Origin: Nitrospirota bacterium | Lineage (GTDB): Bacteria; Nitrospirota; Thermodesulfovibrionia; Thermodesulfovibrionales; SM23-35 | Direction of reading: 5' to 3' | NCBI GenBank assembly: GCA_049323875.1 | Contig: JBMOLW010000041.1 | Location: 74,476 to 138,475 of the forward strand | Length of the DNA stretch: 64,000 nt | Shown: positions 1 through 64,000 of the stretch, piece by piece | How the letters are laid out: the number at the start of each line of letters is the position of its first letter | Position numbering within the stretch: position 1 is the stretch's first letter | The notes under the pieces: generated by a model | The model's database searches: none | Told to the model about the DNA's origin: nothing | What the model saw: only the letters and a program-made list of their open reading frames with translations | Made by a program: the position numbers and the translations under genes

Positions 1-385
1 TGTTTTCGCTCAGCAAACGGGTCTTTTCGAGCGCCTCTGAAACTGCGTTCCTCAGGTCCGCAGGGGTGAACGGTTTCAGGATGAATCCTTGTGCTCCAAG
101 ACGGAGAGCATTGATTGCGGTATCAAGAGTACCGTACCCCGTAATTACAATGATCGGGATTTCTTTATTGCCGGTGCGGATATGCCTGATCACATCCATG
201 CCGTCCATATCAGGCATTTTTATGTCAGTCATGACGAGGTCAAAAGACTCTTTCTCGATCAGTCCGATGCCCTGCTTTCCGTCCTGTGCGGTCCTGACCG
301 TGTAATTGCATTTTTCAAGGATATCTCTTGAAAGATGGAGGATCAGCTCTTCATCATCAATAACAAGAATCTTTTCCTGCTGCAT
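1..385 (-). CDS. Response regulator receiver-domain protein (3' end runs off the window)
   Basis: Truncated, so absent from the ORF track. Reverse translation from the ATG at 385 gives MQQEKILVIDDEELIL..FDLVMTDIKMPDMDGMDV..VITGYG..GAQGFILKPF, with CheY-like DD/D/T/K motifs. Confidence 0.85.
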   Translation of the reverse strand, partial: MQQEKILVIDDEELILHLSRDILEKCNYTVRTAQDGKQGIGLIEKESFDLVMTDIKMPDMDGMDVIRHIRTGNKEIPIIVITGYGTLDTAINALRLGAQGFILKPFTPADLRNAVSEALEKTRLLSEN

Positions 386-457
386 CACCCTCTGGCCTCA
401 CGGGCAGGTTTTCATTTTTATACCACAGCAAACGGAGAATTATCAATTTGACAAAAC

Positions 458-488
458 AAAAAGGCCATGCATTCTGCATGGCCTTTTT
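458..488 (-). terminator. Rho-independent terminator downstream of atpC
   Basis: AAAAAGGCCATGCA-TTC-TGCATGGCCTTTTT. A 9-bp GC-rich stem is flanked by A5/T5, which gives a U-tract on the minus strand 33 nt after the atpC stop. Confidence 0.7.
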
Positions 489-520
489 CAGTATACTCAA
501 GGGTATTGAATATTCCCAGT

Positions 521-931
521 CTATCTGAATTTCTCGCCTATCTGTACCCTCGCGACTGCCCTTTCAAGGGACGACGAAGCTCTCGCGAAATCAAATTCCT
601 CAGCCTTTTTGAGTCGTTCCTCCGCCCGTTTCATTGCTGCTTTCGCCCTCTCGACATCGATATCTTCCGATTTTTCTGCACTGTCGGCAAGAATCATAAC
701 CTTGTCAGGGCCGACTTCGGCATATCCCCAGTTTACAAAGACATATTTCGTTGTATTCCCCTTTTTATATGCAAGCATGCCTACTTTCAGGGTTGTAAAA
801 AAAGGCACATGTCCCGGGAGCACACCAAAGTCACCTTCACTGCCGGTGCAGGTTACTTCATCGACATCCTCACTCAAAATAAGGCCGTAAGGGGTAACGA
901 TTTCGAGTTTCAATTTGTTCTCTTTCTCCAT
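521..931 (-). CDS. atpC: F0F1 ATP synthase subunit epsilon
   Basis: 136 aa with the epsilon N-terminal beta-sandwich pattern (LEIVTP..GDFGVLPGHVP). Last gene after atpD. Confidence 0.95.
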   Translation of the reverse strand: MEKENKLKLEIVTPYGLILSEDVDEVTCTGSEGDFGVLPGHVPFFTTLKVGMLAYKKGNTTKYVFVNWGYAEVGPDKVMILADSAEKSEDIDVERAKAAMKRAEERLKKAEEFDFARASSSLERAVARVQIGEKFR

Positions 932-969
932 GAATAACTCTCCTGCCTAACCGTTTATTTCTTGTATCC

Positions 970-2406
<1,437 letters not shown>

Positions 2407-2432
2407 TTAAAAATTCGGTAACCCTTGATTCC

Positions 2433-3311
2433 CTAATCCTTCAACGCTTCGACTCCGCCGACAATATCCATCAGCTCCTTGGTAATGGACGCCTGTCTGA
2501 CCTTGTTTGCAAGGAGTGTAACTTTATTGATAAGCTCTGAACAGTTCTTTGTTGCGTTTTCCATCGCGGTCATTCTCGCAGCTTCTTCCGCTGCCGATGA
2601 CTCAAGCAGTGCCCGGTACGCCTGTATCTCGATATACTTCGGCAGCAACCTTTCGAATATCGCCGCACGAGTAGGTTCATAGAGGTAGTCCGCCGTCATG
2701 GATTGTTCTTTTTCTCCGGTTTCCCCCTCTAATGTTCCGACAGGCAAGAGTTTATTTATGGTAACTTTCTGGGCAATCATCGACTTGAATTCATTGTAGA
2801 TAACCACAACTTCATCAAAGGTCTCATTGGTATAATTTTCCACAAGATTCTGCGCAATTTCCTGAGCATTTGTATAGGATATTCTTCCGGATAATCCAAT
2901 CCATGTGTTTCTCATGGGAACGTTTCTCCTCCGGAAAAAGTCGCGTGCCTTTCTTCCCACCACGCTCAGAGATACCTCGATGCCCTCCTGTTTCAGTCCA
3001 TCGATATATTTATACGCAGCCTTCAGAATATTGGTATTAAAAGCGCCGCAGAGACCTTTGTCGGAAGTGATCACCACCACCTCAACCGTTTTTCTCGGCC
3101 TCAGGGCCAGGAGCGGATGGATTTCGCGTTCCGCGACTCTCGCAAGATCCGACAGGACTGTCTCCATCCTCATGGCATAAGGCCTGAAGTTCAGCATCCG
3201 GTCCTGAACCTTCCGCATCTTTGCTGCGGCCACCATCTTCATGGCAGCAGTGATCTTCTTCGTGCTCTGGATCGCTTTTAATCTTTTTCGTATATCCCTT
3301 AAAGTTGGCAT
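2433..3311 (-). CDS. atpG: F0F1 ATP synthase subunit gamma
   Basis: 292 aa. Gamma N-terminus MPTLRDIRKRLKAIQSTKKITAAMKMVAAAKMRK and C-terminal helix ITKELMDIVGGVEAL. Confidence 0.97.
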   Translation of the reverse strand: MPTLRDIRKRLKAIQSTKKITAAMKMVAAAKMRKVQDRMLNFRPYAMRMETVLSDLARVAEREIHPLLALRPRKTVEVVVITSDKGLCGAFNTNILKAAYKYIDGLKQEGIEVSLSVVGRKARDFFRRRNVPMRNTWIGLSGRISYTNAQEIAQNLVENYTNETFDEVVVIYNEFKSMIAQKVTINKLLPVGTLEGETGEKEQSMTADYLYEPTRAAIFERLLPKYIEIQAYRALLESSAAEEAARMTAMENATKNCSELINKVTLLANKVRQASITKELMDIVGGVEALKD

Positions 3312-3335
3312 GTATCCTCTCCTATCACGAACTTA

Positions 3336-4847
3336 TTATGCTGAGAAGGTCTTCTTGAACGCTGTAATTGCCTCGGTCAGCTTCGCTTTAAGGTCATCAT
3401 CCAGTGCCTTCTTTTCCATGATCTCTTTTTTCAGGTCCTGTTTTTCAGCCCTTATATATCTCATAAATGCTTCTTCAAAGGACCGTATCGATTCAACCGG
3501 GACGTCATCGAGAAATCCCTGGGTCCCTGCATAAATAACAATAATCTGATCATCAACCGACATCGGAACGAACTGGTCCTGTTTCAGGAGTTCGACCATT
3601 CTCTGTCCTCTTTGAATCTGGGCGAGCGTCGCTTTGTCAAGATCAGAGGCAAACTGGGCAAATGCAGCAAGTTCCCGGTACTGGGCAAGGTCGAGCCGGA
3701 GCATACCCGCAACCTGCTTCATGGCTTTGATCTGCGCTGCACCGCCGACACGGCTGACCGAGAGACCAGCATTCACTGCAGGTCTGATGCCGCCGTAAAA
3801 GAGCTCGGGCTCAAGATATATCTGGCCGTCAGTAATGGAGATAACGTTTGTCGGGATATATCCGGAAACGTCACCGGCCTGTGTCTCAATGACAGGGATT
3901 GCTGTCAGGGAGCCTGCTCCCATATCGTCGCTCATCTTCGCTGCCCTTTCAAGAAGCCTTGAGTGGAGATAGAAGACGTCACCGGGGTATGCCTCACGTG
4001 AAGGCGGACGTCTGAGAATCAGGGAAAGCTGCCTGTAGGCCTGCGCCTGCTTGGTAAGATCATCATATGCGATAAAGGCATGTTTGCCGCTGTCCCTGAA
4101 ATATTCCCCCATCGTGCAACCAACATATGGAGCGATATACTGAAGAGGCGCGGGCTCACTCGCTGTTGCGACAACAACGATCGTATGTTCAAGTGCACCC
4201 ATTTCTTCGAGTTTCTTGACTGTATTGACGACTGCGGGTCTCCGCTGTCCTACCGCAACGTATATACAGGTAACGTCCCCGCCTTTCTGGTTAATAATTG
4301 TATCGATCAGGATTGCGGTTTTGCCGATCTGACGGTCACCGATACAGAGTTCCCTCTGTCCCCTCCCGATCGGGATCATGGCATCTACTGCCTTGATGCC
4401 TGTCTGGAGCGGCTCATGAACCGGCTTCCTCTTGATGATACCGGGGGCTACGACCTCGACTTTGCGGGTCTGTTTTGCATTGAGCGGGCCCTTGCCGTCA
4501 ATCGGTTGTCCGATTGCGTTGACAACCCTTCCCCGTAATTCCTCTCCGACGGGGACTTCCATAACCTTGCCGGTACGTTTGACGATATCGCCCTCTTTGA
4601 CAAGTTTGTCCTCGCCGAAGAGAACCGCACCGACTGAATCGTCTTCAAGGTTCAATGCCATCCCTACTACACCGTTCGGAAACTCGAGCATCTCCATAGC
4701 CATGCAGTTATCGAGTCCGTAAACCTTTGCAACTCCGTCACCGATATAGGTAACGGTACCGATTTCGCTGACGTCAACCTTCTTTTCAAAGTCCGTGATC
4801 TGCTTCTTCAAAAGTTCGCTTATTTCTTCTGTCTTGATCTCTGGCAT
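3336..4847 (-). CDS. atpA: F0F1 ATP synthase subunit alpha
   Basis: 503 aa with Walker A GDRQIGKT and full-length alpha-subunit similarity. Confidence 0.99.
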
Positions 4848-4851
4848 AATT

Positions 4852-5391
4852 TCACCCCTTTATTAACTCATCTTTTAAAAGCCTTAGCTGGCCTTTTATG
4901 CTCGTATCATACATAGTGCTCCCCATCTTGATGAGAATTCCCCCAAGAAGGGAAGGATCTACCACATATTCCAGATCCACATCCCTGTCGGTCATTTTTT
5001 TCAGAGAGGCTTTCAGCGTATTTTCACGGTCCTTACTGATTTCGATGGGAGTCATGACAACCGCTTTGGCCCTCTTCTGCTTTTCGAGATAGAGATTTGT
5101 GGCAATCCTTATGATATCCGAGAGGGCTGCAATAACCCCTACTTCTGCTATGTGGAGGATAAATTTGACGGTGTTCTCAGACAGTTTCAGTCTTTCGGTG
5201 AGAGATTTGATCACAGACGCCCTTTCCTCTGGGGTAAATCTCGGGTTCACAAGGAGACTCTTAAATTCCTTGCTCCTGACCATGAGGTCGTTAATGGAAA
5301 CAAGTTCAGCAAGCGCCTGAGGTGCGTTTTCCGTTCCAACGTTCCTCAGCAGTGCCTTCGCATATCTGTTTGCTTCTCTTACTGGTTTCAA
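4852..5391 (-). CDS. atpH: F0F1 ATP synthase subunit delta (OSCP)
   Basis: 179 aa in the position between the b and alpha genes. TTG start preceded by GGAGG and overlapping the atpF stop (TTGA). Confidence 0.88.
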
Positions 5392-5978
5392 CCTCTGCCT
5401 CCTATCTTGACAAGAGAATCTTCAAGAAGCTTTTCCTGCTCATCCTTCGTCATTTTTTCTTTCAGCTTCTTTTCGGCAAGTTCCATCGCCAGTTCAACAG
5501 CCTCTGCCTTGATCTGTTCTTTTGCATGTTTCAACTCAAACTCTATATTCGTTTTCGCCTGTTCAAGTATTTTTTCCTGAAGCCTTGCGCTCTCTTCTAT
5601 TATCCTGTCCCGCTCCATTTCCCCGGACTTCCGGGCAGCTGCGATGATGGCCTGCACTTCTTCATCCTTGGTCTTCAGTTTTTGTTCGACTTCCTGCATC
5701 GCCTTCAGTGCAGCTTCTTTTGCTTCTTTTGCCTCTTTGAGTGTCTTTTCTATCGCTTCGGTCCTTTGCTTGAGCGCATTCTGGATCGGTTTTTTGCCGA
5801 ATTTCCAGAGAATAATAATAAGGACGCCGAAATTGATGATCTTCCACATATAATCTTTCCAGAGGGGGGTATGGGCTGCTTCACCGCTGCTCGCAAAAGC
5901 TGCTGCGGCAGTTGCTAGGGTAACCATACAAAAAGCAAGGAGGGGAAAAATTGTGCTGTGTTTCTTTATCTCTCTCAT
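5388..5978 (-). CDS. atpF: F0F1 ATP synthase subunit b
   Basis: 196 aa with N-terminal hydrophobic segments followed by a long Lys/Glu/Ala coiled coil. ATGA overlap with the upstream b' gene. Confidence 0.85.
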   Translation of the reverse strand: MREIKKHSTIFPLLAFCMVTLATAAAAFASSGEAAHTPLWKDYMWKIINFGVLIIILWKFGKKPIQNALKQRTEAIEKTLKEAKEAKEAALKAMQEVEQKLKTKDEEVQAIIAAARKSGEMERDRIIEESARLQEKILEQAKTNIEFELKHAKEQIKAEAVELAMELAEKKLKEKMTKDEQEKLLEDSLVKIGGRG

Positions 5979-6394
5979 ACCTTCACCAGCTTTCTGACAA
6001 TTTCATCGGAGAATTTATCCACATCAGCCCTTAATGCCTGTCGTGCCTTTTCAGCATCCGCCTTGATCTCTGCCTTTGCTTTTTCAAGGATGGAAACAGC
6101 TTCAGCCTCGGCAGTAGAGAGGACTTCTTTCTGTTTCTGAACCCCTTCCGATCTGAGTGTTTCGAAAGTCTCCTTCGCCGTGCTCCTGGCATCGGAAAGC
6201 TCCCTGTTGAGCCTTGCAATGCTTTCCTCCCGCTTGGTGCTCATGTCCCTCACGGCATCGAGGTCTCCTTTGACCGTATCGTCTCTTTCCTTGAAAATCT
6301 TGAGGAGGGGCTGCAAAAGGATGGAATTTAAAATGAAGAGCAATACAAGAAAATTAATCAGCATGACAATAAAAGTCCAGTTAAGCTCTAGCAT
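5975..6394 (-). CDS. atpF2: F0F1 ATP synthase subunit b'
   Basis: 139 aa with one N-terminal TM (FIVMLINFLVLLFIL) and a charged coiled coil. First gene of the cluster. Confidence 0.8.
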   Translation of the reverse strand: MLELNWTFIVMLINFLVLLFILNSILLQPLLKIFKERDDTVKGDLDAVRDMSTKREESIARLNRELSDARSTAKETFETLRSEGVQKQKEVLSTAEAEAVSILEKAKAEIKADAEKARQALRADVDKFSDEIVRKLVKV

Positions 6395-6435
6395 ATTTCA
6401 CCTTCCGTCTTGATAGTTTGTAGAGAAGCGAAACC

Positions 6436-6465
6436 AGCATACCACAGCCCAAAAAAGATTGTCAA
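6436..6465 (-). promoter_or_regulatory. Candidate sigma-70 promoter of the atp cluster
   Basis: Minus strand reads TTGACA, an 18-nt spacer, then TGgTATGCT (extended -10), about 40 nt upstream of the b' ATG, which has a GGAAGG SD. Confidence 0.5.
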
Positions 6466-6651
6466 GAGGTTTTTAAATAGGGAAAACAAGGTCCTGGAAA
6501 TTTAAAAATTCAAGAAAAACAGGCTCCATTGACTTGGAAAATCCGGGGGCCGGCATCCTTCCTTCGCCTGTTCCCAAACCAGGGATTACCCCCTTTATTT
6601 TTCCTGCCTCCTGTTCTCTTGCATGATTACGGTCACCTTATCCGGAAGCGG

Positions 6652-7824
6652 ATGATGTGGTACAATAACATGATGTTTCGGGCAAAACTCGAAATATTGA
6701 GAGAACATAACCTCCTGAGGACAATACTTGACAGGGAATCAATGCAGGGGCCCTTGATCCTGTTTCATCAGAAACCGTATATAAACTTTGCATCCAATGA
6801 CTATCTCGGTCTCGCCGGTCATCCTTCTCTCATCAACAGGGCAAAGCAGGCTCTCGACTCATACGGAACTGGGTCCGGTGCATCCCGACTCCTCGCCGGC
6901 GGAACAGTCCTGCACCATGAACTTGAAACAAGAGTCGCCGCATTCAAGGAGACCGAAACTGCACTCGTCTTCAATTCAGGATATGCTGCAAATACCGGCC
7001 TCATCCCTGCGCTCACAGACGAAGAGACTGCGATCTTCAGTGACGAACTCAACCATGCAAGCATCGTTGACGGGTGCAGGCTCAGCAAGGCCGATATCTT
7101 GGTATTCCGGCATCGTGATATCGCGCATCTCGAAGAATTGATGGAAAAGAATGCGATGCGCAAGAAGATCATTGTAACCGATACCGTGTTCAGCATGGAC
7201 GGCGATATCGCACCATTAAGAGACCTGTACGCCCTATCCCATCACTATAGCCGTAAATTCCCATCCCATGATCTTCTCCTGTATCTGGACGAAGCACATG
7301 GAACCGGGGTGCTCGGAAACGGGAAGGGGACCCTGCACCATTTCAGCCTGAAGCCCGAACCATGGGTCATGCAGATGGGCACGTTTTCAAAAGCCTTTGG
7401 TTCGTTCGGCGCTTTTGTTGCAGGCACAAAAGATATCATCCAATGGGCAGAAAACACAGCCCGCAGCCTCCTCTATTCGACCGCGCTGCCGTCATGCGTC
7501 ATTGCTGCATCCCTCGCCTCGCTCGACATCATCACAAACGATCCTTCATTCGTGAGAAAACTGTGGGCAAACAGAGAGAAAACCGTAAAGGGCATTCAGG
7601 ACTGCGGTTATCAAACCGGTCAGAGTGCAACGCCTGTTATTCCGGTCATGACAGACACGATAGAAAATACCCTGCGTGTCTCGGAGCATCTGTTCAAAAA
7701 CGGCATATACGCTCCGGCGATCAGACCGCCGACAGTAAGAGAACCCCGGATACGGGTAACAGTAACTGCCGCACATACCGAAGAACATATTGAGAGACTG
7801 ATTGAAGCACTGAGAAAAGCATAG
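6652..7824 (+). CDS. bioF: 8-amino-7-oxononanoate synthase
   Basis: Alpha-oxoamine synthase family (DYLGL, SDELNHASI, FSMDGD, PLP-Lys in GTFSKAFG). The track ORF starts at 6529, but the family N-terminus aligns with MMWYNNMMFRAKLEIL, so the start is 6652 or 6670. Confidence 0.88.
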   Translation: MMWYNNMMFRAKLEILREHNLLRTILDRESMQGPLILFHQKPYINFASNDYLGLAGHPSLINRAKQALDSYGTGSGASRLLAGGTVLHHELETRVAAFKETETALVFNSGYAANTGLIPALTDEETAIFSDELNHASIVDGCRLSKADILVFRHRDIAHLEELMEKNAMRKKIIVTDTVFSMDGDIAPLRDLYALSHHYSRKFPSHDLLLYLDEAHGTGVLGNGKGTLHHFSLKPEPWVMQMGTFSKAFGSFGAFVAGTKDIIQWAENTARSLLYSTALPSCVIAASLASLDIITNDPSFVRKLWANREKTVKGIQDCGYQTGQSATPVIPVMTDTIENTLRVSEHLFKNGIYAPAIRPPTVREPRIRVTVTAAHTEEHIERLIEALRKA

Positions 7825-7832
7825 GGCCATAA

Positions 7833-7940
7833 AAATCCTCAATACTAATATCGAAATTCTAAACAAATTTAAAATTCAAATACCCAAAAATTTTGATATT
7901 ATGAAATTCGGACTTGTTTAGAATTTAGCATTGAGGATTT
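7833..7940. repeat. AT-rich imperfect inverted repeat / long hairpin between bioF and bioD
   Basis: AAATCCTCAAT (7833-7843) pairs with ATTGAGGATTT (7930-7940). AAATTCTAAACAA (7854-7866) pairs with TTGTTTAGAATTT (7914-7926). About 47 nt of AT-rich loop. Confidence 0.6.
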
Positions 7941-7968
7941 CGAATTTATTCTTTAGAACAGGAATTCT

Positions 7969-8673
7969 ATGGCAAAGGGTTTCTTTGTAACAGGAACAGA
8001 CACGGGGGTCGGGAAAACGATCATCACCGGTGCGTTGATTCTGGCTCTCAGGCGCCTCGGAATCAACGCATGCGGCATGAAACCTCTGGAGACCGGCTGC
8101 CTCAGAGAAGGCGATATCCTGGTGCCTTCAGACGGGATGTTTATAAAAACCCTTGCACATATGGAAGAATCAGTCCATCTTGTTTCTCCATGCTGTTTCG
8201 AAAAACCGCTCGCTCCCCTGACCGCATCACAGATTGAGAGGACAACAGTCGACTTCCCGAAAATAAAAAGAGCCTATACTCAACTTCGGGGCATATATGA
8301 TGCAGTGGTCATCGAGGGCATCGGCGGACTCCTGGTTCCGATAAGGCGGGATTATTCGGTGCTCGACCTTGCGAAAGAGTTCATGATGCCATTGGTGATT
8401 GTTGCAAAACCGGGACTCGGAACACTGAACCATACGATGCTTACGGTAGAGTGTGCAATAAAGGCAGGGCTTCCCGTTGCCGGGATAATCATCAATTATC
8501 ACAACCCGCCTGAAGATACCCTTGCAGAAGAAACGAATCCCGAGACACTGACGCAGATATGCCCGGTGCCGGTCATCGGCATCTTTCCCTATCTCCGGGA
8601 CTTCGACACGGGAATCATCGAAAAAGCAGTCGTAAAAAATCTGAACCTGGAGATTATCAGGCAATATATATAA
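7969..8673 (+). CDS. bioD: Dethiobiotin synthase
   Basis: 234 aa with P-loop GTDTGVGKT and BioD family similarity. Follows bioF. Confidence 0.93.
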   Translation: MAKGFFVTGTDTGVGKTIITGALILALRRLGINACGMKPLETGCLREGDILVPSDGMFIKTLAHMEESVHLVSPCCFEKPLAPLTASQIERTTVDFPKIKRAYTQLRGIYDAVVIEGIGGLLVPIRRDYSVLDLAKEFMMPLVIVAKPGLGTLNHTMLTVECAIKAGLPVAGIIINYHNPPEDTLAEETNPETLTQICPVPVIGIFPYLRDFDTGIIEKAVVKNLNLEIIRQYI

Positions 8674-8676
8674 AAA

Positions 8677-8706
8677 GAGGGGAGACCGTCCAAACGGCCT
8701 CCCCTC
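8677..8706. terminator. Hairpin terminator between convergent bioD and dapA
   Basis: GAGGGGAG-ACCGTCCAAACGGC-CTCCCCTC preceded by A5, which gives a U-tract for the minus-strand dapA transcript. Confidence 0.6.
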
Positions 8707-8731
8707 TCAGAACTTTTCCTCTCCTGTATGG

Positions 8732-9604
8732 TTAAATCAGTTTTAAAGTCTTCAGGACCTTCCCCAGTTTTTCCTTATTCGCGGGAGACATTTCACAGAG
8801 CGGAAGCCTGAACTCCTCCTGTATCTTCCCCATCATGGCAAGCGAGGTTTTGACGGGGATGGGATTCGTCTCGATGAACATCGCCGCATTGAGAGGCTCA
8901 AGCCGGTAATGGAGTTCCCTCGCTTTATCATACTGACCTTTCAACATGTATGCACACATCTTCGAGACCTCTTTCGGCATCACATTCGCTGACACCGAGA
9001 TGGTGCCTTTGCCGCCGAGCGCCATAAGGGTAAGGGTGGTAAAATCATCGCCGGATATGACCGTGATCTTATCGCCGCAGAGTCTGATAACCTCACTTAC
9101 CTGCTTCATATCGCCTGTTGCCTCTTTTATTGCGATGATGTTCCTTATTTCCGCAAGACGCGCGACCGTGGGAGGGAGGATATTCACTGCCGTCCTTCCG
9201 GGGACATTATAGAGGACCAGGGGCAGATCAACCTTTTCTGCGACAAGCTTGTAGTGCCGGTAAAGGCCCTCTTGTGTCGGTTTATTATAGTAGGGCGCTA
9301 CAAGCAGCGCCGCGTCTGCGCCTGACTTTTTTGCGTGTCGGGTGATCTCGATCGTCTCGTCGGTCGAATTTGCCCCGGTTCCCGCGATCACCGGAATCTT
9401 TTTGTTCACGACTTTGACCGCGATATCAATGACCCTGTAATGTTCTTTATAGTCGAGGGTTGACGCCTCCCCTGTTGTGCCGCAAGGGACTATCGCATTA
9501 GTGCCCTGTGATATATGCCATTCTATGAGGTCACCGAATGCCTTCTCATCCACCTTCCCTTTCTTAAAAGGGGTTACGATTGCGACAATTGACCCTTTCA
9601 ACAT
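8732..9604 (-). CDS. dapA: 4-hydroxy-tetrahydrodipicolinate synthase
   Basis: 290 aa with full-length DapA similarity (GTTGE, YNVPGRT, IIAIKEATGD). Confidence 0.97.
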   Translation of the reverse strand: MLKGSIVAIVTPFKKGKVDEKAFGDLIEWHISQGTNAIVPCGTTGEASTLDYKEHYRVIDIAVKVVNKKIPVIAGTGANSTDETIEITRHAKKSGADAALLVAPYYNKPTQEGLYRHYKLVAEKVDLPLVLYNVPGRTAVNILPPTVARLAEIRNIIAIKEATGDMKQVSEVIRLCGDKITVISGDDFTTLTLMALGGKGTISVSANVMPKEVSKMCAYMLKGQYDKARELHYRLEPLNAAMFIETNPIPVKTSLAMMGKIQEEFRLPLCEMSPANKEKLGKVLKTLKLI

Positions 9605-9809
9605 GACCGTCTCCTTTTTGCATGTTTATACTGATTCCATCCCCTCCCGATTTTTTATTGAATAAGCACTGAACTCTGGTTATCCAGATGAACACTCTTT
9701 CCTCCGTACTCATTCTATCAAAAGTCGTACCTGAAAAAAAGTGCGGGGTTTTGCTGCCGTCAATTTTGTAAAGCCAGGCGTATCGTTTCCTGCAGACGGA
9801 CGCACGGGC

Positions 9810-10658
9810 TCAGGAGCGAAAAACACCTTCGAATACTTCTACTGCCGGTCCGGACATATACACGCGGTTATCATCTGCCCAGTGAATGACGAGATCCCCT
9901 CCAAGCAGATGCACCACAACTTTTCTCCCCGCAAGTCCCTTCAGATGCGCCGCGACTGCAGCAGCAGATGCGCCTGTACCGCATGCCATCGTCTCGCCTG
10001 ATCCGCGTTCCCAGACGCGCATCTTGACCTCTGAAGGACTGATCACCTCGATAAATTCCACATTGGTCCTTTTAGGGAATATCTGATAGTGTTCAATGAT
10101 CGGTCCGAAATACGCCACCGGGAACTCGTCCACCCTTTCAACAAAGATAACCGCATGAGGGTTTCCCATGGACACGCAGGTGATCCTCAATTCTTTATCC
10201 TCTATACGAAGGGGATAGTCGACGATACCACCCGAAGGATGAGGGATGAGGGATGAGGGATGAGGGAGATGAACCGGTATTTTCTCCGGGTCGAAGACCG
10301 GCTCACCCATATCTACCTTTACCATGTCCCCTGACTTTTCCGGCCTGATGATCCCTGCCAATGTTTCTATGTCGAGGATATCTTTCGGGGAGAGGTTCCT
10401 GTCCCATACGTACTTTGCAAGACAGCGGATACCGTTTCCGCACATCTCGACCTCGCTCCCGTCCGCATTGAAGATCCTCATTTTAAAATCGGCGATTGCG
10501 GACTTCTCGAGCAGGAGGATCTGATCGGCACCGACGCCGAATCTCCGGTCGCACAATTGTTGGGCAAGGCTGGCAATATTCTCAAGCCGGGTCTCTCTTG
10601 AATCGATCACGACGAAATCGTTCCCGAGGCCGTGCATCTTGGTAAAGAGCAGGTTCAT
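9810..10658 (-). CDS. dapF: Diaminopimelate epimerase
   Basis: 282 aa with both catalytic Cys motifs (EMCGNG, MACGTG). Carries a repeat-derived insertion HLPHPSSLIPHPSGG. ATGA overlap with lysA. Confidence 0.95.
   Translation of the reverse strand: MNLLFTKMHGLGNDFVVIDSRETRLENIASLAQQLCDRRFGVGADQILLLEKSAIADFKMRIFNADGSEVEMCGNGIRCLAKYVWDRNLSPKDILDIETLAGIIRPEKSGDMVKVDMGEPVFDPEKIPVHLPHPSSLIPHPSGGIVDYPLRIEDKELRITCVSMGNPHAVIFVERVDEFPVAYFGPIIEHYQIFPKRTNVEFIEVISPSEVKMRVWERGSGETMACGTGASAAAVAAHLKGLAGRKVVVHLLGGDLVIHWADDNRVYMSGPAVEVFEGVFRS
10237..10273. repeat. Heptamer tandem array (GGATGAG)x4 plus degenerate tail, inside dapF
   Basis: Four perfect GGATGAG units at 10237-10264, followed by GGAGATGAA. 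Read on the coding strand as PHPSSLIPHPS. Confidence 0.9.
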
Positions 10659-11911
10659 TTCAGGAATTTCGGTATCCTGTTCCAGCGTGTGAGATCATCA
10701 TAGGTTTCCCGAACGCGTATCAGGGCATGTTCTCTGCCGTTCACCATTACCTCAGCAGCCCTTGGACGGCTGTTGTAGTTCGAACTCATGGAAAAACCAT
10801 ATGCACCAGCGCTCATGACGGCAAGATATTCCCCGTGCTCCACCTTCTGGAGCTCTCTCTCCCGGGCAAGGAAATCTCCCGTCTCGCAGATAGGTCCGAC
10901 AACGTCACAGAGAACCGACTTCCTCCTTTTCTTTGCCACAGGGAGAATGTGATGATATGCATCGTAAAACGAAGGCCTGATCAGATCGTTCATCCCGGCG
11001 TCAACGATGACAAATTCCTTTTTTCCCCCTGTTTTCAGATAGAGCACTTTCGTCACAAGAATCCCTGCGTTGCCTACAATCGACCTCCCCGGCTCCATCA
11101 GCAAGGTGAGTTTTCGCCTTTTCAGGAGAGGGATGAGGCTCTTCGCAAGGTCTTTCGGTACCGGAGGGTCCTCATTCCGGTAAGGGATTCCGAGTCCGCC
11201 CCCGATATCGAGGTATTCTATCCCGATCCCCTGTTCGCTGAGGTCGTCCAGAAGGATGAGAATTCTCTTCAACGCATCGACGAAAGGCGAAACCTTGGTT
11301 ATCTGGGACCCGATATGCTTATGGACCCCGACAAGGGTAATATTCCTGAGCGAGGATGCAAGCCGGTAGTATTCGAGGGCCTCTTCAATCGGTATCCCGA
11401 ATTTATGTTTCTTCAGTCCGGTTGCGATATACGGGTGTGTTTCAGGATCAATATCAGGGTTGATCCTCAATGCAACGGGCGCCTTTTTCTTCATTGTTCC
11501 CGCGACCCTGTCGATCTCTCTCAACTCGTGTTCCGATTCCACGTTGAACATGAGGATCTTCGACTTCAGGGCAAGCCGTATCTCATGATCTGTTTTTCCG
11601 ACCCCCGCGTAGACAATCTTTTTCGCAGGCACTCCTGCCTTCAGGGCAACAAACAGTTCTCCGCCTGAAACGATATCAGCCCCTCCGCCGTGCTTTGCAA
11701 ACAATCTGACAATCGCGGGGTTCGGATTAGCCTTGACCGCAAAACAGATGATATGAGGGTAATCATTAAACGCATCGTCATACGCCCTGAAGTGCCTGAG
11801 CAGGGTGCGATAACTGTAAATATAGAGCGGTGTGCCGTATTGATCGGCGAGCTTCTTTACCGGCACGTCTTCAGCGTATAGTTCTCCGGCACGGTACCTG
11901 AAAAAATGCAT
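10655..11911 (-). CDS. lysA: Diaminopimelate decarboxylase
   Basis: 418 aa with PLP-Lys motif FAVKAN, plus DIGGGLGIPY and GPICETGD. Confidence 0.97.
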   Translation of the reverse strand: MHFFRYRAGELYAEDVPVKKLADQYGTPLYIYSYRTLLRHFRAYDDAFNDYPHIICFAVKANPNPAIVRLFAKHGGGADIVSGGELFVALKAGVPAKKIVYAGVGKTDHEIRLALKSKILMFNVESEHELREIDRVAGTMKKKAPVALRINPDIDPETHPYIATGLKKHKFGIPIEEALEYYRLASSLRNITLVGVHKHIGSQITKVSPFVDALKRILILLDDLSEQGIGIEYLDIGGGLGIPYRNEDPPVPKDLAKSLIPLLKRRKLTLLMEPGRSIVGNAGILVTKVLYLKTGGKKEFVIVDAGMNDLIRPSFYDAYHHILPVAKKRRKSVLCDVVGPICETGDFLARERELQKVEHGEYLAVMSAGAYGFSMSSNYNSRPRAAEVMVNGREHALIRVRETYDDLTRWNRIPKFLK

Positions 11912-12062
11912 CGGGGGTCTCCCTTTTTGTTATTTTTCGCGTGCTTTATTGTACACGGATTATTCCTGTTATCTCAAGATATCCGTGAATTTGTATTTCC
12001 TGTATTCGGGTATGGTAAAGTTTTATGGAGAGCATGAGAATTCAACCTTTTTGGAGGTAGCG

Positions 12063-14009
12063 TTGGGAAAGAACCTTGTCGAAAAAATATTTGAAGCCCA
12101 CAGAGTGTACGGAGATCTGACCCCGGGCACACCGGTCGGGGTTAACGTGGATCAGGTCTATACGCAGGATGCAACAGGCACCATGACCTGGCTCCAGTTC
12201 GAAGCAATCGGAATCGACCGGGTAAAAGTCCCGCTCGCAGTTTCGTACGTGGACCACAATATGCTCCAGCAGAACTTTATGAATCCGGACGATCACCTGT
12301 TCCTTCAGACTGTTGCCGCACAATATGGGGCGTATTTCTCAAGACCCGGGAACGGGATCTGTCATCAGGTCCATCTGGAACAGTTCGCTGCGCCCGGGAA
12401 GATCGCGCTCGGCACCGACAGCCACACTCCGACCGGCGGCGGAATGGGAATGATCGCGATCGGGGTCGGTGGTCTGGATGCCGCGACGGTAATGGCCGGC
12501 TCGCCCTTTGAAATCACCATGCCGCAGATCGTGAAGATCAATCTGACCGGGAAGCTCCAGAGGCCATGGGTTACGGCTATGGATGTTATCCTTGAAATCC
12601 TGAGAAGACTGACCGTCAAGGGCGGGGTTGGAAAGATATTCGAATATGGTGGCCCCGGAGTTAAGGACCTGAATGTTCCTGAGAGAGCGACCCTTACCAA
12701 TATGGGCGCTGAACTCGGAGCTACCACCTCCATATTCCCGAGTGACAAAAAAACAAAGACATACCTCGCCGCGGTCGGAAGGGAAGCCGACTGGGCAGAA
12801 CTCAGTGCGGACAAGGGGGCCGGATACGACGGGGTTATTCAGGTAGACCTCGGCAGAATCGAACCGATGATCGCACAGCCCCACAGTCCGGATAATGTGG
12901 TGACGGTAAAGAGTCTTACCGGGCGGAAAGTGGATCAGGTCTGTATCGGCAGCTGCACCAATGCTTCATATCAGGCACTGAAGACCGTTGCCTCAATCCT
13001 GAAAGGAAATACTGTTGCTCAGGGGGTGAACCTTCTGATCAATCCAGGATCAAAGCAGGTGTATGAGATGATCGCGCAAGAGGGGCTCACGAGCGACATG
13101 ATCTCTGCCGGCGCTAGGATGCTTGAAGCCTCATGCGGCCCGTGCATCGGCATGGGCGGGGCCCCGGGAAGCGGTCAGGTTTCCGTGCGCTCCTACAACC
13201 GGAATTTCAAGGGGAGGAGCGGCACCAAGGACGCTTCGATCTATCTTGCAAGCCCGGTATCCTGTGCTGTGTTCGCGGTAAGAGGAGAGATCGTCGATCC
13301 CCGCGATTCAGGTCTGGTGATCAGCAACTTCAGAGAACCCAAAAAATATCTGATAAACAGGAATTTTATCATTCCTCCGAGAGACGACACCTCGGGGGTT
13401 ACGGTTGTCAAGGGGCCGAATATCAGGGAAATATCAGTAAAAGACCCCTTGCAGGACACGATCGAAGCAGAAGTGCTGTTAACACTCGGAGATAACATCA
13501 CGACTGACGACATCATGCCTGCAGGTTCCGCTATACTTCCCTATCGGTCTAACATCCCCGCGATTTCAGAATTCGTCTTCAGCAATATTGACAGCTCGTT
13601 CAGCAAACGGGCACGCGAGGCCAAACCAGCGGGAGGGGGGATTATTATCGGAGGTGAAAACTACGGCCAGGGATCGTCAAGGGAACACGCAGCGATCGCG
13701 CCGATGTTCCTCGGGATACAGGCAGTCATCGCGAAATCCTTTGCGCGGATCCACCGGTCTAATCTTATTAATTTCGGAATCCTGCCGCTTTTGTTTAAGA
13801 ACAGCGATGATGCCCGGAAGATTGAGCAAAGAGACAGGCTGGTCATCAAAGATGTGAAGAATGTATTGACCGGGAGCCAGTCATACCGGGTTTACAACAA
13901 GACCAAAGATTTCACTTTTGAAGTGTATTCGCAGATGAATGAACGGGAGAGAGAGATCATCCTGTCAGGAGGGTTGCTGCCCTATACGAGAATAAACAGA
14001 GAAAAATGA
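12063..14009 (+). CDS. Aconitate hydratase (aconitase/IPM-isomerase superfamily, ~650-aa type)
   Basis: Fe-S ligand motifs GTDSHT, IGSCTNAS and CGPCIGMG, with a C-terminal swivel domain (GENYGQGSSREHAA). The track ORF starts at a TTG at 11949. The preferred start is the TTG at 12063 (MGKNLVEKI), 5 nt after GGAGG. Confidence 0.85.
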   Translation: MGKNLVEKIFEAHRVYGDLTPGTPVGVNVDQVYTQDATGTMTWLQFEAIGIDRVKVPLAVSYVDHNMLQQNFMNPDDHLFLQTVAAQYGAYFSRPGNGICHQVHLEQFAAPGKIALGTDSHTPTGGGMGMIAIGVGGLDAATVMAGSPFEITMPQIVKINLTGKLQRPWVTAMDVILEILRRLTVKGGVGKIFEYGGPGVKDLNVPERATLTNMGAELGATTSIFPSDKKTKTYLAAVGREADWAELSADKGAGYDGVIQVDLGRIEPMIAQPHSPDNVVTVKSLTGRKVDQVCIGSCTNASYQALKTVASILKGNTVAQGVNLLINPGSKQVYEMIAQEGLTSDMISAGARMLEASCGPCIGMGGAPGSGQVSVRSYNRNFKGRSGTKDASIYLASPVSCAVFAVRGEIVDPRDSGLVISNFREPKKYLINRNFIIPPRDDTSGVTVVKGPNIREISVKDPLQDTIEAEVLLTLGDNITTDDIMPAGSAILPYRSNIPAISEFVFSNIDSSFSKRAREAKPAGGGIIIGGENYGQGSSREHAAIAPMFLGIQAVIAKSFARIHRSNLINFGILPLLFKNSDDARKIEQRDRLVIKDVKNVLTGSQSYRVYNKTKDFTFEVYSQMNEREREIILSGGLLPYTRINREK

Positions 14010-14078
14010 CAAGGCAAAGTCCTGGAAAGACTGATTTGACAAGAAATCCTGATTTTGGTTAAATTAGTGTTTACCTTT

Positions 14079-14154
14079 GGGCCGCTAGCTCAGCTGGTAG
14101 AGCAACGCCCTTTTAAGGCGTGGGTCGTTGGTTCGAATCCAACGCGGCTCACCA
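14079..14154 (+). tRNA. tRNA-Lys (anticodon UUU)
   Basis: Cloverleaf GGGCCGC/GCGGCTC acceptor, anticodon loop CTTTTAA, TTCGAATCC T-loop, encoded CCA. Confidence 0.95.
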
Positions 14155-14159
14155 TGAGC

Positions 14160-14237
14160 GTCCCTATCGTCTAGCCCGGCCTAGGACATCGCCCTTTCAA
14201 GGCGGTAACACGGGTTCGAATCCCGTTGGGGACGCCA
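14160..14237 (+). tRNA. tRNA-Glu (anticodon UUC)
   Basis: GTCCCTA/TGGGGAC acceptor, anticodon loop CTTTCAA, encoded CCA. Close to the E. coli tRNA-Glu layout. Confidence 0.95.
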
Positions 14238-14288
14238 ATTTTTTCATTCTCTTGATATCATCTCCTCCCTTTGATACCGTATACGGTT

Positions 14289-15245
14289 ATGAAGAAACTT
14301 CTTCTGTTCTTCATTTTCATGCTTATTTCTCCGCTTCCGGCCAATGCATTTGACGGACCGTTGCAGGTGCGGAATCAGTTCCCTCTGTTCCTCTCTCTCA
14401 ACACTCCGTATCTCGAAAAAGCAGCCATCGAGACTTCTCTCAGGGTGTCCCTCTCACATTCGAGCATCTACCTCGTGGACAATTCAGCAACATGGAAGAT
14501 GGGAATCGATATAGAGATAACCGAACTCAATCTGACGGCAAAAAAGAATTTCAGGGATTTGATCGAGGTCGGGATTGAACTGCCGATACTTAGTTTCGGT
14601 TCCGGTTTCACGGACGGCTTTCTCGACGGCTATCATGATACGTTCGGCTTTCCCGATTACGGGAGAAGCGAAAGACCTGAGAATGAATTCCTGTTCGAGG
14701 TGCGCAGGGGCGATACGCTGATACTCAAGGGAAAGAACGGGCGTATTCAGGTCGGGGATATCAGGCTCACGGTGAAAAAACCCGTTCTGATGTCCGATCC
14801 GGCAGTGAGCATCCAAGCTTCAATTGAGTTCCCTTCGGGTGATGCGAAGGCCGGATTCGGAAACGGAAGTCTGGATACGGGTCTTTCTGTCATGGCAGAA
14901 AAGAATCTCGGGCAAAAACTGCGGGCCTATCTGAACTTGGGCATGGTATTTCCCGGGGATCTGAAAGGATATGCAAGGGTGCGCATCAGAGATTATTTCC
15001 AGGGAGGAGCAGCGGTAGAGGCAGCTTTCTGGAAAAACATCAGCCTTGCAGGACAGGTATTCATTCAGGGATCGCCATTCCCTGAAACGGATATCTCTTC
15101 AATGGACAGGACTGCGGTACTCCTCTCGTTCGGGGGGAGATATTCTGCCGGCAAGAACAGCCTTGAATTCTCTTTGACCGAGGACCCCAATACCTCCGGA
15201 GCGCCTGATTTCATCGTGAATTTTTCTTTCAGGAGATTCTTCTGA
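14289..15245 (+). CDS. Putative outer-membrane beta-barrel protein (DUF3187-like)
   Basis: Signal peptide MKKLLLFFIFMLISPLPANA, alternating beta-strand pattern, and C-terminal aromatic residue (..FSFRRFF). The DUF3187 assignment is from memory only. Confidence 0.45.
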   Translation: MKKLLLFFIFMLISPLPANAFDGPLQVRNQFPLFLSLNTPYLEKAAIETSLRVSLSHSSIYLVDNSATWKMGIDIEITELNLTAKKNFRDLIEVGIELPILSFGSGFTDGFLDGYHDTFGFPDYGRSERPENEFLFEVRRGDTLILKGKNGRIQVGDIRLTVKKPVLMSDPAVSIQASIEFPSGDAKAGFGNGSLDTGLSVMAEKNLGQKLRAYLNLGMVFPGDLKGYARVRIRDYFQGGAAVEAAFWKNISLAGQVFIQGSPFPETDISSMDRTAVLLSFGGRYSAGKNSLEFSLTEDPNTSGAPDFIVNFSFRRFF

Positions 15246-15285
15246 ACCTTGTAAGCTTCTGATTCCGTAAGCTATTATATAACCT

Positions 15286-15759
15286 ATGAAAAAATCCAAA
15301 ACCCTGAGACCCGGATGGGACGAATATTTTATCGGAATTGCGAAGGCCGTCTCGACAAGAGCTACGTGCCTGCGGAGAAAATACGGCGCTGTCATCACCA
15401 AGGACAATATTATTGTCAGCACCGGGTATAACGGCGCTCCCAGAGGGATGAGAGACTGCCTTGATGCAGGCAAATGTACCCGGAAAGAACTCCAGATCCC
15501 TCACGGCGAACGATATGAACTCTGTCACAGTGTCCACGCCGAGGCCAACGCGATAATCCGTGCTTCTGTTGACGAGATGAAGGATGCCACCATCTATATT
15601 TCCGGGACCGACGAGAATGGCCGCGAGTGCAATTCCGAGCCCTGTATGATGTGCAAGCGGATGATCCTGAACTCACAGATAGCAAAAGTCGTCTGCTCTG
15701 ACGGGGACAGCGGGTTCTCGGTCGTGAACCCGAAGAAGTGGCTGAAGAAAAGAGTTTAG
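15286..15759 (+). CDS. comEB: Deoxycytidylate (dCMP) deaminase / ComEB family
   Basis: 157 aa with zinc motifs HAEANAI and PCMMCKRMI. Confidence 0.9.
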   Translation: MKKSKTLRPGWDEYFIGIAKAVSTRATCLRRKYGAVITKDNIIVSTGYNGAPRGMRDCLDAGKCTRKELQIPHGERYELCHSVHAEANAIIRASVDEMKDATIYISGTDENGRECNSEPCMMCKRMILNSQIAKVVCSDGDSGFSVVNPKKWLKKRV

Positions 15760-15767
15760 CCCGGTCT

Positions 15768-16511
15768 ATGGAAAAAAGACTCCAGAAGATACTCGCCGAG
15801 ATGGGGATCGCCTCAAGAAGAAAGGCTGAAGAGCTGATCCTGGAGGGCCGGGTGACGGTCAACGGGCAGATTGCAACGCTCGGCACCAAGGCGGACGCCG
15901 CAAAAGATCACATAAAGCTTGACGGAAAGCTTCTCATCAGGCCGGAACCGACGGTGTATCTCATATTCCATAAACCGAAAGGTGTGGTCACGACTCTCCA
16001 TGACCCTGAAGGCAGACCTACTGTCAAAGATTTTCTCAAGAAGATAAAATACAGGGTCTTCCCTGTCGGACGGCTCGATTATGATTCCGAAGGGTTGCTG
16101 CTCCTGACAAATGATGGGGATTTCGCTCATTTATTGCTCCATCCTTCGAAGAAGGTATACAAAACCTATCTTGTGAAGGTAAAGGGAGAGCCGGACGAGG
16201 CCAAAATGCAGAAACTGAGGAAAGGGATCAGGCTCAAGGAAGGGATAACCGCTCCTGCGCGGATAAAGAAACTGCGGGAGACGGAAAACAATACATGGTT
16301 TGAGATGACCATACATGAAGGGAAAAAACGACAGATCAGAAGGATGTTCCTCGAGATCAAACATCCCGTCCTGAAACTGAAGAGAACAAAAATCGGCGGT
16401 CTGTCGCTCGGTGACCTGGGAGCCGGTGAGTACCGGTTCCTGACAGCCGGAGAAATAGAGAAAGTAAAAAAAGAATTTTTCGCTGATCGGAGGGCAGATG
16501 GTTCGCGATAA
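15768..16511 (+). CDS. rluB: 23S rRNA pseudouridine synthase, RsuA/RluB family
   Basis: S4 domain (RLQKILAEMGIASRRKAEELI) and catalytic GRLDYDSEGLLLLTNDG. The ATG at 15768 is preferred over the track GTG at 15738. Confidence 0.88.
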   Translation: MEKRLQKILAEMGIASRRKAEELILEGRVTVNGQIATLGTKADAAKDHIKLDGKLLIRPEPTVYLIFHKPKGVVTTLHDPEGRPTVKDFLKKIKYRVFPVGRLDYDSEGLLLLTNDGDFAHLLLHPSKKVYKTYLVKVKGEPDEAKMQKLRKGIRLKEGITAPARIKKLRETENNTWFEMTIHEGKKRQIRRMFLEIKHPVLKLKRTKIGGLSLGDLGAGEYRFLTAGEIEKVKKEFFADRRADGSR

Positions 16512-18291
16512 AGGGTGTGGGGAAATACGGGAATCTGACATCGGCAAAGACCTGGGTCTCTGCGGCTGGGTATTCAGACGGAGAGACCATGGCGGTCTCA
16601 TATTCATAGACCTGAGGGACAGGAGCGGTGTGCTCCAGATCGTATTCAGCCCCGATGTCTCCGGGGCGGCGCATAAAGATGCGCATGACCTGAGGAGCGA
16701 ATATGTGGTTTCCGTGACGGGTCAGATCAGGAAGAGGCCTGAGGGGACGGAAAACCCTGCAATGGCAACCGGCACGGTTGAGATGTATGTGAACAGACTG
16801 GAGGTGCTGAATGAAGCATCTCCCCTGCCGTTCATGATCGAGGATGCAGCCGATGCTGGGGAACAACTGAGGCTGAAACACCGGTATCTTGACCTGAGAA
16901 GGCCTGAGATGCAGCAGAACATCATCACACGGCACAGGACGACCAAACTCATAAGGGATTACCTCGACGAAAAAGGCTTCCTTGAGATCGAAACCCCTAT
17001 GCTCACAAAATCCACACCTGAGGGGGCCCGGGATTATCTTGTCCCGAGCCGGCTGAACCCCGGTCACTTCTATGCCCTGCCGCAGTCTCCCCAGATCTTT
17101 AAACAAATATTGATGGTAGGCGGCCTCGAAAAATACTTCCAGATCGTGAAATGTTTCAGGGACGAAGACCTCCGCGCGGACAGGCAGCCTGAGTTCACCC
17201 AAGTCGATATGGAGATGTCGTTTGCCGATACGGATGAGATAATCAAGACCGTTGAAGGCATGATGCAAAAGCTTTTCAGGGAGGTCCTCGGTACAGACCT
17301 TGCCCTGCCTTTCCCTTCTCTGGGGTTTCACGAGTCTCTGGAAAGGTTCGGGAACGACAAACCCGACCTCCGGTTTGGCCTGGAGCTTAAGGAAATGGCT
17401 GATCTGGCGGAGAAAGGCACATTCAAAGTCTTCCTTGATACGACAAAAGCCGGCGGCAGAGTCAAAGCTCTCAACGGTAAGGGGATGGCCGGTCTTTCGA
17501 GAAAAGAGATCGACATGCTTACTGAAGAGGCAGTCTCATTCGGGGCAAAAGGCCTTGCGTGGATCAAAGTGAAGAACGGGTTCGAGTCTCCGATCGCGAA
17601 ATTCTTTCCTGAAGAAATCCTCAGGCAGATGGCACAGCGTCTTGAAGCAGAGGAAGGCGATTTGATGCTCTTTGTTGCGGACAGCGAAAAAGTCGTTCAC
17701 GATGTGCTGAGCAGGATGAGACTGGAATTCGGCAGAAGATTGAATCTTATCCAGCCCGGATATAAATTTGCATGGATAACCGGCTTTCCGCTTCTGGAGT
17801 GGAATGACGAAGAGGGCCGTTTCGAGGCGATGCATCACCCCTTCACCTCGCCTGCCGATGGAGATATCGCAAAGCTTTCCTCATTGAATATTTCCGAACT
17901 CCAGACGCCGGACTCCGAACTTTCCCGCATCAAAGCAAAAGCATATGACATCGTGCTGAACGGGTATGAGATCGGTGGCGGGAGCATCCGTATCCACCAG
18001 CGTGACGTCCAGAGGAAGATGTTCGAAATCCTCCGGATATCAGAGGAAGATGCGCGGATGAAATTCGGGTTCCTCCTCGATGCGCTCGAATACGGCGCGC
18101 CTCCCCACGGCGGCATTGCGCTCGGTCTCGACAGACTGGTAATGATTATGGTGGGAGCAACGTCCATCAGGGATGTGATCGCATTCCCGAAGACCCAGAA
18201 GGCGTTCTGTCTCATGAGCGGCAGTCCGTCGCCGGTCGAACAGAAACAACTGCGGGAACTCTCCATCAAACTGAACCTGCCTGAAGTGTAA
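16498..18291 (+). CDS. aspS: Aspartate--tRNA ligase
   Basis: 597 aa with a class II aaRS core (FRDEDLRADRQPEFTQVD, GGGSIRIH, GIALGLDRLVM). Confidence 0.98.
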   Translation: MVRDKGCGEIRESDIGKDLGLCGWVFRRRDHGGLIFIDLRDRSGVLQIVFSPDVSGAAHKDAHDLRSEYVVSVTGQIRKRPEGTENPAMATGTVEMYVNRLEVLNEASPLPFMIEDAADAGEQLRLKHRYLDLRRPEMQQNIITRHRTTKLIRDYLDEKGFLEIETPMLTKSTPEGARDYLVPSRLNPGHFYALPQSPQIFKQILMVGGLEKYFQIVKCFRDEDLRADRQPEFTQVDMEMSFADTDEIIKTVEGMMQKLFREVLGTDLALPFPSLGFHESLERFGNDKPDLRFGLELKEMADLAEKGTFKVFLDTTKAGGRVKALNGKGMAGLSRKEIDMLTEEAVSFGAKGLAWIKVKNGFESPIAKFFPEEILRQMAQRLEAEEGDLMLFVADSEKVVHDVLSRMRLEFGRRLNLIQPGYKFAWITGFPLLEWNDEEGRFEAMHHPFTSPADGDIAKLSSLNISELQTPDSELSRIKAKAYDIVLNGYEIGGGSIRIHQRDVQRKMFEILRISEEDARMKFGFLLDALEYGAPPHGGIALGLDRLVMIMVGATSIRDVIAFPKTQKAFCLMSGSPSPVEQKQLRELSIKLNLPEV

Positions 18292-18581
18292 CCGATTCTT
18301 TCCCGGCGCGATGCACTGTATCAGGCAATGGATGATACTGCGGTGACTGCTTTATCAAAAAGTGCACAGTGATAAGTGCGCTTGTCACCTGCACATCCGC
18401 ACTCTGGGGCAGATTCTAAATTTGTTCAATCCTTCATCAAAGGCGCATGGCGGGGGCGATGTATGTGGGATAGAAATTACCTAAAAAAATGACCCTACAA
18501 TGCATCATGTAATTTCTGATTGACAGGAAAAATCACAATATTGCACACAGACAACACATAAGCTATTTTTGCCTCTACTAT

Positions 18582-19967
18582 CTAATGCCTTTTCTTTATT
18601 ATCACAGTATCTTCGCCAATGAACGAATAACCATTCTTCAAATTGCCTGTCAGCGTAAATCTAACACAATCACCGCTTTTCGCTGTATCTATCAACGTTG
18701 ATGAGATTGCCTTCATATCAAACTTTAACACCAGATCAAGAAATAGATCTCGCGTTGACGGACTGCAGTTGTTACAAGAATCTTTGTCTACATAGTGTAT
18801 TTGCAAGGTATCCACATTTTTAAACTTCCGCTTCTCAGAAGGTACGCCATTAAGTCTTAGTGAATTTTGATCGATCATAGTCACATCTAATTGATCTGTC
18901 CCAAGAATCGCAACAGTTAACAAGCCCTTACTGTTCACATTCAATTCATTTGGGCATGAATTTGGCATGATATCAATGGAAACTAATGTTTGATCTACGC
19001 TAGGTTTTGCGATGATTCCTATTTTATGATTGACTATGTTCTTCTCTCCAGAGCCAACTATCACTCCTTTATCGTTGATTCTTTCCGGCCAATACTGGCC
19101 CCAACCGGGAGGCATCAATATTTTATACTCACCTCTGTAGTACAGGAAGCCTTTATAAACTGGTTCAGCGTCATAGCCAAAACCAATAACTTCACCTCTA
19201 TTGTTAATATCAACTGCATAGGCAGATAGCCAACCTGGCGGCATCAATTCTGTATAGCTTCCGTCGTCGTACAAGAACCCTCTCAATGTACCCTCAGAAT
19301 CACGACCAGTCCCGACGACTACTCCGCTGTTGTTGATGGCATTAGGAGCTGCGCTTTGCCAACCCGGAGGAAGTAAAGGGACATAAAACTCCTTGTTATA
19401 TATGAAACCATAATAATTGTTCCACCCGACAACAACGCCATGGTCGTTAATGTCAAAAGCATAAGAGATACTGGAGTCAGGTGGCAATAACGTGGTATAT
19501 TTTCCAGAGTTGAACAGGAAGCCTTTTAGCCCTTGACCGTCATCTCCGAAACCTACAATTTCGCCTTTGTTGTTAATCCGCATGCTTCTTGCGGTGTTCC
19601 ATCCCGGAGGAATTACCTCCGAATAGTGTCCATCAGAGTACACAAAATTTGTCTGCCCATATTCAGCTACTCCCCAACCTACAGCTGTTCCCTGATCATT
19701 GATATCCAACGCATGTGCCCAATACCAGTTTGATGGAAGTAATTCAAAATAAGTCCCATCGTCATAGATAAACCCAACGTTCGTAGAAGAATGATATCCT
19801 TGGCCAACAATAACATCATTATTATTTATACCGAGGGGTAGGGCTCGCAGCCAACCCGGAGGAAGCGGTAATTCATAGTAGTCATATCCTGCTGCCTTAA
19901 CTGAGACCGGCGTTAGAATCAATAGGGACAAAAGAATTAAATATAACCATAGAGCTTTCAATTTCAT
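18582..19967 (-). CDS. Secreted repeat protein, HAF-family-like extracellular repeats
   Basis: Signal peptide, then about 8 repeats of the type PPGW..A..INN.G.VVG......GFLY..G.Y..L. Distinctly AT-rich relative to its flanks. Confidence 0.55.
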   Translation of the reverse strand: MKLKALWLYLILLSLLILTPVSVKAAGYDYYELPLPPGWLRALPLGINNNDVIVGQGYHSSTNVGFIYDDGTYFELLPSNWYWAHALDINDQGTAVGWGVAEYGQTNFVYSDGHYSEVIPPGWNTARSMRINNKGEIVGFGDDGQGLKGFLFNSGKYTTLLPPDSSISYAFDINDHGVVVGWNNYYGFIYNKEFYVPLLPPGWQSAAPNAINNSGVVVGTGRDSEGTLRGFLYDDGSYTELMPPGWLSAYAVDINNRGEVIGFGYDAEPVYKGFLYYRGEYKILMPPGWGQYWPERINDKGVIVGSGEKNIVNHKIGIIAKPSVDQTLVSIDIMPNSCPNELNVNSKGLLTVAILGTDQLDVTMIDQNSLRLNGVPSEKRKFKNVDTLQIHYVDKDSCNNCSPSTRDLFLDLVLKFDMKAISSTLIDTAKSGDCVRFTLTGNLKNGYSFIGEDTVIIKKRH

Positions 19968-20215
19968 GTTTTATTCCCTTTCTCCATAGTGTGAGAATAT
20001 ATACAATTTAAGGTCAAGGAATACTTTAATTACTTAACTCCTATAATACTCCAACTAAATAAATCGGTAGGCATTATTGATCTTATAGCTTGCAACTAGT
20101 CTCTGAACAAAAAATGACCATTGATTCCTATTAGAATGACTGGCCTTTATTCGTATATTGCAAGGTGTTTATAACAGGAAGAAGGTATTCCAGCTAACCC
20201 TCAATGTGTACTAAG

Positions 20216-20806
20216 TCAGTTTGGCAAATTTTTCCGGACAAGTTCCCTATATCTGTAGCAACTTCTAACGTGATCATTGACCATTCCTGTTGCCTGCATG
20301 TGAGCATAAACAATTGTCGAGCCTACAAATTTAAAGCCCCTCTTTTTCAAATCCTTGCTTATACGGTCTGACAGTTCCGTTCTTGCCGGCAACTCGCTCA
20401 AGTCCTTAAATCCGCTGTGCACAGTCTTGCCTTCAATGAATCCCCATATATATTTATCAAATGTGCCGAACTCCTTTCTGACTGCAAGGAAGGCTTTTGC
20501 GTTTGTAACAGCACTGGTGATCTTCAACTTATTGCGTATTATTCCCGCATCCTTGAGAAGGGACTCTATTTTTTTCTTGTCGTATGCTGCAACTTTATTG
20601 AAATCAAAATCGTCAAAAGCTTTTCTGAAATTTTCTCTCTTCCTCAAAACGGTTAGCCAGCTCAGTCCCGCCTGAAACCCTTCAAGGGTTAGAAATTCAA
20701 ACAGCTTCCTGTCATCATGGACCGGTACACCCCATTCATTGTTGTGATACTTGATAAGCAAATGGTCAGACGTAGGCCATGAACAAGTTTGTTTGCTGGT
20801 TTTCAT
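20216..20806 (-). CDS. tag: DNA-3-methyladenine glycosylase I
   Basis: 196 aa with Tag family motifs (YHNNEWGVPVHDD, EGFQAGLSW). Confidence 0.9.
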   Translation of the reverse strand: MKTSKQTCSWPTSDHLLIKYHNNEWGVPVHDDRKLFEFLTLEGFQAGLSWLTVLRKRENFRKAFDDFDFNKVAAYDKKKIESLLKDAGIIRNKLKITSAVTNAKAFLAVRKEFGTFDKYIWGFIEGKTVHSGFKDLSELPARTELSDRISKDLKKRGFKFVGSTIVYAHMQATGMVNDHVRSCYRYRELVRKNLPN

Positions 20807-20917
20807 AATGACACTCTAATAATTATCAATTGACCTCTGCACCATTATATCAAATCGGAAGAGTATGGACTTCAGGAAGAAGGTTTGTCCAGGCACATCA
20901 TGATGTCTTTTTATCAG

Positions 20918-21187
20918 CTATTTGTATACATTGCCATGTGGCACTATATTCACTACCGCTATAGTCCGATCATCCTCTAAGATGGCAAAAACAATCCGGT
21001 ATTTCCCGACCCTGAGACGACAAAATCCCCTCATGTCACCCGTAAGACGTTTTACGGATTGGTGTTCGAGAGGATTTTCCAAATCAGACAGCGCTTCAGG
21101 TTCTTTTTTTACGCGCTGTCTTGTTTGCGGAGTCAAACGGTTATAATATTTCGCTGCGGTCGAAGAAAGTCTAATCTGCCAGGTCAC
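20918..21187 (-). CDS. Type II toxin, RelE/ParE family
   Basis: 89 aa. GTG start overlaps the antitoxin gene by 17 nt. RelE/ParE-like pattern (..RLRVGKYRIVFAILEDDRTIAVVNIVPH). Confidence 0.8.
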   Translation of the reverse strand: MTWQIRLSSTAAKYYNRLTPQTRQRVKKEPEALSDLENPLEHQSVKRLTGDMRGFCRLRVGKYRIVFAILEDDRTIAVVNIVPHGNVYK

Positions 21188-21416
21188 TCAGCTTTTTCCC
21201 CTTGCCTGCTTTAATTTCTTCAAGACCTTTTTTGCATTCGTCGAGAAAGCCGGGAATTTGCAGCAGTTCCATGGTTTCTTTGTGCCGCGAGATATATGCG
21301 TCGGTCAATTCAGTGTAAATATCGGTAAGCGACCGGTTTTCATAACCGGCAATCGCCCGAATAACTTTGAGCCGTTCTTCCGGCAATCGTAACGTTGTCG
21401 TACCTTTAGTTGTCAT
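21171..21416 (-). CDS. Type II antitoxin, ribbon-helix-helix type
   Basis: 81 aa with an N-terminal RHH-like segment TTLRLPEERLKVIRAIA. Lies upstream of and overlaps the toxin gene. Confidence 0.7.
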   Translation of the reverse strand: MTTKGTTTLRLPEERLKVIRAIAGYENRSLTDIYTELTDAYISRHKETMELLQIPGFLDECKKGLEEIKAGKGKKLSDLAD

Positions 21417-21439
21417 GGCGCCTTGCCTCCTGAAGTAAG

Positions 21440-21478
21440 GATATACAATAAAATATTATGATGTCAAGATATTATGAT
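21440..21478 (-). promoter_or_regulatory. Candidate TA-operon promoter with direct-repeat operator
   Basis: Minus strand has TTGACA (21467-21462), a 16-nt spacer, TATATC (21445-21440), then GGAGG and the ATG. Two ATATTATGAT direct repeats (21453-21462, 21469-21478) straddle the -35. Confidence 0.4.
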
Positions 21479-21512
21479 ATTAAGTAGGGGCTGCTTAAGA
21501 GCGCAGGACAGG

Positions 21513-22748
21513 TCAAAACTTCCTTACATACTCCATATACGATGCGTAATTGCGGCGTGTTTCGGCCATGCTGTCGCCACCGAATTTTTCGAGGAAGGCT
21601 GCCGCGATTGTGAGGGCAAGCATCGCCTCTCCGATAACCGCAGCAGCGGGTACTGCACAGATATCAGAGCGCTCATAGGCTGCTTCGACCCGCTTTTTGG
21701 TGGCGACATCGACGGAACGGAGGGGTTTTCTCTGTGTCGGTATCGGTTTCATGACAGCGCGTACGATGAGCGGCATGCCGTTGGTAATACCTCCCTCGAT
21801 CCCGCCTGCAAAGTTGGTCCTTCTGGAGAAGCCGGCAGCTTCTTCAGTGCTGAGTTTGATATTCCGGCTTTTTGCTCTTTGCTCTTTGCTCTTTGCTCTA
21901 TACACTATTTCATCCATAACCTCGGAACCGGATCTCCTCCCCATCCCGAACCCGAACCCGATCTCGACACCTTTCATCGCCTGTATCCCCATGACAGCCT
22001 GTGCAATCTTCCCGTCAAGCCTGCGGTCCCACTGGATATGACTCCCAAGGCCTGCCGGTACACCGGTGGCAAACACTTCGAAGATCCCGCCGAGCGAATT
22101 ACCTTCTTTCAGTGCCCTGTCTATGAGCCTGACCATCTTGTCCGAAACCGCTTGATCAGGACATCTGACAACCGATTTCTCTGCCCTGGCGAACATCCTG
22201 TGCAGTTGATCAGTATTCATGAGCCAGCTCTCGACCCCGGTTTTCTGAATTCCGATCTGAATGACATAACCGCCGACAAATATCCCGAATTCAGAGAGAA
22301 ATCTCTTGGTGACGGCGCCAAGTGCGACCCTCATTGCAGTCTCACGCGCGCTCGACCGTTCGAGGATGTTCCGCATATCCTGGTGGTCATATTTGATCGC
22401 ACCCGCAAGGTCCGCATGTCCGGGTCTCGGTCGCGTCACCGCCGGGATTGAGCCTTCTGCTTCAGCAAGAGGAGACATCCCTTCATTCCAGTTTTTGTAA
22501 TCCTTGTTCTCGATAATGAGCGCGACCGGAGAGCCAATGGTCTTCCCCCAACGGACGCCCGACAGGATCACTGCGTGGTCTGACTCGATCTTCATCCTCC
22601 CGCCTCTGCCATAGCCGCCCTGTCTCCGTCTCAGGTCCCTGTCGATGTCGTCAGATGAAATCCTGAGCCCCGAGGGAATCCCCTCAAGGATTCCTGTCAG
22701 GGCTTTCCCGTGTGATTCACCGGCCGTTATGTATCGCAACGTGCTCAT
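21513..22748 (-). CDS. aroC: Chorismate synthase
   Basis: MSTLRYITAGESHGKAL, RPGHAD, RSSARETA. The ATG at 22748 is preferred over the track TTG at 22769. Contains a repeat-derived loop insertion YRAKSKEQRAKSRNIKL. Confidence 0.95.
   Translation of the reverse strand: MSTLRYITAGESHGKALTGILEGIPSGLRISSDDIDRDLRRRQGGYGRGGRMKIESDHAVILSGVRWGKTIGSPVALIIENKDYKNWNEGMSPLAEAEGSIPAVTRPRPGHADLAGAIKYDHQDMRNILERSSARETAMRVALGAVTKRFLSEFGIFVGGYVIQIGIQKTGVESWLMNTDQLHRMFARAEKSVVRCPDQAVSDKMVRLIDRALKEGNSLGGIFEVFATGVPAGLGSHIQWDRRLDGKIAQAVMGIQAMKGVEIGFGFGMGRRSGSEVMDEIVYRAKSKEQRAKSRNIKLSTEEAAGFSRRTNFAGGIEGGITNGMPLIVRAVMKPIPTQRKPLRSVDVATKKRVEAAYERSDICAVPAAAVIGEAMLALTIAAAFLEKFGGDSMAETRRNYASYMEYVRKF
21870..21897. repeat. 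Heptamer tandem array (TTTGCTC)x4 inside aroC
   Basis: Four perfect units. The coding strand reads GAGCAAA x4, translated as AKSKEQRAKS. Confidence 0.9.
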
Positions 22749-22860
22749 AAGGGACACTTGTTGTGTCAAAGTATACCACAGTTTTTATGGAATTTTTCCC
22801 GGCAATGAAGATAATATACCAGGGAAGTTACCATCAAGCAGACATGCCTGATATTTCTGT

Positions 22861-22915
22861 CATTGCGGCTTGTCCGCAATCCTTCTTCAGAAAGATTCCC
22901 GACAGGCGGGAATGA
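22861..22915. repeat. Bipartite double-hairpin REP-like element, copy a
   Basis: CATTGCGG-CTTGT-CCGCAATCC, a 14-nt spacer, then GATTCCCG-ACAGG-CGGGAATGA. Same flanks as the copies at 29108 and 31184. Confidence 0.8.
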
Positions 22916-22970
22916 TAACATGATATATTGTTGCTTATGACTATATTACTGAATCAGAAATAGGACAGCT

Positions 22971-23510
22971 ATGAACAGGAAAACCCTATCCGGCTATTGC
23001 ATCGTTCTCGCACTCTCGTCTCTTCTCCACGCGCTGAGCCCTGCAAAAACATCTATACACCTGATACTCCCCCTTTTTCTGCTCTTCTATCCGACCGTCA
23101 CAGGCTACAGGGTAAAGATCAGTCTTTCCCCGAAGGATATCATGTTCGGGCTTGCGGTATCAGTATTGATCCTTGCACCTTACGGGATTGCGTTCAGGGC
23201 AGAACCGGGCGACCTAACCCCTTATCTCATAGTTTTCCAGTTCCTCGGCGTTGCATTCCCTGAAGAATTTTTCTTCAGGGGATTCCTCCAGGATTCTCTG
23301 GGGAGGAACTACAAAGCAGTCGTGTTCGCAAGCCTCCTTTTTGCGCTCGCCCATCTCCCGCAGGCAATATTCAGCGGCGGATGGATCGCACTCCTCAGCT
23401 TCTTCCCTTCACTGATTATGGGATGGCTTTTCCTGAAAACAAAGAATATACTGCCCGGCGCCATATTTCACTGGGTTGCGAACCTGATACAGCAGTCGAT
23501 ACCCGGCTGA
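22971..23510 (+). CDS. CPBP family (CAAX/Abi) intramembrane glutamic endopeptidase
   Basis: 179 aa, polytopic, with motifs EEFFFRGF (EExxxR), FALAHL (FxxxH) and HWVANL (HxxxN). Its stop lies 2 bp from the convergent S8 protease stop. Confidence 0.85.
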   Translation: MNRKTLSGYCIVLALSSLLHALSPAKTSIHLILPLFLLFYPTVTGYRVKISLSPKDIMFGLAVSVLILAPYGIAFRAEPGDLTPYLIVFQFLGVAFPEEFFFRGFLQDSLGRNYKAVVFASLLFALAHLPQAIFSGGWIALLSFFPSLIMGWLFLKTKNILPGAIFHWVANLIQQSIPG

Positions 23511-23512
23511 TT

Positions 23513-25816
23513 TCACCCTTTCCTTCTCAGGATAAATACGATCACAAGGGGAAGCAGGAGCATAAGGGTATCTGCAACTGCTGTCTGGGGCGAAGCAGTC
23601 CTCCCGATGGCACACCCGCCGCCACCGCCTCCGTCTCCGTTATCAGAGGAAGATTTTTCCGTGGTCGCCTGGGTTTCATTCGAATACGCCGAATAGCCGA
23701 ATGTATTTACTGCACGCACCCGATAGAAATATGTTGTGGCCGGATTTAACCCCGAATCATTGTAGCTCGTGGTATTCGATCCGGTCCCTGCTATTTCAGC
23801 ATACATCCCGGCCTCTCCGGTCTTTCTCTCGATCCTGAAACCGGTTTCATTCGATGAAGTATCTGTCCAGGAAAGATCTATCTGGCTTTTTGAAACCGCC
23901 GTTGCCATGAGGTTCGATGGGGCAGAGGGAATCATAGCGTTCAAGGCTTCAAAGGCATTTACCCTTCCCCCGGTCGCCGTAAACCCGGTGAGGGAACCCT
24001 TCTGATCCACACTGTTCAGGATAATATTCCTCACCTCAGCATAGGACAGGGCAGGATTGGCCGAAAAGACCAGCCCGGCAACACCGCTTACATACGGGGC
24101 AGCAAGCGATGTTCCGCTCCACGGCAGTTCTCCGCGATACATTTCATATGAATAACCCCCTACGCTCAGCGGCTGCCTCTGTACAAGAACATCATCAATG
24201 GATACCCCCTCCTGCTGGAAAAACCCGTCTGATTCGAGGCCAAACCCGATATGGAACCGGTCATAGAGATCGGCTGCTTCCGTAATCAGGTCAGTAAAGA
24301 CCGGGACAAAAGCACCTCCGGTATTCCCGTCCGTCCATGCAACGTTCTGCCATGTATTGCCGTCCGGAGAAGAGTTGAACCAGAAATAATCAAATGAGAG
24401 TTGATCGATATGTCCCTTCCAGACACAGGACAGGATATAGAGGTTGTTCTTGACCGATACCAGCGGGGTCAGATATCCTGCCCAGGAATTGGTATTGGGC
24501 AGATAGGTCGCTCCGGGGCTCTCTTCAAGGCTGTTCGTTCCGTTCACCCCGGTTCCCGGGGTTATCTCCCATGATGCGTTTATTCCACCCTGTGACCATC
24601 CGATCAGGGAAAGCGGGCCCGTTGCACTGTCAAAGTTCTCACTATATACCGTAACCGGTGCGCCCGCTGAAATTACCGGGACAGTGCTGTAGATCTCCAC
24701 TCCCGGAGCAGCAAGATCAACAGATGCTGCTCCATAATTCGAGAAATTCGCAAGGGTATCGCTGCTGTCAGAAGCCGCGACTGACAGGATATTATCCAGG
24801 CTGAAGCCGGCAGGGTAGAAGGGAGCCAAATCAGTGTTCAAACTCTCATTGCCCGCAGCAGCAACAAACAGCACCCCTTTCGACCGGGCATAGTTTATGG
24901 CACTATAGAGAGTATTTGAGTAATCATATCCTCCCCAGCTCGCATTGATAACCCGGGCTCCGTTGTCTGCAGCATAGATGATTGCACCGGCTGCATTCGC
25001 TACATCGCCCGACCCGGTCACTCCCAGAAAACGGATCGCCATGATATTTGACGACCACATGACTCCTGACCCGCCCATACTATTGTTTCCGTCTGATGCG
25101 ATAATCCCTGCGACATGGGTCCCATGGGAGTCCAAATCCTCGGGATAGCCGTCATTATCCACAAAATCCCAGCCATACATATCATCGATATATCCATTGC
25201 CGTCGTCGTCTATGCCATTCGCCGAGATCTCTCTTGTATTCCTCCAGATATTGTCCGCAAGGTCCGGGTGGTTGTATGCGACTCCTGTATCAATTACAGC
25301 GATGATACTGTCCTTCGACCCTGTCGTAAAATCCCATGCTTCCGGAGCATCGATATCCGCATCAGGACTCCCGCTGGTCTGTCCGGTATTTGCAAGCCCC
25401 CACTGATAGATAAAGCCCGGGTCATTCGGGATGACCGCCTTCCTCACAAGATAATTCGGCTCTGCATATTCAACATCAGGATTCGATCGATAGGCGTCGA
25501 GTGTTTTCTGAAGGTCCACGGAACCAGGCAACAGGACCCGTTGTACTCCGATATGCTTCAGCTCGCGGACTTTTCCTGCCCCCATAGCCGCATTGAGCGA
25601 AACTCTTCTCAAGTCCGGGGTACCGGGTTTGAATTTGACGAGAACTTCTCCGGGGAGGTTCCGGGACATCGGCACCTTTAAGCCCTCCGAGCCCTTTCCC
25701 TGAGTCTGCAGGGAAACAGGGTCAGGATTCGTTGTGTTTTGCGTGATCCGGAATTGCTCTTCAGCGCCGCACCCGGCAAAGGCCAGCACAACCATAATAC
25801 AGATGAAATATCTCAC
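23513..25816 (-). CDS. S8 (subtilisin-like) serine protease: lipobox, propeptide, FN3, Cys-containing C-terminal tag
   Basis: GTG start 5 nt after AGGAGG and 10 bp after gspN. Lipobox LAFAGC and propeptide ..VLVKFKPG..VEYAEPNY. Catalytic triad AVIDTGV, HGTHVAG, SGTSLAAP. One FN3 domain. Tail GGGGGGCAIGRTASPQTAVADTLMLLLPLVIVFILRRKG. Confidence 0.93.
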   Translation of the reverse strand: MRYFICIMVVLAFAGCGAEEQFRITQNTTNPDPVSLQTQGKGSEGLKVPMSRNLPGEVLVKFKPGTPDLRRVSLNAAMGAGKVRELKHIGVQRVLLPGSVDLQKTLDAYRSNPDVEYAEPNYLVRKAVIPNDPGFIYQWGLANTGQTSGSPDADIDAPEAWDFTTGSKDSIIAVIDTGVAYNHPDLADNIWRNTREISANGIDDDGNGYIDDMYGWDFVDNDGYPEDLDSHGTHVAGIIASDGNNSMGGSGVMWSSNIMAIRFLGVTGSGDVANAAGAIIYAADNGARVINASWGGYDYSNTLYSAINYARSKGVLFVAAAGNESLNTDLAPFYPAGFSLDNILSVAASDSSDTLANFSNYGAASVDLAAPGVEIYSTVPVISAGAPVTVYSENFDSATGPLSLIGWSQGGINASWEITPGTGVNGTNSLEESPGATYLPNTNSWAGYLTPLVSVKNNLYILSCVWKGHIDQLSFDYFWFNSSPDGNTWQNVAWTDGNTGGAFVPVFTDLITEAADLYDRFHIGFGLESDGFFQQEGVSIDDVLVQRQPLSVGGYSYEMYRGELPWSGTSLAAPYVSGVAGLVFSANPALSYAEVRNIILNSVDQKGSLTGFTATGGRVNAFEALNAMIPSAPSNLMATAVSKSQIDLSWTDTSSNETGFRIERKTGEAGMYAEIAGTGSNTTSYNDSGLNPATTYFYRVRAVNTFGYSAYSNETQATTEKSSSDNGDGGGGGGCAIGRTASPQTAVADTLMLLLPLVIVFILRRKG

Positions 25817-25826
25817 AATAACCTCC

Positions 25827-26606
25827 TCACCGGTAAAGGGTTCCCTTCACCGGTATCACAAAATAACCGGGAGAGACTTTATAGTGCTCAAGCTGCGCGA
25901 GCAGAAACGGGTTTTCGAGAAATGACCTGCCCGGCATGATTTCCATGGCAAGGTCCATCACCGTATTCCGGACTACCCCTTTGAGTCTCGCAAAGACATC
26001 TTCTCCCTCGAGTGAAAGGGATACGATCCGTATCGTGTCACCCTGAATTTCCAGTGCCCCGGTAAGGGTATGGAACAGGTTCAAGGGCACCCGTCTGCCC
26101 GCATAGGTAGCAGGTTCTAAGCGGGCATCCCCTGAAGCGAACTCGGCATGACCGGTTGAATCATTAATCCTCAAGGTGCCGGACAGTCTGCCCCTGCCTG
26201 CGAGACCCATCCTTTTCAGGAATACGATCTCGCTGATGCTGACATCGTTGAGAGAACACGTTATCTGCTGGGTGTCCCTGGTAAATTCCATTCTGCCCGA
26301 AACAGCCCCGCCATATACTTCACCATCGAGCACCCCGCGCAGACTGAAGAAGAAGAGACTGAACGGGTAGACGCGGAGCGAGAGATTGCGGAACGTGACC
26401 AGTTCATGGCTGTCGCGCCTCAGGACTGCTGTGTCAATATCTATAGTATACAACAACCCTTTCTTCAGTCCATGCAGTTCAGCATTGATCCCGTGGGCTG
26501 CGAGGGAATCCTCTATAATGGCCTGGAGTGTGTCCGGGGAGAAAACAACCCATGGACCGCAGAGGATCAGGATCAGGGCGCATGCGAGGATAAGGAAAAG
26601 CTTCAC
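25827..26606 (-). CDS. gspN: Type II secretion system protein N (putative)
   Basis: 259 aa with an N-terminal TM. Positioned after gspM, with a GTGA overlap with it. Confidence 0.6.
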   Translation of the reverse strand: MKLFLILACALILILCGPWVVFSPDTLQAIIEDSLAAHGINAELHGLKKGLLYTIDIDTAVLRRDSHELVTFRNLSLRVYPFSLFFFSLRGVLDGEVYGGAVSGRMEFTRDTQQITCSLNDVSISEIVFLKRMGLAGRGRLSGTLRINDSTGHAEFASGDARLEPATYAGRRVPLNLFHTLTGALEIQGDTIRIVSLSLEGEDVFARLKGVVRNTVMDLAMEIMPGRSFLENPFLLAQLEHYKVSPGYFVIPVKGTLYR

Positions 26607-27106
26607 TTTGTCATCAGGAACGAAAGGGCAAGGGAAATATTCAAGAGCTCAGGATTCTCAAAAGACTTCTTGATAGTCACCTTTTTCATGACAAGCGGCA
26701 TGGGTGCGTTCTCGATCCTGTAAAGGATATTCACCATCTCATTCATGGTAACTTTCTCGAGAGAGAGATCGGCACCCTCTTCAAAACCGCCCCTGATCTC
26801 CTTCTTTCCTGTGGACTTCAGAGTTTTTACTGTATCTTTCAGTCCCATTGAACTGAAGGCTTCATCGACAGCCTGAACAATGCCCTGAGGAGCTGAAAGG
26901 CCCTTCCTGCTTTCTCCTGAATCTATCCTCTGTTTCAAAGAGAGGTATTCCTCCTTCAGCTGAAGCATCTCGTTCTGTTGTTCTTTGAGCATGGCCAGCT
27001 CTGTTCTGGCCGATGAGATCAGGTGCATTCCATAGAAGAGGAGGAGAAGAGCAACGAACAGGCCGCCAAGAAAAATCATCATTGTTTTGTCCTTGAAAAA
27101 TGCCAT
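26603..27106 (-). CDS. gspM: Type II secretion system protein M (putative)
   Basis: 167 aa, bitopic (TM IFLGGLFVALLLLFYGM) followed by a coiled coil. Positioned after gspL. Confidence 0.6.
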   Translation of the reverse strand: MAFFKDKTMMIFLGGLFVALLLLFYGMHLISSARTELAMLKEQQNEMLQLKEEYLSLKQRIDSGESRKGLSAPQGIVQAVDEAFSSMGLKDTVKTLKSTGKKEIRGGFEEGADLSLEKVTMNEMVNILYRIENAPMPLVMKKVTIKKSFENPELLNISLALSFLMTK

Positions 27107-28170
27107 CAGGATTTCCTCTCCCTCGCTGTTATGGTGAACAGCATCCCACTCGCCGCAGACGACTTGGAATCTGACAGGGCAACCCCGTCAAAAACCGGCT
27201 CCAGTCTGTCCTTCATCTTCTGTACCTCGCCCAGGGTCGGGGCTTCTCCTTTCAGAATCAGATTCTCCCTGTCCATGGTCATCTCATGAAAGACCACGTC
27301 TTGCCTGTCGATTTCCGAAATTGCAAGGATTGCGGCCAGAGGACTGATACCGAGAAATATCTCCTCGTCGGTTTTCAGTTCTTTCATATGGGATTTCATC
27401 TGATGGAGTTCATTCACGATATTCTTTTCTCCGGGGAAGACTTCCTGATACTCTTTTCGTATAGCATTTTTTACCGCTGCGATTTCCGAGCGGACAGAGA
27501 AAATATTCAGCAGGATGTCAGCAGCAAAAAACATCACGACAACCATGGCAAGGAGCGCAGTCAATCTCAGCGATCTCCGGGTCTTTTCGGTCTCCCGGGT
27601 GTATGCAAATTCATCCCTGCGGAGGTTGAGGACCGGAGACTTCATCTCTTCAAGAGCAACAGATATCCTTTCCTCTCCGTCCAACTCGCCCGGCCCGAGA
27701 AGTTTTTCCGGTGAAAAATCCCTGATAACTTTCCTGAGATCAAGAGACGTTATGCAGACCGGGTCGGCATTGTATGTCTTCAGTTTTTCCAGAAGGCCTC
27801 TGATAATTTTTTTACTCACATACACTGCGAGCACCTGGCTTGTGTTGCCGGAATCAGTGAGCGGGATGCAATCAAACACCACATTTTCAGATCCTTCGAG
27901 TATGATGTTGTCAAGTTCAAAGGGGAGCACGTCCCTCACCTTTTCCCGTTCTCCAAATGGCAGGTCCATGACCCGGAAATCGAGATTGCTCAGGGGAAGG
28001 CTTACATAGGTATTCTCAACAGCACCCGGAACAGGATCGATCGGAAAATCGTGGCTGCCTGAGCGGGGATAGACCTTGCTCTCCTTAAGAGTATAACCGC
28101 CCCTTCCTGAATCGAAGAGATAGGTTTCGATTTCAGAGTCTCTGATATCAAGAAAGAGCGCCGTTGCCAC
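27106..28170 (-). CDS. gspL: Type II secretion system protein L (putative)
   Basis: 354 aa with a cytoplasmic PilM/actin-like N-domain, one TM (LTALLAMVVVMFFAADILL) and a periplasmic C-domain. GTG start. Confidence 0.65.
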   Translation of the reverse strand: MATALFLDIRDSEIETYLFDSGRGGYTLKESKVYPRSGSHDFPIDPVPGAVENTYVSLPLSNLDFRVMDLPFGEREKVRDVLPFELDNIILEGSENVVFDCIPLTDSGNTSQVLAVYVSKKIIRGLLEKLKTYNADPVCITSLDLRKVIRDFSPEKLLGPGELDGEERISVALEEMKSPVLNLRRDEFAYTRETEKTRRSLRLTALLAMVVVMFFAADILLNIFSVRSEIAAVKNAIRKEYQEVFPGEKNIVNELHQMKSHMKELKTDEEIFLGISPLAAILAISEIDRQDVVFHEMTMDRENLILKGEAPTLGEVQKMKDRLEPVFDGVALSDSKSSAASGMLFTITARERKS

Positions 28171-29057
28171 TAATATTCCTTCCAGTATTCAATGAGATTG
28201 CCGTTGTGATCCCATACCGCTTCAATGATCCGTTTCACTCCTCCTGATGACGCTACCGACTTCACAGAAAATTGGCTGCTTTTCTCCATCAGGGCTATCG
28301 AGGTATCAGGCAATGAACCCGTGAATCTCTGAAAGTCCTCTCCCTTCAGGGGAACCACTTCCCTGTTGCGGACTATCTGCTCCGCTTCCTCTTCCGTAAC
28401 ATCCTCCGCAAGGCATCTCAGCACAGGGGTGCCGGCAGTGTTAATATTTATTTCAAGGTTCAATGCGCTCTTTCCAAAGACAGTAACATATGGCAATAAT
28501 GTATCATACTCTTCTTCCCCGATTCCATGCACCAGGAGAAGTTCGTCGATACTGACGAAATATGCGTTTTCTGCCCCGGTCTCCGAACCCGGCACTCTTG
28601 CCTCGCTGTCCCCGTCTATCCAGTCCGCAATTCTCCCGGCAATACGCTCATCAAGGTTTAAGATGGCCAGCAACCTCACAAATGCATCATAGGTATTCTT
28701 TTGGCCGTTGGGATAGACAAGGGTGTTGATGTTGAATTTGGCGTTTTCGTCCTCGATCCTGACCGTGACCGTCCCCTGGAAATCCTCGAAAGGATTTTCC
28801 ACAGGCATCTCCATAAAATTCTGTGTCGGTATCGCAGTTCCGGAACTCAGCACATTGGCAAGAAACGGCACTGATACGTTGATCCCTGATCTTGCCATGA
28901 GGGAGAGCCGCTGCGCATCCCGCCAGTTATAGAGATTATTCGTTCCCGTATAGACACCATAAGAGAATTCCACGACCATCGCAGTCAGGAGAACAAGGAC
29001 AAGAAGCGTGATAACCAGTGCCATGCCGTGCTGGTTGAAGCACACATTGTGTTTCAT
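28170..29057 (-). CDS. gspK: Type II secretion minor pseudopilin K
   Basis: Prepilin-like MKHNVCFNQHG|MALVITLLVLVLLTAMVVEF with a large GspK-size body. The track ORF extends to 29228, but that extension is a translation of REP copy b. Confidence 0.7.
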   Translation of the reverse strand: MKHNVCFNQHGMALVITLLVLVLLTAMVVEFSYGVYTGTNNLYNWRDAQRLSLMARSGINVSVPFLANVLSSGTAIPTQNFMEMPVENPFEDFQGTVTVRIEDENAKFNINTLVYPNGQKNTYDAFVRLLAILNLDERIAGRIADWIDGDSEARVPGSETGAENAYFVSIDELLLVHGIGEEEYDTLLPYVTVFGKSALNLEININTAGTPVLRCLAEDVTEEEAEQIVRNREVVPLKGEDFQRFTGSLPDTSIALMEKSSQFSVKSVASSGGVKRIIEAVWDHNGNLIEYWKEY

Positions 29058-29107
29058 CGTTTTCCTGGAAATCTCCCTTTCACACTGCATTACTTCTGAA
29101 TAACTGT

Positions 29108-29173
29108 CATTGTCCGGCTTGACCGGACAATCCAGTTTTTTTCTCTGGATTCCCCGATCAAGTCGGGGAATGA
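29108..29173. repeat. Bipartite double-hairpin REP-like element, copy b
   Basis: CATTGTCCGG-CTTGA-CCGGACAATCC, a 17-nt spacer, then GATTCCCCGA-TCAAG-TCGGGGAATGA. Lies between gspJ and gspK. Confidence 0.85.
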
Positions 29174-29224
29174 CTTTATGGACATTTATGCCCAAGTGAA
29201 GAGAGAACAAAGGAATCTTCTCCA

Positions 29225-29875
29225 TCATACCTGATTTCCTATCCTGGGTTTTGCGATATCATTGAGTGTAACCGTATGCCCCTTGATTCTCATGGTCAGG
29301 CCTATCCGTAATTCCCCGGGTTTCGTTTTGTTCACTGCCGCATCCCAGGTCCCCACCCAGGCATCCTGATATTTCGCCTCGATGCTGAACCCTTCAAGAT
29401 CTTCTATGATCTCAACTCCCTCTGTTTCTGCCCTCCCGTATGGTGATTCCATTTTTTTCAGGAGGCTCAGTTTCCCCTCTTTCTCTTCGACATAATACGA
29501 AATCCTTGAAAGCCCGGGGCGCAGAGCGGAGAATGCAGTGAAATCGAGCTGTGTGGTCTGTCTGCCGTAGACATCTCTGTCCTCAATCCGGAATACAGTA
29601 TGGGTTTTCTGTTCGTTCTGATATGCGGCTTCAAGTTCGCATCTAAGGATATCGATAGCTCTCCTTGCCTCCTGAAGTCTGGTCAAAGATTCATCCATTC
29701 CTTCCATTGCCCTGTAGCTCAGGAAAAATGTACTGTAAATCGCAACGAGGATTACGGAGAGGATTGAGACTGCGACAAGCACTTCCAGCAGCGTAAAACC
29801 CATTCGCTGTGACAGGAGAACCCCGGGCCTGTCCTGTCCACCGAAATGGCATAAAGAATCCGTCTTATTGATCAT
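29225..29875 (-). CDS. gspJ: Type II secretion minor pseudopilin J
   Basis: 216 aa with prepilin motif ..QRMG|FTLLEVLVAVSILSV. ATGA overlap with gspI. Confidence 0.7.
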   Translation of the reverse strand: MINKTDSLCHFGGQDRPGVLLSQRMGFTLLEVLVAVSILSVILVAIYSTFFLSYRAMEGMDESLTRLQEARRAIDILRCELEAAYQNEQKTHTVFRIEDRDVYGRQTTQLDFTAFSALRPGLSRISYYVEEKEGKLSLLKKMESPYGRAETEGVEIIEDLEGFSIEAKYQDAWVGTWDAAVNKTKPGELRIGLTMRIKGHTVTLNDIAKPRIGNQV

Positions 29876-30216
29876 TTGACCACAAACTCATTTAACTTCA
29901 CCTCTTCGCCGCCTGCGTTCACCACAACGATAATCTCCGACACCCCGGTATACGGGGAGGCCTTTACAAAAGTCTCATAGGAGTAATGTTCATACGGGGC
30001 ATCGAACTGCGCCTTGCCGGCAACAGGATCCTGTTCGAGATCCGCCATTTTGCTCCTTGCAAGCAGGGTTGCGACCGTTATAGTCTCCTGCCTCTCAATC
30101 AGCCCCAGTTGGTAATTAACGGTATAGATGAGGGTTACAAGCAGGCTGCCGACTATTGCCAGCGCAATCAGCACCTCAAGAAGCGTGAAACCCCTTTTTC
30201 CTCCTTCCTCCTTCAT
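29872..30216 (-). CDS. gspI: Type II secretion minor pseudopilin I
   Basis: 114 aa starting MKEEGGKRG|FTLLEVLIALAIVG. The start codon and SD lie inside the heptamer array. Confidence 0.75.
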   Translation of the reverse strand: MKEEGGKRGFTLLEVLIALAIVGSLLVTLIYTVNYQLGLIERQETITVATLLARSKMADLEQDPVAGKAQFDAPYEHYSYETFVKASPYTGVSEIIVVVNAGGEEVKLNEFVVK

Positions 30217-30272
30217 CCTTCCTCCTTCATCCTTCCTCCTTCATCCTTCATCCCTCATCCTTCATCCCTCGT
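30203..30272. repeat. Heptamer tandem array (CCTTCAT/CCTTCCT)x10 at the gspH-gspI junction
   Basis: Ten contiguous 7-nt units. The coding strand reads ATGAAGG/AGGAAGG. The array contains the gspH TGA stop (30255-30257) and the gspI ATG (30214-30216). Confidence 0.92.
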
Positions 30273-30725
30273 CTCTATCTTCACCCTGCCGCTCAGGTGG
30301 TTCAGCCTGACTGTCATCTGGCTTTCCCCCCTCGTCAGGTAGATAAAGAGGTCCTCCCGGGCGCCGAGAGGCTCAAACAGAAGAGTCAGTTCACCGCTCG
30401 ATACAAGCCCCCTGGATGGTATTTCGACTCCGGTGAGGTCATGAAAAAGCCGGGATTTCTTCCCTGCAGGCTCACTCCATGCCACCAGATTCTTCGTGAG
30501 ATCAAAGGTGAGGGAGAACGTCTCTTTTCTCGACACCGCATTGTCATTTACATATCTCAGGATTGAAGCCATCTCGCGTGCTTCAGCCCTCAGCCTGCTC
30601 TCTCCGAATCCGGTGAATGCAGGTAATATCACTGCCAGGACGACGGACAGGACAAAGAGCACTATGATCAGCTCGATGAGAGAAAAACCGGGGCTATTGC
30701 ATATCCCAGTTCTGGATATCCGCAT
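30255..30725 (-). CDS. gspH: Type II secretion minor pseudopilin H
   Basis: Prepilin motif MRISRTGICNSPG|FSLIELIIVLFVL. The ATG at 30725 has a purine-rich upstream region and is preferred over the track start 30761, which has no SD. Confidence 0.7.
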   Translation of the reverse strand: MRISRTGICNSPGFSLIELIIVLFVLSVVLAVILPAFTGFGESRLRAEAREMASILRYVNDNAVSRKETFSLTFDLTKNLVAWSEPAGKKSRLFHDLTGVEIPSRGLVSSGELTLLFEPLGAREDLFIYLTRGESQMTVRLNHLSGRVKIETRDEG

Positions 30726-31125
30726 CTTTCCCTTCCCCGCCCTCTTTTCCGTCTGCTCCATAGCTCAGGATATCAAAGTCGCCGTAGATACCGGGAGAGA
30801 TGTAGATATAGGGATTATTCCAGGGATCAAGCGGGATTTTTCTCTGTTCGAGATAGCCGCCTTCACGGTATTTCTCAGGTATCTGCCCGACAGCGGGCTT
30901 CTCGATGAGTGATTCAAGTCCCTGTTCAGTGCCCGGGTAAAACCCGTTGTCGAGCTTGAAGAGCTTCAGGGCAGTCTCAAAATTCTTTATCTGTACCTTT
31001 GCCTCTGCAATCCGTGCGTCGTCGGTCCGCCCGATGATCTTCGGCGCAACAATGGCAACGAGGAGACTGAGTATGAAAACCACGACAATAATTTCGAGCA
31101 GGGTAAATCCTTTCTTGTTTTTCAT
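30694..31125 (-). CDS. gspG: Type II secretion major pseudopilin G
   Basis: 143 aa starting MKNKKG|FTLLEIIVVVFILSLL. GspG core ..AKVQIKNFETALKLFKLDNGFYP..DPWNNPY. SD GGAGG. Confidence 0.93.
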   Translation of the reverse strand: MKNKKGFTLLEIIVVVFILSLLVAIVAPKIIGRTDDARIAEAKVQIKNFETALKLFKLDNGFYPGTEQGLESLIEKPAVGQIPEKYREGGYLEQRKIPLDPWNNPYIYISPGIYGDFDILSYGADGKEGGEGKDADIQNWDMQ

Positions 31126-31183
31126 GATTCCTCCGTTCTGGGTTCTCTATTACTAAGACGGCTATAACCAAGGAGACATCTGA

Positions 31184-31249
31184 CATTGCCCGACTTGATC
31201 GGGTAATCCAGAGGAAGGCAAAAGATTCCCCGGTCAAGCCGGAGAATGA
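31184..31249. repeat. Bipartite double-hairpin REP-like element, copy c
   Basis: CATTGCCCGA-CTTGA-TCGGGTAATCC, a 14-nt spacer, then GATTCCCCGG-TCAAG-CCGGAGAATGA. Lies between gspF and gspG. Confidence 0.85.
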
Positions 31250-31274
31250 CGAACAGACAAGCTTCTGTCGCCAT

Positions 31275-31400
31275 ACTAATGACCGCATTAGTAACTGTCC
31301 GGTATAGTCCTTGAGCGGCTTTATCTCCCGAATGCGTTCGGGAGATACCTCGGAGGGCGATAGCCCGAGAATGAGCGAAAGTACTATACCGGACAGTTAT
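31275..31400. other. Highly structured element (three-way-junction-like) between gspF and gspG
   Basis: Perfect 15-bp closing stem ACTGTCCGGTATAGT (31294-31308) / ACTATACCGGACAGT (31383-31397). It encloses hairpins ATCTCCCGAA-TGCG-TTCGGGAGAT and CTC..GGGC-GATA-GCCC-GAG. An adjacent hairpin ACTAATG-ACCG-CATTAGT sits alongside. Confidence 0.45.
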
Positions 31401-31408
31401 TCGTATGC

Positions 31409-32584
31409 TCATTTGATCAACTGGTTCAACTGGAATATCGGAAGCAGGACCGCAAGCACGATGAGTCCAACCAGAAATCCCATGCAGAGAATCATCGCCG
31501 GTTCAAGCAGCGAAAGGGCTTTGTCAACCCTGCGGGAGAACTCCTCCTCGTAAGAATGTGCGGCATTTCTGAGAACCTCTGCCAACTGTCCGCTCCTTTC
31601 TCCGGTTGAAATCAGCTGGAGGAGTACCGGGGGAAAACCATCGAGCGATGCAGAAAGCCGGGCACCCTCTGACACCCGCTTTCCGGCATCCAGAACGTTC
31701 ATCTCAATCACTTTGTTCCCGATCGATCTTGCGGAAAGCTCAAGGGCATTCAGCATGGGAAGCCCCCCCTCAAGAAGGAATGACAAGATCCGGGCGAAAC
31801 GCCCGAAATAGAGGCTCTGGAGAATATTGCCCGGGATACGCAATACCACCCTGTCGACAAAGGCACGTTTCTTCTCCCTGAGGTCCCTGAGGAAATAGAG
31901 ACCACTGAGAAGCAAGCCCATAAGGACCCACCAGGAGCGCTGAAAAACATCACTCACCCAGATGAGTATCACGGTAAGCAAGGGGAGCGCGCTCTGGGTG
32001 TCCTGGTATATTCTGGTGATTTTCGGCATCACAAAGGCGAAGAGAAAAGAAAGCACGATAAAGCTTATGCAGATCATAAAAACAGGGTAGATCATCGATG
32101 TCCTAACTTTGGATTTCAGGCTGTCCTGGGACTCGAGAAAATCGGCGATACGGATGAGGATAGTATCGAGATTTCCGCTCGCCTCACCTGCAGCGATCAT
32201 ATTGATATAGAATTCAGGAAAAATTTTTGGATATTCCTCCAACGCTTTCGAGAAATTTGACCCTGCGGCAATTCGTTCCCGTATGTCCACCAGCATGGTT
32301 TTCCAGAAACCTTTCTGCTCGTCTGAGAGTGACCTGAGCGCTTCAAGGAGGGGTACGCCGGAGGAGAGAAGGGTTGATAATTGCCGCGTTACGGAGGGCA
32401 GAAGGGCTGAGTCGTTTCTGCTGAACAGGGAAAACCGTCTTGTTCCCGAAACCCCTTCCACGTTTCTCGGATAGAGCCCTGACTCTTTGAGCCTGAGCAC
32501 TGCGTCCTTCCTGCTTGCTGCCTCGATCGTTCCCGTTGCCTCGGAACCGTCAGCCCTGTATCCCTTATAGTGAAATATCGGCAT
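31409..32584 (-). CDS. gspF: Type II secretion system inner-membrane platform protein F
   Basis: 391 aa with two GspF/PilC-type repeats and three TM segments. Confidence 0.92.
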   Translation of the reverse strand: MPIFHYKGYRADGSEATGTIEAASRKDAVLRLKESGLYPRNVEGVSGTRRFSLFSRNDSALLPSVTRQLSTLLSSGVPLLEALRSLSDEQKGFWKTMLVDIRERIAAGSNFSKALEEYPKIFPEFYINMIAAGEASGNLDTILIRIADFLESQDSLKSKVRTSMIYPVFMICISFIVLSFLFAFVMPKITRIYQDTQSALPLLTVILIWVSDVFQRSWWVLMGLLLSGLYFLRDLREKKRAFVDRVVLRIPGNILQSLYFGRFARILSFLLEGGLPMLNALELSARSIGNKVIEMNVLDAGKRVSEGARLSASLDGFPPVLLQLISTGERSGQLAEVLRNAAHSYEEEFSRRVDKALSLLEPAMILCMGFLVGLIVLAVLLPIFQLNQLIK

Positions 32585-34085
32585 AATCTTTCTGGGTTAC
32601 CCGCAGGACTTCTTCAAGGGTTGTAATCCCCTGTATCACCTTCTCAAGTCCGTCCTGGCGGAGCGTTTTCATACCCTGCGAAACTGCCTGGCTCTTGATC
32701 CTCTGGGAGTCCATCCGGTCGGTGATCATGGGACGTATCTCGCTGCTGATCTCGAGCAGTTCGAAAATGCCCAGCCTCCCGAGATATCCCTTTCCCTTGC
32801 AGGTATCACATCCCTGCCCCCTGAAAAGAGCCCGGGGAGGTTCCGGGAAATATGAGCGCTCACTCTCCGACGGGGCATAGGCTATCTTGCACCGGGGGCA
32901 GATCGTACGCACCAGCCTCTGCGCAAGCACAAGGGCAAGTGACGAAGCAACGAGGAAGGGCTCGATACCCATGTCTATGAGCCTCACCAGTGCGCTCGGT
33001 GCATCGTTTGTATGAAGGGTGCTGAGAACAAGATGACCGGTAAGCGATGCCTGCATGGCTATTTCAGCCGTTTCGAGGTCTCTTATCTCTCCGACCATGA
33101 TCACGTCAGGGTCCTGCCTCAGAATAGACCTCAGCCCCGAGGCAAAGGTAAGTCTTATTTTAGGGTTCACCTGAACCTGTCCGATGCCTTTCAGCTGATA
33201 TTCGATCGGGTCCTCAACCGTGATAATATTTTTTTCTTCCGTATGAATCCTGTTGAGCGCAGCGTAGAGGGTCGTCGTCTTCCCGCTCCCGGTGGGACCC
33301 GTAACCAGGATGATACCATCCGGCCTTTTCAGATGCTCCTCCATCTTTTTTTCGTCATCCCTGCTGAACCCGACCTCCCAGAGCCCCAGCAGACCCTGTT
33401 TCCTGTCAAGGAGCCTCAGCACTGCCCTCTCGCCATGAGATGCAGGGATGACCGATACCCTGATATCGATATCCCTTCCACCGAGAAGAAGGCGTATCCT
33501 CCCGTCCTGCGGAAGCCTCTTTTCAGCAATGTCGAGGTTCGCCATGATCTTGATCCTGCTGATTAATGCATCCTGGATAATTTTCGGCGGGGTCAGCACC
33601 CTGTGGAGCACCCCGTCTATTCTCAGTCTCACATCGAGCTCTTTCTCATACGGCTCGATGTGGATATCACTTGCACGCTCTTTTACCGCCTGGAGCAGAA
33701 GTGCGTTGAGGAGCCGGATTATGGGGGCCTCTTCGGTCAGTTCGAGCAGGTCTTTCGGTGCTTCGAATTCAGTCGCAACAGAAGAGAGGTCTTCTCCGGC
33801 AATGGTATCCATAACCTCCTCTGCCGAACCCATCTGCCCGTAGAACCTGTTGATCGCATCGAGGATGACCCCTGCACTTGCCCTGACGGGTTTGGGCTTC
33901 AATCCCAGCGTCTTCGCGACTTCAGAAAGCGCAAGCACTCCCCTGTCGTCGGCAACGGCACAGAGGAGATCCGCGTTATCCTGCCTGATAGGGAAGATCT
34001 GGTTGTTCTTTACAAAGGCGAGGGGGATATTCCTGAGAAGAACGGCTTCAACATCCTCATCTCTTATGGCATCAATTTTTTCCAT
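32565..34085 (-). CDS. gspE: Type II secretion system ATPase E
   Basis: 506 aa with Walker A GPTGSGKTT, Asp/His boxes, and the zinc motif CPRC..CDTC. Confidence 0.95.
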   Translation of the reverse strand: MEKIDAIRDEDVEAVLLRNIPLAFVKNNQIFPIRQDNADLLCAVADDRGVLALSEVAKTLGLKPKPVRASAGVILDAINRFYGQMGSAEEVMDTIAGEDLSSVATEFEAPKDLLELTEEAPIIRLLNALLLQAVKERASDIHIEPYEKELDVRLRIDGVLHRVLTPPKIIQDALISRIKIMANLDIAEKRLPQDGRIRLLLGGRDIDIRVSVIPASHGERAVLRLLDRKQGLLGLWEVGFSRDDEKKMEEHLKRPDGIILVTGPTGSGKTTTLYAALNRIHTEEKNIITVEDPIEYQLKGIGQVQVNPKIRLTFASGLRSILRQDPDVIMVGEIRDLETAEIAMQASLTGHLVLSTLHTNDAPSALVRLIDMGIEPFLVASSLALVLAQRLVRTICPRCKIAYAPSESERSYFPEPPRALFRGQGCDTCKGKGYLGRLGIFELLEISSEIRPMITDRMDSQRIKSQAVSQGMKTLRQDGLEKVIQGITTLEEVLRVTQKDYADISL

Positions 34086-34092
34086 CCGATAG

Positions 34093-36369
34093 TCATTGTA
34101 TCTTCATGATATAGTTGGGCTCTGCATATTCCACCTCTTTATAGCTCATAAAAATCCTGACCGCGTCCTTCACATCCCGGCCCTCCTTCACCAGTATCCG
34201 GTAGAGTCCTTTCGGCTTCAAAGGAGACTCGACAGCAGCATCCTCCCGGGAGAGTATCTCAGCGATCCTCTCCTCTGAAGTCCCCTCTCTGAATTTTACG
34301 AGCAACTCGCCCTCTTTATATCTTTCCTCCATCCTTGCAAATTGCAACTGTTTTTCACCGGTCAACTTATCGAGCTGCTCAGGTTCTCTCACAATATGGG
34401 GAGTCAGGAATATGAGCAGGTTAGTCTTCTTTTTCTCCACAGATTTGTTCTTGAACAGCCAGCCCAGCAGGGGGATATCGCCGAGGAGCGGCATCTTGTT
34501 CACAGTCTCTTCCTCCCGCTCTTCCATGAGTCCCCCGATTACCACGGTCTGGTTATCCTTGACAACAACAGAGGTTTTTGTCGAGCGTTTCGTTGTTGTA
34601 GGCCCCACAGTGAGCACCACGGTGGTTGATTCCTGCTTCAGGGCTGATATCTCTTCATAGATGTCGAGTTTCACATGGTTCCCTTCCGTAATCTGCGGGG
34701 TGATTCTCAGCGTAATCCCGACGTCTTTCCTCTCGATCGAGGTGAAGACTGATTGAGGCCGTGCAGGATCGGATTCTTTCTGTGCGATGAACGGCACATT
34801 CTCTCCCACGATGATTTCTGCTTCCTTGTTGTCAGAGGTCAGGATCTGCGGGGTGGAAAGGACGTTCACTGCGTCCTTGAACTCGTTCAGGCTGAAAAGC
34901 GCTGCAAACCCGGGCACAGTCAGAGTTGAAGTCACAGCAGTTCCGTCCGTGCCGATCGTCGTAATCGGGACATCGAGAAAATTCCCCATACCGCCGGCTG
35001 TCATTCCGGTGAGTCCGTAGAGAATTCCCTGCATGGAGGTGGCATCGATCTGACCGAAACCTCCGACCGCAACCGGCTCTCCGTCCTTTTCAGCGATGAT
35101 CCGCCACTTGGAGCCGAGTTCCTGCAACCTGTCTATCGAGGCTTCAACGATCATCGCCTCTACGTATACCTGCCTTCTCTTCCTGTCAAGCTGTTTGATG
35201 ACCTGGACAAGGTTCTGGTAATCTGAAGGAGAGGCTACAATAACAAGAGAATTGGTCGCCTTGTCCGGTGAGATAATAACCCTGCCTCCCGGCTCGAAGG
35301 GGCTCTTCTGTTGCTGGCTCTGCTGACCTGTCTGTCCTGTCCTTGCCTGTGCTGATATCCCCGTTATCATGGAATCAAGCACCTTGGAGAGTTCAGTTGC
35401 GTCCGCATATTCAAGGAAATAGACGTTGATCTTGCTTATTGCATCAGGAAGCGGGATATCGAGGAGAGAAACAATCCGCTTCATGGCCTCTTTTTCCTGC
35501 TTGTCTGCAATCATGATAACGGCATTCAGCCTCGTGTCTGCAAAAACCGTTGATTTGGATTCCTCAACAGACGCCGCCGGCACGGTTTCGCCCGGCCTCA
35601 GCGCCCTCATTGCAGCGGGTTGCCCCTTGCTGCTCAGGACCAGTGTCTCGGTCAGGATCTTCACCACATCTTCCGCATTTGCATATTTCAGGAGAACAAG
35701 CTCAGGCTCCTCTATGCCCGGCTTGTCTATGGTTTCAAGGATCTCGAGCATTCGCTGGACATTCGTTGCAGAGTCGACCACCATGAGCATATTCCCCGGG
35801 CCGAAGGATGAGATATGCCCGTCCCGCGAGACAAGGGGCTGGAGGAAATTCATCGCCTTTGCAGAAGAGATCGCGCTCAGTTGTATCAGTCTTGTGATGT
35901 ACGCATCGCTCACCGGCACACCCTCGTCCGTCTGGAGTTCGGTTCCTGTCTGCCTTGCCTGGGTGGTCGGCACGATCTTATATACTTTTCCGGACGGTAT
36001 AATGGTAAACCCCTTCAGTTCCAGTACTGAAGTGAAAAGGTGGAATGCATCATCCACCGAAAGCCTGGATGGCGCGATGATGGTTATCGTACCCTTCACT
36101 TTCTCATCGAAGACGAAGTTCTTGCCTGTTACTTCGCTGATGAACTTCACCACGACCGGGATATCCACGTCTACAAAGTTGAAGGCTACTTTCTTCTCCT
36201 TACCCTGGCTTTCTTGTTTTTCGGTCGGGGAGGTTTCTCCATACAGGGATGAAATAGGAAGGATGAAGGATGAAATGAGAAACAGGAGAAGGATGAAGGA
36301 TGAAGGATGAAGGATGAAACGTGAACTAACAGAAGAACGAAGGTTGAAGGATGAAAATTTATTCCTCAT
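34093..36369 (-). CDS. gspD: Type II secretion system secretin D with C-terminal S8-propeptide-like domain
   Basis: 758 aa with a repeat-encoded signal peptide, N0-N3 domains and a secretin core (VVIGGLMEE..PLLGDIPLLGWLF). The last 75 aa (YKEGELLVKFREG..VEYAEPNYIMKIQ) resemble the neighbouring protease propeptides. Confidence 0.93.
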   Translation of the reverse strand: MRNKFSSFNLRSSVSSRFILHPSSFILLLFLISSFILPISSLYGETSPTEKQESQGKEKKVAFNFVDVDIPVVVKFISEVTGKNFVFDEKVKGTITIIAPSRLSVDDAFHLFTSVLELKGFTIIPSGKVYKIVPTTQARQTGTELQTDEGVPVSDAYITRLIQLSAISSAKAMNFLQPLVSRDGHISSFGPGNMLMVVDSATNVQRMLEILETIDKPGIEEPELVLLKYANAEDVVKILTETLVLSSKGQPAAMRALRPGETVPAASVEESKSTVFADTRLNAVIMIADKQEKEAMKRIVSLLDIPLPDAISKINVYFLEYADATELSKVLDSMITGISAQARTGQTGQQSQQQKSPFEPGGRVIISPDKATNSLVIVASPSDYQNLVQVIKQLDRKRRQVYVEAMIVEASIDRLQELGSKWRIIAEKDGEPVAVGGFGQIDATSMQGILYGLTGMTAGGMGNFLDVPITTIGTDGTAVTSTLTVPGFAALFSLNEFKDAVNVLSTPQILTSDNKEAEIIVGENVPFIAQKESDPARPQSVFTSIERKDVGITLRITPQITEGNHVKLDIYEEISALKQESTTVVLTVGPTTTKRSTKTSVVVKDNQTVVIGGLMEEREEETVNKMPLLGDIPLLGWLFKNKSVEKKKTNLLIFLTPHIVREPEQLDKLTGEKQLQFARMEERYKEGELLVKFREGTSEERIAEILSREDAAVESPLKPKGLYRILVKEGRDVKDAVRIFMSYKEVEYAEPNYIMKIQ
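36247..36355. repeat. GGATGAA heptamer arrays within the 5' end of gspD
   Basis: GGATGAA units at 36247, 36261, 36268, 36291-36318 (4 perfect) and 36349. The coding strand reads TTCATCC, giving SRFILHPSSFILLLFLISSFILPISS. Confidence 0.9.
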
Positions 36370-36371
36370 CT

Positions 36372-36734
36372 CTATTTCCTCCTAACCTTTTTCACGATGG
36401 ATGTAAAAATTGCTATCAATTCATTGGCCTCTGAGAGTAAGGTTTTCAGTTCTGCACTGCTATTTATTTTAGCATCAAACAATAGTTCAAGCCAGTATAT
36501 CGTTTCATCCAGCTCCTGAACAACGATTCCGATTTTGGAAACAAATTCAGAATCAGAGCGGGCACGACACGCTTCGCGGTAATTCGCACGAGCCGATGTT
36601 CCGGAACGCAATACTTGTTTGCCGATTATTTGAGCTTCATGAGATTTGGAAGGAAGTAAAGAATAGAAATGGACTATCTTTATCGCGTATTTTTTTGTCC
36701 TGTCCCTCAAATTCTCTGTGATTCTATTTTCCAT
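36372..36734 (-). CDS. Four-helix-bundle protein (23S rRNA intervening-sequence protein family)
   Basis: 120 aa with family pattern ..QVLRSGTSARANYREACRARSDSEFVSKIGIVVQELDETIYWLELL. Lower GC than its neighbours. Alternative start at 36773 inside the heptamer array. The stop lies 2 nt before the gspD ATG. Confidence 0.8.
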   Translation of the reverse strand: MENRITENLRDRTKKYAIKIVHFYSLLPSKSHEAQIIGKQVLRSGTSARANYREACRARSDSEFVSKIGIVVQELDETIYWLELLFDAKINSSAELKTLLSEANELIAIFTSIVKKVRRK

Positions 36735-36761
36735 TTTCCTCCCTGTTTTTTCTGTCTTTAC

Positions 36762-36792
36762 TTCCTCCTTCATCCCTCACCATTCATCCTTA
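36762..36792. repeat. Short heptamer array (TTCCTCC/TTCATCC) between gspC and the four-helix-bundle gene
   Basis: TTCCTCC TTCATCC CTCACCA TTCATCC, in inverted orientation relative to the 36247-36355 arrays. Confidence 0.8.
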
Positions 36793-36796
36793 TCTT

Positions 36797-37672
36797 TTAT
36801 CGTATCTGATACGTCATGGTCATCCGTGCGCCTGACCGGATCATGTCAATCTGCACCCTGTCAAGACCTTTCAGCGCATTGAATGCCTGCAGCGCCCTGT
36901 CAGGATTCGAAATATCGTATTCGTTGATCCGAAGCAGCACATCACCGTCCTGGAGACCCAGACTGTGGTAGATCCCCCCGGGTTTCACTTCACTCAGGAC
37001 GAACCCCTCCTCCCTGCCGTTCACCACGTTCGGCCTGAGCCGTGCATCGGTCATCATCTGGGCCGGATTCGCAATTGCATGCTGGAGTCTGTTCTGATCA
37101 ACGACATATAACCCCCTCCCTACTCTCTGGGCAAATGCAGAAAGCTGAGGACTGCCTGCAGCGACCGGGCTGCTGATCTCTTTTATGGTAACGTCATCGA
37201 GGGGGATTTCGATCTCCCTGCCCCCCTGTATAAGCAAGACCTTTTCTTTTTCGACACGGGAGAGTTTCCCGGCTCCAAAGACTGATTCGCCGAGCTTGAA
37301 TACATCCTGCAGCCCTGTCCTGTCCCTGAATATTCCGAAGGTCATCTCCTTCGGGCCAACTACTGTGCCGACCAGTGCGATATCCGCCGGACCTGCCTGA
37401 CTTCCGGAAGAAGCGGCCAGGAGCTTCAGTTCCCCGCCAGGGAAACCGAAAGGATTGTTCGCAAGGATACGGGCATACTCTGTGAATTGGGTCTTGTGCA
37501 TTTCCGGCTGTTTACCGGCAGTCGAAAGGGATTCTGTCCTTGAGGCCTTTCCCTGTGCGAAATACAGCGTCAGGGCATCCCTGACCAGAAAAAGAGTCGC
37601 TAACACAAGGAGGATGCCGAGACAGACATTCAGAAAGAAAATAGTTCTCTTTGTCAGAAGTCCTGAGTTCAA
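36797..37672 (-). CDS. gspC: Type II secretion system protein C (PDZ domain)
   Basis: 291 aa with an N-terminal TM, an HR-like region and a C-terminal PDZ (GFVLSEVKPGGIYHSLGLQDGDVLLRIN). TTG start, and the only start available. Confidence 0.8.
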   Translation of the reverse strand: MNSGLLTKRTIFFLNVCLGILLVLATLFLVRDALTLYFAQGKASRTESLSTAGKQPEMHKTQFTEYARILANNPFGFPGGELKLLAASSGSQAGPADIALVGTVVGPKEMTFGIFRDRTGLQDVFKLGESVFGAGKLSRVEKEKVLLIQGGREIEIPLDDVTIKEISSPVAAGSPQLSAFAQRVGRGLYVVDQNRLQHAIANPAQMMTDARLRPNVVNGREEGFVLSEVKPGGIYHSLGLQDGDVLLRINEYDISNPDRALQAFNALKGLDRVQIDMIRSGARMTMTYQIR

Positions 37673-37736
37673 TGGGTATCCTTGTATAATACGCTACTCT
37701 ACAGTCCCAAAGGCTCATGGGACATAGGCATCAGCG

Positions 37737-37842
37737 CTCTCCCCTCCCTCGATGGGAGGGGATTAAGGGGAGGGTGTTCCCTGTACCCTTTATCAATCAC
37801 CCTCTCCCTACCCCTCCCCCCTCAAGGGGGAGGGAATTGATT
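37737..37842. repeat. Pair of inverted GC-rich palindromic (GGGAGGGG-type) REP-like elements
   Basis: CCCCTCCC-TCGAT-GGGAGGGG-ATTA-AGGGGAGGGTG (37741-37776) and its inverted homologue CACCCTCTCCCTA-CCCCTCCCCC-CTCAA-GGGGGAGGG (37798-37834). Confidence 0.75.
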
Positions 37843-37850
37843 GAGCATCC

Positions 37851-37886
37851 AAAAACAGACAACCCCGAACTGGTTCGGGGTTGTCT
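37851..37886 (-). terminator. Rho-independent terminator after the upstream S8 protease
   Basis: AGACAACCCCGAAC-TG-GTTCGGGGTTGTCT. The minus strand continues G-TTTTT. Lies 27 nt after the stop at 37913. Confidence 0.8.
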
Positions 37887-37912
37887 CGAAATTCTATAAA
37901 GTATTTTTACTC

Positions 37913-40015
37913 TTAACTCCTCCGCCTTCTTATGAGCGCGAGAGCTATCGCAGGCATGAGCAGCATCAGGACATCTGCACATGCAGTAGGGATATTCTGT
38001 GGTCCTCCGACAGAACATCCTCCGCTTCCACCCGACTTTCTCTGACCACCGCTCGGCGTAAGGGTAGTTGCAGAAATCTCATTCGAATATGCGGAGTATC
38101 CTGCAACCGGATTAAACGCTCTCACCCTGTACCAGTAGGTTGTAGCCGGACTGAGGCCTGAATCAGGAAAGGTAGACACGTTCTGGCCGACCTGTCCCAC
38201 CTGGATAAAATCATCGTTCACGGTACGTCTCTCGATCAGATATTCCTGCTCAGTTGACGAGTTGTCCGACCAGGCGAGCTGGATCTGGGAACTGGAGGTT
38301 GTAACCACCCTGAGATTCGTCGGCGGGTTGATTGGGGTCACCTGGGATATCTGAGTTCCCTGCTGGAGCGGGGATTCTCCGATATCATTATAGGCACTTA
38401 CCCGGTAATAATATCTCGTCCCGTCGGTCAGGCCTGCATCCGCGTAAAAATTGCCATTTACCCCTACCGTGGCTACCTGCACATAGTTGATCCCGTCTGT
38501 TCCCCGGTAAATCCTGTAGCCGGTTTCATCCGTAGCGCGGTCTGTCCATGCCAGATCAATCTGCAACGCGGAAACCGGGGTCGCACTGAGGTCATAGGTT
38601 GCCCACAGGGATTTCAGGGACCGGTCTGCGTTGATCCTTCCTCCTGTGAGAATCCAGCCGTTCAGGGTGTCGAGCACATCGACATATCTCAGCACCATAG
38701 TCTTGATCTGGCCGTGGGTAAAATGAGCATAATATGCGCTTAACAAACCTGCAAGACCGGTTACATGCGGGGCTGACATGGAAGTGCCTGAGAACATCTC
38801 CAGATGGCCGTATCCGTAATACTGGGTCCACCAGTTCGGCACGGTGCTGAAAATATAGGTTCCCGGCGCAGCCACATCAACAGATGTGGGGCCGAAATTG
38901 CTGAAAGAAACTCTCCTGTCGTCCTGGTCAGTCGCTGCGACAGAGATGATATTCGGCAGGTCGTAGCTTGCAGGATACATCGGCATGGCATCATTATTGT
39001 CCCCGACCCCGTCACTCCCGCCATTTCCGGCAGAGGCTACATAAAGGAGCCCTGCAACATTTGCCCGGTCTATAGCCTGATATTCAGCAGCGGAATAATT
39101 CCCCCCGCCGAAACTTGCGTTCATAACTCTGACGTTCACCCCGTGGTTGTTTTTCATATCGATAGCGTAATCGATGGCAGCGATTTCGTCCCCGACATCA
39201 CAGGAACCGTTCACATCACACACCTTGAGCGCCATCATGTTCGTCAGCCACATAATGCCCGCGATGCCTGCGCTGTTATTCCCTTTCGCCCCGATGACTC
39301 CTGCCACGTGCGTGCCATGTCCATAGTCGTCCATCGGGTCGCTGGTGTTGTCCACAAAATTCCAGCCCATGCAGTCGTTCAGGTATCCGTTGCCGTCATT
39401 GTCAACCGCGTCGGTACAACTTGTTTCTCCGAGGTTTCTCCATACATTCCAGACAAGGTCATTATGGCTGTAATCGATGCCCGTATCGAGCACCGCAACC
39501 GTCACGTCACCGCTTCCGATGGTCACATCCCAGCCTTCCGCCATTTTACTGTCAGCGCCTGCTGTCCCATACGCATACTGACCGGTGTTCCATAACGCCC
39601 ACTGGTTCGGGAAATACGTATCGTTCGGTATTATGATGTTCAGTTTTCTTATATAGTTCGGTTCTGCATATTCAACATCCTGGCTCGCCATATACTGCAT
39701 GACTGCGTCTTTGAGAGAAAGCCCCTGGGGCAGTTTTACCTGAGTGAGGTTCTTGATTGTGGAATAGTTCCTCACTACCGTTGCCCCGACTGCCTGATGC
39801 ACGGCAGCAGACGATGCAGCCTTGACGCCTGATCTGAATTTTACGAGCAGTTCGCCTTCCCGGTAATCCCCGTTCTCCATCTGTTCGATGACGGACTGGG
39901 CTGAGAGCTTGATGCTGCCGGAGGACCCTGATGTATCTGAAGAGATGTTGGTGGAAGACTGGCTGCCGCAGGCGGCAAGAAACATACATATCATTAAATA
40001 TAAATATTTCCTCAT
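37913..40015 (-). CDS. S8 (subtilisin-like) serine protease: lipobox, propeptide, two FN3, Cys-containing C-terminal tag
   Basis: Lipobox MFLAAC and propeptide YREGELLVKFRSG..VEYAEPNYIRK. Catalytic triad AVLDTGI, HGTHVAG, SGTSMSAPH. Two FN3 domains. Tail GGSGGCSVGGPQNIPTACADVLMLLMPAIALALIRRRRS. Confidence 0.93.
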   Translation of the reverse strand: MRKYLYLMICMFLAACGSQSSTNISSDTSGSSGSIKLSAQSVIEQMENGDYREGELLVKFRSGVKAASSAAVHQAVGATVVRNYSTIKNLTQVKLPQGLSLKDAVMQYMASQDVEYAEPNYIRKLNIIIPNDTYFPNQWALWNTGQYAYGTAGADSKMAEGWDVTIGSGDVTVAVLDTGIDYSHNDLVWNVWRNLGETSCTDAVDNDGNGYLNDCMGWNFVDNTSDPMDDYGHGTHVAGVIGAKGNNSAGIAGIMWLTNMMALKVCDVNGSCDVGDEIAAIDYAIDMKNNHGVNVRVMNASFGGGNYSAAEYQAIDRANVAGLLYVASAGNGGSDGVGDNNDAMPMYPASYDLPNIISVAATDQDDRRVSFSNFGPTSVDVAAPGTYIFSTVPNWWTQYYGYGHLEMFSGTSMSAPHVTGLAGLLSAYYAHFTHGQIKTMVLRYVDVLDTLNGWILTGGRINADRSLKSLWATYDLSATPVSALQIDLAWTDRATDETGYRIYRGTDGINYVQVATVGVNGNFYADAGLTDGTRYYYRVSAYNDIGESPLQQGTQISQVTPINPPTNLRVVTTSSSQIQLAWSDNSSTEQEYLIERRTVNDDFIQVGQVGQNVSTFPDSGLSPATTYWYRVRAFNPVAGYSAYSNEISATTLTPSGGQRKSGGSGGCSVGGPQNIPTACADVLMLLMPAIALALIRRRRS

Positions 40016-40125
40016 GGTCTCACTCCTTTATTAAAATCATTCACTCGCATCATCTCCAATCAGAATCCCTTCCGATATCTATCTTTATCCAGGGGCGGCA
40101 TTTCGCCCGCCCTGTGCATTAAGTC

Positions 40126-42042
40126 CTAGATAGCTTCCTGTATTGTTATCGTCGATAGATCCGTACCTGCAGCAGCATCAATGACAGTTAAGGTGACATT
40201 AACATCAGGTGGCCCTGCAATAATATTTCCCGCTGGTACGGTAACCACGATAGGGCCTGGCGCTGCGAGAGCCCAAATGCCGCCCTCGCCTCCGTCTCTG
40301 ATTCCGTTATTTGCGGTTCCACCACCGTCCCCGTTATCATTAAATGCAAGATTCGCATTATTTGAGGCAACAACGTATCCTGCCGTGCCTCCTGAGACGG
40401 AGAAGAGGAGGGTTTGCGGCAATGCGTTTTCACTTATTGTCACCGTCGCCGGACTGATAGAGAGCGGGCCGATAACCGTAATATAACCCGTCTTGGTTTC
40501 CGAATCTGAGCCACCGGCACCGGTAGCGACCATTGTCACGGTATAGGTTCCGGCAGCAGCATACGTATTAGAAGGATTTTGCACCGTAGCGGTATTCCCG
40601 TCACCAAAACTCCAGGCCCATGATGTAGGGCTCCCTGTGGACAGGTCGGTAAAATTCACGGTTAATGGAGCAATCCCCGATACGGGTATCCCGATAAAAT
40701 CTGCAACAGGAGCTGCAGGCGGCACGAAAGTGACATCAAGTGTTACCGCAACGGTATGCCCGGCCGCATCCGTGACCGTATATGTTGCGGTTGTCGCAGC
40801 AGTCCCTGCCGGTACGGTAACACCAAACGTGTCTCCGCTGGAGACGACTGTTGTCGGTACCGGGGGAAGTGTCGCATCATCAGTAGTGACTGTGTAGGGC
40901 GGAATTCCGTTGCTGATGATATAGGTCGCTGTGCCGCCCACGACACCGTCAACGGTCTGGCTTGGTGGTGATACGGTAAGAGCACCAGCTACAAGGATCG
41001 TGATGGTATTTGTCACATTGCCGATAGTAGCGGTCACTATTGCGTCACCTAAATATGTTGCTGATGGGGTGAATACTGTCGAGGCTGCCCCGTTATCCGT
41101 CAGGTCGACCAATGGTGAGACAAACCCCGCAGTCACAGGACTTACGCTGAACTGCACTGCGAGATCATCGGGGATTGTGCCTGCGCTCGTGAGTAGATAT
41201 GCGGTAACCGTCGCCGTTTCCCCTTCGCTTCCTACAACGCCAGGGGGATTCGCAATCATATTGATTCCGGTAAGATATACCGGCTGGAGGAATACGGCAA
41301 TAACATCTGCGGAGCCATTCGAACCGACTGCCTGGATAAGGAGAGACGTTTCCTGGCCGACAACCGACGTCGGAGAAACCTGGAGGAAGGTAAACGCCTG
41401 ACCTTCTGAATTTGTCATAAAGGTATTGCCCAGAGGGAACGATGAGCCTGAGTTGCCGCTGAAGGTAATATTCATGCCGACAATCCGCTTGCCGAATTCG
41501 TCAAATGCAGTTGCCCGCAATGTGGCACTGTCATCAGTCGGGGTCTCGAAGAAATTGAAATCACTCGCTTCATTATAAATGCCGTCGTTATCAGCATCGA
41601 TATCAAGGACAATGGTAGGCTCCGGCCACATAAGGGCAAAATCCGAATAGTAGACCACTATCCTGTCCCTGACCTGGTTCAACCCTTCATCCACCTCTGC
41701 CTGAATCGTGGCAAAACCGACTTCATGCGAGTGCAGGGTGGCGGTGGCGATACCGGCTGCATTTGTCTTGTCGGTAATCCTGTCCAGCGACCCTACCGGT
41801 GAAAGGTTCGTGAACCTGACCGGCAAGTCTGCGACCGGATTGCCGTTCCCGTCAAGCACCTTTGCATGCAGGGTGATGTCGCTGTTCGTCTGTGAGACGA
41901 AATGCGTGGGTGTCAGTTCAACAAGGGTGGCTTTCCCCGGGTTCTCGCCCTTCGGTGAGTTCATTGACCCGCCTCCCCCGCCGCAACCGGCAAACGAAAG
42001 AGTCAAACCAAGCAAGACAACGAGTATGAAAAATTTTTTCAT
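40126..42042 (-). CDS. Lipoprotein with bacterial Ig-like (Big) and PKD domains
   Basis: ATG at 42042, 6 nt after GGAGG. Lipobox LSFAGC, a Big_1-like segment (LHAKVLDGNGNPVADLPVRF), and a PKD domain (PLTVNFTDLS..WSFGDGNT..HTY-like..YTVTMVATG). Confidence 0.8.
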   Translation of the reverse strand: MKKFFILVVLLGLTLSFAGCGGGGGSMNSPKGENPGKATLVELTPTHFVSQTNSDITLHAKVLDGNGNPVADLPVRFTNLSPVGSLDRITDKTNAAGIATATLHSHEVGFATIQAEVDEGLNQVRDRIVVYYSDFALMWPEPTIVLDIDADNDGIYNEASDFNFFETPTDDSATLRATAFDEFGKRIVGMNITFSGNSGSSFPLGNTFMTNSEGQAFTFLQVSPTSVVGQETSLLIQAVGSNGSADVIAVFLQPVYLTGINMIANPPGVVGSEGETATVTAYLLTSAGTIPDDLAVQFSVSPVTAGFVSPLVDLTDNGAASTVFTPSATYLGDAIVTATIGNVTNTITILVAGALTVSPPSQTVDGVVGGTATYIISNGIPPYTVTTDDATLPPVPTTVVSSGDTFGVTVPAGTAATTATYTVTDAAGHTVAVTLDVTFVPPAAPVADFIGIPVSGIAPLTVNFTDLSTGSPTSWAWSFGDGNTATVQNPSNTYAAAGTYTVTMVATGAGGSDSETKTGYITVIGPLSISPATVTISENALPQTLLFSVSGGTAGYVVASNNANLAFNDNGDGGGTANNGIRDGGEGGIWALAAPGPIVVTVPAGNIIAGPPDVNVTLTVIDAAAGTDLSTITIQEAI

Positions 42043-42076
42043 CGTATCCTCCAAAGACAATAATTGCTTGTCTTTT

Positions 42077-42715
42077 CTAGTCGCAATAATCAAACCATCC
42101 TATCTGGAAATCCACCTGTGTCTTGACAGAAAAATCCTCCCCGTACTCGTTCTGACCGTAGAAAGTATAAATGGCTGTATAGTTATTGATATATGCCAGA
42201 TGGTAATCATACCGGCCTGATAACACATCATCGCCGTACTTTTCTTTTCTGACCAGATCAATCAGCTTTATGGTCCATGTGGAACTCGTGGTGCCGGTCC
42301 CCGAAAGAGGAGGGGTAATGATCAGGGTCTCAAAACGGGTATCCTGTTCGATCGGCGGAGCCCCGAGTGAGTCATTCGAACGCCGGTACTCAATAGTATA
42401 TTTATCGATATAGAGTGTCCCGGGCTGTATGGTAGGATTCGGGTTGATGAGGGATGCGAAAAAGGTAACTTCTGCCTGATGGTCGGTAAAATCCTCGTAA
42501 ATGGGGGGGGGACCCTCATCACAGATGTCCTGGAAAACATCAACAGAATACGTGTCTCCACCAAGATACAAGCCGGTTACGACTGCGCTCACCTGAACCC
42601 CGGTATCCTCTATCCCCTTGCTCCCCGGCGCCCCGGCGCCGCTGCCGCATCCTGAAAGAATAACAGACATTGCTGCGATATACAGGATAAAAAGAAGGAA
42701 ATATCTTTTTTTCAT
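42077..42715 (-). CDS. Hypothetical lipoprotein
   Basis: 212 aa with lipobox VILSGC. No family recognised. Confidence 0.6.
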   Translation of the reverse strand: MKKRYFLLFILYIAAMSVILSGCGSGAGAPGSKGIEDTGVQVSAVVTGLYLGGDTYSVDVFQDICDEGPPPIYEDFTDHQAEVTFFASLINPNPTIQPGTLYIDKYTIEYRRSNDSLGAPPIEQDTRFETLIITPPLSGTGTTSSTWTIKLIDLVRKEKYGDDVLSGRYDYHLAYINNYTAIYTFYGQNEYGEDFSVKTQVDFQIGWFDYCD

Positions 42716-42766
42716 CTTGCCCCCTGTTCTCCTCTTGATAATGGTAATATCATGGCAATTTTATCT

Positions 42767-44983
42767 TCATGGTTTCTCAACAATCCGGGGTGTGATGAAG
42801 ATCAGCAGTTCGCTCGTCGATATTTGTTCTTTCTTCGACTTGAACAGCCATCCCAGAACAGGGATATTCATCAGTCCCGGAACTCCGCTTTCGGACTCAT
42901 TCGTCGTAATTTTATACATTCCGCCGATGACAATAGTCTCGCTGTCCTTGATAATAACATTGGTAGTAGCCTCTTTTTTATCAGTCCCGGGCACCCCTTC
43001 AACCGAGGGCACAGTCGGATCGAGTTCTTCTTTCTTCACTTCGATCATCAGCGCGATGGACTTGTCCGGGGTTATATGAGGCGTTACATTCAGTTCAAGG
43101 GTAACGTCCTTGAATTCAGTGGAGACCGTACCTTCTGTAGTCAGCTTTCGTACGGGGATGCTCTTGCCCTGGAGGATCTTCGCCCTGCCGTTGTCCACAG
43201 TAAGGATCTTGGGATTCGAGACCACCTTGAGCTTGCCCATTGTCTCTATTGCACTGAGCTGGAGGTCCAGTCCTATTGTCCGTGAGGGGTCCAGTATCCC
43301 GAAAGTAATGCCGGAACCCGACAACGGGCCGACGCTTTTTGCCGGGAGGTCCACCATATAATTTCCGCCGGTAACCGGCCCTGCAGACGTGTTGGGCACC
43401 CCTGATAATCCCCCCAGGGAACTGAGGCCGTTCGGCGACACCATGTTCAGACCCCACTGGATGCCCAGCTCAGAGGTATTGTCACTGTTGATCTCCACTA
43501 TCCTTGCTTCAACAAGTACCTGTGGGGTCGGTTTGTCGAGTGTAGCAAGGATATTCTCAATCTCAGGGAATACTTTGGCGACATCTTTAACAAAGAGCGT
43601 GCTCGTCCGTTTATCCACATTGAGACTGCCTCTCGGGGACAATATCTTTGCGTTCCTTATGGCAGCGTCCACCAGAGCGACCTCTGCATAACTCACATTG
43701 AAGACGCGGGTTTCGAGCGGTTCTGCCTTCATTTCCGCTTCCTTGACCTTTGCCTTGTCTTCACTTTCCCTCGCGAAAACCGAATGGGGCGCGATCCTGA
43801 TAATATTCCCCTGGATATCTTTGTCGAGGCTGAACGTCTTCAAAATAGTGTCAAGTGCCTGGATCCAGGGAACGTCCCTGAATTTCATGGTAGCCTTGCC
43901 CTTGACGTCAGGGTGTATGAAGAGGTTGCATCCGCTGATGTCTGCAAACAGCCGGAGGATCGGCACGATATCCTGATCCTGGAAATCAAAATTCACTGTC
44001 TCTTTCCCTGCAAGATATGCCTCGCACCTTGTCCCTGCCAGTTTCTCGTGAGGCGGCATGGTCTCGGGCATTGCCTCTCCATACTTCTCTTCTGAGACTG
44101 CCTCTTCAGCAGGGAATCCCGCAGGCTCAGGTTCACTCCTCCTCAGGCTGATCACGATCGAGTCAGCGATTGAAGCGACATCGAAGTTGGTCTTCTCCTG
44201 AAGATCGAGAACAAGCCGGACCTTATCGTCGTGTTTGCCTGAACGCATCCCCTTGACAGGGGAAACCACAGAAACCGGGATCAGGGCATTCAGCGTCACG
44301 TCAGGGATATCAATCACCAGACGGTCTTCCAGGGGGAAGACATTCGGGATCATGGAACCGTTCCCTTTAATCAGCACATTCACGGTATCAGCAGTGGGTT
44401 CGAAGGAGATCTCGTTGATCTCGGTAGCCTTCGGCAGGGGTTCCCGCATTACCGGCGGCGTGGTTTCTTCAATCCTTCTCACCTGTACTTCGGGGACATG
44501 CGCTGCCTTTTTTGCTGCTTCTTCCCTGACCCTGATCGTCAGAACATTATTGTTGTAATCCTGATCAACTGAAGCTGGCGACTGGAGCAGCATTTCAAGC
44601 CGCGCTATGAGGGTAGGGGATTCGATCTGTGAGGGGGTTATTTCTGAAATGCCGGGCTTCCGGGAAATAATCTTCTCATTGAAGGTTCCCAGGGAAACAT
44701 CAGGCATGTCGACTACAATCTTATACGGGTCTCCCGGTTTATAAATGGTATAGATAAACGGTTTGTTTGCCGTCACCGTAACCATATTATCCTGTACATT
44801 GATGCCGGTAATGGCCGCGGGTTCATCCATCCGCATCGTTTCTTTGCCACTTCCTTGTGTCCCTGCACAACCGGCAATCAGGGAACAGACGAGCAGGAAA
44901 GAAAAGACGGAGAAAAAGAACAACGCTCCGCCGTGTTTTTTATCCCTCAATTTTTGTTTATCGAGTATAAAATTCTGATTCAT
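42767..44983 (-). CDS. pilQ: Type IV pilus secretin PilQ
   Basis: 738 aa with lipobox LIAGC, AMIN-like repeats, N0-like FDFQDQDIVPILRLFADISG, and a secretin core IVIGGMYKI..VPGLMNIPVLGWLFKS. Confidence 0.9.
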   Translation of the reverse strand: MNQNFILDKQKLRDKKHGGALFFFSVFSFLLVCSLIAGCAGTQGSGKETMRMDEPAAITGINVQDNMVTVTANKPFIYTIYKPGDPYKIVVDMPDVSLGTFNEKIISRKPGISEITPSQIESPTLIARLEMLLQSPASVDQDYNNNVLTIRVREEAAKKAAHVPEVQVRRIEETTPPVMREPLPKATEINEISFEPTADTVNVLIKGNGSMIPNVFPLEDRLVIDIPDVTLNALIPVSVVSPVKGMRSGKHDDKVRLVLDLQEKTNFDVASIADSIVISLRRSEPEPAGFPAEEAVSEEKYGEAMPETMPPHEKLAGTRCEAYLAGKETVNFDFQDQDIVPILRLFADISGCNLFIHPDVKGKATMKFRDVPWIQALDTILKTFSLDKDIQGNIIRIAPHSVFARESEDKAKVKEAEMKAEPLETRVFNVSYAEVALVDAAIRNAKILSPRGSLNVDKRTSTLFVKDVAKVFPEIENILATLDKPTPQVLVEARIVEINSDNTSELGIQWGLNMVSPNGLSSLGGLSGVPNTSAGPVTGGNYMVDLPAKSVGPLSGSGITFGILDPSRTIGLDLQLSAIETMGKLKVVSNPKILTVDNGRAKILQGKSIPVRKLTTEGTVSTEFKDVTLELNVTPHITPDKSIALMIEVKKEELDPTVPSVEGVPGTDKKEATTNVIIKDSETIVIGGMYKITTNESESGVPGLMNIPVLGWLFKSKKEQISTSELLIFITPRIVEKP

Positions 44984-45495
44984 TATTCTTCCCCCTTGTG
45001 GAGTTTCAAAATCGAATCCCTTGGTTTTATATCGCCCTTATAATCTTTGACATATTCCCTGATATGCACAGAATCCTTCGTTATTTTTTCGACCTTGCCG
45101 TCCTGGAGTCCGAGGGTCATCCCTTCTGTAATGGTATACGTCTTTTTGTCCGGCAGCATGATCAATGCGTAGTACTTGTCATTATCCCATGCAATGGCAA
45201 GAAGACGGATTTCTTCAACACCGTAACTTTCCATGGGACTGGCCCCCATCTTCTTTTTCGGTTTTTCCTTTGTCACCTGGACGAGTGGCAGGAAAGGGTC
45301 CCGTCTGCCCCGTGCATCGTACGCAACTTCTTCCTGCCCGGATTTCGAAGCCTCCTGTGCCACCTTCTCTTCCGGTGTCGCAGCAGGCTGAGCCTGTTTG
45401 TCAGCAGAAGGCTTCCTGGGCGGAGGCTGCCCTTTGCCACAGCTGGAGGACAAGACACAGACTGCCATGAGAAAACATATCAGAATGCGGTTCAT
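44983..45495 (-). CDS. pilP: Type IV pilus assembly lipoprotein PilP
   Basis: 170 aa with lipobox LSSSC. Position and size fit the pilMNOPQ order. Confidence 0.75.
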   Translation of the reverse strand: MNRILICFLMAVCVLSSSCGKGQPPPRKPSADKQAQPAATPEEKVAQEASKSGQEEVAYDARGRRDPFLPLVQVTKEKPKKKMGASPMESYGVEEIRLLAIAWDNDKYYALIMLPDKKTYTITEGMTLGLQDGKVEKITKDSVHIREYVKDYKGDIKPRDSILKLHKGEE

Positions 45496-46121
45496 CTTTT
45501 CGTGCCCTTGCCTTTGGCTGGTGCTTTTTCTTTCTTCATCTCTTCTTCCGGCACCGACGAAAAAGTTGTTGCGGTAAACGCTATTTTCATGACTGCCGCA
45601 CCTTTGTCCGGCTTCGGGTCCGAGAGCCTGATATCAGAGATGTTAACTATCCTGTTCAGTTTCGTAATACTCCCGAAGAAATGTCCCAGATTATGGTAAC
45701 TGCCTGAAAGTTCAACCTTTACCGGGATTTCGTATACTATGCCGCTCGCATGGGTTTTTCTCTGCCCGGGCTGCCAGAGCCTCACTTTCTGCCCCGAACT
45801 GATACAAAGGTCCGAGACCTGTTTCAGCAGGGTGGATACTTCCTTCTCCTCAGGCAATTGTTCTTTTAACTCTTCAAGTCTTTTTCTCAGCCGTTCATTC
45901 TCCAGGGTGAGTTCAGGTAATTTTGCCACTTTTGCCTGGTCTGCGGCTATCTGATTCTCCTGAACAGCAATCTTCTTCTCAAGGGCTTTAATCTCTTTAT
46001 TCTTCGGCAGGATCAGCAAAAAAATGACTACCGCAATAATAATGATAGCCGGGACTACCGCAATAACGACCTTCACAGGCTTCGAAAGGTTTTTCATATC
46101 AATGTTGAATTTTAATGCCAT
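45492..46121 (-). CDS. pilO: Type IV pilus assembly protein PilO
   Basis: 209 aa, bitopic, with a coiled coil and ferredoxin-like C-domain. ATGA overlap with pilP. Confidence 0.8.
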   Translation of the reverse strand: MALKFNIDMKNLSKPVKVVIAVVPAIIIIAVVIFLLILPKNKEIKALEKKIAVQENQIAADQAKVAKLPELTLENERLRKRLEELKEQLPEEKEVSTLLKQVSDLCISSGQKVRLWQPGQRKTHASGIVYEIPVKVELSGSYHNLGHFFGSITKLNRIVNISDIRLSDPKPDKGAAVMKIAFTATTFSSVPEEEMKKEKAPAKGKGTKR

Positions 46122-46122
46122 C

Positions 46123-46665
46123 TCATCCCTTTATCCTGAAGTTCAGCTTGAATGCATACAGGGGAATTTTTTCTACTTCGATACTCTTCGATTCTTTCAG
46201 ATATACATCGGAGAAAAGCGCTGATTTCTTCAGGTTGTCCACATAGGCGACGATCTCCGCGTTGGTAAACCCGAACCCCTCGATATCAACACTGCTGGTC
46301 CCTGTCATTTTCAGGTCTTTCAGCCAGACGCCGGTAGGAATCAGGAGGTTGACCTCATTCAGGACTTTTACCGGCACACTCCGGTTCTTGCTCAGCTGCT
46401 CGATGACGTCATTCCGCTGCTTGAAGTCCTTGTTGCGCTGTTCAAAGTTCTCAACTGCCTTGATCTGTTGCTGGAGCTCCGCGATCTTCCTCTCATTGTT
46501 CGCAAAATCAGCCTTTCGTGCATGTAACCGTGAACTGAAAAAGAAGACAAGATATGCCATAATGAGTGCGGCGGCAAGAGTAACCAGAATTGTGGAAATG
46601 AGAAAGGTCGGCAGCGGCTTCGCTTTCTTTTTTCTTTTTACGGGCAGAAGGTTTACTTTTATCAT
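46123..46665 (-). CDS. pilN: Type IV pilus assembly protein PilN
   Basis: 180 aa with N-terminal MIKVNLLP motif, a TM and a coiled coil. Confidence 0.85.
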   Translation of the reverse strand: MIKVNLLPVKRKKKAKPLPTFLISTILVTLAAALIMAYLVFFFSSRLHARKADFANNERKIAELQQQIKAVENFEQRNKDFKQRNDVIEQLSKNRSVPVKVLNEVNLLIPTGVWLKDLKMTGTSSVDIEGFGFTNAEIVAYVDNLKKSALFSDVYLKESKSIEVEKIPLYAFKLNFRIKG

Positions 46666-47699
46666 CTGTCGCCCGGTCTCCTGAGCGCCAAACCGGCAGC
46701 AACCGCTGCGATCGGCGCCATTTCTTCAATATAGGTCACATCGAATTTTTTCGGTATCCTGATATTTTTGAACGCCTGCAAGACCTTCGTCTCGACCCCT
46801 ATCTTTTCCGCAAGAAGTCTGGGGAAATCCCTGATGAGACCGCATCCTCCGCTCAGGATCACTTCATTGATCTCCTCGTGGAAATATTCCAGGGAGCGGT
46901 TCACCTCACCGATTATCTCTTCAGAGGCAAGCTCCATGACAGACTGGGCATCCTGGGGGGATACGTTCTCAACAGGTTCTCCCCTTTTCAGCCTTTCTGC
47001 AACTTCGTAGGTAAGATTAAATTCCCTCTGGAGAACTTCGGTGTGGAGATTGCTGCCGACTGCGCTGTCTCTGGTAAAGACCGAGACTCCTCCCTTGAGG
47101 ATATTCATATTAATGGTGCTCGCGCCTATGTTGACGAGCGCAACATTCTTGCCGGGCTCGATTTCGTAATTCACTTCATAGATATTTTCGAGAGCGAACG
47201 AGTTGACATCCACGATGATACAGTTGAAGCCTGCTTCTTTAACCACCGTAAGATATTCATTGATGATATCTTTCTTTACCGCGACCAGGATAACATCCAT
47301 CTGGCCGGGTTCTTCCTTGGGCCCGAGTATCTGAAAGTCAAGGTTGACGTCTTCGATATCAAAAGGTATATATTGTTCTGCTTCGAATTTTATGGATTCT
47401 GCAAGTTCTTCTTCAGACATATCCGGGAGGGCGACTCTTTTGATGATGACAGAAGAATGACCAGCCATGCTGATGACAACATCCTTTGTCTTTATCCTGG
47501 CCTTCCGGGTGAGTTCTTTGAGCGAATCGACCAGCCTCAGGGAGTCTATTACCGAGCCGTCGACGATAAGTTCCGGGGGGAGCGGGAGGATATCGAAGAG
47601 CTCGAGTTCATATCCGCCCTTTGTATCCCTGAGCTGAACAACTTTCAGATATCCTGAGCCGATGTCCAGCCCGATAGTGCTTTTGCCACCAAGAAACAT
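46662..47699 (-). CDS. pilM: Type IV pilus assembly protein PilM
   Basis: 345 aa with an actin-like ATPase fold (IGLDIGSGYLKVVQL). Confidence 0.9.
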   Translation of the reverse strand: MFLGGKSTIGLDIGSGYLKVVQLRDTKGGYELELFDILPLPPELIVDGSVIDSLRLVDSLKELTRKARIKTKDVVISMAGHSSVIIKRVALPDMSEEELAESIKFEAEQYIPFDIEDVNLDFQILGPKEEPGQMDVILVAVKKDIINEYLTVVKEAGFNCIIVDVNSFALENIYEVNYEIEPGKNVALVNIGASTINMNILKGGVSVFTRDSAVGSNLHTEVLQREFNLTYEVAERLKRGEPVENVSPQDAQSVMELASEEIIGEVNRSLEYFHEEINEVILSGGCGLIRDFPRLLAEKIGVETKVLQAFKNIRIPKKFDVTYIEEMAPIAAVAAGLALRRPGDR

Positions 47700-47780
47700 G
47701 ACATATGAATAACAAAAAAAAAAGGTCTTGTCAAGCTTTTTTTATTTAATATCAGACAATTTCAATATAACACTGAGAAT

Positions 47781-48644
47781 TTAGTTTAACATTCTTTCTA
47801 TTTTTAACCATTTTTGCTCGATTCTGCCTATACCAAGGAGAACATTTTCAGGACTCTTTAGCCTTATATACGAATTGTCCGGGGGGAAATCCTGGCCGGC
47901 TTTGCGTGGAAGGCCCCTGCTCAGTTTTCCGAACTCTTCTTCAGTAAGCATGATTTCTGGCAGGTGGGATAATGCAAAGTCCATCGGGTAGCAGGTGCCG
48001 GCTCCGGCTGCCAGTTCGCTGAACGCCGTTGATTCCGTAACCCGGAACTTTCCGATGCAGGTCCTCTGCAATGCGGTCATATGGCCACCCGGGCCGAGAA
48101 CAGCACCAAGATCATTGCAGAGACTCCTCACATAGGTTCCTTTCGAACATGCTATCCGCAATTCAACAAAGGGAGGATCAAATTGGATGAGTTCAAGTTT
48201 ATGGACAGAGACAGTTCTCTCAGGACTCCTGATATCCGTTATACCCCTGCGTGCAAGCTTGTAAAGGCGCTCTCCCCCCACCTTGATTGCAGAATAGATG
48301 GGCGGCACCTGGAGTATCCTGCCGGTGAATTGTTCAAGGGCATGGAGAACATCTGGTTTCCGGATGAAACGGCAATCTTTTTTTTCGAGAACGGTCCCGG
48401 TCGAATCATAGGTATCGGTTTTTTCGCCGAGCTTCATGCGGACCTCGTATTCCTTATCGAGATCAGAGAGGAACCGGGTTATTTTGGTCGCCTTGTCCAG
48501 ACAGATGAGCAGCACCCCGGTTGCAAGCGGGTCCAGGGTGCCGGCGTGGCCTGCTTTCCTCACACCAAGGAGTTTTTTAACCCTGGTGACCGCCTGCTGC
48601 GAGGATATGTTTTCAGGCTTGTTCAGGTTTATTATGCAATTCAT
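47781..48644 (-). CDS. truB: tRNA pseudouridine(55) synthase
   Basis: 287 aa starting MNCIINLNKPENISS..AGHAGTLDPLATGVL. The ATG lies 2 nt after the encoded CCA of tRNA-Arg. Confidence 0.95.
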   Translation of the reverse strand: MNCIINLNKPENISSQQAVTRVKKLLGVRKAGHAGTLDPLATGVLLICLDKATKITRFLSDLDKEYEVRMKLGEKTDTYDSTGTVLEKKDCRFIRKPDVLHALEQFTGRILQVPPIYSAIKVGGERLYKLARRGITDIRSPERTVSVHKLELIQFDPPFVELRIACSKGTYVRSLCNDLGAVLGPGGHMTALQRTCIGKFRVTESTAFSELAAGAGTCYPMDFALSHLPEIMLTEEEFGKLSRGLPRKAGQDFPPDNSYIRLKSPENVLLGIGRIEQKWLKIERMLN

Positions 48645-48646
48645 AG

Positions 48647-48723
48647 TGGCGCGCCCAGGAGGATTTGAACCCCCGACCTGCGGATTCGTAGTCCGTCGCT
48701 CTATCCAGCTGAGCTATGGGCGC
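48647..48723 (-). tRNA. tRNA-Arg (anticodon ACG)
   Basis: Reverse complement gives GCGCCCA..anticodon loop CTACGAA..TTCAAATCC..TGGGCGC-G-CCA. Confidence 0.93.
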
Positions 48724-48741
48724 GGTTTTTATCCCGGAAAA

Positions 48742-49383
48742 TTATCCCTTCCTGACGCCTTCTTTCAGGGTTATGCCATATTTGGGATGTTCAAAAGGAT
48801 GTATTGAGGGCACCTTGGCAAACAACCAGCCCCACTGTCTTCCCGGAGCAGGGAATATCTGCTTGTTGTTCTCATATACTTTGATGCTGAGAGCCGGGTT
48901 ATTCGGCTGGTTCGATGACGAGGTGAGGGTAAGCCCGTCCATTCTGAAATCCGGAAGAAAATCTCCGACATGGATTTTCAGCGCTGAGTTCGGGACAACA
49001 AAATCACTGTTCAGCTTTACCGTGTATTCATGCTTCGTCTTCGAGACCTTGTCCTCTAATACTATCTTTGCCGACTCCCACTTGCCCTTCACGGAGACAG
49101 GGACAATAATCTGGGTTTTTCCCATCGGCATGGTGCCCGGCCTTGCCATCTGCTGCGACCCGGCAGGGGGCATCGTTCCCGGAGGCATTTGCCCTGACGG
49201 CACCGGTCCCGGTGTCATAGAACCGGGGGGTATTTGTTCCTGGGATATCGGGCCTGGAGGCATCTGTCCCGGCATCATCTGTCCCGGAGTCTGGGGGACC
49301 GGTGGTTGTTCTTCCTTCTTCTTACATGCCTGGAACAAAAAAAGCAATAAAAGGCACAGTATGAGTAATACACTCTTCTTCAT
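48742..49383 (-). CDS. Lipoprotein with Pro/Gly/Met-rich linker and DUF2155-like C-terminal domain
   Basis: Lipobox LFQAC and a low-complexity PGQMPPG linker. The C-terminal GWLFAKVPSIHPFEHPKYGITL resembles the DUF2155 signature (from memory). Confidence 0.55.
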   Translation of the reverse strand: MKKSVLLILCLLLLFLFQACKKKEEQPPVPQTPGQMMPGQMPPGPISQEQIPPGSMTPGPVPSGQMPPGTMPPAGSQQMARPGTMPMGKTQIIVPVSVKGKWESAKIVLEDKVSKTKHEYTVKLNSDFVVPNSALKIHVGDFLPDFRMDGLTLTSSSNQPNNPALSIKVYENNKQIFPAPGRQWGWLFAKVPSIHPFEHPKYGITLKEGVRKG

Positions 49384-49451
49384 TCTTCTCTCCTTTTTCG
49401 ATTGTCACTTTTCATTCTTTAACTCTTGACTGTTCACTGTTAACTCTGTAA

Positions 49452-49544
49452 TGGCGGAGAGGCAGGGATTCGAACCCTGGGTGGGGTTTTACCCCCACAA
49501 CCGCTTAGCAGGCGGCTGCCTTCGACCGGCTCGGCCACCTCTCC
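49452..49544 (-). tRNA. tRNA-Ser (anticodon GCU)
   Basis: Reverse complement gives GGAGAGG..anticodon loop CTGCTAA, a long variable arm, TTCGAATCC, CCTCTCC-G-CCA. Confidence 0.93.
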
Positions 49545-49579
49545 CGGACAGATTATTATACTAACAGCTTGAGACCTAT

Positions 49580-50425
49580 TCAGGCAATATCTCTATGGAC
49601 TACACTCAGCTCAACCGGATATTTCTTCAGATATGTCCTGAGCCTTTCAACAATTGCCGGTGAGCGGTGATTTCCCCCTGTGCAACCAATACCGATTGCG
49701 AGATAAACTCTTCCCTCCCTGATATAGTTCGGCACGAGGAAATCCAGCATGTCCTGTATCTTCTTCACATAGGTTTTCGCTACCCTTCCCCTGAAGACAT
49801 ACCCTGCCACTTTTTTATCAGTCCCTCTCAGGGGTTTCAGTTCAGGGACGAAGTTCGGATTGGGAAGGAACCTCGCATCAAAGAGCAGGTCAATATTCTG
49901 TGGTGCGCCGAATTTGAAACCGAATGAAATCAGCACCACGGTCAGTGCTGTTTTCCCTGTTTTCATGGCATAGAGGGAAGTAACAAGCTGTCTCAGCTGA
50001 TGGGGAGTATACGAGGAAGTATCGATTATCCGGTCGGCTGCATCTTTCAGGAGAGAGAGCCTTTCCCGCTCTTTTGCGATCGCCTCCTCGACACTTCCTC
50101 CAAGAGGATGGGGGCGGCGTGTTTCCTTGAATCTTCTCACCAGGACGTCCTTTTCAGCATCAAGGAACAGGACCTCTGTCCGGCGCTGCTTCCTGAGGAC
50201 TCTGAGGACGTCGCTGATTTCAGTCAGGAAACCTTTTTCCCGTATATCTATGCCGATGGCGATCTTTTCTATGTCTTTCTGGCGGATGACCGTAGTGACG
50301 AAAGACTCGATCAGGGTAACCGGAAGGTTGTCCACACAGTAGTATCCGCAGTCCTCAAGAGCGCGGAGCGCCACGGTCTTGCCTGACCCGGAAAGGCCTG
50401 TAAGTATGACGATGACCGGTTTCAA
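49580..50425 (-). CDS. rapZ: RNase adapter protein RapZ
   Basis: 281 aa with Walker A GLSGSGKT and C-terminal ..GCTGGNHRS. TTG start. Follows hpf. Confidence 0.92.
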   Translation of the reverse strand: MKPVIVILTGLSGSGKTVALRALEDCGYYCVDNLPVTLIESFVTTVIRQKDIEKIAIGIDIREKGFLTEISDVLRVLRKQRRTEVLFLDAEKDVLVRRFKETRRPHPLGGSVEEAIAKERERLSLLKDAADRIIDTSSYTPHQLRQLVTSLYAMKTGKTALTVVLISFGFKFGAPQNIDLLFDARFLPNPNFVPELKPLRGTDKKVAGYVFRGRVAKTYVKKIQDMLDFLVPNYIREGRVYLAIGIGCTGGNHRSPAIVERLRTYLKKYPVELSVVHRDIA

Positions 50426-50434
50426 GCCGGTCTT

Positions 50435-50959
50435 CTACCTGACCGGCTCGATGAGCCCGAAATTCCCGTCTCTTCTCCGGTAGATCACATTGATTTCACC
50501 ACTGTTGTCATTCGTGAACACGAAAAAATCCTTATCGAGGAGTTCCATCTGCATTGCAGCCTCGTCAGGGCTCATCGGCTTGAACTCGAACCGTTTATTT
50601 TTGATAATTGTTCCGTATTCACGAGGCGCCGCTGCCTCAGTAATCTTCGCCCCTGCCTTTCCTTCGGTCTTTCTGTGGGAAACCAGTTTCTCCTTGTACT
50701 TCTTAATCTGCCGTCCGAGTTTTTCCGCTACTTCATCAATGGACGAATACACATCACCGGTAATAGCCTCAGCCTGTATCAGCATTCCATTCACTTTCAG
50801 GAGGACTTCGGCCTTATGGCGGTATTTCTCGACCACCAGGGTGACATTCGCTTCGGAAATATTCGCAATATACCGGTCAAATCTTTTTACCTTCTTTTCC
50901 ACATAGGTCTTCAAAGCATCGGTGATGTCGAGGTGTCTTCCGGTAACAATGATATTCAT
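50435..50959 (-). CDS. hpf: Ribosome hibernation-promoting factor (long form)
   Basis: 174 aa with an S30AE N-domain (MNIIVTGRHLDITDALKTYVEKK) and a C-terminal dimerisation domain. Lies downstream of rpoN. Confidence 0.93.
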   Translation of the reverse strand: MNIIVTGRHLDITDALKTYVEKKVKRFDRYIANISEANVTLVVEKYRHKAEVLLKVNGMLIQAEAITGDVYSSIDEVAEKLGRQIKKYKEKLVSHRKTEGKAGAKITEAAAPREYGTIIKNKRFEFKPMSPDEAAMQMELLDKDFFVFTNDNSGEINVIYRRRDGNFGLIEPVR

Positions 50960-50974
50960 GTAATCCTCCTCCTT

Positions 50975-52417
50975 TTATTTGGTCGGTTTCCTTCTCTGCG
51001 CTTGCGACGGGATGCCCAGTTCCTCCCTGTATTTTGCCACAGTCCTTCTCGCAATTTCGATGCCATGCTGTTTCAGCATGTCGGCAATCTTCTGGTCGCT
51101 GAACGGTTTCTGCATGTCTTCTTCAGTCACGATCTTTCTGATCATATTCTTGACCGATGTGGACGAAATAGTCCCCAGGCCGCTGCTGAGAGCGCTGCTG
51201 AAGAGGAACCGGAAGCTCAGGATTCCGTGCTCACACGCGAGGTATTTATTCGAGGTAACCCTGCTCACCGTACTCTCGTGCAGATTCAGTGCGGAAGCAA
51301 CGTCTTTGAGCGTGAGGGGTTTCAGATATGCAACCCCATGGTCGAAGAACTCCCGCTGGAGGTCAAGAAGCGTCTCGGTCACCCGGTAAATCGTCCGGTT
51401 CCGCTGGTCAAGACTTTTCAGGAGTCCGACTGCAGCGCGCCATTTTTCAAGAAGAAAATTTTTCTCTTCCTTCGGGAAGTCGTTTTCCTGCTGAATCAGT
51501 TTCCGGTATACGCTGCTCACATTCAGCTTCGGAACTCCCTCATCATTGAGAATAATCTGATATCCTTCCGCTGTCTTGACCAGGTACACATCCGGTACGA
51601 TATAATGCGGAGCCGTACCGGAAAAATTGCGACCCGGTTTCGGTTCAAGACCTTCTATAATCCTGACCGCAGCCAGGATGTCATCAAGGGGAAGGCTGTA
51701 CTGTTGTGCCAGTACGGCATATTTCTTGTTCTCGAGTTCATCCATGTTGCTGAGGATAATCTGTTCGATGATCGTCCCGTGAAAACCCAGTGCAGATACC
51801 TGAATGAGGAGGCTTTCCTGAATATTCCGTGCGCCGACCCCCGGCGGATCGAATTCCTGTATCATCCTGAGGGCTTTATCCGCCGTCTCCCCGTCAGTCT
51901 CTGCGGCATCAATAATCTCCTCAAGTGAGGCAGCGAGATATCCGTTCTCATCGATATTCCCGATGATTATCTCTCCTACCTTCCTGATATCATCGGGAAT
52001 ATGGGAAAGACGCAATTGCCAGAGGAGATGACTCGCAAGGTCAGGTTCCTTGGTAAGAAACTGATCAAATGAAGGGGGGGTAACCGTCCCAGGGGTAAAA
52101 TACCCGAGGTCCCGGCCGTCAGAACTCCTCTCTTCAAAATATTCATCCACAGTGAGATTCATGAGTTTTTCGATCGGCGCCTCTGTATCCTCATACTCTT
52201 CTTCCTTTTCCGAAGCTTCCCGCTCTTCCGCGCTGAGTTCCTCCGGGGGAACCTCTTCGTTTGCCTCCTCAAGGAAAGGGTTCTCCAGCAGCTCCTGGTT
52301 GAGAAATTCGGAAAGCTCAAGATGGGGCAACTGGAGCAACTTTATCGCCTGCTGCAGCTGCGGCGTCAGGATGAGTTTCTGTGAGAGCCTGAGCTCAAGT
52401 CTGCTCTCGAGAGCCAT
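50975..52417 (-). CDS. rpoN: RNA polymerase sigma-54 factor
   Basis: 480 aa with a Gln/Leu-rich region I, an acidic region II, and the RpoN box ARRTVAKYRE. Confidence 0.97.
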   Translation of the reverse strand: MALESRLELRLSQKLILTPQLQQAIKLLQLPHLELSEFLNQELLENPFLEEANEEVPPEELSAEEREASEKEEEYEDTEAPIEKLMNLTVDEYFEERSSDGRDLGYFTPGTVTPPSFDQFLTKEPDLASHLLWQLRLSHIPDDIRKVGEIIIGNIDENGYLAASLEEIIDAAETDGETADKALRMIQEFDPPGVGARNIQESLLIQVSALGFHGTIIEQIILSNMDELENKKYAVLAQQYSLPLDDILAAVRIIEGLEPKPGRNFSGTAPHYIVPDVYLVKTAEGYQIILNDEGVPKLNVSSVYRKLIQQENDFPKEEKNFLLEKWRAAVGLLKSLDQRNRTIYRVTETLLDLQREFFDHGVAYLKPLTLKDVASALNLHESTVSRVTSNKYLACEHGILSFRFLFSSALSSGLGTISSTSVKNMIRKIVTEEDMQKPFSDQKIADMLKQHGIEIARRTVAKYREELGIPSQAQRRKPTK

Positions 52418-53139
52418 CAGAGCCTGAACTCCTCTCCGAGAAACACTTCCCTGACCCGGGGGTCTGAGACAAGGGTATCAGGGCTACCTTCACTGAGGAT
52501 TGACCCGTTGCTTATGATATACGCCCTGTCGGTAATAGAGAGGGTATCCCGGACATTATGATCCGTAATCAGAATTCCGAGTCCTTTATCCTTAAGGTAC
52601 CGCAACATCTTCTTCAGTTCGATGATTGCAATAGGGTCTATCCCTGCAAACGGTTCGTCGAACAGGAGGAAGCTGGGTTTTACCGCAATCGCCCGCGCTA
52701 TTTCCGTCTTCCTCCGCTCACCCCCGGAAAGTTTGTATCCCTCCTTGTCCGCGAGTTCGGTAAGATTGAATTCCCGCAATAACCGTTCGACTTCCTGCGC
52801 GATCTCGGCTTTCCCCAGGCCTCTGATCTCGAGTACAGCCCTCAGATTGTCCTCGACCGAGAGTTTCCTGAATATTGAAGGTTCCTGGGGGAGGTAACTG
52901 ATCCCCATGAGGGCCCGCCGGTACATCGGCGTTTGGCTAAGATCCTCGTTGTCGATCAGGATCTGACCGCTGTCGGGTCTTATAAGCCCGACTATCATAT
53001 AAAAGGTCGTCGTTTTCCCGGCCCCATTCGGACCAAGCAGTCCCACGATCTCCCCGTTGGTTACCGAGAGACTGAGATCCTGCACAACCTGCCTTTTGCC
53101 GTACTGTTTTGAAAGTCCTTTTGCTTCAAGGAGGTGCAC
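52417..53139 (-). CDS. lptB: LPS export ABC transporter ATP-binding protein
   Basis: 240 aa with Walker A GPNGAGKTT and signature LSGGERRK. GTG start. Confidence 0.95.
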   Translation of the reverse strand: MHLLEAKGLSKQYGKRQVVQDLSLSVTNGEIVGLLGPNGAGKTTTFYMIVGLIRPDSGQILIDNEDLSQTPMYRRALMGISYLPQEPSIFRKLSVEDNLRAVLEIRGLGKAEIAQEVERLLREFNLTELADKEGYKLSGGERRKTEIARAIAVKPSFLLFDEPFAGIDPIAIIELKKMLRYLKDKGLGILITDHNVRDTLSITDRAYIISNGSILSEGSPDTLVSDPRVREVFLGEEFRL

Positions 53140-53153
53140 TGCGTATCCCGTCC

Positions 53154-53642
53154 TTATTGTCCGCTGGAAGTGATAAAAACCTTGCTGCCTTCCACGATGA
53201 ACCGGCCCTCTTTCATCAGGTATGTCATTGCTGAGCCTGTGATCACACTTTCACCTTCCGTAGCCCTTGGCTCACCGGTAAAGAGAACCCTTTCCTCTCC
53301 GGAGAAATAGGTTGCTTCCCCGGCAGTTATCACCCGGTCCCCCTTCAGCACCCTGACGTTTCCCTGAGCATCAATCCGGGTAACATTGCCGGTTTGGCTG
53401 TCATACGCAACGCTCATCCGGTCTGCCCAGAGAGTCATGTCAGGGGTTCGGGCGACAACAGAATGTTCAAAAACAGCCGTATGGGTCTTGCTGTCTGCAG
53501 CAAGTTTCTGGGAAGTGATAACCACAGGGCCCTGAATTTTTTTTTCCTCTTCAGCAAAACCAGATGAGAAGAGCAGGAAGGCAAGGAGAAGGCCGGCGCC
53601 ACACGGCCAGAACTTACTGATGGAACGTCGCCTTGACATCAT
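53154..53642 (-). CDS. lptA: LPS transport periplasmic protein LptA (OstA-like)
   Basis: Signal peptide MMSRRRSISKFWPCGAGLLLAFLLFSSGFA followed by an OstA beta-jellyroll pattern. The track start 53798 lies inside lptC. Confidence 0.8.
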   Translation of the reverse strand: MMSRRRSISKFWPCGAGLLLAFLLFSSGFAEEEKKIQGPVVITSQKLAADSKTHTAVFEHSVVARTPDMTLWADRMSVAYDSQTGNVTRIDAQGNVRVLKGDRVITAGEATYFSGEERVLFTGEPRATEGESVITGSAMTYLMKEGRFIVEGSKVFITSSGQ

Positions 53643-54123
53643 TGAGAATGTTGACTTTCTGCTCGGAGTCTGCATGCATGCCGGTACCTTCAACGCTGAA
53701 TCCTTTCCCCTCCACCCTGATCTTTCCTCCGGTTGTGAGCTCTCCTGAAGAAACTTCATAATCGAGAGAATCCGCTGACAGGCTGAAATCTTTTCCAAAG
53801 GCTTTCACCGTCTCATCTGTTGAAAAGCTCTGATTCGAAAGGTCATATATTCCTGTATCTGCATGCAGCACCATGCCGTTTTCCTCTATGCGGAGCGCTA
53901 TATCGCTCAGTTCCGCCTTGTGCTCTCCTTCCCGGAAATCAGCCTTGCTTGCCGTGAGGGTCCATGTGGTGATCCCGTCCTTTTTCTGTACAATCCGGAT
54001 GTCTTCAAGGAAAGAATCCGCACTGGTCCGTATATCCCCGATCATGTCCCTCCCGTTCCTCAGCATGAAGAAAAGACTGCTGAAAAACAGGACAGAAAGC
54101 CCTATCAGGAAAACTTTCCTCAT
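53614..54123 (-). CDS. lptC: LPS export system protein LptC
   Basis: 169 aa with an N-terminal TM anchor. Positioned upstream of lptA-lptB. Confidence 0.8.
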   Translation of the reverse strand: MRKVFLIGLSVLFFSSLFFMLRNGRDMIGDIRTSADSFLEDIRIVQKKDGITTWTLTASKADFREGEHKAELSDIALRIEENGMVLHADTGIYDLSNQSFSTDETVKAFGKDFSLSADSLDYEVSSGELTTGGKIRVEGKGFSVEGTGMHADSEQKVNILNDVKATFHQ

Positions 54124-54224
54124 TCAAAATTCTATCACACAGGATGCCCTATGTAAACCCGTACTGAAAAAGCACGGGGAAAGATTTCCTTGAAAAAATA
54201 TTGCTGCCGTTCAATAATAGAGCC

Positions 54225-54545
54225 ATGATTTCATTTGACGATTTCAGGAAACTGGATATCAGAATCGGGAAAATTCTTGCTGCGGAAAAAGTGCAGGGCA
54301 CCGATAAACTGCTGAAGATCGAGATTGATGTCGGTACAGAAAAAAGACAGCTTGTCGCCGGGATTGCGGAGAGCTATGAACCTGATGCGCTTATCGGGAG
54401 AGAAATCCCGGTTCTCCTGAATCTTGAACCGCGGACCATCAGGGGAGTTGAAAGCCATGGCATGATACTGGCAGCGGTCATGGATGGGAAGGCGGTCCTC
54501 ATGCATCCTGACCGGGAAGTCCCTCCGGGAAGTATCATCAGATAA
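54225..54545 (+). CDS. csaA: tRNA-binding OB-fold protein (CsaA/EMAP family)
   Basis: MISFDDFRKLDIRIGKILAAEKVQGTDKLLKIEIDVG..VAGI..NLEPRTIRGVESHGMILAA. Confidence 0.85.
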   Translation: MISFDDFRKLDIRIGKILAAEKVQGTDKLLKIEIDVGTEKRQLVAGIAESYEPDALIGREIPVLLNLEPRTIRGVESHGMILAAVMDGKAVLMHPDREVPPGSIIR

Positions 54546-54591
54546 GCACCCCCTGCTTGTCTGACGGGACACAAATGCGGTAAGGTAGAAA

Positions 54592-55605
54592 ATGCCTCCC
54601 CGGAAGGAACAATTCAGCGGATGCCTCATCGGTCAGTGCCTCGGTGATGCTACGGGATTTGTTGTTGAAGGGTATTCCCCTGCTGCATGCCGGCGGTATG
54701 TCGATGATTTTCTCAAAACCGGCAGGGCAGAACAATTCGGAGGGCATTTTCCCTTCCCCTTCGGTCAGTATTCCGATGATTCCCAGCTCGCCCGTGAACT
54801 GATGCAGAGCTATGCTGCCTGCAGGAAATTCGATCCCGCCGATTATGCTGAACGGTTGAAGAAGATTTTCACCGAGCAGAGAATCGTTGCCTTCGGATAT
54901 TCAACAAAAGAATCGGTCAAAAGGTTATGCATGGGGACTCCATGGGAGGAGTCCGGAGCTTCGCCTCCTGCAGCGGGAAATGGAAGTGCCATGCGGGCAG
55001 CGCCTGTTGGTTTATTCTTTTTCGACAATCCGGAGATGCTTATTCAGGCTGCCCACGACCAGGGGAGGATTACCCACCGGGACCCAAGAAGCTCTGCGGG
55101 TGCAGTTGCAATCAGCGGGGCCGTCGCCCTGGCATTACCGGGAGAGTCACCCGATCCTGATCGCATCCTTTCACTGCTTGCCGACTGGACCGGGAAAGTA
55201 TCTGTCGCATTTGCCTCAGAGTTGAGGAAACTCCCAGGATGGCTTTCCCTCCCGCCTGAAGAAGCAGCGGCAGTCATTGCTGATGCAGGTTCAGATGCCG
55301 AGTATATTGATGATGACGAATGGAAAGGGATATCAGGATATGTCGTCAGCAGTGTGCTCTGGAGCCTCTATTCCTTCCTCAGGACGCCGGAAGACTACTG
55401 GGAAACTATCTGTACTGCCGTCTCCGCAGGCGGCGATACGGATACCACCGCGGCGATGGCAGGCGCGATCAGCGGCGCCTATCTGGGGATTGAGGGAATC
55501 CCTTCACCTCTGCTCAAACATCTTGCGGACAGGCAGACCTGGAGATATGACGAACTGGTCGAATTGGCACATCAGTGCTATGCAATAAAAATGCGGATAC
55601 GATAA
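54592..55605 (+). CDS. ADP-ribosylglycohydrolase family protein
   Basis: 337 aa with N-terminal GCLIGQCLGDATG and C-terminal GGDTDTTAAMAGAISGAYLG metal-site motifs. Confidence 0.88.
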   Translation: MPPRKEQFSGCLIGQCLGDATGFVVEGYSPAACRRYVDDFLKTGRAEQFGGHFPFPFGQYSDDSQLARELMQSYAACRKFDPADYAERLKKIFTEQRIVAFGYSTKESVKRLCMGTPWEESGASPPAAGNGSAMRAAPVGLFFFDNPEMLIQAAHDQGRITHRDPRSSAGAVAISGAVALALPGESPDPDRILSLLADWTGKVSVAFASELRKLPGWLSLPPEEAAAVIADAGSDAEYIDDDEWKGISGYVVSSVLWSLYSFLRTPEDYWETICTAVSAGGDTDTTAAMAGAISGAYLGIEGIPSPLLKHLADRQTWRYDELVELAHQCYAIKMRIR

Positions 55606-55607
55606 TT

Positions 55608-56405
55608 ATGAAACCTTTTTTCCCCGGCGACTCGTACGACACCCCGGATGATGCGCCGCGTTTTCTCGGGGACCGTCTCGCGCTGAATACCCGCTGGTAT
55701 TTTGCCGGCGAATATATACGCGAAGTATTCAGGTCCCGCTCGATGGCGCTCAGGGGCCTATACGAAAGGAAAGCCTGGGCAGAGTCTTCTTACAGGGTTT
55801 TTAAAATAATCGAGGGGTGCGGAGGGCGGTTTCGCCTGAGAGGGATGGACAATATCCGTTTGTGTCAGCCGCCTGTGGTCTTTATCAGCAACCATATGAG
55901 CACCCTGGAAACTATGACTCTTCCCTGCATGATCGCACCTTTTTTCCCGGTTACGTTTGTAGTCAAGGAAAGTCTGGTGACACACCCCCTCTTCGGGCCG
56001 GTCATGCGCTCCAGAGATCCTATCGCGGTGAGCAGGAAAAATCCCCGGGAAGATTTTCAAATCGTTATGACCAGAGGGAAAGAATTGCTGGCTCAAGGGA
56101 TATCACTCATCATCTTCCCCCAGAGCACCAGAAACGCGGAATTTAGACCAGAGGAATTTAATTCTTTGGGTGTCAAACTTGCAAGGGCTGCCGGCGTGCA
56201 GGTTATGCCCGTGGCCGTCAAGACGGATTTCTGGGGAAACGGTAAATATCTGAAAGACCTCGGGACTATCAACCGCAGTAAACCTATCCATATGGTTTTC
56301 GGCCGGCCATTTTCGATTCAGGGGACCGGCAAGGATGAGCAGAAAAAGGTTATCGATTTCATAACCCATCATCTCCGGCAATGGGGAGCGATCGTAAAGG
56401 AATAG
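55608..56405 (+). CDS. Lysophospholipid (1-acyl-sn-glycerol-3-phosphate) acyltransferase family protein
   Basis: Motif I NHMSTLE (HX4D/E type) and motif III FPQSTR. The ATG at 55608 lies directly after the upstream stop. Confidence 0.8.
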   Translation: MKPFFPGDSYDTPDDAPRFLGDRLALNTRWYFAGEYIREVFRSRSMALRGLYERKAWAESSYRVFKIIEGCGGRFRLRGMDNIRLCQPPVVFISNHMSTLETMTLPCMIAPFFPVTFVVKESLVTHPLFGPVMRSRDPIAVSRKNPREDFQIVMTRGKELLAQGISLIIFPQSTRNAEFRPEEFNSLGVKLARAAGVQVMPVAVKTDFWGNGKYLKDLGTINRSKPIHMVFGRPFSIQGTGKDEQKKVIDFITHHLRQWGAIVKE

Positions 56406-56464
56406 AAAACCTTTTCACGCCCCTTTTAAAGGCAGAGGTCTCAGGCTTCAACACTCAATTCACA

Positions 56465-57085
56465 TTACTCCGGATATACAATACATTTTGTCCCTTCGCT
56501 CAAAGACCAGTAAAGGGCCCTGGCATCCTGTTGCTCAATCCCGAGATCCAGGGCAGTGTAGTGTTTTCCGCGGATGACATACCAGAAGGTAACCACTGGT
56601 CTTACGAAAAGATTCTCCAGAGATGCAAGCGTATTCCTGAAGGTTGAAGTCATTCCTTCCGAGGGGCGTACTGATATGAAAACCCTGTCATCGAACACAA
56701 GAGTATAGCGTACCGGCATGTCATCGAGCTCAAGCACATCAAGGGTAAACTCCTCTGATTCTTTCATGTCCCCCGGGCTTATTATTCTTCTCGAAGGTTT
56801 TAGCAATACGCTCTTCTTCGCCAGTGTCAGGGCCTTGTCAGGTGCGGAGTTCCCCCATAGGTCAATCCTGCGGACCGGGAATTCCCGCAACGTTATCCCC
56901 TTGGCCTTCAGCCGGACAATCTTTTCCTCCAGATGAAAGATCACATAGAGATTTGATTTTTTCGCCAATGACCACTCTTCTCTGAGGAGCTGATTTTCCT
57001 TTGCAAGACCTGCCCGGTTCCCGCCGGCAGTATGGTACGGGAAGAGCACAAGGGTTAAGATAAGGACGATTAGCCTGGCGAGCAT
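56465..57085 (-). CDS. Hypothetical exported protein
   Basis: 206 aa with an N-terminal signal/anchor. Adjacent to the L,D-transpeptidase genes. No family recognised. Confidence 0.5.
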   Translation of the reverse strand: MLARLIVLILTLVLFPYHTAGGNRAGLAKENQLLREEWSLAKKSNLYVIFHLEEKIVRLKAKGITLREFPVRRIDLWGNSAPDKALTLAKKSVLLKPSRRIISPGDMKESEEFTLDVLELDDMPVRYTLVFDDRVFISVRPSEGMTSTFRNTLASLENLFVRPVVTFWYVIRGKHYTALDLGIEQQDARALYWSLSEGTKCIVYPE

Positions 57086-57086
57086 A

Positions 57087-57716
57087 TCAGAAAATATAAA
57101 TTCTTGTCCCGATGTCCGTCACGGCAAAAAGAGCTTTGAGGTCTTCATCTCCGACGCGGATACATCCATGGGTAACATTTCTGCCAAGCAGTCTCGTATA
57201 GAGCGTTCCGTGTATGTAGTAGCCATTACCAAAGCCGAGTGCATAATCCCCGAGCATGCCCTGCTCCAGCCTCCCCTGCAGCGTACCGGGGATCTTCTCA
57301 CCCTCTTCAATAAAAGCCCAGTCAGGCTTAGTCCAGACCGGTGCAACCCGTTTCGTCTTCACCGAAAACACTCCCCGCGGGGTATCGAATACCCATATGG
57401 TTTTCTTCTGCGGGTCTTTCAGTACCGCGCCGCTTCCGCACGATACAACTGCTTCACGAATAACCCTGCTCCCTTTTTTCAGAAAAAGCCTGTTATTCGC
57501 GCTGTCAACAACGATTGAAACCCCATCCTGTGTCATGTTCTTCATCCTCTGCTTCAGGTACCGGTTGTCCGATTGCAGGTTCGCAAGGCTTCTGTCCGAA
57601 CCCTGTACCTCCGTCTCAAAGGGCGGCCGTATTCCGAAATAAAACCCCATGCCCCACATGATGAGAAAAAGGGAGCACAGCCCTGATGCAATAATGGTCC
57701 TCTTGTCCCGGAACAC
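57087..57716 (-). CDS. L,D-transpeptidase (YkuD domain)
   Basis: Catalytic motif HGT..LLGRNVTHGCIRV. GTG start, N-terminal TM. Confidence 0.88.
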   Translation of the reverse strand: MFRDKRTIIASGLCSLFLIMWGMGFYFGIRPPFETEVQGSDRSLANLQSDNRYLKQRMKNMTQDGVSIVVDSANNRLFLKKGSRVIREAVVSCGSGAVLKDPQKKTIWVFDTPRGVFSVKTKRVAPVWTKPDWAFIEEGEKIPGTLQGRLEQGMLGDYALGFGNGYYIHGTLYTRLLGRNVTHGCIRVGDEDLKALFAVTDIGTRIYIF

Positions 57717-57719
57717 CGC

Positions 57720-58823
57720 TTAGTTGCCTCCAATCGCTGAAGACAGCCGGTTCCCGGACTCAACCGCTCCAACGATAGTGACCGGAGTTCCCACCGGTAC
57801 CATTGCAAAGAGCTCATCGATACGGGAGTTATCCATTGCAATACACCCATACGTCATACTGTCTTTCCCGCCACCGTGTATTTCTATCAACCCCCCGATA
57901 CTGACCGTGCGGGGGATAAGTCCCTGTTTCTTTGCACGATCAAACCGCCTTCGGTCTTCTTCATTGGGATAATTTATCAGCAGGGCTTTATGGTAACGGC
58001 TCCGTCCGAGTTTTTTAATAATCCGGTATTTCCCCTCGGGTGTGGCATGATCTCCCGCATGGAGCTTGTCCATGGACCCGTTCCTGCCGATCCCGATCCT
58101 GTATGTCTTATAGACAGCTCCCTTTTTATAAAGCGTAAGCGTACGCTCACTTTTATTGACTACTATCACAGGGATATTCCGTTTCCGCGATTCCGCAACA
58201 GTGTCGGAGACCCATTTCCGCCATTGCTCAATCTGCCCTGTATCCGAATACCGCTCTACGATCGGGCAGAGGGTTTTCTCTGCCGCATTCATATGCCCGG
58301 CAAGCGAGGATATCCTTTCATCAGCACCGGTGAAGTCACCTGCCGCAAAGCGCTTCTTCGCTTCGATGAGAATGACTTCCGCCTGGATAAGCTCCCGCCT
58401 GGCTAGGCGCCCTTCATTCATGGTTTTTGACAGCCCCTTCAGCATATCAATCTGATCGGAGAAAGACAAAAGTATTTCCTCAGTCTTCCGGGAAAATTCC
58501 CGCTTCTTTTCCTCCAGTTGTCCGGATAGCGCATTTCCATTCTCCAGGAGCCGCCTGAATTCTGACTGGATACCGGCATAATTGCGGAACAGAATGAACC
58601 GGGATCTCTCCCGGATAAGATCTGATCTTGCTTTGATAAGTGCCTTCCTGTATTCCTCGTATTCTTCCGGAAGGTATAAAGGGACCCCCGCCCTCCAGAG
58701 GGCGAGTTCCTGTTCCGTTACCTGTTTTACCTCTGGAGGGACCGGGGGTTCACTGCAGCCTGTGAAATACAGGAGTGCGACTGCGAGCAGTACAGGCTGA
58801 ATGTTCTTCAGGTTCACCGTCAC
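57720..58823 (-). CDS. L,D-transpeptidase family lipoprotein (YafK-like catalytic domain)
   Basis: Lipobox YFTGC, a long helical N-region, and C-terminal IEIHGGGKDSMTYGCIAMDN. Confidence 0.8.
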   Translation of the reverse strand: MTVNLKNIQPVLLAVALLYFTGCSEPPVPPEVKQVTEQELALWRAGVPLYLPEEYEEYRKALIKARSDLIRERSRFILFRNYAGIQSEFRRLLENGNALSGQLEEKKREFSRKTEEILLSFSDQIDMLKGLSKTMNEGRLARRELIQAEVILIEAKKRFAAGDFTGADERISSLAGHMNAAEKTLCPIVERYSDTGQIEQWRKWVSDTVAESRKRNIPVIVVNKSERTLTLYKKGAVYKTYRIGIGRNGSMDKLHAGDHATPEGKYRIIKKLGRSRYHKALLINYPNEEDRRRFDRAKKQGLIPRTVSIGGLIEIHGGGKDSMTYGCIAMDNSRIDELFAMVPVGTPVTIVGAVESGNRLSSAIGGN

Positions 58824-58843
58824 AGAGCACCCCGCATAGTATC

Positions 58844-59449
58844 TTATCTTACCTTTGTAGTGCCGACTTTCTCCATAGCCTGGGCAACCTGCGCCGAGAC
58901 CTCTCCTGCTTTCTCTTTTATGCTGTTCGCCTTCTCTTTCGCTGCGCCGTAATCTTCTCCGTCCATTGCTGCCTGGACTTCTGCGAGAGAATCTTCAAGC
59001 CCTTTAACGTCTGCTTTCAGAACCTCGATGTCAGCTCTGGAACCCTTTCCTTTCGGTGCCCTGGCGAGCATGGCCTTGGCTTCTTCGACTGCTGCCTTTG
59101 CAGTTTCCTGTGCAGCGAGGGCATCTGTTTTTGCCTGTTCTTTCTTCATCGGGAGATTGGCCTTGAGGGTTTCAGCGTCAGCTTTCACTTTCGCCAGCAT
59201 CTCTTTGGCCTTGCTGTAGTTCTTCATGGTTTTTCCGTCCTGCACCTTGATCTCTTCCATTGCCGCGGTCATCGCTTCGGCGATTACCTTTACGTCCTCA
59301 GGGGCAAATTTCTGGGCACCCTCGGCCATAATCGCGTCTACTGAAGCCTGGGCAGCCGTGATATCTTCTGTAGGCTGCTTGCCGCATCCTGCAATAAGAA
59401 GGACCGCCAATACGCTGCAGATCAGAAAGGTAACAGTTATTTTCTTCAT
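58844..59449 (-). CDS. Ala/Lys/Glu-rich helical lipoprotein, hypothetical
   Basis: 201 aa with lipobox LIAGC and SD AGGAG. Lies downstream of a candidate sigma-54 promoter. Confidence 0.65.
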   Translation of the reverse strand: MKKITVTFLICSVLAVLLIAGCGKQPTEDITAAQASVDAIMAEGAQKFAPEDVKVIAEAMTAAMEEIKVQDGKTMKNYSKAKEMLAKVKADAETLKANLPMKKEQAKTDALAAQETAKAAVEEAKAMLARAPKGKGSRADIEVLKADVKGLEDSLAEVQAAMDGEDYGAAKEKANSIKEKAGEVSAQVAQAMEKVGTTKVR

Positions 59450-59616
59450 TTTTGTTGTTCTCCTTTTTCTTTTTTAATTTTTTTCTCTTACTCAGGCTTT
59501 CTGGTGAATCTTATTTCCCCTTCTTGTCTTTTGGCTTGCCCGGAGCTTTTTTCTTGTCCATCCATACCCTCCTCTGGAAAAGATTATCCCCGAATACAGG
59601 GATCCGGACCAGGAAT

Positions 59617-59632
59617 AACAATTCCTGTGCCA
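59617..59632 (-). promoter_or_regulatory. Candidate sigma-54 (-24/-12) promoter
   Basis: Minus strand reads TGGCAC-AGGAA-TTGTT against the consensus TGGCAC-N5-TTGCW. The -12 element is GT instead of GC. Confidence 0.4.
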
Positions 59633-59712
59633 GATTCAGATATGGGATAAATATTCCGAAAATACAATACGTTATCAGGATATTGGCTTTTCTGTTCTCT
59701 CATATAATGTAC

Positions 59713-59736
59713 ATTATGGCACGGAGGTGCCATAAT
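59713..59736. promoter_or_regulatory. Palindromic candidate enhancer (UAS) site 1
   Basis: ATTATGGCAC-GGAG-GTGCCATAAT with perfect 10-bp arms, about 85-100 bp upstream of the candidate -24 element. Confidence 0.5.
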
Positions 59737-59767
59737 GACGCATAAAAATTAATTATTGACTTTTATC

Positions 59768-59784
59768 TATGCCATTATGGCATA
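59768..59784. promoter_or_regulatory. Palindromic candidate enhancer (UAS) site 2
   Basis: TATGCCA-TTA-TGGCATA, sharing the TGCCAT/ATGGCA half-site with site 1. Confidence 0.45.
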
Positions 59785-59838
59785 AATAGAGCATAGTAAC
59801 CGGAATTAATTCTTCCAGAGAGGTCAAAATAACGCAGG

Positions 59839-61194
59839 ATGCGGGAAAAGACGAGCAATATTCTCGTGATCATGGGAACCCGGAACAAGGACTGGGAAAC
59901 CCTGATTGCCGGCCTCAGAAAACATAAGGATTTCATTCCCTATGTGACTGCCTCAATCAGCGAGGCAGTCACGATTATCAAGAATGAGCCTATCCATATC
60001 ATAATCTGCGACTACGATCTGCCCCGGGACAGCCTTAAATTTCTGAGAAAAGTGAAGTTCCTCAAACCGTATATCGAGGTAATTTTCCTCTCGGAAAACG
60101 TCAACCTTCCCAAAGCAATCGAGGCAATGAAAGAGGGGGCGTATGATTTCTATCAGCTTCCTGTTGACAAAAGACTGCTGCATACTGTTATTGACAAGGC
60201 AGTCGAAAAACAGATTCTCTTCTTCGAAAAATCTGCGCTGGTGCTGAAGATGCAGGAACAGTTCGACTACCGGAATATTATAGGCCGGAGCAAGGCAATT
60301 AAGCATGTAGTGGATATCGTGAGCTCGGTGGCACAAAAAAACGTCAGCATCCTGATTTCAGGGGAAACCGGGACAGGGAAGGAGCTTGTCGCAGGGGCAA
60401 TCCATTATAACAGTCCGCGGTCTGCAAAGCCCTTCATAAAAGTCAACTGTGCCGCTCTCAGCGAAGGGGTTCTCGACTCAGAACTCTTCGGACACGAGAA
60501 AGGCGCATTTACCGGTGCGATTGCAACCCGGGTGGGCAGGTTCGAACTTGCAGACGGCGGAACCATCTTCCTTGATGAAATAGGGGATGTGTCTCCCAAT
60601 ATCCAGGTCAAGCTCCTCCGGGTGCTGCAGGAAAGGGAATTTGAGCGGGTAGGGGGCAATGAAACCAAGAAAGTGGATGTGCGGGTTCTCGCGGCAACAA
60701 ACAGGGACCTGAAGAAACTGATTGATGAAGGCCATTTCAGAAAAGACCTTTATTACCGTCTGAACGTTGTAAACATCGAAATGCCCGCCCTCAGGGACCG
60801 CGCTGAAGACATTCCTCTCCTCGTAAGCTACTTCATCAGCAAATTAAATACCGAGAAAGGGTATCAGATAAAGGGCATCGGGAAAGACGCAATGCAGATA
60901 CTCATCAACTACCACTGGCCCGGCAATGTCCGTGAACTCGAAAATGCGATTGAATCCGCAATGGCGCTCGCCGAAGGAGACATCATCGAGGCAAAGTATC
61001 TCCCCTCGTTCCTGCTGCTCAACCCTCTCGAACACAGCGAATATTATCAGATACCGAGAGACCTTACGCTCGCAGATATCGAAAAGAAAGTAATCGAACT
61101 CTCCTTAAAGAGAACCGGAGGCAATAAAACCCGGGCTGCGAAACTCCTGGACATCGGCCTCAGAACCCTGCAGAGGAAAGTTAAGCAATCCTGA
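59839..61194 (+). CDS. Sigma-54-dependent transcriptional activator (NtrC-family bEBP) with atypical receiver
   Basis: 451 aa with Walker A GETGTGKE, the GAFTGA loop (HEKGAFTGA) and a Fis-type HTH (GNKTRAAKLLDIGLRTLQRKV). The receiver keeps the CDYDLP Asp but lacks the N-terminal DD pair. Confidence 0.92.
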   Translation: MREKTSNILVIMGTRNKDWETLIAGLRKHKDFIPYVTASISEAVTIIKNEPIHIIICDYDLPRDSLKFLRKVKFLKPYIEVIFLSENVNLPKAIEAMKEGAYDFYQLPVDKRLLHTVIDKAVEKQILFFEKSALVLKMQEQFDYRNIIGRSKAIKHVVDIVSSVAQKNVSILISGETGTGKELVAGAIHYNSPRSAKPFIKVNCAALSEGVLDSELFGHEKGAFTGAIATRVGRFELADGGTIFLDEIGDVSPNIQVKLLRVLQEREFERVGGNETKKVDVRVLAATNRDLKKLIDEGHFRKDLYYRLNVVNIEMPALRDRAEDIPLLVSYFISKLNTEKGYQIKGIGKDAMQILINYHWPGNVRELENAIESAMALAEGDIIEAKYLPSFLLLNPLEHSEYYQIPRDLTLADIEKKVIELSLKRTGGNKTRAAKLLDIGLRTLQRKVKQS

Positions 61195-61213
61195 CATAGC
61201 AAGGGAAACGGGA

Positions 61214-61642
61214 TTATCTTTTCGGTTTCCTGAATTTGTCCAGGGGGACCACTTTGTCATCATGCGGGATTGCATCTTCTCCTGCGGCAGCCTCAGCTTT
61301 GGGCGACTCATCTTCTCCAAGCCAGTCCCAACGGTCAAATCGCACCTTTGCATCCGGTGAAAAAACCGAAATGATATCGTCTGCACCAAAGAAACACTTC
61401 TCGGGTTTGTTCCCGGCGCCGAATCCGAGCGTAGTGGTAATATTTCCGTCCTCTGTCCATTGAAGGTCCCTGTTGTTGTTCTGGGTAAAGACAAGGACAA
61501 GCCCTTTCTCTTTCTCTTCCTCGGTAAATCCTCTCCTTCCTATTCTGGCATGCTCGGAATATTTCAGGACGACATAAACCCGTCCGTAATCGTTGAAAAG
61601 GTCATAGAAGAGATTCCGGAGATATTTCAGCTGATTCTCCAT
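61214..61642 (-). CDS. sspB: ClpXP adaptor SspB-like protein
   Basis: SspB-like core with an acidic linker and a C-terminal ClpX-binding-like tail DKVVPLDKFRKPKR. The ATG at 61642 is preferred over the track start 61726. Confidence 0.6.
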   Translation of the reverse strand: MENQLKYLRNLFYDLFNDYGRVYVVLKYSEHARIGRRGFTEEEKEKGLVLVFTQNNNRDLQWTEDGNITTTLGFGAGNKPEKCFFGADDIISVFSPDAKVRFDRWDWLGEDESPKAEAAAGEDAIPHDDKVVPLDKFRKPKR

Positions 61643-61939
61643 TCCCTTCAAAATAGTACAAGCGGCAGGAAAAAGCAAGACGAATTGACCCGAAAAATGC
61701 ATTTTGGATATAAAGACGGCAGGCACCTATGCAGCAAAACCTCTTGAACGCAGAATTTACGTCTGTATGGTATCCGGGCGGCAGGGCTGAAAACGTTCCG
61801 GGAATCCGGGTCATGAAACCGCTCACCAAGGAGCTGCGCACATGCCTGCCGTTCATTGCATTTTTCGGGTTGATCTGTTTCATGGCTGATGGAGGGGGGA
61901 GGGGCCTCCGGGGGAGGAGACCCCTCGTGGGAGGGAAAG

Positions 61940-63106
61940 CTATACTTCCTTTTGGGGTTGGGGAGCCTTGCGTAAAAAAGCAGGTATATCAATGGCATTT
62001 TCATACGAGGACATGATCTCTGTCGCCATGACATCGACCCCTAATTCTGACCGTATGTTCTTTGACAATACCCGCTCTGAACCTTTCAGGGTTACCGGAT
62101 GTTTCAGGGGAGCCCACTTCTTCACCTGGGGAAGGTCGACCTTCTCTTTCTGTGCGTCAAATCCGGTTGCGATTACCGTAACCCGCACCTCGTCCCCGAT
62201 GTCAGGGTTGATCACTGCACCGAATATGAGGTGCACCTCCTCGTGGGAAGAATCATAAATGTATGAAACAGCATCCTGGACATCGTTCAGGGAGAGCTCG
62301 AGGCCGCCGGTGATGTTCACCAGGATACCCTTTGCTCCCTCTATGGAAGAATCCTCAAGCAGGGGATTCGATATGGCCTTTTTCGCTGCATCGAGCGCCC
62401 CGGTATCTCCTCTTCCTGTGCCGCTGCCCATGACACCGCGGCCTTTATCCTCGATGATCGTCCTCACATCCGCAAAGTCGACATTGATAAGCCCGGGTAT
62501 CAGGATAATATCGGAAATCCCCTGTACTGCCTGTTTCAGGACATCATTCGCAACCGCGAATGATTTGAGGAGCGGAGTGCCTTTCTCAACAACCAGGCCG
62601 ATCTTGTCATTCGGTATGACGATGAGGGTATCAACATGTTTTCTCAACTCCATGATCCCTTCTTCAGCATTCAGATATCTCACTTTCCCCTCATAGAAAA
62701 AAGGTTTGGTGATAACAGCTACGGTGATGGCGCCAAGTTCCTTTGCAACACTTGCGATTACAGGCCCTGCTCCGGTTCCGGTTCCGCCACCCATGCCGGC
62801 AGTGATAAAGACCATGTCAGAGCCATCGAGATATTCGGTGATTGCGGTCGTATCTTCAAGGGCTGCGTCCCTTCCGATCTGGGGATCTGACCCCGCGCCA
62901 AGGCCACGGGTCAGGTTTGCTCCTATCTGCACTTTCACGGGTGCGAGGTTCGTCTCAAGAGCCTGCATATCAGTATTGATTGCCACGAACTCGACTCCCT
63001 GCAGGTTCGATGCAATCATGTTGTTGATCGCATTTCCACCGGCTCCCCCGACACCGACGACTCTGATCTTTGCTCTCTGTCCTTTTACTTCTTCGATTTC
63101 AAACAT
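61940..63106 (-). CDS. ftsZ: Cell division protein FtsZ
   Basis: 388 aa with the tubulin signature GGGTGTG and the N-terminus IRVVGVGGAGGNAIN. Confidence 0.98.
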   Translation of the reverse strand: MFEIEEVKGQRAKIRVVGVGGAGGNAINNMIASNLQGVEFVAINTDMQALETNLAPVKVQIGANLTRGLGAGSDPQIGRDAALEDTTAITEYLDGSDMVFITAGMGGGTGTGAGPVIASVAKELGAITVAVITKPFFYEGKVRYLNAEEGIMELRKHVDTLIVIPNDKIGLVVEKGTPLLKSFAVANDVLKQAVQGISDIILIPGLINVDFADVRTIIEDKGRGVMGSGTGRGDTGALDAAKKAISNPLLEDSSIEGAKGILVNITGGLELSLNDVQDAVSYIYDSSHEEVHLIFGAVINPDIGDEVRVTVIATGFDAQKEKVDLPQVKKWAPLKHPVTLKGSERVLSKNIRSELGVDVMATEIMSSYENAIDIPAFLRKAPQPQKEV

Positions 63107-63130
63107 CTGCTCTTCCTCCTCTTCGTATTT

Positions 63131-64000
63131 TTATATGAAGATTCCTTTGACCCATTCTTTCATCTTTCCGAATATTCCGGAAAACGCATCGGGATAAAAA
63201 ACCTTCTCGTGTTCCGAATCGAAACCATAGAGCACGAGACCTGCGCCGGTCGCATACATCGGGTTCTTTTCTATCTCAGGACATCCCCGGATTCCCCTCG
63301 GAAATCCTATCCTGACAGGCATTTCCAGAACAGCCTCTGCCATCCTGTCCATGCCTTCAAGCAAGGCTCCGCCGCCGGTTATCACCACCCCTGTCGCCGC
63401 TATATCGTAGCCGGAACATGAACGGAGCTCAGTGCGAATAAGATCAAGGAGCTCCTCTGCACGCGGCTGGATAATCTCAGCTACATATCTCCTCAGTATC
63501 TTCCTGCTCTGTCCAGCCTGGAATATCTCTATCTCCTGACTCTCGTCCACCAGAGCAGTCACCGCATGGCCAAAACTCTTTTTCACCCGTTCAGCCTCAG
63601 GCACAGGAATCCTGAGCCCTACAGCAACATCGTTCGTGAAATGATTTCCTCCGACTGCAAGAACCGAAGAATGCCTCAGCCATCCATCCTTATAGAGGAT
63701 GATATCCGTTGTCCCGCCGCCGACATCAACAATCGCCACGCCGAGTTCTCTCTCATCGTCTGTAAGGATCGCTTCCGCTGAGGCAAGCGGCTCAAATACG
63801 ATATCGACAACTTCGAGCCCTGCCTTCTCACAGCATTTCATAAGGTTTTGCACGGAACTGACGGCACCGGTGAGAATATACACTTTTGCTTCCAGCCTCA
63901 CCCCTGCCATGCCGATCGGGTCTCTGATTCCGTTCTGCCCGTCAAGGGTATATCCAGTCGGTATGACATGAAGAACTTCCCTGTCAAGGGGGACGTACAC
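63131..64000 (-). CDS. ftsA: Cell division protein FtsA (5' end outside the window)
   Basis: Actin-like fold (DVGGGTTDI, VITGGGALLEGM) and a C-terminal amphipathic helix GIFGKMKEWVKGIFI. Lies upstream of ftsZ. Confidence 0.95.
   Translation of the reverse strand: MYVPLDREVLHVIPTGYTLDGQNGIRDPIGMAGVRLEAKVYILTGAVSSVQNLMKCCEKAGLEVVDIVFEPLASAEAILTDDERELGVAIVDVGGGTTDIILYKDGWLRHSSVLAVGGNHFTNDVAVGLRIPVPEAERVKKSFGHAVTALVDESQEIEIFQAGQSRKILRRYVAEIIQPRAEELLDLIRTELRSCSGYDIAATGVVITGGGALLEGMDRMAEAVLEMPVRIGFPRGIRGCPEIEKNPMYATGAGLVLYGFDSEHEKVFYPDAFSGIFGKMKEWVKGIFI

Follow-up and report, generated by a model that had tools for sequence, protein, structure and literature searches.

The window analysed here, a 64-kb stretch of Nitrospirota DNA, contains an operon for a type II secretion system (T2SS), with the gene order gspC-(4HB ORF)-D-E-F-G-H-I-J-K-L-M-N on the reverse strand (25827–37672, assigned with NCBIfam models). 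One subtilase gene, here called S8_A, lies upstream of gspC (37913–40015, reverse strand), and a second, S8_B, is the terminal gene of the operon (23513–25816, reverse strand). Convergent with S8_B, and separated from it by 2 nt between the stop codons, is a gene for a 179-aa CPBP/Rce1-like glutamic intramembrane protease (22971–23510, forward strand). S8_B starts with a GTG codon 10 nt behind the stop codon of gspN, and its Shine-Dalgarno sequence is supplied by tGAGGAGGttattGTG; in other genomes, the stop-to-stop reading frames of the S8_B counterpart and gspN abut or overlap. A preliminary description of this DNA had reported the operon with one S8 protease upstream and another as its last gene, the start of S8_B with a ribosome-binding site of its own, and the complete CPBP gene with intact motifs; open reading frames, NCBIfam matches and the sequence itself reproduced all of these features and coordinates.

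The same description had called the operon bracketed by the two proteases. This is correct insofar as a tagged S8 protease flanks it on either side. However, because of a strong intrinsic-terminator-like hairpin just 3′ of S8_A and before gspC (37857–37886, reverse strand; 13-bp stem with seven GC pairs, followed by a T-rich tail), S8_A is likely transcribed apart from gspC and probably forms a separate transcription unit. Two further genes deserve mention. Between gspC and gspD, a 133-aa protein related to 23S rRNA-intervening-sequence/four-helix-bundle proteins is encoded (36372–36773, reverse strand; TIGR02436, 84.8 bits; PF05635). This gene is missing from the gspC-gspD interval in two related loci (L095 and L123) and is probably not part of the sorting system discussed below. 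Directly upstream of S8_A lies a gene for a Big_1/PKD lipoprotein (BigPKD; 40126–42093, reverse strand), a possible partner or accessory of S8_A; the pair is seen again in L088, L110, and L031.

Five products of the gsp operon score above their NCBIfam cut-offs (given in brackets): GspD with 548 bits (351), GspE with 701 (630), GspG with 171 (89), GspK with 147 (130), and a GspN of the Leptospira type with 93 (50). GspF reaches 390 bits at a cut-off of 424, and the best matches of GspC, L, M, H, I, and J likewise stay under the cut-off. GspL and GspM also match Synergistota-type models, weakly. With its core gspC-N set, including secretin, ATPase, major pseudopilin, and GspK, the operon belongs to the type II secretion systems, and its gene order is kept in more than 20 related genomes.

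S8_A and S8_B are members of the subtilase family (peptidase S8; PF00082, 184 and 181 bits), in which the triad motifs DTG, HGTHVAG, and SGTS(L/M)(A/S)AP are visible. Both start with a lipoprotein signal containing a lipobox, followed by a fervidolysin-type prodomain and the S8 domain, which in S8_B carries an insert of ∼185 aa. Two FN3 domains in S8_A and one in S8_B then lead to a Cys-containing tag at the C-terminus. Among solved structures, that of deseasin MCP-01 is closest to S8_A (E 9e-72). In NCBIfam, both proteins match the T7SS mycosin best, at 179 and 117 bits and thus under its cut-off of 279, a likeness that is ordinary S8-domain similarity.

The two proteases end in ...GGGGGGCAIGRTASPQTAVADTLMLLLPLVIVFILRRKG and ...SGGSGGCSVGGPQNIPTACADVLMLLMPAIALALIRRRRS. 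The tag occupies the final 41 aa of S8_B (23516–23638, reverse strand) and positions 37916–38038 (reverse strand) in S8_A, where it is of the “PTA” subtype. Both tails follow the consensus GGGC[SA][IV]G-x5-[QP]TAxAD-x6-P-helix-RR. A run of Gly leads to the invariant Cys, which a 13-residue spacer with TAxAD at its end connects to a hydrophobic helix; this helix has an invariant Pro in its middle, and an Arg/Lys cluster (RRK at the end of S8_B) follows. Relative to the Cys, the Asp stands at position +14 and the Pro at +21. Cys, Thr, Asp, and Pro do not vary and keep their spacing across tagged proteases that share just 37–60% identity, a constraint beyond what a plain anchor requires. Intramembrane proteases typically have substrates with helix-breaking residues. 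An HMM built from the tails of relatives matches S8_B (E 2e-19) and S8_A (E 2e-18) and no other ORF of the window, in agreement with the common tail noted in the preliminary description. The tail also lies outside the named families, as had been suspected there: none of the NCBIfam sorting-signal models recognizes it at its cut-off. Its sole weak matches are JDVT-CTERM (20.9 bits with the S8_A tail, cut-off 27) and MYXO-CTERM (14.9 bits with the S8_A tail, cut-off 20), themselves tags processed by CPBP proteins.

The CPBP protein scores 74.5 bits against PF02517 (gathering score 22.4) and is thus a CPBP/Rce1-like protein. Its catalytic motifs E98-E99-x3-R103, F124-x3-H128, and H167-x3-N171 (EExxxR, FxxxH, and HxxxN) are unvarying among 36 homologues. 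A PDB search with the sequence profile alone gave no match, and a fold search was required: using the AF2 model (pLDDT 93.8), Foldseek returned MmRce1 (4cad; prob 1.0, TMq 0.66) as the only meaningful hit. Among the NCBIfam models, its nearest families are all of the myxosortase type, and it falls below every curated Mrt cut-off (in brackets): MrtS 73.6 bits (130), MrtP 60.8 (250), Mrt_core 59.1 (100), MrtC 47 (195), MrtX 41.8 (180), and MrtJ 40.2 (75). The core model (NF040914) asks for at least 100 bits; the best of the 36 family members reaches E 1.6e-19, an estimated 70 bits or so, and the positive controls from Binatia, Myxococcales, and relatives in L081 pass with 105–113 bits. The protein and its clients also fall outside MrtX, MrtC, and MrtP with MYXO-CTERM, for which the clients should score at least 20 bits against TIGR03901. 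We therefore describe it as an Mrt-like candidate sorting enzyme of an unnamed subfamily. A reading as a defence (Abi) protein was rejected, as PADLOC gave no match.

To look at the linkage of the tag and the CPBP gene, we searched from both sides. Starting from the enzyme, we collected 23 species-representative loci of Thermodesulfovibrionales/Nitrospirota with at least 3 kb of downstream sequence. An ORF positive for the tag HMM lies within 6 kb of the CPBP gene in 19 of them, and gspN lies within 8 kb in 21. Starting from the tag, a DNA pattern retrieved 40 metagenome contigs, on which all tagged ORFs long enough to be classified encode S8 proteases. Thirty-one tagged genes are followed by at least 700 bp past the stop codon; CPBP is the next gene in 27 cases and gspC in three. 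A tagged S8 protease upstream of gspC, as in the case of S8_A, also occurs in L095, L101, and L113. These loci are not independent observations, because they stem mostly from one taxonomic order, in which the housekeeping neighbours aroC and aspS are syntenic as well. Some loci are rearranged: the [CPBP, S8] pair of L020 has the opposite orientation at the same site, L032 has CPBP convergent with a tagged S8 gene and no gsp operon nearby, and in L016, L019, and L030 CPBP adjoins gspN with no S8 gene in between. The linkage of CPBP and tag survives such rearrangement. In some relatives, a pair of membrane enzymes, GDPD and an LtaS-like (sulfatase-family) protein, is inserted exactly between CPBP and the tagged protease. 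We rejected this pair as a general component, since it is confined to two lineages among the loci examined (L011/L090/L103/L122, and L018).

Is the tag restricted to S8 proteases? A HMMER search of 1.84 billion representatives with a profile of the two tails yielded 35 matches, 34 of which are located at a C-terminus as tails. About 11 of the 34 show no S8 similarity; four of these are short fragments, and the full-length carriers are He_PIG and choice-of-anchor D/U proteins (lipoproteins). The presence of the same tail on unrelated proteins points to a portable sorting domain. One such client, P0142 (966 aa), is encoded 60 nt upstream of a co-directional gene for a 179-aa CPBP protein that is 43% identical to the one of the window. 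In this locus (L127), no gsp operon is found in the ∼10 kb seen upstream and 3.7 kb downstream. In assembly GCA_016215155.1, a tagged S8 protease is encoded near CPBP (L031), and a different contig (L133) encodes a tagged protein unrelated to it. Within the clade of the window, every client found is an S8 protease; in sister clades of Nitrospirota, Ig-repeat and choice-of-anchor surface proteins carry the tag. The co-occurrence of tag and CPBP, which the preliminary description had put forward for checking, was thereby borne out at the locus level, in both search directions, and over three types of cargo.

As a side observation, lipoproteins of 147–153 aa are encoded upstream of the non-protease cargo in L127, L128, and L132, and match the N-terminus of the BigPKD protein of L031 with E-values down to 1e-22. 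Their match to the BigPKD protein of the window is non-significant (E 0.29 or worse), and we did not adopt them as a fifth component.

Tripartite C-terminal tags that contain a Cys are processed by myxosortases, which belong to the glutamic intramembrane proteases of the CPBP/Rce1 type (Haft, bioRxiv 10.1101/2023.06.07.544157), and MYXO-CTERM cargo requires the T2SS (Guo, Haft and Wall, PMC11980579); the link drawn in the preliminary description was correct on both points. Both the cutting of the Cys tag by MrtX and the T2SS dependence were shown by experiment in Myxococcus, and MrtX with TraA is the sole experimental precedent for a cleaved Cys tag with a modified Cys (PMC11980579). A signal of this generic class (Haft 2023) consists of a short signature that includes an invariant Cys, of a TM helix, and of a cluster of basic residues at the very C-terminus; it is present on otherwise unrelated proteins and co-occurs with a cognate CPBP. 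Judged at the locus level, the window tag belongs to this class by its architecture, its unrelated carriers, and its adjacency to CPBP. In the literature examined, no connection emerges between CPBP proteins or sorting signals and Nitrospirota or Thermodesulfovibrio.

Based on these observations, we propose, with a probability of roughly 0.65, that the locus is a self-contained sorting and secretion system of the myxosortase type. Comparative genomics and the analogy to MrtX/MYXO-CTERM suggest that the adjacent CPBP protein is most likely the enzyme that cuts the Cys tag. By the same analogy, we infer that the tag is cleaved and its Cys modified in Nitrospirota, and that the tagged proteins would be lipidated and displayed at the surface. 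After export by Sec, the protein would be held in the inner membrane by the helix of the tag, and the Arg cluster would face the cytoplasm. The Cys would be modified by an enzyme, probably with a lipid; the window encodes no candidate Cys-modifying enzyme, and the locus has no gene for a lipid transferase. The 179-aa CPBP protein would recognize the helix with its conserved Asp and Pro inside the membrane and remove the tag, and the co-encoded T2SS would carry the folded protease over the outer membrane. There, the modified C-terminus would tether the surface protease through a stalk of FN3 domains and Gly linker. Autocatalytic loss of the prodomain would take the N-terminal lipid anchor with it, which may explain the need for a C-terminal anchor. 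If the AF2 helices are oriented by the positive-inside rule, E98 and E99 come to lie in mid-membrane, towards the cytoplasmic half, whereas the Cys of the tag should be on the periplasmic side, so that the position of the cut within the tag is uncertain.

The same components could also serve for release instead of anchoring, a reading that we regard as unlikely. The protease cut by CPBP would be secreted free into the medium, with the helix acting as a transient tether in the inner membrane that presents the zymogen to the T2SS, and the Cys would be a structural or recognition residue and not a site of lipidation. This would agree with the lack of a lipid transferase gene in the locus, and deseasin MCP-01, the closest solved relative of S8_A, is a secreted protease. 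Moreover, part of the MYXO-CTERM proteins and of VesB is found extracellularly (Guo et al., PMC11980579). However, all four tags that are processed by CPBP proteins and have a proposed side-chain modification are marked by an invariant Cys behind a Gly run, the build of FN3 and Gly linker resembles a stalk, and the non-enzymatic Ig-repeat/choice-of-anchor clients fit anchored surface proteins better.

A more elaborate form of the proposed sorting pathway, an “anchor-swap” cassette, strikes us as quite improbable. In this case, the zymogen would first be held by the N-terminal lipoprotein anchor on its prodomain, the cut by CPBP would lead to a second, C-terminal anchor at the Cys of the tag, and the dedicated T2SS would bring the protein to the surface, where the prodomain would be shed together with the first anchor. 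A related idea, to which we give just as little weight, is that in pathways of the myxosortase type, the GDPD and LtaS-like pair might modify either the Cys or the newly formed C-terminus; if true, it would be the long-sought modifying enzyme of these pathways.

We consider it very unlikely that the tail is a permanent, uncleaved TM anchor. The S8 proteases would then be membrane-tethered accessories of the T2SS, similar to mycosin (MycP), and CPBP would have an unrelated role. Mycosins have a C-terminal TM helix and are, as mentioned above, the best NCBIfam match of both proteases; in addition, S8_B is operonic with gspN, and the conserved TM residues could contact GspC, L, M, or F. Against this reading, the tail is also found on non-proteases, beside CPBP and with no gsp operon in the flanks seen (L127), the CPBP-S8 pair is retained without gsp genes in L032, and three genomes retain T2SS and CPBP without an S8 gene at the end of the operon. 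Finally, inherited synteny alone, with a CPBP protein of other (bacteriocin/immunity-type or housekeeping) function placed between aroC and gsp by chance, would fit the equally conserved neighbours aroC and aspS and the great diversity of the mostly uncharacterised CPBP proteins (Haft, bioRxiv 10.1101/2023.06.07.544157), but is highly improbable given that CPBP keeps its tagged cargo when aroC, aspS, and gsp move (L020, L031, L032, L127), that the search from the tag so regularly arrives at CPBP (27/31), that PADLOC gives no defence match for CPBP, and that its nearest families are specifically sorting enzymes.

Sorting of the myxosortase type, with Cys tag, CPBP, and T2SS, was first defined in 2023–2025 and has one experimentally tested example. 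The locus described here would extend it to Nitrospirota. Because the current curated models name neither tag nor enzyme, PGAP-style annotation would label the proteins just “S8 family peptidase” and “CPBP family intramembrane protease”; the seed alignments of tail and CPBP could be directly converted into new family models. Since the candidate enzyme, one or two clients, and the T2SS lie together within about 17 kb, the locus is a natural minimal cassette for reconstituting, in a heterologous host, cleavage, modification, and hand-over to the T2SS, and the conserved spacer, Asp, and Pro offer concrete targets for mutagenesis of substrate recognition by CPBP.

Comparison with known systems places the locus close to several of them. 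Synerg-CTERM/MrtS (Haft 2023; NF040589, TIGR04564) shares several features: MrtS is the top-scoring family for the CPBP protein and of similarly small size (model length 170 aa), its signal consists of a Gly/Ser-rich stretch with one invariant Cys at the end, and the system co-occurs with a (divergent) T2SS cassette. However, the CPBP protein remains far under the MrtS cut-off and aligns only with its C-terminal half (residues 92–172), and none of 19 tails matches TIGR04564 at E ≤10. In addition, the Cys of Synerg-CTERM abuts the TM helix, whereas the window tag has its conserved 13-residue spacer; that system belongs to Synergistota, and it is in the Nitrospirota locus that enzyme, cargo, and T2SS are physically contiguous. 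JDVT-CTERM (JDVT-CTERM/MrtJ; NF033191, NF033192) is the sole signal model matched repeatedly (8/19 tails). It likewise has a single Cys, a membrane segment with conserved Asp and Pro, a small number of clients in each genome, and an enzyme gene adjoining the client gene. The DP motif of JDVT-CTERM follows 9 residues after the Cys, in contrast to Asp +14 and Pro +21 here, the system occurs in Pseudomonadota, T2SS operon linkage is not reported for it, and both the CPBP protein and the tails (at most 20.9 bits) stay below its cut-offs.

GlyGly-CTERM/rhombosortase with VesB of Vibrio resembles the locus in combining a serine protease, a Gly-rich tripartite C-terminal tag, and T2SS-dependent surface localisation. 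Its signature lacks the Cys that is invariant in the window tag family, its processing enzyme is a rhomboid and not a CPBP protein, and 0/19 tails match the model. Pullulanase PulA is an N-terminal lipobox protein that is exported by the T2SS and retained at the surface (PMC11980579), a route that the window proteases would share by analogy. Unlike them, it lacks a C-terminal tag, and no intramembrane protease is dedicated to it; the N-terminal lipid of the window proteases is attached to a prodomain whose removal is expected. With the experimentally validated MYXO-CTERM/MrtX (PMC11980579), the locus has in common the Cys-containing tripartite tag, a CPBP intramembrane protease whose fold resembles MmRce1, and, by analogy on the window side, T2SS-dependent surface display. 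In contrast, MrtX serves dozens of dispersed clients as a housekeeping enzyme and is unlinked to cargo or T2SS, and the MYXO-CTERM tag has a GCGC-type motif. From its sequence, we thus judge the locus to be an unnamed variant of the known Cys-tag/myxosortase/T2SS system.

Both tagged subtilases of the window, S8_A and S8_B, end in the same tail. A Gly run leads into a Cys, from which a 13-residue spacer extends to an Asp; a hydrophobic helix and a cluster of Arg/Lys residues complete the tail. The Gly run, Cys, helix and Arg cluster had been described from sequence alone. A gap-free alignment of 22 tails, all from related loci, gives the consensus GGGGGGC[SA][IV]G-x3-[NS]-x-[QP]TA-x-AD-x2-VL-x2-PL-x-VI-x-I-[RK]R, with four positions that never vary: the Cys, Thr(+10), Asp(+14) and Pro(+21). 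The proteases bearing these tails are overall just 37-60% identical. Across the 64-kb window, an HMM of the tail picks out S8_A and S8_B alone among the ORFs, with E about 1e-19. Among the NCBIfam sorting-signal models, only JDVT-CTERM was matched repeatedly (8 of 19 tails), and its best score, 20.9 bits, falls short of the cut-off of 27. MYXO-CTERM reached 14.9 (cut-off 20), and the GlyGly-CTERM, Synerg-CTERM and PEP-CTERM types in NCBIfam gave no match to the tails. The suspicion that the tail belongs to no named family is borne out: all scores stay under cut-off and, judged by these comparisons, it is none of the signals described in NCBIfam.

Is the tail restricted to proteases? The two window tails were built into a profile for an exhaustive HMMER search of 1.84 billion representative proteins (E ≤1e-3). 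This search for further tagged proteins, proposed in the preliminary description, yielded 35 matches, 34 of them with the tail at the C-terminus; the match in P0127, repeated and internal, was taken as a false positive. S8 proteases make up about two-thirds of the 35, and about eleven, including four short fragments, have no resemblance to S8 proteases in BLAST comparisons. The non-protease cargo includes He_PIG Ig-repeat lipoproteins (P0142, P0143, P0154), a protein with six choice-of-anchor-D domains and one choice-of-anchor-U domain (P0150), two proteins with a choice-of-anchor-U domain immediately before the tail (P0144, P0156), and P0149, in which the domain search found none. In NCBIfam naming, "choice-of-anchor" domains precede differing C-terminal sorting signals in differing lineages, and their presence on tailed proteins fits a sorting role of the tail.

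The genomic context of these proteins was also inspected. P0142 lies between pilMNOPQ and aroC-aroK-aroB, with a co-directional gene 60 nt downstream for a 179-aa protein 43% identical to the window's CPBP, the Rce1/myxosortase-like membrane protease that is the candidate sorting enzyme; P0154 shares this upstream context as far as the contig end. P0156 is encoded on contig 98 of GCA_016215155.1, and contig 19 of the same assembly (comparison locus L031) carries a tagged S8 and a CPBP, so that a single genome has two or more clients unrelated to each other, and for one of these the enzyme is encoded far away. No CPBP was found near P0144 within its roughly 7-kb contigs. The tail could be read as a mere anchor of a T2SS-associated protease; that three differing kinds of cargo share it, with CPBP as recurring neighbor, argues against this. 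By its sequence distribution, the tail is a portable domain.

Linkage of tag and enzyme was followed from both sides. Starting from the tag, the motif C[SA][IV]G-x5-QTA-x-AD-x6-P was written as a degenerate DNA pattern, which retrieved 40 metagenome contigs, and every tagged ORF long enough to classify encodes an S8 protease. Among the 31 with at least 700 bp past the stop codon, CPBP follows in 27, gspC in three and neither in one; both protease positions of the window therefore recur, the one after gspN adjoining CPBP being the commoner. A tagged S8 upstream of gspC is also found in L095, L101 and L113, and L088 has the order pilQ, lipoprotein, Big_1/PKD lipoprotein, S8_A identical to the window.

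Starting from CPBP, with one genome per GTDB species, the full-length family (>50% identity) was found only in Thermodesulfovibrionales/Nitrospirota MAGs (L007-L030). Other Nitrospirota (L031, L032) have members of ~40% identity, and more remote relatives belong to Thermodesulfobacteriota/Dadabacteria, Binatia and Myxococcota. The commonest gene order is aspS, aroC, CPBP, tagged S8, gspN to gspD. Sequence reaching 3 kb or more downstream of CPBP is available for 23 loci; a tag-positive ORF lies within 6 kb of CPBP in 19 of them and gspN within 8 kb in 21. The exceptions are instructive: CPBP directly abuts gspN, without an S8 at that position, in L016, L019 and L030; in L020, the CPBP-S8 pair is inverted in place, with CPBP following gspN on the same strand, and a second, frameshifted tagged S8 is present; in L031, CPBP is one gene from a tagged S8 containing an inserted beta-lactamase-fold domain; and in L032, CPBP is convergent with a tagged S8 followed by pilQPONM, with no gsp operon near the pair. 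Tag and CPBP co-occur at the locus level in both directions of search and across cargo types.

A module of tagged cargo and CPBP is situated between pilMNOPQ (42767-47741 in the window, minus strand) and aro genes in the window, L127, L132 and L032, the aro side consisting of aroC, plus aroK-aroB in L127. The neighborhood of pilMNOPQ and aro genes is widespread and ancestral. In the window's clade, an entire gsp operon and a second S8 appear to have been inserted into this slot. An exact protein match assigns the window to a Thermodesulfovibrionales (Nitrospirota) MAG, as do its nearest relatives, whose CPBP proteins are 77-79% and AspS proteins 91-92% identical to its own. Between aspS and the 3-methyladenine glycosylase gene tag, the window carries a 462-aa HAF-repeat/DUF3466 gene (18582-19970, minus strand) in a stretch of ~44% GC, compared with ~51% in the surroundings.

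The T2SS operon itself, defined by ORFs and NCBIfam models, is complete (gspC, D, E, F, G, H, I, J, K, L, M, N; 37672-25827, minus strand). GspD, E, G, K and N pass NCBIfam equivalog cut-offs, and the remaining subunits are best NCBIfam matches scoring below them; GspC is nearest the "delta" type and GspN the Leptospira type. A 23S rRNA-intervening-sequence/four-helix-bundle gene (36372-36773, minus strand; TIGR02436, PF05635) separates gspC from gspD, which abut directly in L095 and L123. The 283-nt gap between gspF and gspG (31126-31408, minus strand) contains a terminator-like hairpin (31225-31247) and a 96-aa ORF without a match in the family search; possible readings are an attenuator that sets the level of gspG and a spurious ORF.

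The preliminary description had this operon bracketed by the two proteases, which holds for their positions. S8_B (767 aa; 23513-25816, minus strand) indeed starts 10 nt past the gspN stop codon with its own GGAGG Shine-Dalgarno sequence, and S8_A (700 aa; 37913-40015, minus strand) lies just upstream of gspC. Because a strong terminator-like hairpin directly after S8_A (37857-37886, minus strand) separates it from gspC, S8_A is probably the end of the preceding transcription unit (pilQ, a lipoprotein, the Big_1/PKD lipoprotein, S8_A) and not the opener of the gsp operon. The two are paralogues (43% identity) sharing a fervidolysin-type prodomain, an S8 domain with visible DTG/HGTH/SGTS motifs, and FN3 domains, two in S8_A and one in S8_B. 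S8_B also has an insert of ~185 residues within the catalytic domain (roughly residues 381-565); elsewhere, such inserts are a metallo-beta-lactamase fold (P0146, L031:1949-4651) and a CHRD domain (P0124).

The Big_1/PKD lipoprotein upstream of S8_A, itself preceded by a 212-aa lipoprotein (40126-42715, minus strand), has counterparts at L088, L031 and L110. Small lipoproteins of 147-153 aa are encoded upstream of non-protease tagged cargo (L127:9495-9950, L128:344-805, L132:9506-9949); they match the N-terminus of the L031 Big_1/PKD protein and show no significant match to that of the window. Tagged cargo may have a recurring partner in such lipoproteins.

As originally noted, 2 nt lie between the end of CPBP (179 aa, PF02517; 22971-23510, plus strand) and the stop codon of S8_B. 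Full-length homologues form more than 200 database clusters (51-79% identity), with 174-187 aa in all members listed; E98, E99, R103, H128, H167 and N171 do not vary in 36 homologues. An AlphaFold2 model from the homologue alignment is confident (pLDDT 93.8), and its sole meaningful PDB neighbor is the archaeal CAAX protease MmRce1 (4cad; probability 1.0, TM-score 0.66). The top matches in NCBIfam release 20 are all sorting enzymes: MrtS (73.6 bits), MrtP (60.8), Mrt_core (59.1), MrtC (47), MrtX (41.8) and MrtJ (40.2). The window CPBP and all 36 family members tested score far under every Mrt cut-off, while, as a positive control, CPBP relatives from Binatia, Myxococcales and L081 retrieved in the same scan pass Mrt_core; on these scores, we place the Nitrospirota family outside the named families yet closest to them.

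In tagged S8 proteases, a lipoprotein signal (L-x-[SGA]-C-G) precedes the prodomain in all 35 distinct N-termini examined, 32 called by automated pattern and three by eye (VVSC, LFSC, SLSC), and most non-protease clients also carry one. The precursors therefore bear two signals, one for lipidation at the N-terminus and the Cys tag at the C-terminus. As a rule, subtilase prodomains are cleaved off by autocatalysis. If this applies here, the lipid at the N-terminus would go together with the prodomain, which would give the proteases a rationale for a C-terminal tether.

Onto the observed sequence architecture, enzyme family and fold, and operon structure, a mechanism can be projected by analogy to the working model for MrtX and MYXO-CTERM. 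The precursor would be exported by Sec and kept in the inner membrane by the tag helix, with the Arg cluster in the cytoplasm; an enzyme would modify the tag Cys, CPBP would remove the helix, the folded protein would leave via the T2SS, and the modified C-terminus would retain it on the surface. By the positive-inside rule, the CPBP model has a cytoplasmic N-terminus and, in helix 4, E98/E99 on the half facing the cytoplasm; the Cys, by contrast, should be at the periplasmic face. Because of this offset, the predicted cut may fall within the helix and not beside the Cys.

Several loci point to further components or pairings. A membrane GDPD (PF03009) and a 687-aa polytopic sulfatase-family protein, LtaS- or phosphoglycerol-transferase-like as read from its layout, are encoded exactly between CPBP and tagged S8 in L011 (2247-5115), L090, L103 and L122, and a homologous pair lies about 5.5 kb upstream of CPBP at L018:1568-4470. 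This pair, present in just two lineages among the comparison loci, could act on the tag by transferring a head group or a lipid. The Thermodesulfobacteriota/Dadabacteria relatives (L033-L064; 66-75 bits, under the Mrt_core cut-off) are often near another Cys tail, roughly (D/G)GGCA[IV][AS]-x(10-16)-NL[FL]L[IV]-helix-basic cluster (for example L044:11030-12100, L050:10539-13046, L051:1400-8404, L058, L060; one bearer is an S8), which has the look of a further unnamed pairing of Cys tag and CPBP. Two tandem GspE-like ATPase genes directly follow CPBP in L065, L066, L070, L077, L082 and L083, all from Binatia except L083, an unclassified deltaproteobacterial MAG; L066, the one tested of this set, passes Mrt_core.

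Taken together, the observed locus is real, and the reading of tag, CPBP and T2SS as a sorting system holds as far as computation reaches. The principle of a Cys tag served by a myxosortase has been described before (Haft 2023; Guo et al. 2025), which means that the system is no categorical novelty; no comparable system in Nitrospirota was found in the literature searched. Neither the tag nor the enzyme of the window falls within any named system: JDVT-CTERM has a DP motif nine residues past the Cys, whereas the window-type tail has Asp at +14 and Pro at +21, and Synerg-CTERM lacks the spacer that follows the Cys here. The layout of the tag (spacer, Asp, mid-helix Pro) is distinct, the lineage is new, and enzyme, clients and T2SS are united in one locus. 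The system is of use to specialists and a handy reconstitution target, but it matches the pattern the field had predicted.

Follow-up and report, generated by a model that had tools for sequence, protein, structure and literature searches.

Two subtilases encoded by a Nitrospirota bacterium end in the same short tail, which is likely to be a sorting signal. The cognate processing enzyme would be an intramembrane glutamic protease of the CPBP family (Rce1-like, myxosortase-type), encoded next to one of the tails. [quoted passage not shown] We observed that the tail is a conserved and portable module, linked to and co-occurring with the CPBP gene, and that the locus combines intact catalytic motifs with a T2SS context. 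From the precedent of MrtX and MYXO-CTERM, we infer that the tail would be cleaved, its Cys modified, and the enzyme delivered by the T2SS to a surface anchor, with an exchange of anchors on the way. The locus most likely represents a relative, as yet undescribed, of the myxosortase systems for surface sorting, with a distinct signature.

A conserved tail on two subtilases

The tails are the C-termini of two Peptidase_S8 proteins, here called S8-1 and S8-2. The original prediction placed them at positions 23513-23632 and 37913-38032. These ranges are exact; each equates to 39 codons and a stop codon on the minus strand. Translation of the plus strand is meaningless in both cases. The pattern that the tails were said to share was recovered in full: GGC[AS][IV]G, a 9-residue spacer, TAxAD, LMLLxP and RR[KR]. 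Coordinates of these and the neighbouring features are given in Table 1.

Table 1. Features of the protease and secretion locus, numbered from the first letter of the window
Feature	Position	Strand	Remarks
CPBP/Rce1-like glutamic-type intramembrane protease	22971..23510	+	179 aa; candidate sorting enzyme; convergent with S8-1
CPBP motifs	EEFFFR 23262-23279; FALAH 23340-23354; HWVAN 23469-23483	+	
S8-1	23513..25816	-	767-aa predicted lipoprotein subtilase; final gene of T2SS operon
S8-1 C-terminal tail, putative sorting signal	23516..23632	-	Residues 729-767; Gly run, Cys735, spacer, TAVAD, LMLLLP helix, RRKG
S8-1 tail Cys735 codon	23612-23614	-	Stop codon 23513-23515
S8-1 lipobox FAGC	25769-25780	-	Residues 13-16
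T2SS operon	25827..37672	-	Complete; gspC, four-helix-bundle gene, then gspD-E-F-G-H-I-J-K-L-M-N
GspD secretin C-terminal domain	34099..34344	-	aa ~676-757; copy of subtilase prodomain
S8-2	37913..40015	-	700-aa predicted lipoprotein subtilase; directly upstream of gspC
S8-2 C-terminal tail, putative sorting signal	37916..38032	-	Residues 662-700; GGSGGC, Cys667, spacer, TACAD, LMLLMP helix, RRRRS
S8-2 tail Cys667 codon	38015-38017	-	Stop codon 37913-37915
S8-2 lipobox LAAC	39968-39979	-	Residues 13-16

The tail follows one plan. A run of Gly residues leads to an invariant Cys, which a polar spacer separates from T-A-x-A-D; a helix containing Pro comes next, and the end is basic. This corresponds to the description of the superfamily by Haft (2023), in which a C-terminal motif with an invariant Cys precedes a transmembrane helix and then a basic cluster. 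In both tails the hydrophobic window spans 19 residues, with a Kyte-Doolittle mean of 2.2-2.4. The polar spacer of 9-10 residues puts the Cys ~10 residues outside the predicted helix. In S8-1, Asp and Pro follow the Cys at distances of 14 and 21 residues, respectively, and are not adjacent. Alignment of 17 tails revealed that Cys and Pro are invariant and that the plan is kept throughout. A profile built from these 17 tails was run against the 2.79-Mb genome and matched both ORF ends (E 1.7e-20 and 1.3e-19 per genome). The resemblance between the two tails is far beyond chance. Neither the profile nor strict and relaxed pattern scans of the six frames found a third carrier in the genome. A HAF-like repeat protein (18582-19967) was considered as such but rejected, as it lacks both the helix and the basic tail.

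Both proteases have a Fervidolysin-type prodomain and one or more fn3 domains, according to Pfam matches to S8 and the prodomain. In S8-1, the layout comprises a prodomain (aa 55-121) ending VEYAEPNYL, an insert of ~170 aa, one fn3 domain and the tail. The D/H/S catalytic motifs, at aa 176/231/569, are intact. In S8-2 the prodomain ends VEYAEPNYI, the D/H/S motifs are likewise intact, and there are two fn3 domains in addition to the tail. The N-terminal lipoboxes attributed to the two proteins, FAGC and LAAC, are present. Among 18 full-length carriers in related genomes, 17 have an equivalent lipobox, and the claimed arrangement of lipobox and prodomain is likewise conserved. Both proteases are predicted lipoproteins; the signal peptide ends in a lipobox of the form [LVIF]-x-[GAS]-C and the genome encodes Lgt and LspA (contig C42).

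The original prediction asked whether the tail is conserved as a module apart from the catalytic domain. It is, to nearly the same degree as the catalytic core (mean pairwise identity 51% for the tail versus 56% for the S8 core), and it also occurs on proteins that are not subtilases. Linker identity is only 14-27% (pairwise means 24-27%) while the tail keeps 44-51%. Restriction to these two paralogues had been named as an outcome that would count against a module. Instead, carriers are found in at least 19 related genomes, non-subtilase proteins among them. Nor do the proteases stem from a recent duplication of the whole gene, the other such outcome; S8-1 and S8-2 are old paralogues, 44% identical overall, and fall in separate clades of the tree with several genera in each.

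Portability rests on few cases, as carriers in the order are mostly S8 subtilases. In genome G037 the carrier is a complete 435-aa non-S8 protein with the same tail. In G033 it is an Ig-repeat protein adjoining the CPBP gene; this protein is cut by a contig end and an upstream S8 domain is possible. Tagged clients number two in the genome studied and one to three in relatives. When the tail region alone was searched against a collection of 5.8 billion proteins, only its own protein was returned, the tail being too short at that database size. In agreement with the original prediction, the tail is a conserved module, and this argues for recognition by a processing enzyme. The prediction itself named no such enzyme.

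The adjacent CPBP protease and the secretion operon

The stop codons of S8-1 and the CPBP gene are 2 nt apart. The latter is the sole PF02517 gene of the genome and scores 74.5 bits against the Pfam Rce1-like model (PF02517; cutoff 22.4). In 12 orthologues the EExxxR, FxxxH and HxxxN motifs are invariant. An AF2 model of the protein is all-helical with a pLDDT of 91.8. Foldseek comparison of this model with the PDB, solved MmRce1 included, returned nothing below E 0.69, and phmmer found no match among PDB sequences. Hence, with fold-level confirmation having failed, the CPBP assignment is carried by the Pfam match and the catalytic motifs. In public sources the enzyme is labelled either a generic CAAX protease or uncharacterised, and nothing more specific.

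The best NCBIfam matches of the enzyme are all myxosortase-type and all under cutoff. Scores were 73.6 bits for MrtS (NF040589; cutoff 130), 60.8 for MrtP, 59.1 for Mrt_core (cutoff 100), 47.0 for MrtC, 41.8 for MrtX (cutoff 180) and 40.2 for MrtJ (NF033192; cutoff 75). MrtZ scored 32.0 bits.

Tail and CPBP gene co-occur. In a set of 41 relatives, both were present in 19 genomes and both absent from 19, with 2 discordant, although these genomes are kin and the counts overstate independence. Put differently, 19 of the 20 tail-carrying genomes also have the CPBP gene, which is adjacent in 18 of the 19. A contig break explains one of the two discordant genomes. Genome G005 (96% complete, 4 contigs) has kept the tagged protease and lost the orthologous CPBP gene from its slot; the only CPBP gene it has is non-orthologous and elsewhere in the genome. 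In a sample of 301 genomes from the phylum, 17 have both, 6 the tail only (all weak matches), 4 the CPBP gene only and 274 neither. Every strong tail in that sample (10 of 10) was accompanied by the CPBP gene. Adjacency persists through changes in gene orientation, and in five genomes tail and CPBP gene are on different contigs. In Dadabacteria, this CPBP clade seems to serve a variant tail with many clients, which suggests that more sorting systems of this type have gone unrecognised.

The two tagged proteases bracket the T2SS operon, and the cassette is syntenic across genera. The prodomain copy at the end of GspD is 43% identical to the S8-2 prodomain. By this likeness the secretin links the T2SS to its putative protease cargo. 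GspM weakly matches the Synerg-type GspM model.

A proposed sorting route and its alternatives

We propose the following route. Each subtilase zymogen would be exported by Sec and held at the inner membrane by the C-terminal helix, the basic cluster lying on the cytoplasmic side. The N-terminal lipoprotein anchor probably also holds it there. The invariant Cys would then be modified, probably by lipidation. The CPBP protease would recognise spacer and helix (T-A-x-A-D ... P) and cut distal to the Cys, so removing the helix. The T2SS encoded by the same operon, with its prodomain-bearing secretin, would carry the folded protease over the outer membrane. Finally, autocleavage of the prodomain would part the mature enzyme from its N-terminal lipid, making the modified C-terminal Cys the sole tether. 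Such a swap, in which the propeptide takes the N-terminal lipid away and the enzyme stays on the cell through a lipidated Cys at its C-terminal end, is plausible since the lipobox is so widely conserved among carriers (17 of 18).

A more elaborate version is possible, if doubtful. Here the locus would be a self-contained cassette for protease display with hand-over between anchors. The zymogen would begin with a lipid anchor ahead of its prodomain and finish with the C-terminal helix. A dedicated CPBP sortase would turn that helix into a lipid-Cys anchor, a cargo-specialised T2SS would export the enzyme, and the secretin's prodomain copy would dock, chaperone or silence the cargo. Autocleavage would drop the N-terminal anchor and leave the active enzyme tethered to the cell surface by its C-terminus alone. 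If true, this would unite a lipoprotein signal, sortase-like processing and cargo recognition at the level of the secretin, a combination previously undescribed.

The same linkage and co-occurrence would be expected if the tail held the zymogen at the inner membrane only until the CPBP cut, after which the T2SS secreted a soluble enzyme. The Cys would be unlipidated and serve some other purpose, for example in recognition or by forming a transient disulfide. In keeping with this, Guo, Haft and Wall (2025; PMC11980579) report that some of the MYXO-CTERM client protein ends up outside the cell and that lipidation is still hypothetical even for MrtX. In addition, the Cys lies well outside the helix. 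However, all four published signals of the class share, as their hallmark, an invariant Cys after a run of Gly, and the analogy with Rce1 makes lipidation ahead of cleavage the preferred model for them. Moreover, T2SS cargo that is soluble can normally do without a membrane tether. We judge soluble release to be improbable. Less probable again is a permanent, unprocessed C-terminal anchor of the mycosin type, beside a CPBP gene of unrelated function. Mycosin, of a class with a C-terminal transmembrane anchor, is the top NCBIfam match of both proteases, albeit with a score under cutoff, and G005 has a tagged protease with no orthologous CPBP enzyme. Against this, a generic anchor needs no invariant Cys, conserved polar spacer or invariant intramembrane Pro, and would not match the catalytic core in conservation. 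It would not explain why tail and CPBP gene stay adjacent in nearly all co-occurring genomes, even across rearrangements. An inner-membrane anchor also poorly suits a T2SS operon with a prodomain-bearing secretin. We consider a permanent anchor very unlikely.

That the tails are alike merely by descent from a recent protease duplication, with no function of their own, is scarcely credible. As this reading would have it, the tail's only carriers within the genome are the two paralogous proteases. It is refuted by the tree, with orthologues of each diverged paralogue in several genera, by the per-region identities, with linkers decayed and tails preserved, and by the existence of non-homologous carriers. 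Sorting by the adjacent CPBP protease thus remains the explanation that we favour.

Relation to known sorting systems

Cys-containing C-terminal signals cut by CPBP proteases have been defined as a class only recently. The present locus takes the class into Nitrospirota (Thermodesulfovibrionales), and its signature is distinct and missed by every curated model. We found no literature description of such a system in Nitrospirota or Thermodesulfovibrio, and these taxa are absent from the Haft preprint (10.1101/2023.06.07.544157). For annotators, the data are a reason against labelling tails of this kind as plain membrane anchors. The system is also unusually compact, with the enzyme, its one to three clients and the T2SS in a single cassette, which makes it a tidy candidate for reconstitution; this could address how, and by what, the Cys becomes modified.

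None of the curated models (MYXO-, JDVT- and Synerg-CTERM; Mrt enzymes) reached its cutoff on any member tested. For the tails, JDVT-CTERM (NF033191) scores best, at 21 bits against a cutoff of 27; 8 of the 17 tails match it at E<=10, with 8 bits for the S8-1 tail. The tail score against MYXO-CTERM (TIGR03901) was 15.1 bits, where the cutoff is 20. Synerg-CTERM (TIGR04564) matched no tail at E<=10. With scores under cutoffs, we rejected filing the locus under any of the three. In all three, the Cys is closer to the helix than here.

JDVT-CTERM/MrtJ is similar in having a tripartite tail whose one Cys is invariant and whose helix contains conserved residues. JDVT-CTERM has about one client per genome, adjoining MrtJ (10.1101/2023.06.07.544157); here too, clients are one to few and the client gene usually adjoins that of a small CPBP-family protease. 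In contrast, a near-invariant D-P lies nine residues beyond the Cys in JDVT-CTERM, whereas in S8-1 D and P lie further on, with a polar spacer in between. The CPBP score against the MrtJ model is little more than half the cutoff. Furthermore, JDVT-CTERM belongs to Pseudomonadota and has not been described as embedded in a T2SS operon.

Synerg-CTERM/MrtS (TIGR04564, NF040589, NF041616-9) provides the best enzyme score and a protein of similar size (~170 aa). Its published profile ties the sorting system to a divergent T2SS cassette (10.1101/2023.06.07.544157). However, the Cys of Synerg-CTERM abuts the helix with no spacer, and the system is found only in Synergistales.

MYXO-CTERM, with MrtX, MrtC and MrtP, likewise pairs a CPBP-family protease with a Gly-rich motif containing an invariant Cys, a helix and an Arg cluster. 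Published studies of related tags give the T2SS a central role, which the original prediction overlooked. Only MrtX has been tested experimentally; it cleaves MYXO-CTERM in a Cys-dependent manner and the T2SS takes clients to the surface (PMC11980579). Surface delivery is thus experimentally shown there, while here the T2SS operon is gene context only. MYXO-CTERM differs in having dozens of clients per genome, rather than two, and a housekeeping enzyme unlinked to them. Its Cys is near the helix, there are often two, and the phylum is another.

Two further systems resemble parts of the proposed route. In GlyGly-CTERM/rhombosortase, as for Vibrio cholerae VesB, a secreted serine protease has a tripartite C-terminal tag cut by an intramembrane protease. 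VesB is exported by the T2SS and then held on the cell surface via a new C-terminal lipid-type moiety. The processing enzyme, however, is a rhomboid serine protease rather than a CPBP glutamic protease, and the GG signature has no Cys. VesB itself belongs to the trypsin-like proteases instead of the subtilases and lacks an N-terminal lipobox. Klebsiella pullulanase PulA, conversely, has no C-terminal tag and no removable prodomain between lipid and enzyme; it keeps the N-terminal lipid as its sole anchor. Like the subtilases described here, PulA has an N-terminal lipobox, and as a T2SS substrate it stays on the cell surface.

Two subtilases with a shared C-terminal tail

S8-1 and S8-2, the two tagged subtilases of the window, share one domain order: a Fervidolysin-type prodomain, Peptidase_S8, fn3 domain(s) and the tail. 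The catalytic D/H/S motifs are intact in both. Briefly, the tail comprises a Gly run, the motif GGC[AS][IV]G, some 9 polar spacer residues, T-A-x-A-D, a hydrophobic stretch and, at the very end, RR[KR]. The hydrophobic stretch is 19 residues long with an internal Pro (Kyte-Doolittle mean 2.2-2.4). The original prediction described this pattern correctly and placed both copies exactly; they are read on the minus strand, as the ends of the S8-1 and S8-2 ORFs, and the plus strand gives no meaningful translation there. The window corresponds to C41:74476-138475 of the source genome. Strict and relaxed six-frame scans of the 2.79-Mb source genome, which is 99.6% complete, found no third ORF end bearing the tail. 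S8-1 also contains an insert between its His and Ser catalytic motifs, absent from S8-2. The insert is the least conserved region among orthologues (27% mean identity).

Features of the locus
Feature	Position	Strand	Description
CPBP/Rce1-like protein	22971-23510	+	179 aa; convergent with S8-1, stop codons 2 nt apart
S8-1	23513-25816	-	767 aa ORF; ends in tail, Cys735
S8-1 insert	24119-24676	-	~170 residues (aa ~387-560)
gspD	34093-36369	-	
Prodomain copy at GspD C-terminus	34099-34344	-	~75 residues
Four-helix-bundle gene	36372-36773	-	between gspC and gspD
S8-2	37913-40015	-	700 aa ORF; ends in tail, Cys667

An N-terminal lipobox had also been proposed for both proteins. The lipoboxes, FAGC and LAAC, occupy residues 13-16. 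Of 18 full-length carriers from both paralogue lineages, 17 keep an equivalent lipobox with G or S after it, and the source genome encodes Lgt and LspA. The prodomain ends at VEYAEPNY[LI], near residue 122, and thus lies between Cys16, predicted to be lipidated, and the mature enzyme. Subtilase autoprocessing at the prodomain end would free the mature enzyme from the N-terminal lipid. The anchor exchange originally envisaged, in which that lipid would leave with the prodomain, is a coherent hypothesis.

[quoted passage not shown] The operon runs gspC, a small four-helix-bundle gene, gspD-E-F-G-H-I-J-K-L-M-N and, last, S8-1; S8-2 lies just upstream of gspC. The four-helix-bundle gene encodes a member of the 23S rRNA intervening-sequence protein family (TIGR02436). 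It occupies the same place in the related genome G011 and was not detected in G012 or G024. At its C-terminus GspD repeats the subtilase prodomain, with 43% identity to the S8-2 version (E 2e-17) and 35% to the S8-1 version. The match includes the VEYAEPNYI segment and reaches the last residues. About 40 GspD clusters have this architecture; those named by organism belong to Thermodesulfovibrionales or Nitrospirota. Such a copy points to a role at the secretin in docking, chaperoning or inhibiting the cargo.

Conservation and portability of the tail

In close and other relatives, this tail also closes the ORF adjoining the gene for the Rce1-like intramembrane protease (the CPBP gene). An alignment of 17 tails (A1) has a clear consensus, which opens with a Gly run and C-S-I-G, continues through x3, N, x, Q-T-A-x-A-D, x2 and V-L-L-x-P-L, and closes with the remainder of the helix and R-R. 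All the aligned tails share the Pro. The Cys is present in every tail covered by the 42-residue slice, the single apparent exception being a slicing artefact. As a database query, the tail region alone was uninformative. In one carrier (L004 10992-13310, minus strand; L066) the tail stops after the Pro, lacking the remaining helix and basic cluster. A frameshift or an error in sequencing may be the cause.

Genomes have one to three carriers, mostly subtilases. A complete 435-aa protein in G037 that is not a subtilase carries the tail at 58.6 bits. In G033, the carrier is an Ig-repeat protein (ASH/VesB-like Ig, He_PIG) encoded directly upstream of the CPBP gene; its N-terminus is lost at a contig end and an upstream S8 domain is possible. 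The tail is therefore not confined to the two paralogues, as carriers occur in relatives and include the G037 protein.

Recent duplication of the whole protease could leave two tails alike. We reject this explanation. S8-1 and S8-2 are 44% identical overall, and a maximum-likelihood tree puts them in distinct groups, both of which include orthologues of several genera. Between them, the tail (44% identity) and S8 core (51%) have outlasted the N-terminal linker (14%) and pre-tail linker (27%). Across 18 carriers the tail averages 51% pairwise identity; the S8 core averages 56%, the signal peptide 37%, and the linkers and insert 24-27%. The existence of non-subtilase carriers also argues against duplication alone.

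A CPBP enzyme paired with the tail

The CPBP protein matches the Pfam Rce1-like/CPBP model at 74.5 bits (cutoff 22.4), and its gene is the only PF02517 gene of the source genome. Its catalytic motifs, EEFFFR, FALAH and HWVAN, are invariant in 12 orthologues. The AF2 model is confident (pLDDT 91.8) and has eight helices; neither Foldseek with this model nor phmmer found a related solved structure. Relatives form at least 211 clusters at E<=1e-10, publicly named 'membrane protease YdiL (CAAX protease family)' or 'uncharacterized'. CPBP relatives with 77-79% identity come from Thermodesulfovibrionales MAGs, which places the source organism in that order of Nitrospirota.

Among 41 relatives, a CPBP orthologue occurs in 20 and the tail in 20; 19 have both, 19 neither and 2 are discordant. 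Of the 19 genomes with both, 18 place the tail no more than ~500 nt from the CPBP gene. An even sample of 301 genomes across the phylum gave 17 with both, 4 with CPBP only, 274 with neither and 6 with the tail only, the last all weak matches (21-33 bits) in other families. In the 10 sampled genomes where the tail scores 40 bits or more, the CPBP gene is always present. Because the genomes are kin, the co-occurrence counts overstate independence. Close linkage might reflect physical hitch-hiking. The association is not merely of that kind, since five genomes carry the tail and the CPBP gene on separate contigs.

Across genera of the family the gene order is aroC / CPBP / S8-1 / gspN...gspC / S8-2 / Big/PKD protein / orf212 / pilQ. 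More distant families of the order have a minimal aroC / CPBP / tagged-S8 unit, with the CPBP gene directly downstream in the same orientation, and G024 has S8-1 inverted. Adjacency therefore survives rearrangement. G005 (L116, C2:371000-390999) is a genuine exception to the pairing. There, the T2SS and tagged protease are kept and the CPBP slot has been emptied, leaving just 76 nt between the protease and aroC; the one CPBP gene of that genome is non-orthologous and lies elsewhere. G014 (L120, C156) keeps the CPBP gene and T2SS. Its contig ends inside gspC, so S8-2 is simply unassembled; S8-1 is absent and the CPBP gene therefore abuts gspN. G005 and G014 thus show the cassette in naturally varied forms. 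G003, of the same genus, has two copies of the pilQ...S8-2...gspC-D-E stretch, on contigs C2 (L122) and C5 (L123). On C2, gspC, gspF and gspH are each split, and the tail of S8-2 falls within an open frame of 68 aa. Either a decaying duplicate or a mixture of strains in the MAG could account for this.

The tail is a conserved and portable module, linked to and co-occurring with a CPBP gene with intact motifs, in a T2SS context. These observations support the earlier suggestion of a tag recognised by a processing enzyme, and we consider it probable that the CPBP enzyme processes the tail as a sorting signal. Following published work on Cys-containing signals of this kind, we infer the biochemical steps. 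The subtilase would be exported by Sec and retained by its C-terminal helix. The tail Cys would be modified and the CPBP enzyme would cleave the tail. Export by the operon's own T2SS would follow, then prodomain autocleavage.

Relation to known sorting systems

Four Cys-containing tripartite signals, MYXO-, JDVT-, Synerg- and CGP-CTERM, have been defined, each assigned a CPBP subfamily (Haft, bioRxiv 10.1101/2023.06.07.544157). JDVT-CTERM has about one client per genome, its gene adjoining MrtJ, and Synerg-CTERM co-distributes with a divergent T2SS (Haft, 10.1101/2023.06.07.544157). MrtX cleaves MYXO-CTERM in a Cys-dependent manner, in E. coli too; Cys lipidation, with Lgt the candidate transferase, a cut distal to the Cys and T2SS transport to the surface have been proposed (Guo, Haft and Wall, PMC11980579).

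Dadabacteria and Thermodesulfobacteriota MAGs encode CPBP proteins ~40% identical in the core and below all myxosortase-type (Mrt) cutoffs. Near some of these genes are LRR, Cache, beta-helix and S8/P-domain proteins. A clearly related variant tail, G-G-C-[AT]-I...N-[AT]-[ST]-[QE]...F-N-L-x-L...S, terminates most such neighbours, namely those with LRR or Cache domains (L014, L026, L032, L034; genomes G321-G325). No curated model matches the Dadabacteria-type variant. Searched with a small profile built from four variant tails, genomes of 1.6-2.0 Mb yield 8-29 matches each, of which some weak ones may be false. The CPBP clade seems to have a many-client form and the dedicated form of the window, mirroring the contrast between MYXO and JDVT. 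A third tail flavour (Gly run, C-G-V-I-D-S-N-K-N...L-L-L-P) matches weakly, at 27-33 bits, in another Nitrospirota family (L127, L129 and L132, from G041, G082 and G067). These three genomes have no orthologue of the window CPBP gene, and the flavour may represent a further sub-type served by an enzyme of its own.

We found no description of such a sorting system in Nitrospirota in the literature searched. No tail passes the JDVT-CTERM cutoff of 27 bits (S8-2, 21; S8-1, 8) or the MYXO-CTERM cutoff of 20 (15 bits), and Synerg-CTERM gives no match. JDVT-CTERM is marked by a D-P placed nine residues beyond the Cys. The window tail has A-D instead; in S8-1 this D comes 14 residues after the Cys, and a Pro follows seven residues later. 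Synerg-CTERM has no spacer between Cys and helix, while the window tail has 9-10 polar residues there. MYXO-CTERM has dozens of clients per genome, unlike the window tail. The best NCBIfam matches of the CPBP enzyme are all Mrt models, every one below cutoff: MrtS (73.6 bits; cutoff 130), MrtP (60.8; 250), Mrt_core (59.1; 100), MrtC (47.0; 195), MrtX (41.8; 180) and MrtJ (40.2; 75). To a specialist the locus would be a natural yet useful extension of the known Cys-tail class; the compactness of the cassette and the fusion of secretin with prodomain add to its appeal. On present evidence it would work like the published Cys-tail/CPBP systems, yet it falls outside every curated definition.

What the first reader, a model, noticed from the sequence alone, without database searches (positions are those of the whole stretch)
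30203..30272. Heptamer tandem array provides the stop codon of gspH and the SD and start codon of gspI
Ten contiguous 7-nt units read ATGAAGG/AGGAAGG/ATGAGGG on the coding strand. Each ATGA-type unit contains an ATG and an overlapping TGA. Junctions between units create GGAGG. With a 7-nt period, ATG and TGA appear in all three frames every three units. In the actual sequence gspH terminates at a repeat TGA (30255-30257). gspI initiates at a repeat ATG (30216), 4 nt after a repeat-made GGAGG. The array therefore behaves as a frame-independent translational-coupling linker. It is also an obvious substrate for slipped-strand changes that would alter gspH C-terminal and gspI N-terminal residues or coupling efficiency. 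The same ATGAAGGAGGAAG start context recurs upstream of the four-helix-bundle gene (36773).
Basis: partly seen in the sequence, partly recalled or inferred. Interest (0 to 1): 0.65.

Follow-up and report, generated by a model that had tools for sequence, protein, structure and literature searches.

The report
Variable heptamer array joining two genes
A run of ten 7-base repeats really does supply the stop codon of one secretion gene and the ribosome site and start codon of the next, but it is one copy of a widespread repeat family whose inverted copies bracket a small four-helix-bundle gene in many bacterial phyla.

Summary
On the minus strand, 30267..30198 holds ten 7-nt units (GGATGAA/GGATGAG/GGAGGAA). 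The gspH-like ORF stops at a repeat TGA (30257-30255). The gspI-like ORF starts at a repeat ATG (30216), 4 nt after a repeat-made GGAGG.

The array is neither unique to this junction nor purpose-built. The same heptamer occurs at three other places in the window. (GGATGAR)4 occurs in more than 120 stretches of genomes from many phyla, usually as mirror-image inverted pairs around a variable spacer.

In the window, inverted arrays bracket a PF05635/TIGR02436 four-helix-bundle (4HB) gene between gspC and gspD. At all 14 independent 4HB loci examined the gene has period-7 tandem arrays beside it, on both sides in at least 12. The unit sequence differs between lineages. Published tables place a 4-unit array over the start of Xanthomonas XCC0516, also a 4HB gene.

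Unit number varies between strains: a 99.6%-identical relative has 4 degenerate units, and more distant relatives have about 2. One relative carries a paired-arm insertion at this junction that leaves gspI without a canonical start.

Translational coupling through a chain of ATGA-linked 5-codon mini-ORFs can be read from the sequence but is untested.

The parts
30198..30267 (-). Tandem array of ten heptamers (GGATGAA x5, GGATGAG x1, GGAGGAA x4). Units 4-9 have a 14-nt sub-period, (GGATGAA GGAGGAA) x3. The first four units have the same A/G pattern ('AGAA') as the arms in L003, L054 and L059.
30255..30725 (-). gspH-like minor pseudopilin, 156 aa from the second Met (as called for P0001; the mechanical ORF runs up to 30761). 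The last codons, GAT GAA GGA TGA, are repeat sequence.
   Evidence: best NCBIfam hit is TIGR01708 GspH at 37 bits, below the cut-off of 80
30255..30257 (-). TGA stop codon of gspH, in unit 2, overlapping ATG 30258 as ATGA
30241..30258 (-). Mini-ORF 1: ATG AGG GAT GAA GGA TGA (MRDEG*). Its ATG overlaps the gspH stop, and its TGA overlaps the next ATG.
   Evidence: my reading of the sequence
30227..30244 (-). Mini-ORF 2: ATG AAG GAG GAA GGA TGA (MKEEG*)
   Evidence: my reading of the sequence
30213..30230 (-). Mini-ORF 3: ATG AAG GAG GAA GGA TGA (MKEEG*). Its TGA (30215-30213) overlaps the gspI ATG at 30216.
   Evidence: my reading of the sequence
30221..30225 (-). GGAGG Shine-Dalgarno-like motif made by the junction of units 6 and 7, 4 nt upstream of the gspI ATG
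29872..30216 (-). gspI-like minor pseudopilin, 114 aa. The start codon and the first seven or so codons of the cleavable leader (MKEEGGKRG|FTLLE) are repeat sequence.
   Evidence: best NCBIfam hit is TIGR01707 GspI at 35.9 bits, below the cut-off of 44.35
36372..36773 (-). Four-helix-bundle gene (PF05635 23S_rRNA_IVP; TIGR02436) inserted between gspC and gspD. Its ATG lies inside a heptamer arm.
36761..36789 (-). 5' arm of the 4HB cassette: GGATGAA TGGTGAG GGATGAA GGAGGAA G. It lies between the gspC stop (36799-36797) and the 4HB coding sequence.
36247..36355 (-). 3' arm(s) of the 4HB cassette. On the minus strand these are (TTCATCC)n blocks, inverted relative to the 5' arm, and they are translated as the N-terminal signal-peptide region of GspD.
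10237..10267 (+). (GGATGAG)x4.4 array lying antisense inside dapF (9810..10658 -). It encodes about 7 extra residues (VHLPHPS region).

Best explanation
**What it is.** The array is a sense-oriented, unpaired ('solo') copy of this lineage's dispersed heptamer-array element, (GGATGAR)n. The same family forms the inverted arms around the PF05635/TIGR02436 four-helix-bundle (4HB) gene 6.5 kb upstream in the same gene cluster. It also forms ORF-less hairpin pairs in many phyla.

**How it got there (inferred).** It sits in what is, in relatives, a 4-11-nt overlap between gspH and gspI with the sequence ...GGATGAAGGATAAGG.... It has grown by slippage in 7- and 14-nt steps and is unstable between strains.

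**Why it is tolerated (shown from sequence).** The sense strand of this heptamer carries a TGA, an SD-like purine run and an ATG in every ATGA-type unit. gspH therefore simply ends at the first in-frame TGA, with new C-terminal residues ...RDEG. gspI takes its SD, its ATG and most of its short leader peptide from the repeat. That leader is expected to be removed by prepilin peptidase, so its sequence should matter little (established knowledge of prepilin processing; not tested here).

**How translation reaches gspI (inferred).** Either ribosomes initiate de novo on the unstructured purine-rich leader at GGAGG-N4-ATG, or termination-reinitiation passes down a chain of three ATGA-linked 5-codon mini-ORFs. 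Every 14-nt duplication of the unit automatically preserves that chain. Any regulatory role of unit number is not shown.
For: **Array, stop, SD and start:**. Chance expectation.

**Same heptamer elsewhere in the window:** 10237-10267, 36247-36355 and 36761-36789.

**Family across phyla:** It also occurs in 91 stretches of viral contigs.

**Typical form is an inverted pair:** arm-spacer-inverted arm, with the A/G unit variants mirrored between the two arms. There are 62 pairs in '+ then -' order within 1.2 kb against 5 in '- then +' order.

**Link to 4HB genes:**
- Inverted heptamer arrays flank the 4HB genes of the window/L216, L218, L219, L011, L222 and L224. Their flanking inverted-repeat scores are 18-32, against a mean of 7.3 and a maximum of 11 for 42 control ORFs.
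- Seven further 4HB genes, fetched without reference to repeats, also have period-7 arrays beside them (both sides in six of them), with other unit sequences.
- In Xanthomonas campestris a 4-unit GGGAATC-type array overlaps the start codon of XCC0516 (PMC4692102, S2 Table A row 15). XCC0516 is PDB 2GSC, a PF05635 representative (PMC2238938 and PMC10053308).

**Instability between relatives:** the window has 10 units. L001 has 4 at 99.57% identity. L002 and L004 have about 2. L003 has a paired-arm insertion at the same junction whose left arm has the same unit pattern as the window's first units.

**Other points:**
- The array is predicted unpaired in the mRNA, z = -0.12.
- The other junctions of the operon are 1-32-nt overlaps.
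- Arrays that supply both the stop and the start of real neighbouring genes occur elsewhere: L101 dapF and the next gene, and L088.
Against: - The ancestral junction (L002, L004) already resembles two units. Purely local slippage, with no 'element', could therefore have produced the array.
- No mobility mechanism, target-site duplication or transposase was found near arrays.
- The window array is solo. Only L003 has a paired form at this site, and L003 is a fragmented, probably error-prone assembly.
- The ten-unit count is not confirmed by a second full-length assembly, because L221 breaks inside the array.
- There is no evidence that the relay or the unit number affects expression. Relay-compatible spacing is not enriched at other junction arrays: 11 of the 20 other arrays listed are compatible (12 of 21 counting the window's own), some of which are spurious ORFs in GC-rich DNA.
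Confidence: 0.7

Rival explanations
1. A purely local simple-sequence repeat. The native gspH/gspI overlap (GGATGAAGGATAAGG) seeded replication slippage, with no connection to the dispersed heptamer family or to the 4HB cassette.
For: - L002 and L004 (79-82% identical GspH) have a two-unit proto-repeat at exactly this junction.
- Heptanucleotide SSRs are the most over-represented long SSR class in bacteria, and this has been attributed to polymerase slippage (Mrazek 2007, as summarised in PMC4679880).
- The 14-nt sub-period of units 4-9 looks like slippage.
Against: - The same heptamer occurs at three other loci within 64 kb, two of them antisense within coding sequence where no SD/ATG seed exists.
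- The first 28 nt have the same four-unit A/G pattern as arms in other phyla, and as the left arm of the paired insertion in L003 at the same junction.
- The window, L001 and L003 share the downstream ...GGAA(A/G)AGGGG boundary that L002 and L004 lack.
Confidence: 0.15
2. A selected translational device. The array is maintained because it couples gspI translation to gspH through the ATGA relay and repeated SDs, or because unit number tunes the gspH:gspI ratio as a contingency-type rheostat.
For: - There is an unbroken chain: gspH TGA/ATG, then MRDEG*, MKEEG* and MKEEG*, then the gspI ATG.
- Units 2, 4, 6 and 8 keep ATGA, while units 5 and 7 are GGAGGAA (SD, with no ATG or TGA).
- The window and L001 differ by 42 nt, which is three relay steps.
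- The other junctions of the operon overlap, which suggests coupling is the norm.
- The array is unstructured in the mRNA.
- Heptanucleotide SSRs do tune expression in H. influenzae hmw1A (PMC8262952).
Against: - The relay is an automatic consequence of the GGATGAA unit and of 14-nt duplication, so it needs no selection.
- Relay-compatible spacing is not enriched among the 20 other junction arrays listed (about half), and the verified L088 junction is incompatible.
- Changes in unit number cannot switch either ORF off.
- Only two alleles are known, and there are no expression data.
Confidence: 0.2
3. An assembly artefact, in which a repeat has been collapsed or inflated by the assembler.
For: Short-read contigs break at these arrays. 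L221 ends inside this array. Its contig, and L001, start at the gspD-proximal array.
Against: - At 70 nt the array is shorter than ordinary reads.
- An independent run (L221) reproduces the flank and the first 3.9 units exactly.
- Related arrays are present in hundreds of independent assemblies, including isolate genomes such as Herpetosiphon and Chthoniobacter flavus.
Confidence: 0.03

Closest known systems
Heptameric G-rich arrays of Xanthomonas (GGGAATC)n and Nostoc (GGGGAYT)n (Rehm et al. 2015, PMC4692102)
   Same: - The unit is 7 nt and the commonest length is four units (28 nt).
- Many copies are convergent inverted pairs 20-70 nt apart.
- They lie mostly in intergenic spacers between co-oriented genes of operons (groES|groEL, atpA|atpG, xpsE|xpsF).
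- Length and sequence vary between close relatives.
- One copy overlaps the start codon of the 4HB gene XCC0516.
   Different: - The unit sequence differs. GGATGAR has no G3-4 tracts, so the G-quadruplex reading proposed there cannot be the common denominator.
- The sense strand here carries ATG, TGA and an SD, so it can replace a gene junction.
- The link to 4HB genes was not drawn in that paper.
TAACTGA direct repeats of marine Beggiatoaceae, Cyanobacteria and Bacteroidetes (MacGregor 2015, PMC4679880)
   Same: - Heptamer direct repeats lie within a few nt upstream of start codons.
- There are stops in all frames in the forward orientation, and the reverse orientation is open.
- The phylogenetic distribution is scattered.
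- A role in translation has been suggested.
   Different: - TAACTGA has no ATG and no SD.
- It occurs almost only as direct repeats; one indirect repeat was reported.
- No associated gene family was reported.
Cyanobacterial STRR heptanucleotide repeats (Calothrix/Anabaena; cited in PMC4692102; otherwise my own knowledge)
   Same: Dispersed tandem heptanucleotide arrays, mostly intergenic, of unknown function.
   Different: The units differ (for example CCCCAGT). No stop/SD/start content or 4HB link has been described, as far as I know.
REPIN-RAYT systems (Bertels and Rainey 2011, PMC3116915; listed; otherwise my own knowledge)
   Same: - There are hundreds of short inverted-repeat doublets in intergenic DNA.
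- There are one or a few protein genes that are themselves flanked by the same repeats in inverted orientation. That flanking is the argument that linked RAYTs to REPs.
   Different: - The arms here are tandem heptamers rather than imperfect palindromes.
- The flanked gene encodes a small helical-bundle protein with no known nuclease or transposase fold.
- No mobility has been shown.
23S rRNA intervening sequences carrying a PF05635 ORF (Leptospira, Coxiella and others; my own knowledge; family description in PMC10053308 and bioRxiv 10.1101/2024.02.27.582315)
   Same: A PF05635 ORF is bounded by inverted repeats that can form a long RNA stem. The window cassette folds that way, z = -4.47.
   Different: The element here lies in an mRNA operon spacer, not in rRNA. 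RNase III excision has not been tested. A heptamer substructure of IVS stems has not been described, as far as I know.
ATGA stop/start overlaps and termination-reinitiation coupling in operons (established knowledge)
   Same: The gspH TGA overlaps an ATG. The neighbouring junctions gspI/J and gspJ/K are 4-nt overlaps (coordinates), and L001 has a direct ATGA overlap at gspH/gspI itself.
   Different: Three 5-codon mini-ORFs are interposed here. A multi-step relay of this kind is, to my knowledge, not a described mechanism, and it is untested.
Phase-variable heptanucleotide SSR at H. influenzae hmw1A/hmw2A (PMC8262952, PMC12721329)
   Same: A heptanucleotide SSR upstream of a surface or secretion-related gene whose unit number varies between strains.
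   Different: That SSR lies in the promoter/5'-UTR and grades transcription. This one lies between two ORFs, and no effect on expression is known.

Membership tests
Long simple-sequence repeat (heptanucleotide SSR) | Head-to-tail copies of a short unit, longer than chance allows | tested here: met
   10 units, TRF score 105. Shuffles give 0.26 runs of at least 2 units per window.
Long simple-sequence repeat (heptanucleotide SSR) | Copy number differs between closely related genomes | tested here: met
   10 units in the window, 4 in L001 (99.57% identity), about 2 in L002 and L004.
Phase-variable contingency locus | A change in unit number switches a gene on or off by frameshift or promoter spacing | tested here: not met
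   The array lies between the gspH stop and the gspI start. Adding or removing whole units frameshifts neither ORF (sequence logic). No promoter was predicted at the array.
Phase-variable contingency locus | Heterogeneity of unit number within a population | not testable with these tools
   No reads are available. Two sibling runs (SRR32167786 and SRR32167788) carry different alleles.
Dispersed heptamer-array / inverted-pair elements (Xanthomonas GGGAATC type) | The same 7-nt unit in many dispersed arrays, commonest length four units | tested here: met
   Four loci in the window. At least 120 genome stretches. Four-unit patterns dominate, but the search pattern required at least 4 units, so the mode is biased.
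Dispersed heptamer-array / inverted-pair elements (Xanthomonas GGGAATC type) | Convergent inverted pairs with a short spacer | tested here: inconclusive
   Met for the family: 62 pairs in '+ then -' order against 5 in the opposite order, with mirrored unit variants. This array itself is solo. A paired form occupies the same junction in L003.
Dispersed heptamer-array / inverted-pair elements (Xanthomonas GGGAATC type) | Location in spacers between co-oriented genes | tested here: met
   gspH|gspI, gspC|4HB|gspD, nuoK flanks in L029, L101 and L088.
MITE / transposon | Terminal inverted repeats | tested here: met
   For paired copies the arms are mirror images. In one genome the inverted repeat extends beyond the heptamers (the two L075 copies).
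MITE / transposon | Target-site duplication and a cognate transposase | tested here: not met
   No direct duplications were seen at the ends of the pairs (by eye). No transposase or other family is enriched within 1.5 kb of arrays.
PF05635/TIGR02436 four-helix-bundle gene cassette (IVS-like) | An ORF belonging to PF05635/TIGR02436 | tested here: met
   The ORF 36372..36773 scores PF05635 at 6.8e-16 and TIGR02436 at 84.8 bits against a cut-off of 24. The gspH-gspI array itself contains no such ORF.
PF05635/TIGR02436 four-helix-bundle gene cassette (IVS-like) | The ORF is bounded by inverted repeats able to form a stem | tested here: met
   14 independent loci have period-7 arrays beside the gene. 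In most the two sides are inverted copies of each other; L230 and L231 score like controls and L219 has a tandem array on one side only. The fold of the window cassette pairs the arms, z = -4.47.
PF05635/TIGR02436 four-helix-bundle gene cassette (IVS-like) | Excision of the element from the transcript by RNase III | not testable with these tools
   Needs RNA end mapping.
Translational coupling by stop/start overlap | The stop of the upstream ORF overlaps or abuts the start of the downstream ORF | tested here: inconclusive
   Direct overlap in L001 (4 nt) and in L002 and L004 (11 nt). In the window the link is indirect, through three ATGA-linked mini-ORFs.
Translational coupling by stop/start overlap | Downstream translation depends on upstream translation | not testable with these tools
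   Needs reporter or ribosome-profiling experiments.
Type II secretion minor pseudopilins GspH / GspI (the gene labels used in the finding) | Prepilin leader with G|FTLLE motif, match to the GspH/GspI models, position in a gspG-H-I-J-K cluster | tested here: inconclusive
   N_methyl motif present. The best NCBIfam hits are GspH and GspI, but both are below the trusted cut-offs. The gene order C-(4HB)-D-E-F-G-H-I-J-K-L fits.

The most novel reading that the evidence does not exclude
Tandem heptamer arrays and PF05635/TIGR02436 four-helix-bundle genes form a widespread two-part system that I could not find described, analogous to REPINs and their RAYT.

- Each lineage has its own heptamer: GGATGAR here, GGGAATC in Xanthomonas, and others seen beside 4HB genes such as TAATTCG, GACAATT and GAGTAAT.
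- The 4HB gene sits between inverted arrays of that heptamer.
- ORF-less inverted pairs and solo arrays are dispersed through operon spacers.
- The pentameric 4HB protein would recognise or propagate the arrays at the DNA or RNA level.

This would explain the long-noted excess of heptanucleotide repeats in bacteria. It would also give a function to the stand-alone '23S rRNA IVS protein' family. The gspH-gspI array would then be a solo arm co-opted as stop, SD, start and leader peptide.
Probability: 0.3. Interest if true: 0.85.

Novelty: new variant of a known kind. Interest (0 to 1): 0.6.

Why it matters
**At this locus.** Mobile or slippage-prone repeat DNA can replace a gene junction without breaking either gene. 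It rewrites the C-terminus of one pseudopilin and the leader peptide of the next, and the result differs between strains that are 99.6% identical. Anyone annotating start codons, or comparing strains of this lineage, needs to know that.

**More widely.** The array led to a regularity that I could not find in the literature. At every locus examined the PF05635/TIGR02436 four-helix-bundle gene has period-7 tandem arrays beside it, usually as inverted copies on both sides. The units are lineage-specific, and this includes the structurally solved XCC0516 of Xanthomonas.

Two old puzzles thereby become linked and testable. One is why heptanucleotide repeats are over-represented in bacteria. The other is what the stand-alone relatives of the DGR protein Avd do. 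Tests would include binding assays, RNase III mapping and genome-wide matching of units.

Tried and rejected
- **Exact-protein look-ups.** Look-ups of the mechanical gspH and gspI ORFs found nothing. For gspH the database entry (P0001) starts at the second Met. The homology search and a look-up of the conserved GspG worked instead.
- **Metagenome scan for GspH relatives.** It returned only one locus, L004, so the sample of orthologous junctions is small: window, L221, L001, L002, L003 and L004, plus gene coordinates only for the P0003 contig.
- **Hypothesis that a transposase or other gene family travels with the arrays.** All-against-all BLASTP of ORFs within 1.5 kb of arrays in 120 loci showed only generic families. 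Rejected.
- **Hypothesis that most (GGATGAR)4 arrays sit next to a 4HB gene.** phmmer and an HMM of close homologues found only L011 among the pattern-selected loci. Most arrays are therefore ORF-less. The association holds in the other direction, from 4HB gene to arrays.
- **Hypothesis that relay-compatible spacing (stop to start = -1 + 14k) is selected.** Not enriched: 12 of 21. Several of those 21 are spurious ORFs in GC-rich DNA.
- **Known RNA families.** None was found in 29000-37500. No convincing promoter or terminator lies at the array.
- **PDB check of XCC0516.** Neither the single protein nor a profile retrieved 2GSC; only 2RLD was hit. The identity XCC0516 = 2GSC = PF05635 therefore rests on papers.
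- **Literature.** Searches for the repeat sequence itself, and for any link between four-helix-bundle proteins and heptamer repeats, found nothing relevant.
- **First flank-repeat control.** At a low TRF threshold the control was noisy: 8 of 45 control ORFs had a period-7k hit. It was replaced by a whole-locus TRF at score 40 or above.
Full report
**1. The observation**

On the minus strand, 30267..30198 reads GGATGAA GGATGAG GGATGAA GGATGAA GGAGGAA GGATGAA GGAGGAA GGATGAA GGAGGAA GGAGGAA. TRF reports period 7, 10.0 copies and score 105.

The upstream ORF is a 156-aa gspH-like pseudopilin when counted from the Met used for the 99%-identical P0001. It ends ...AGG GAT GAA GGA TGA, with the TGA at 30257-30255. 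The downstream ORF is a 114-aa gspI-like pseudopilin. It begins at ATG 30216 and reads MKEEGGKRG|FTLLEV.

The gspI frame opens only after TGA 30243-30241. It contains no other ATG, GTG or TTG before the G|FTLLE cleavage motif, so 30216 is the only canonical start. GGAGG lies at 30225-30221, 4 nt upstream.

Shuffled windows contain on average 0.26 runs of at least two such units. The window has seven, one of them ten units long.

An independent assembly, L221 (run SRR32167786), is 100% identical to the window over 5885 nt. It reads 3.9 units into the array before its contig stops. Only the exact count of ten rests on one assembly.

**2.

Every ATGA-type unit opens a 5-codon ORF whose TGA overlaps the ATG two units downstream. 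In the window this gives an unbroken chain:
- the gspH TGA (30257-30255) overlaps ATG 30258;
- MRDEG* ends at TGA 30243-30241, which overlaps ATG 30244;
- MKEEG* ends at TGA 30229-30227, which overlaps ATG 30230;
- MKEEG* ends at TGA 30215-30213, which overlaps ATG 30216 of gspI.

Units 2, 4, 6 and 8 keep ATGA. Units 5 and 7 are GGAGGAA, which is SD-like and has no ATG or TGA. Units 4-9 form three copies of a 14-nt unit.

The local mRNA fold leaves the array unpaired, z = -0.12. The neighbouring junctions for which both gene starts are secure overlap or abut: about 32 nt for gspG/H, 4 nt for gspI/J, 4 nt for gspJ/K, 1 nt for gspK/L.

This relay is my reading of the sequence. It follows automatically from the unit GGATGAA and from 14-nt duplication.

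**3.

- L001 (run SRR32167788) is 99.57% identical over 6 kb. It has four degenerate units (GGATAAA GGATGAA GTATGAA GTAGGAA), a direct ATGA overlap and the leader MKYEVGKRG. It differs from the window by 42 nt, that is six units or three relay steps, plus three substitutions within 70 nt. Elsewhere the difference is 0.4%.
- L002 and L004 (GspH 79% and 82% identical) have only ...G(G/A)ATGAAGGATAAGGG.... The overlap is 11 nt and the leader is MKDKG.
- The P0003 contig has a 4-nt overlap, judged from gene coordinates.
- L003 (82%) carries GGATGAA GGATGAG GGATGAA GGAG, then 107 nt, then TTCATCC TTCATCC CTCATCC TTCATCC. That is a paired, mirror-image insertion at the same junction. The 35 open codons upstream of GFTLLE then hold no ATG, GTG or TTG. 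L003 comes from a contig with many fragmented genes, so it should be read with care.

Unit number is therefore not invariant. The sense-only form keeps gspI's start, and the hairpin form apparently does not.

**4. The array is one copy of a family**

TRF and a mismatch-tolerant scan found the same heptamer at three other places in the window:
- 10237-10267, (GGATGAG)4.4;
- 36247-36355, several GGATGAA blocks;
- 36761-36789, on the minus strand.

The first lies antisense inside dapF and adds about seven residues, judged against another DapF.

The last two bracket, in inverted orientation, a 133-aa ORF between gspC and gspD. That ORF is a PF05635 '23S rRNA intervening sequence protein' and a TIGR02436 'four helix bundle protein'. 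Its ATG (36773) lies in the 5' arm. The 3' arm is translated as the signal-peptide region of GspD. The RNA of the cassette folds with the arms paired, z = -4.47.

**5. Distribution outside the window**

The phyla include Cyanobacteria, Acidobacteriota, Planctomycetota, Chloroflexota, Armatimonadota, Verrucomicrobiota and Proteobacteria. It also occurs in 91 stretches of viral contigs.

The typical form is arm, spacer, inverted arm, with the A/G variants of the units mirrored between the arms. There are 62 pairs in '+ then -' order within 1.2 kb against 5 in the opposite order. Spacers are mostly 6-50 nt, with a second group at 340-450 nt. The spacers are unrelated between genomes. Within a genome they can share sub-terminal sequence (L075, L054).

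No gene family is enriched near the arrays. Arrays frequently end contigs, as they do in L221 and L001.

Elsewhere too, arrays supply the stop of one real gene and the start of the next. Examples are dapF and its neighbour in L101, and two adjacent genes in L088. Relay-compatible spacing is not enriched, at 12 of 21.

**6. The four-helix-bundle link**

Starting from the 4HB protein rather than from the repeat, homologues were fetched with their flanks.
- The gene at the same gspC|gspD site in L216/L217 lies between (GGATGAA)3 and (TTCATCC-type) arrays.
- Genes at unrelated sites are bracketed likewise: L218; L219, between gcvH and gcvP; L222; L224; and L011, which was found through the pattern scan. 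Their units are GGATGAA/GGTTGAA, GGCTGAA/GGATGAA, GAATTAT, GGATGAA/GGCGGAA and GGATGAG/GGATTAG.
- Flanking inverted-repeat scores are 18-32, against a mean of 7.3 and a maximum of 11 for 42 control ORFs.

A second sample of 4HB genes was chosen only by protein similarity: seven distinct loci in viral contigs, 35-43% identical. It shows the same architecture with entirely different heptamers, including GCGGATT, TAATTCG, GACAATT, GAGTTAG and GAGTAAT.

Whole-locus TRF places period-7 arrays (or periods 14, 21, 28) within 0-81 nt of the gene in 13 of 13 loci, and on both sides in at least 11. Only four other period-7 arrays occur in about 65 kb.

Published data agree. In X. campestris a 4-unit GGGAATC-type array lies 6 nt after bccP and overlaps the start codon of XCC0516 by 17 nt (PMC4692102, S2 Table A row 15). 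XCC0516 is the four-helix-bundle pentamer 2GSC, which is cited as a PF05635 representative.

I found no paper linking the two. The library is limited to open-access texts.

**7. What it most likely is and does**

Shown:
- The array is real and varies between strains.
- It is made of the same unit as the arms of the 4HB cassette in the same gene cluster.
- It provides gspH's stop, and gspI's SD, start and leader codons.

Inferred:
- It derives from, or was homogenised with, the dispersed family. The alternative is that it arose only from the two-unit native junction.
- It grew by 7- and 14-nt slippage.
- It persists in the sense orientation because that orientation re-creates a functional junction. 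The prepilin leader is normally cleaved off, so its sequence should be free to vary.

Open:
- Whether gspI is translated by de novo initiation at GGAGG-N4-ATG or by the ATGA relay.
- Whether unit number tunes expression.

I put 0.7 on the 'solo member of the dispersed family, tolerated and slippage-prone' reading. I put 0.15 on a purely local SSR, 0.2 on a selected coupling or tuning device (which is not exclusive of the first), and 0.03 on an artefact.

**8. Comparison with what is known**

The closest described systems are the (GGGAATC)n arrays of Xanthomonas and the (GGGGAYT)n arrays of Nostoc. They share the four-unit mode, the convergent pairs, the operon spacers and the variation between relatives. 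Also close are the TAACTGA repeats just upstream of start codons in Beggiatoaceae. The cyanobacterial STRRs and the four-heptamer elements of Geobacter metallireducens belong to the same broad kind.

New here:
- the unit GGATGAR and its cross-phylum spread;
- its ability to stand in for a gene junction;
- the strain-level 10-versus-4 polymorphism;
- the consistent bracketing of 4HB genes.

The last point resembles the way RAYT genes are flanked by REPs. It differs in arm structure and in the absence of any known catalytic fold.

**9. Verdict**

As a junction repeat alone, the finding is a modest curiosity. Its value is that it exposes an apparently general, lineage-specific association between heptamer arrays and four-helix-bundle genes.

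I rate it a new variant of a known kind, with interest 0.6. The most novel reading not excluded is a REPIN/RAYT-like two-part system, with probability 0.3 and interest 0.85 if true.

Noticed in passing
window 36247-36369 (minus strand): The 3' heptamer arm of the four-helix-bundle cassette is translated as the N-terminus and signal peptide of the secretin GspD (MRNKFSSFNLRSSVSSRFILHPSSFILLLFLISSFILPISSLYG...). L216 shows the same arrangement. L002 has an ordinary signal peptide without heptamers.
   Followed up: partly
window 10237-10267, inside dapF 9810..10658 (-): A (GGATGAG)x4.4 array lies antisense within diaminopimelate epimerase. It reads ...HLPHPSSLIPHPS... and gives a net 7-residue insertion relative to another DapF.
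   Followed up: partly
window 49419-49445: A different heptamer array, TTAACTG-like x3.9 at 80% matches, lies 6 nt from tRNA-Ser(GCT) at 49452-49544 (-). The unit resembles, but is not, the TAACTGA repeat of Beggiatoaceae.
   Followed up: partly
window 21867-21899: Another period-7 array, GCTCTTT x4.7 at 96% matches. Its context was not examined.
   Followed up: no
window 31126-31408; also about 29100-29228; L002 1-70; L003 about 8585-8612 and about 2230-2270: A palindromic element of the type GTCATTC(C)CCG...CGGGGAAT recurs in spacers of the T2SS cluster and in relatives. When read through it encodes peptides like 'VIPRLDRGI'. One copy sits inside the L003 insert between the heptamer arms.
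   Followed up: no
window 34093-36369, 23513-25816, 37913-40015: The GspD secretin carries a C-terminal Fervidolysin_NPro-like domain (PF22148). The same prodomain heads two S8 subtilases that flank the T2SS cluster, which suggests a link between the secretin and its likely cargo. L002, L003 and L216 show the same.
   Followed up: no
L003 8485-8652: In this relative the paired-arm heptamer insertion leaves the gspI frame with no ATG, GTG or TTG upstream of GFTLLE. Several other T2SS genes on that contig are fragmented, either by decay or by long-read errors.
   Followed up: partly
L219 3566-5787; L224 2249-3871; Xanthomonas XCC0517/XCC0516 (literature): Four-helix-bundle genes sit inside conserved operons: between gcvH and gcvP in L219, and after bccP in Xanthomonas. 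In L224 one lies just upstream of an RNase H gene.
   Followed up: partly
L029 80-800: In a Hydrogenedentes MAG, a small membrane-protein ORF that looks like nuoK (my reading of the translation; not run against a family library) is flanked on both sides by (GGATGAA)4-spacer-(TTCATCC)4 hairpins. L071 has arrays beside homologues of the same two adjacent ORFs.
   Followed up: no
L042 5727-6167; L222 2912-3012: Very long arrays exist: 63 GGATGAR units in a Planctomycetia MAG, and 14 GAATTAT units directly upstream of a 4HB gene.
   Followed up: no
L221 and L001 contig ends (window 36317 and 30241): Short-read contigs from two sibling runs begin and end exactly at heptamer arrays. These repeats therefore fragment assemblies of this lineage, and arrays may be under-represented in MAGs.
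   Followed up: partly
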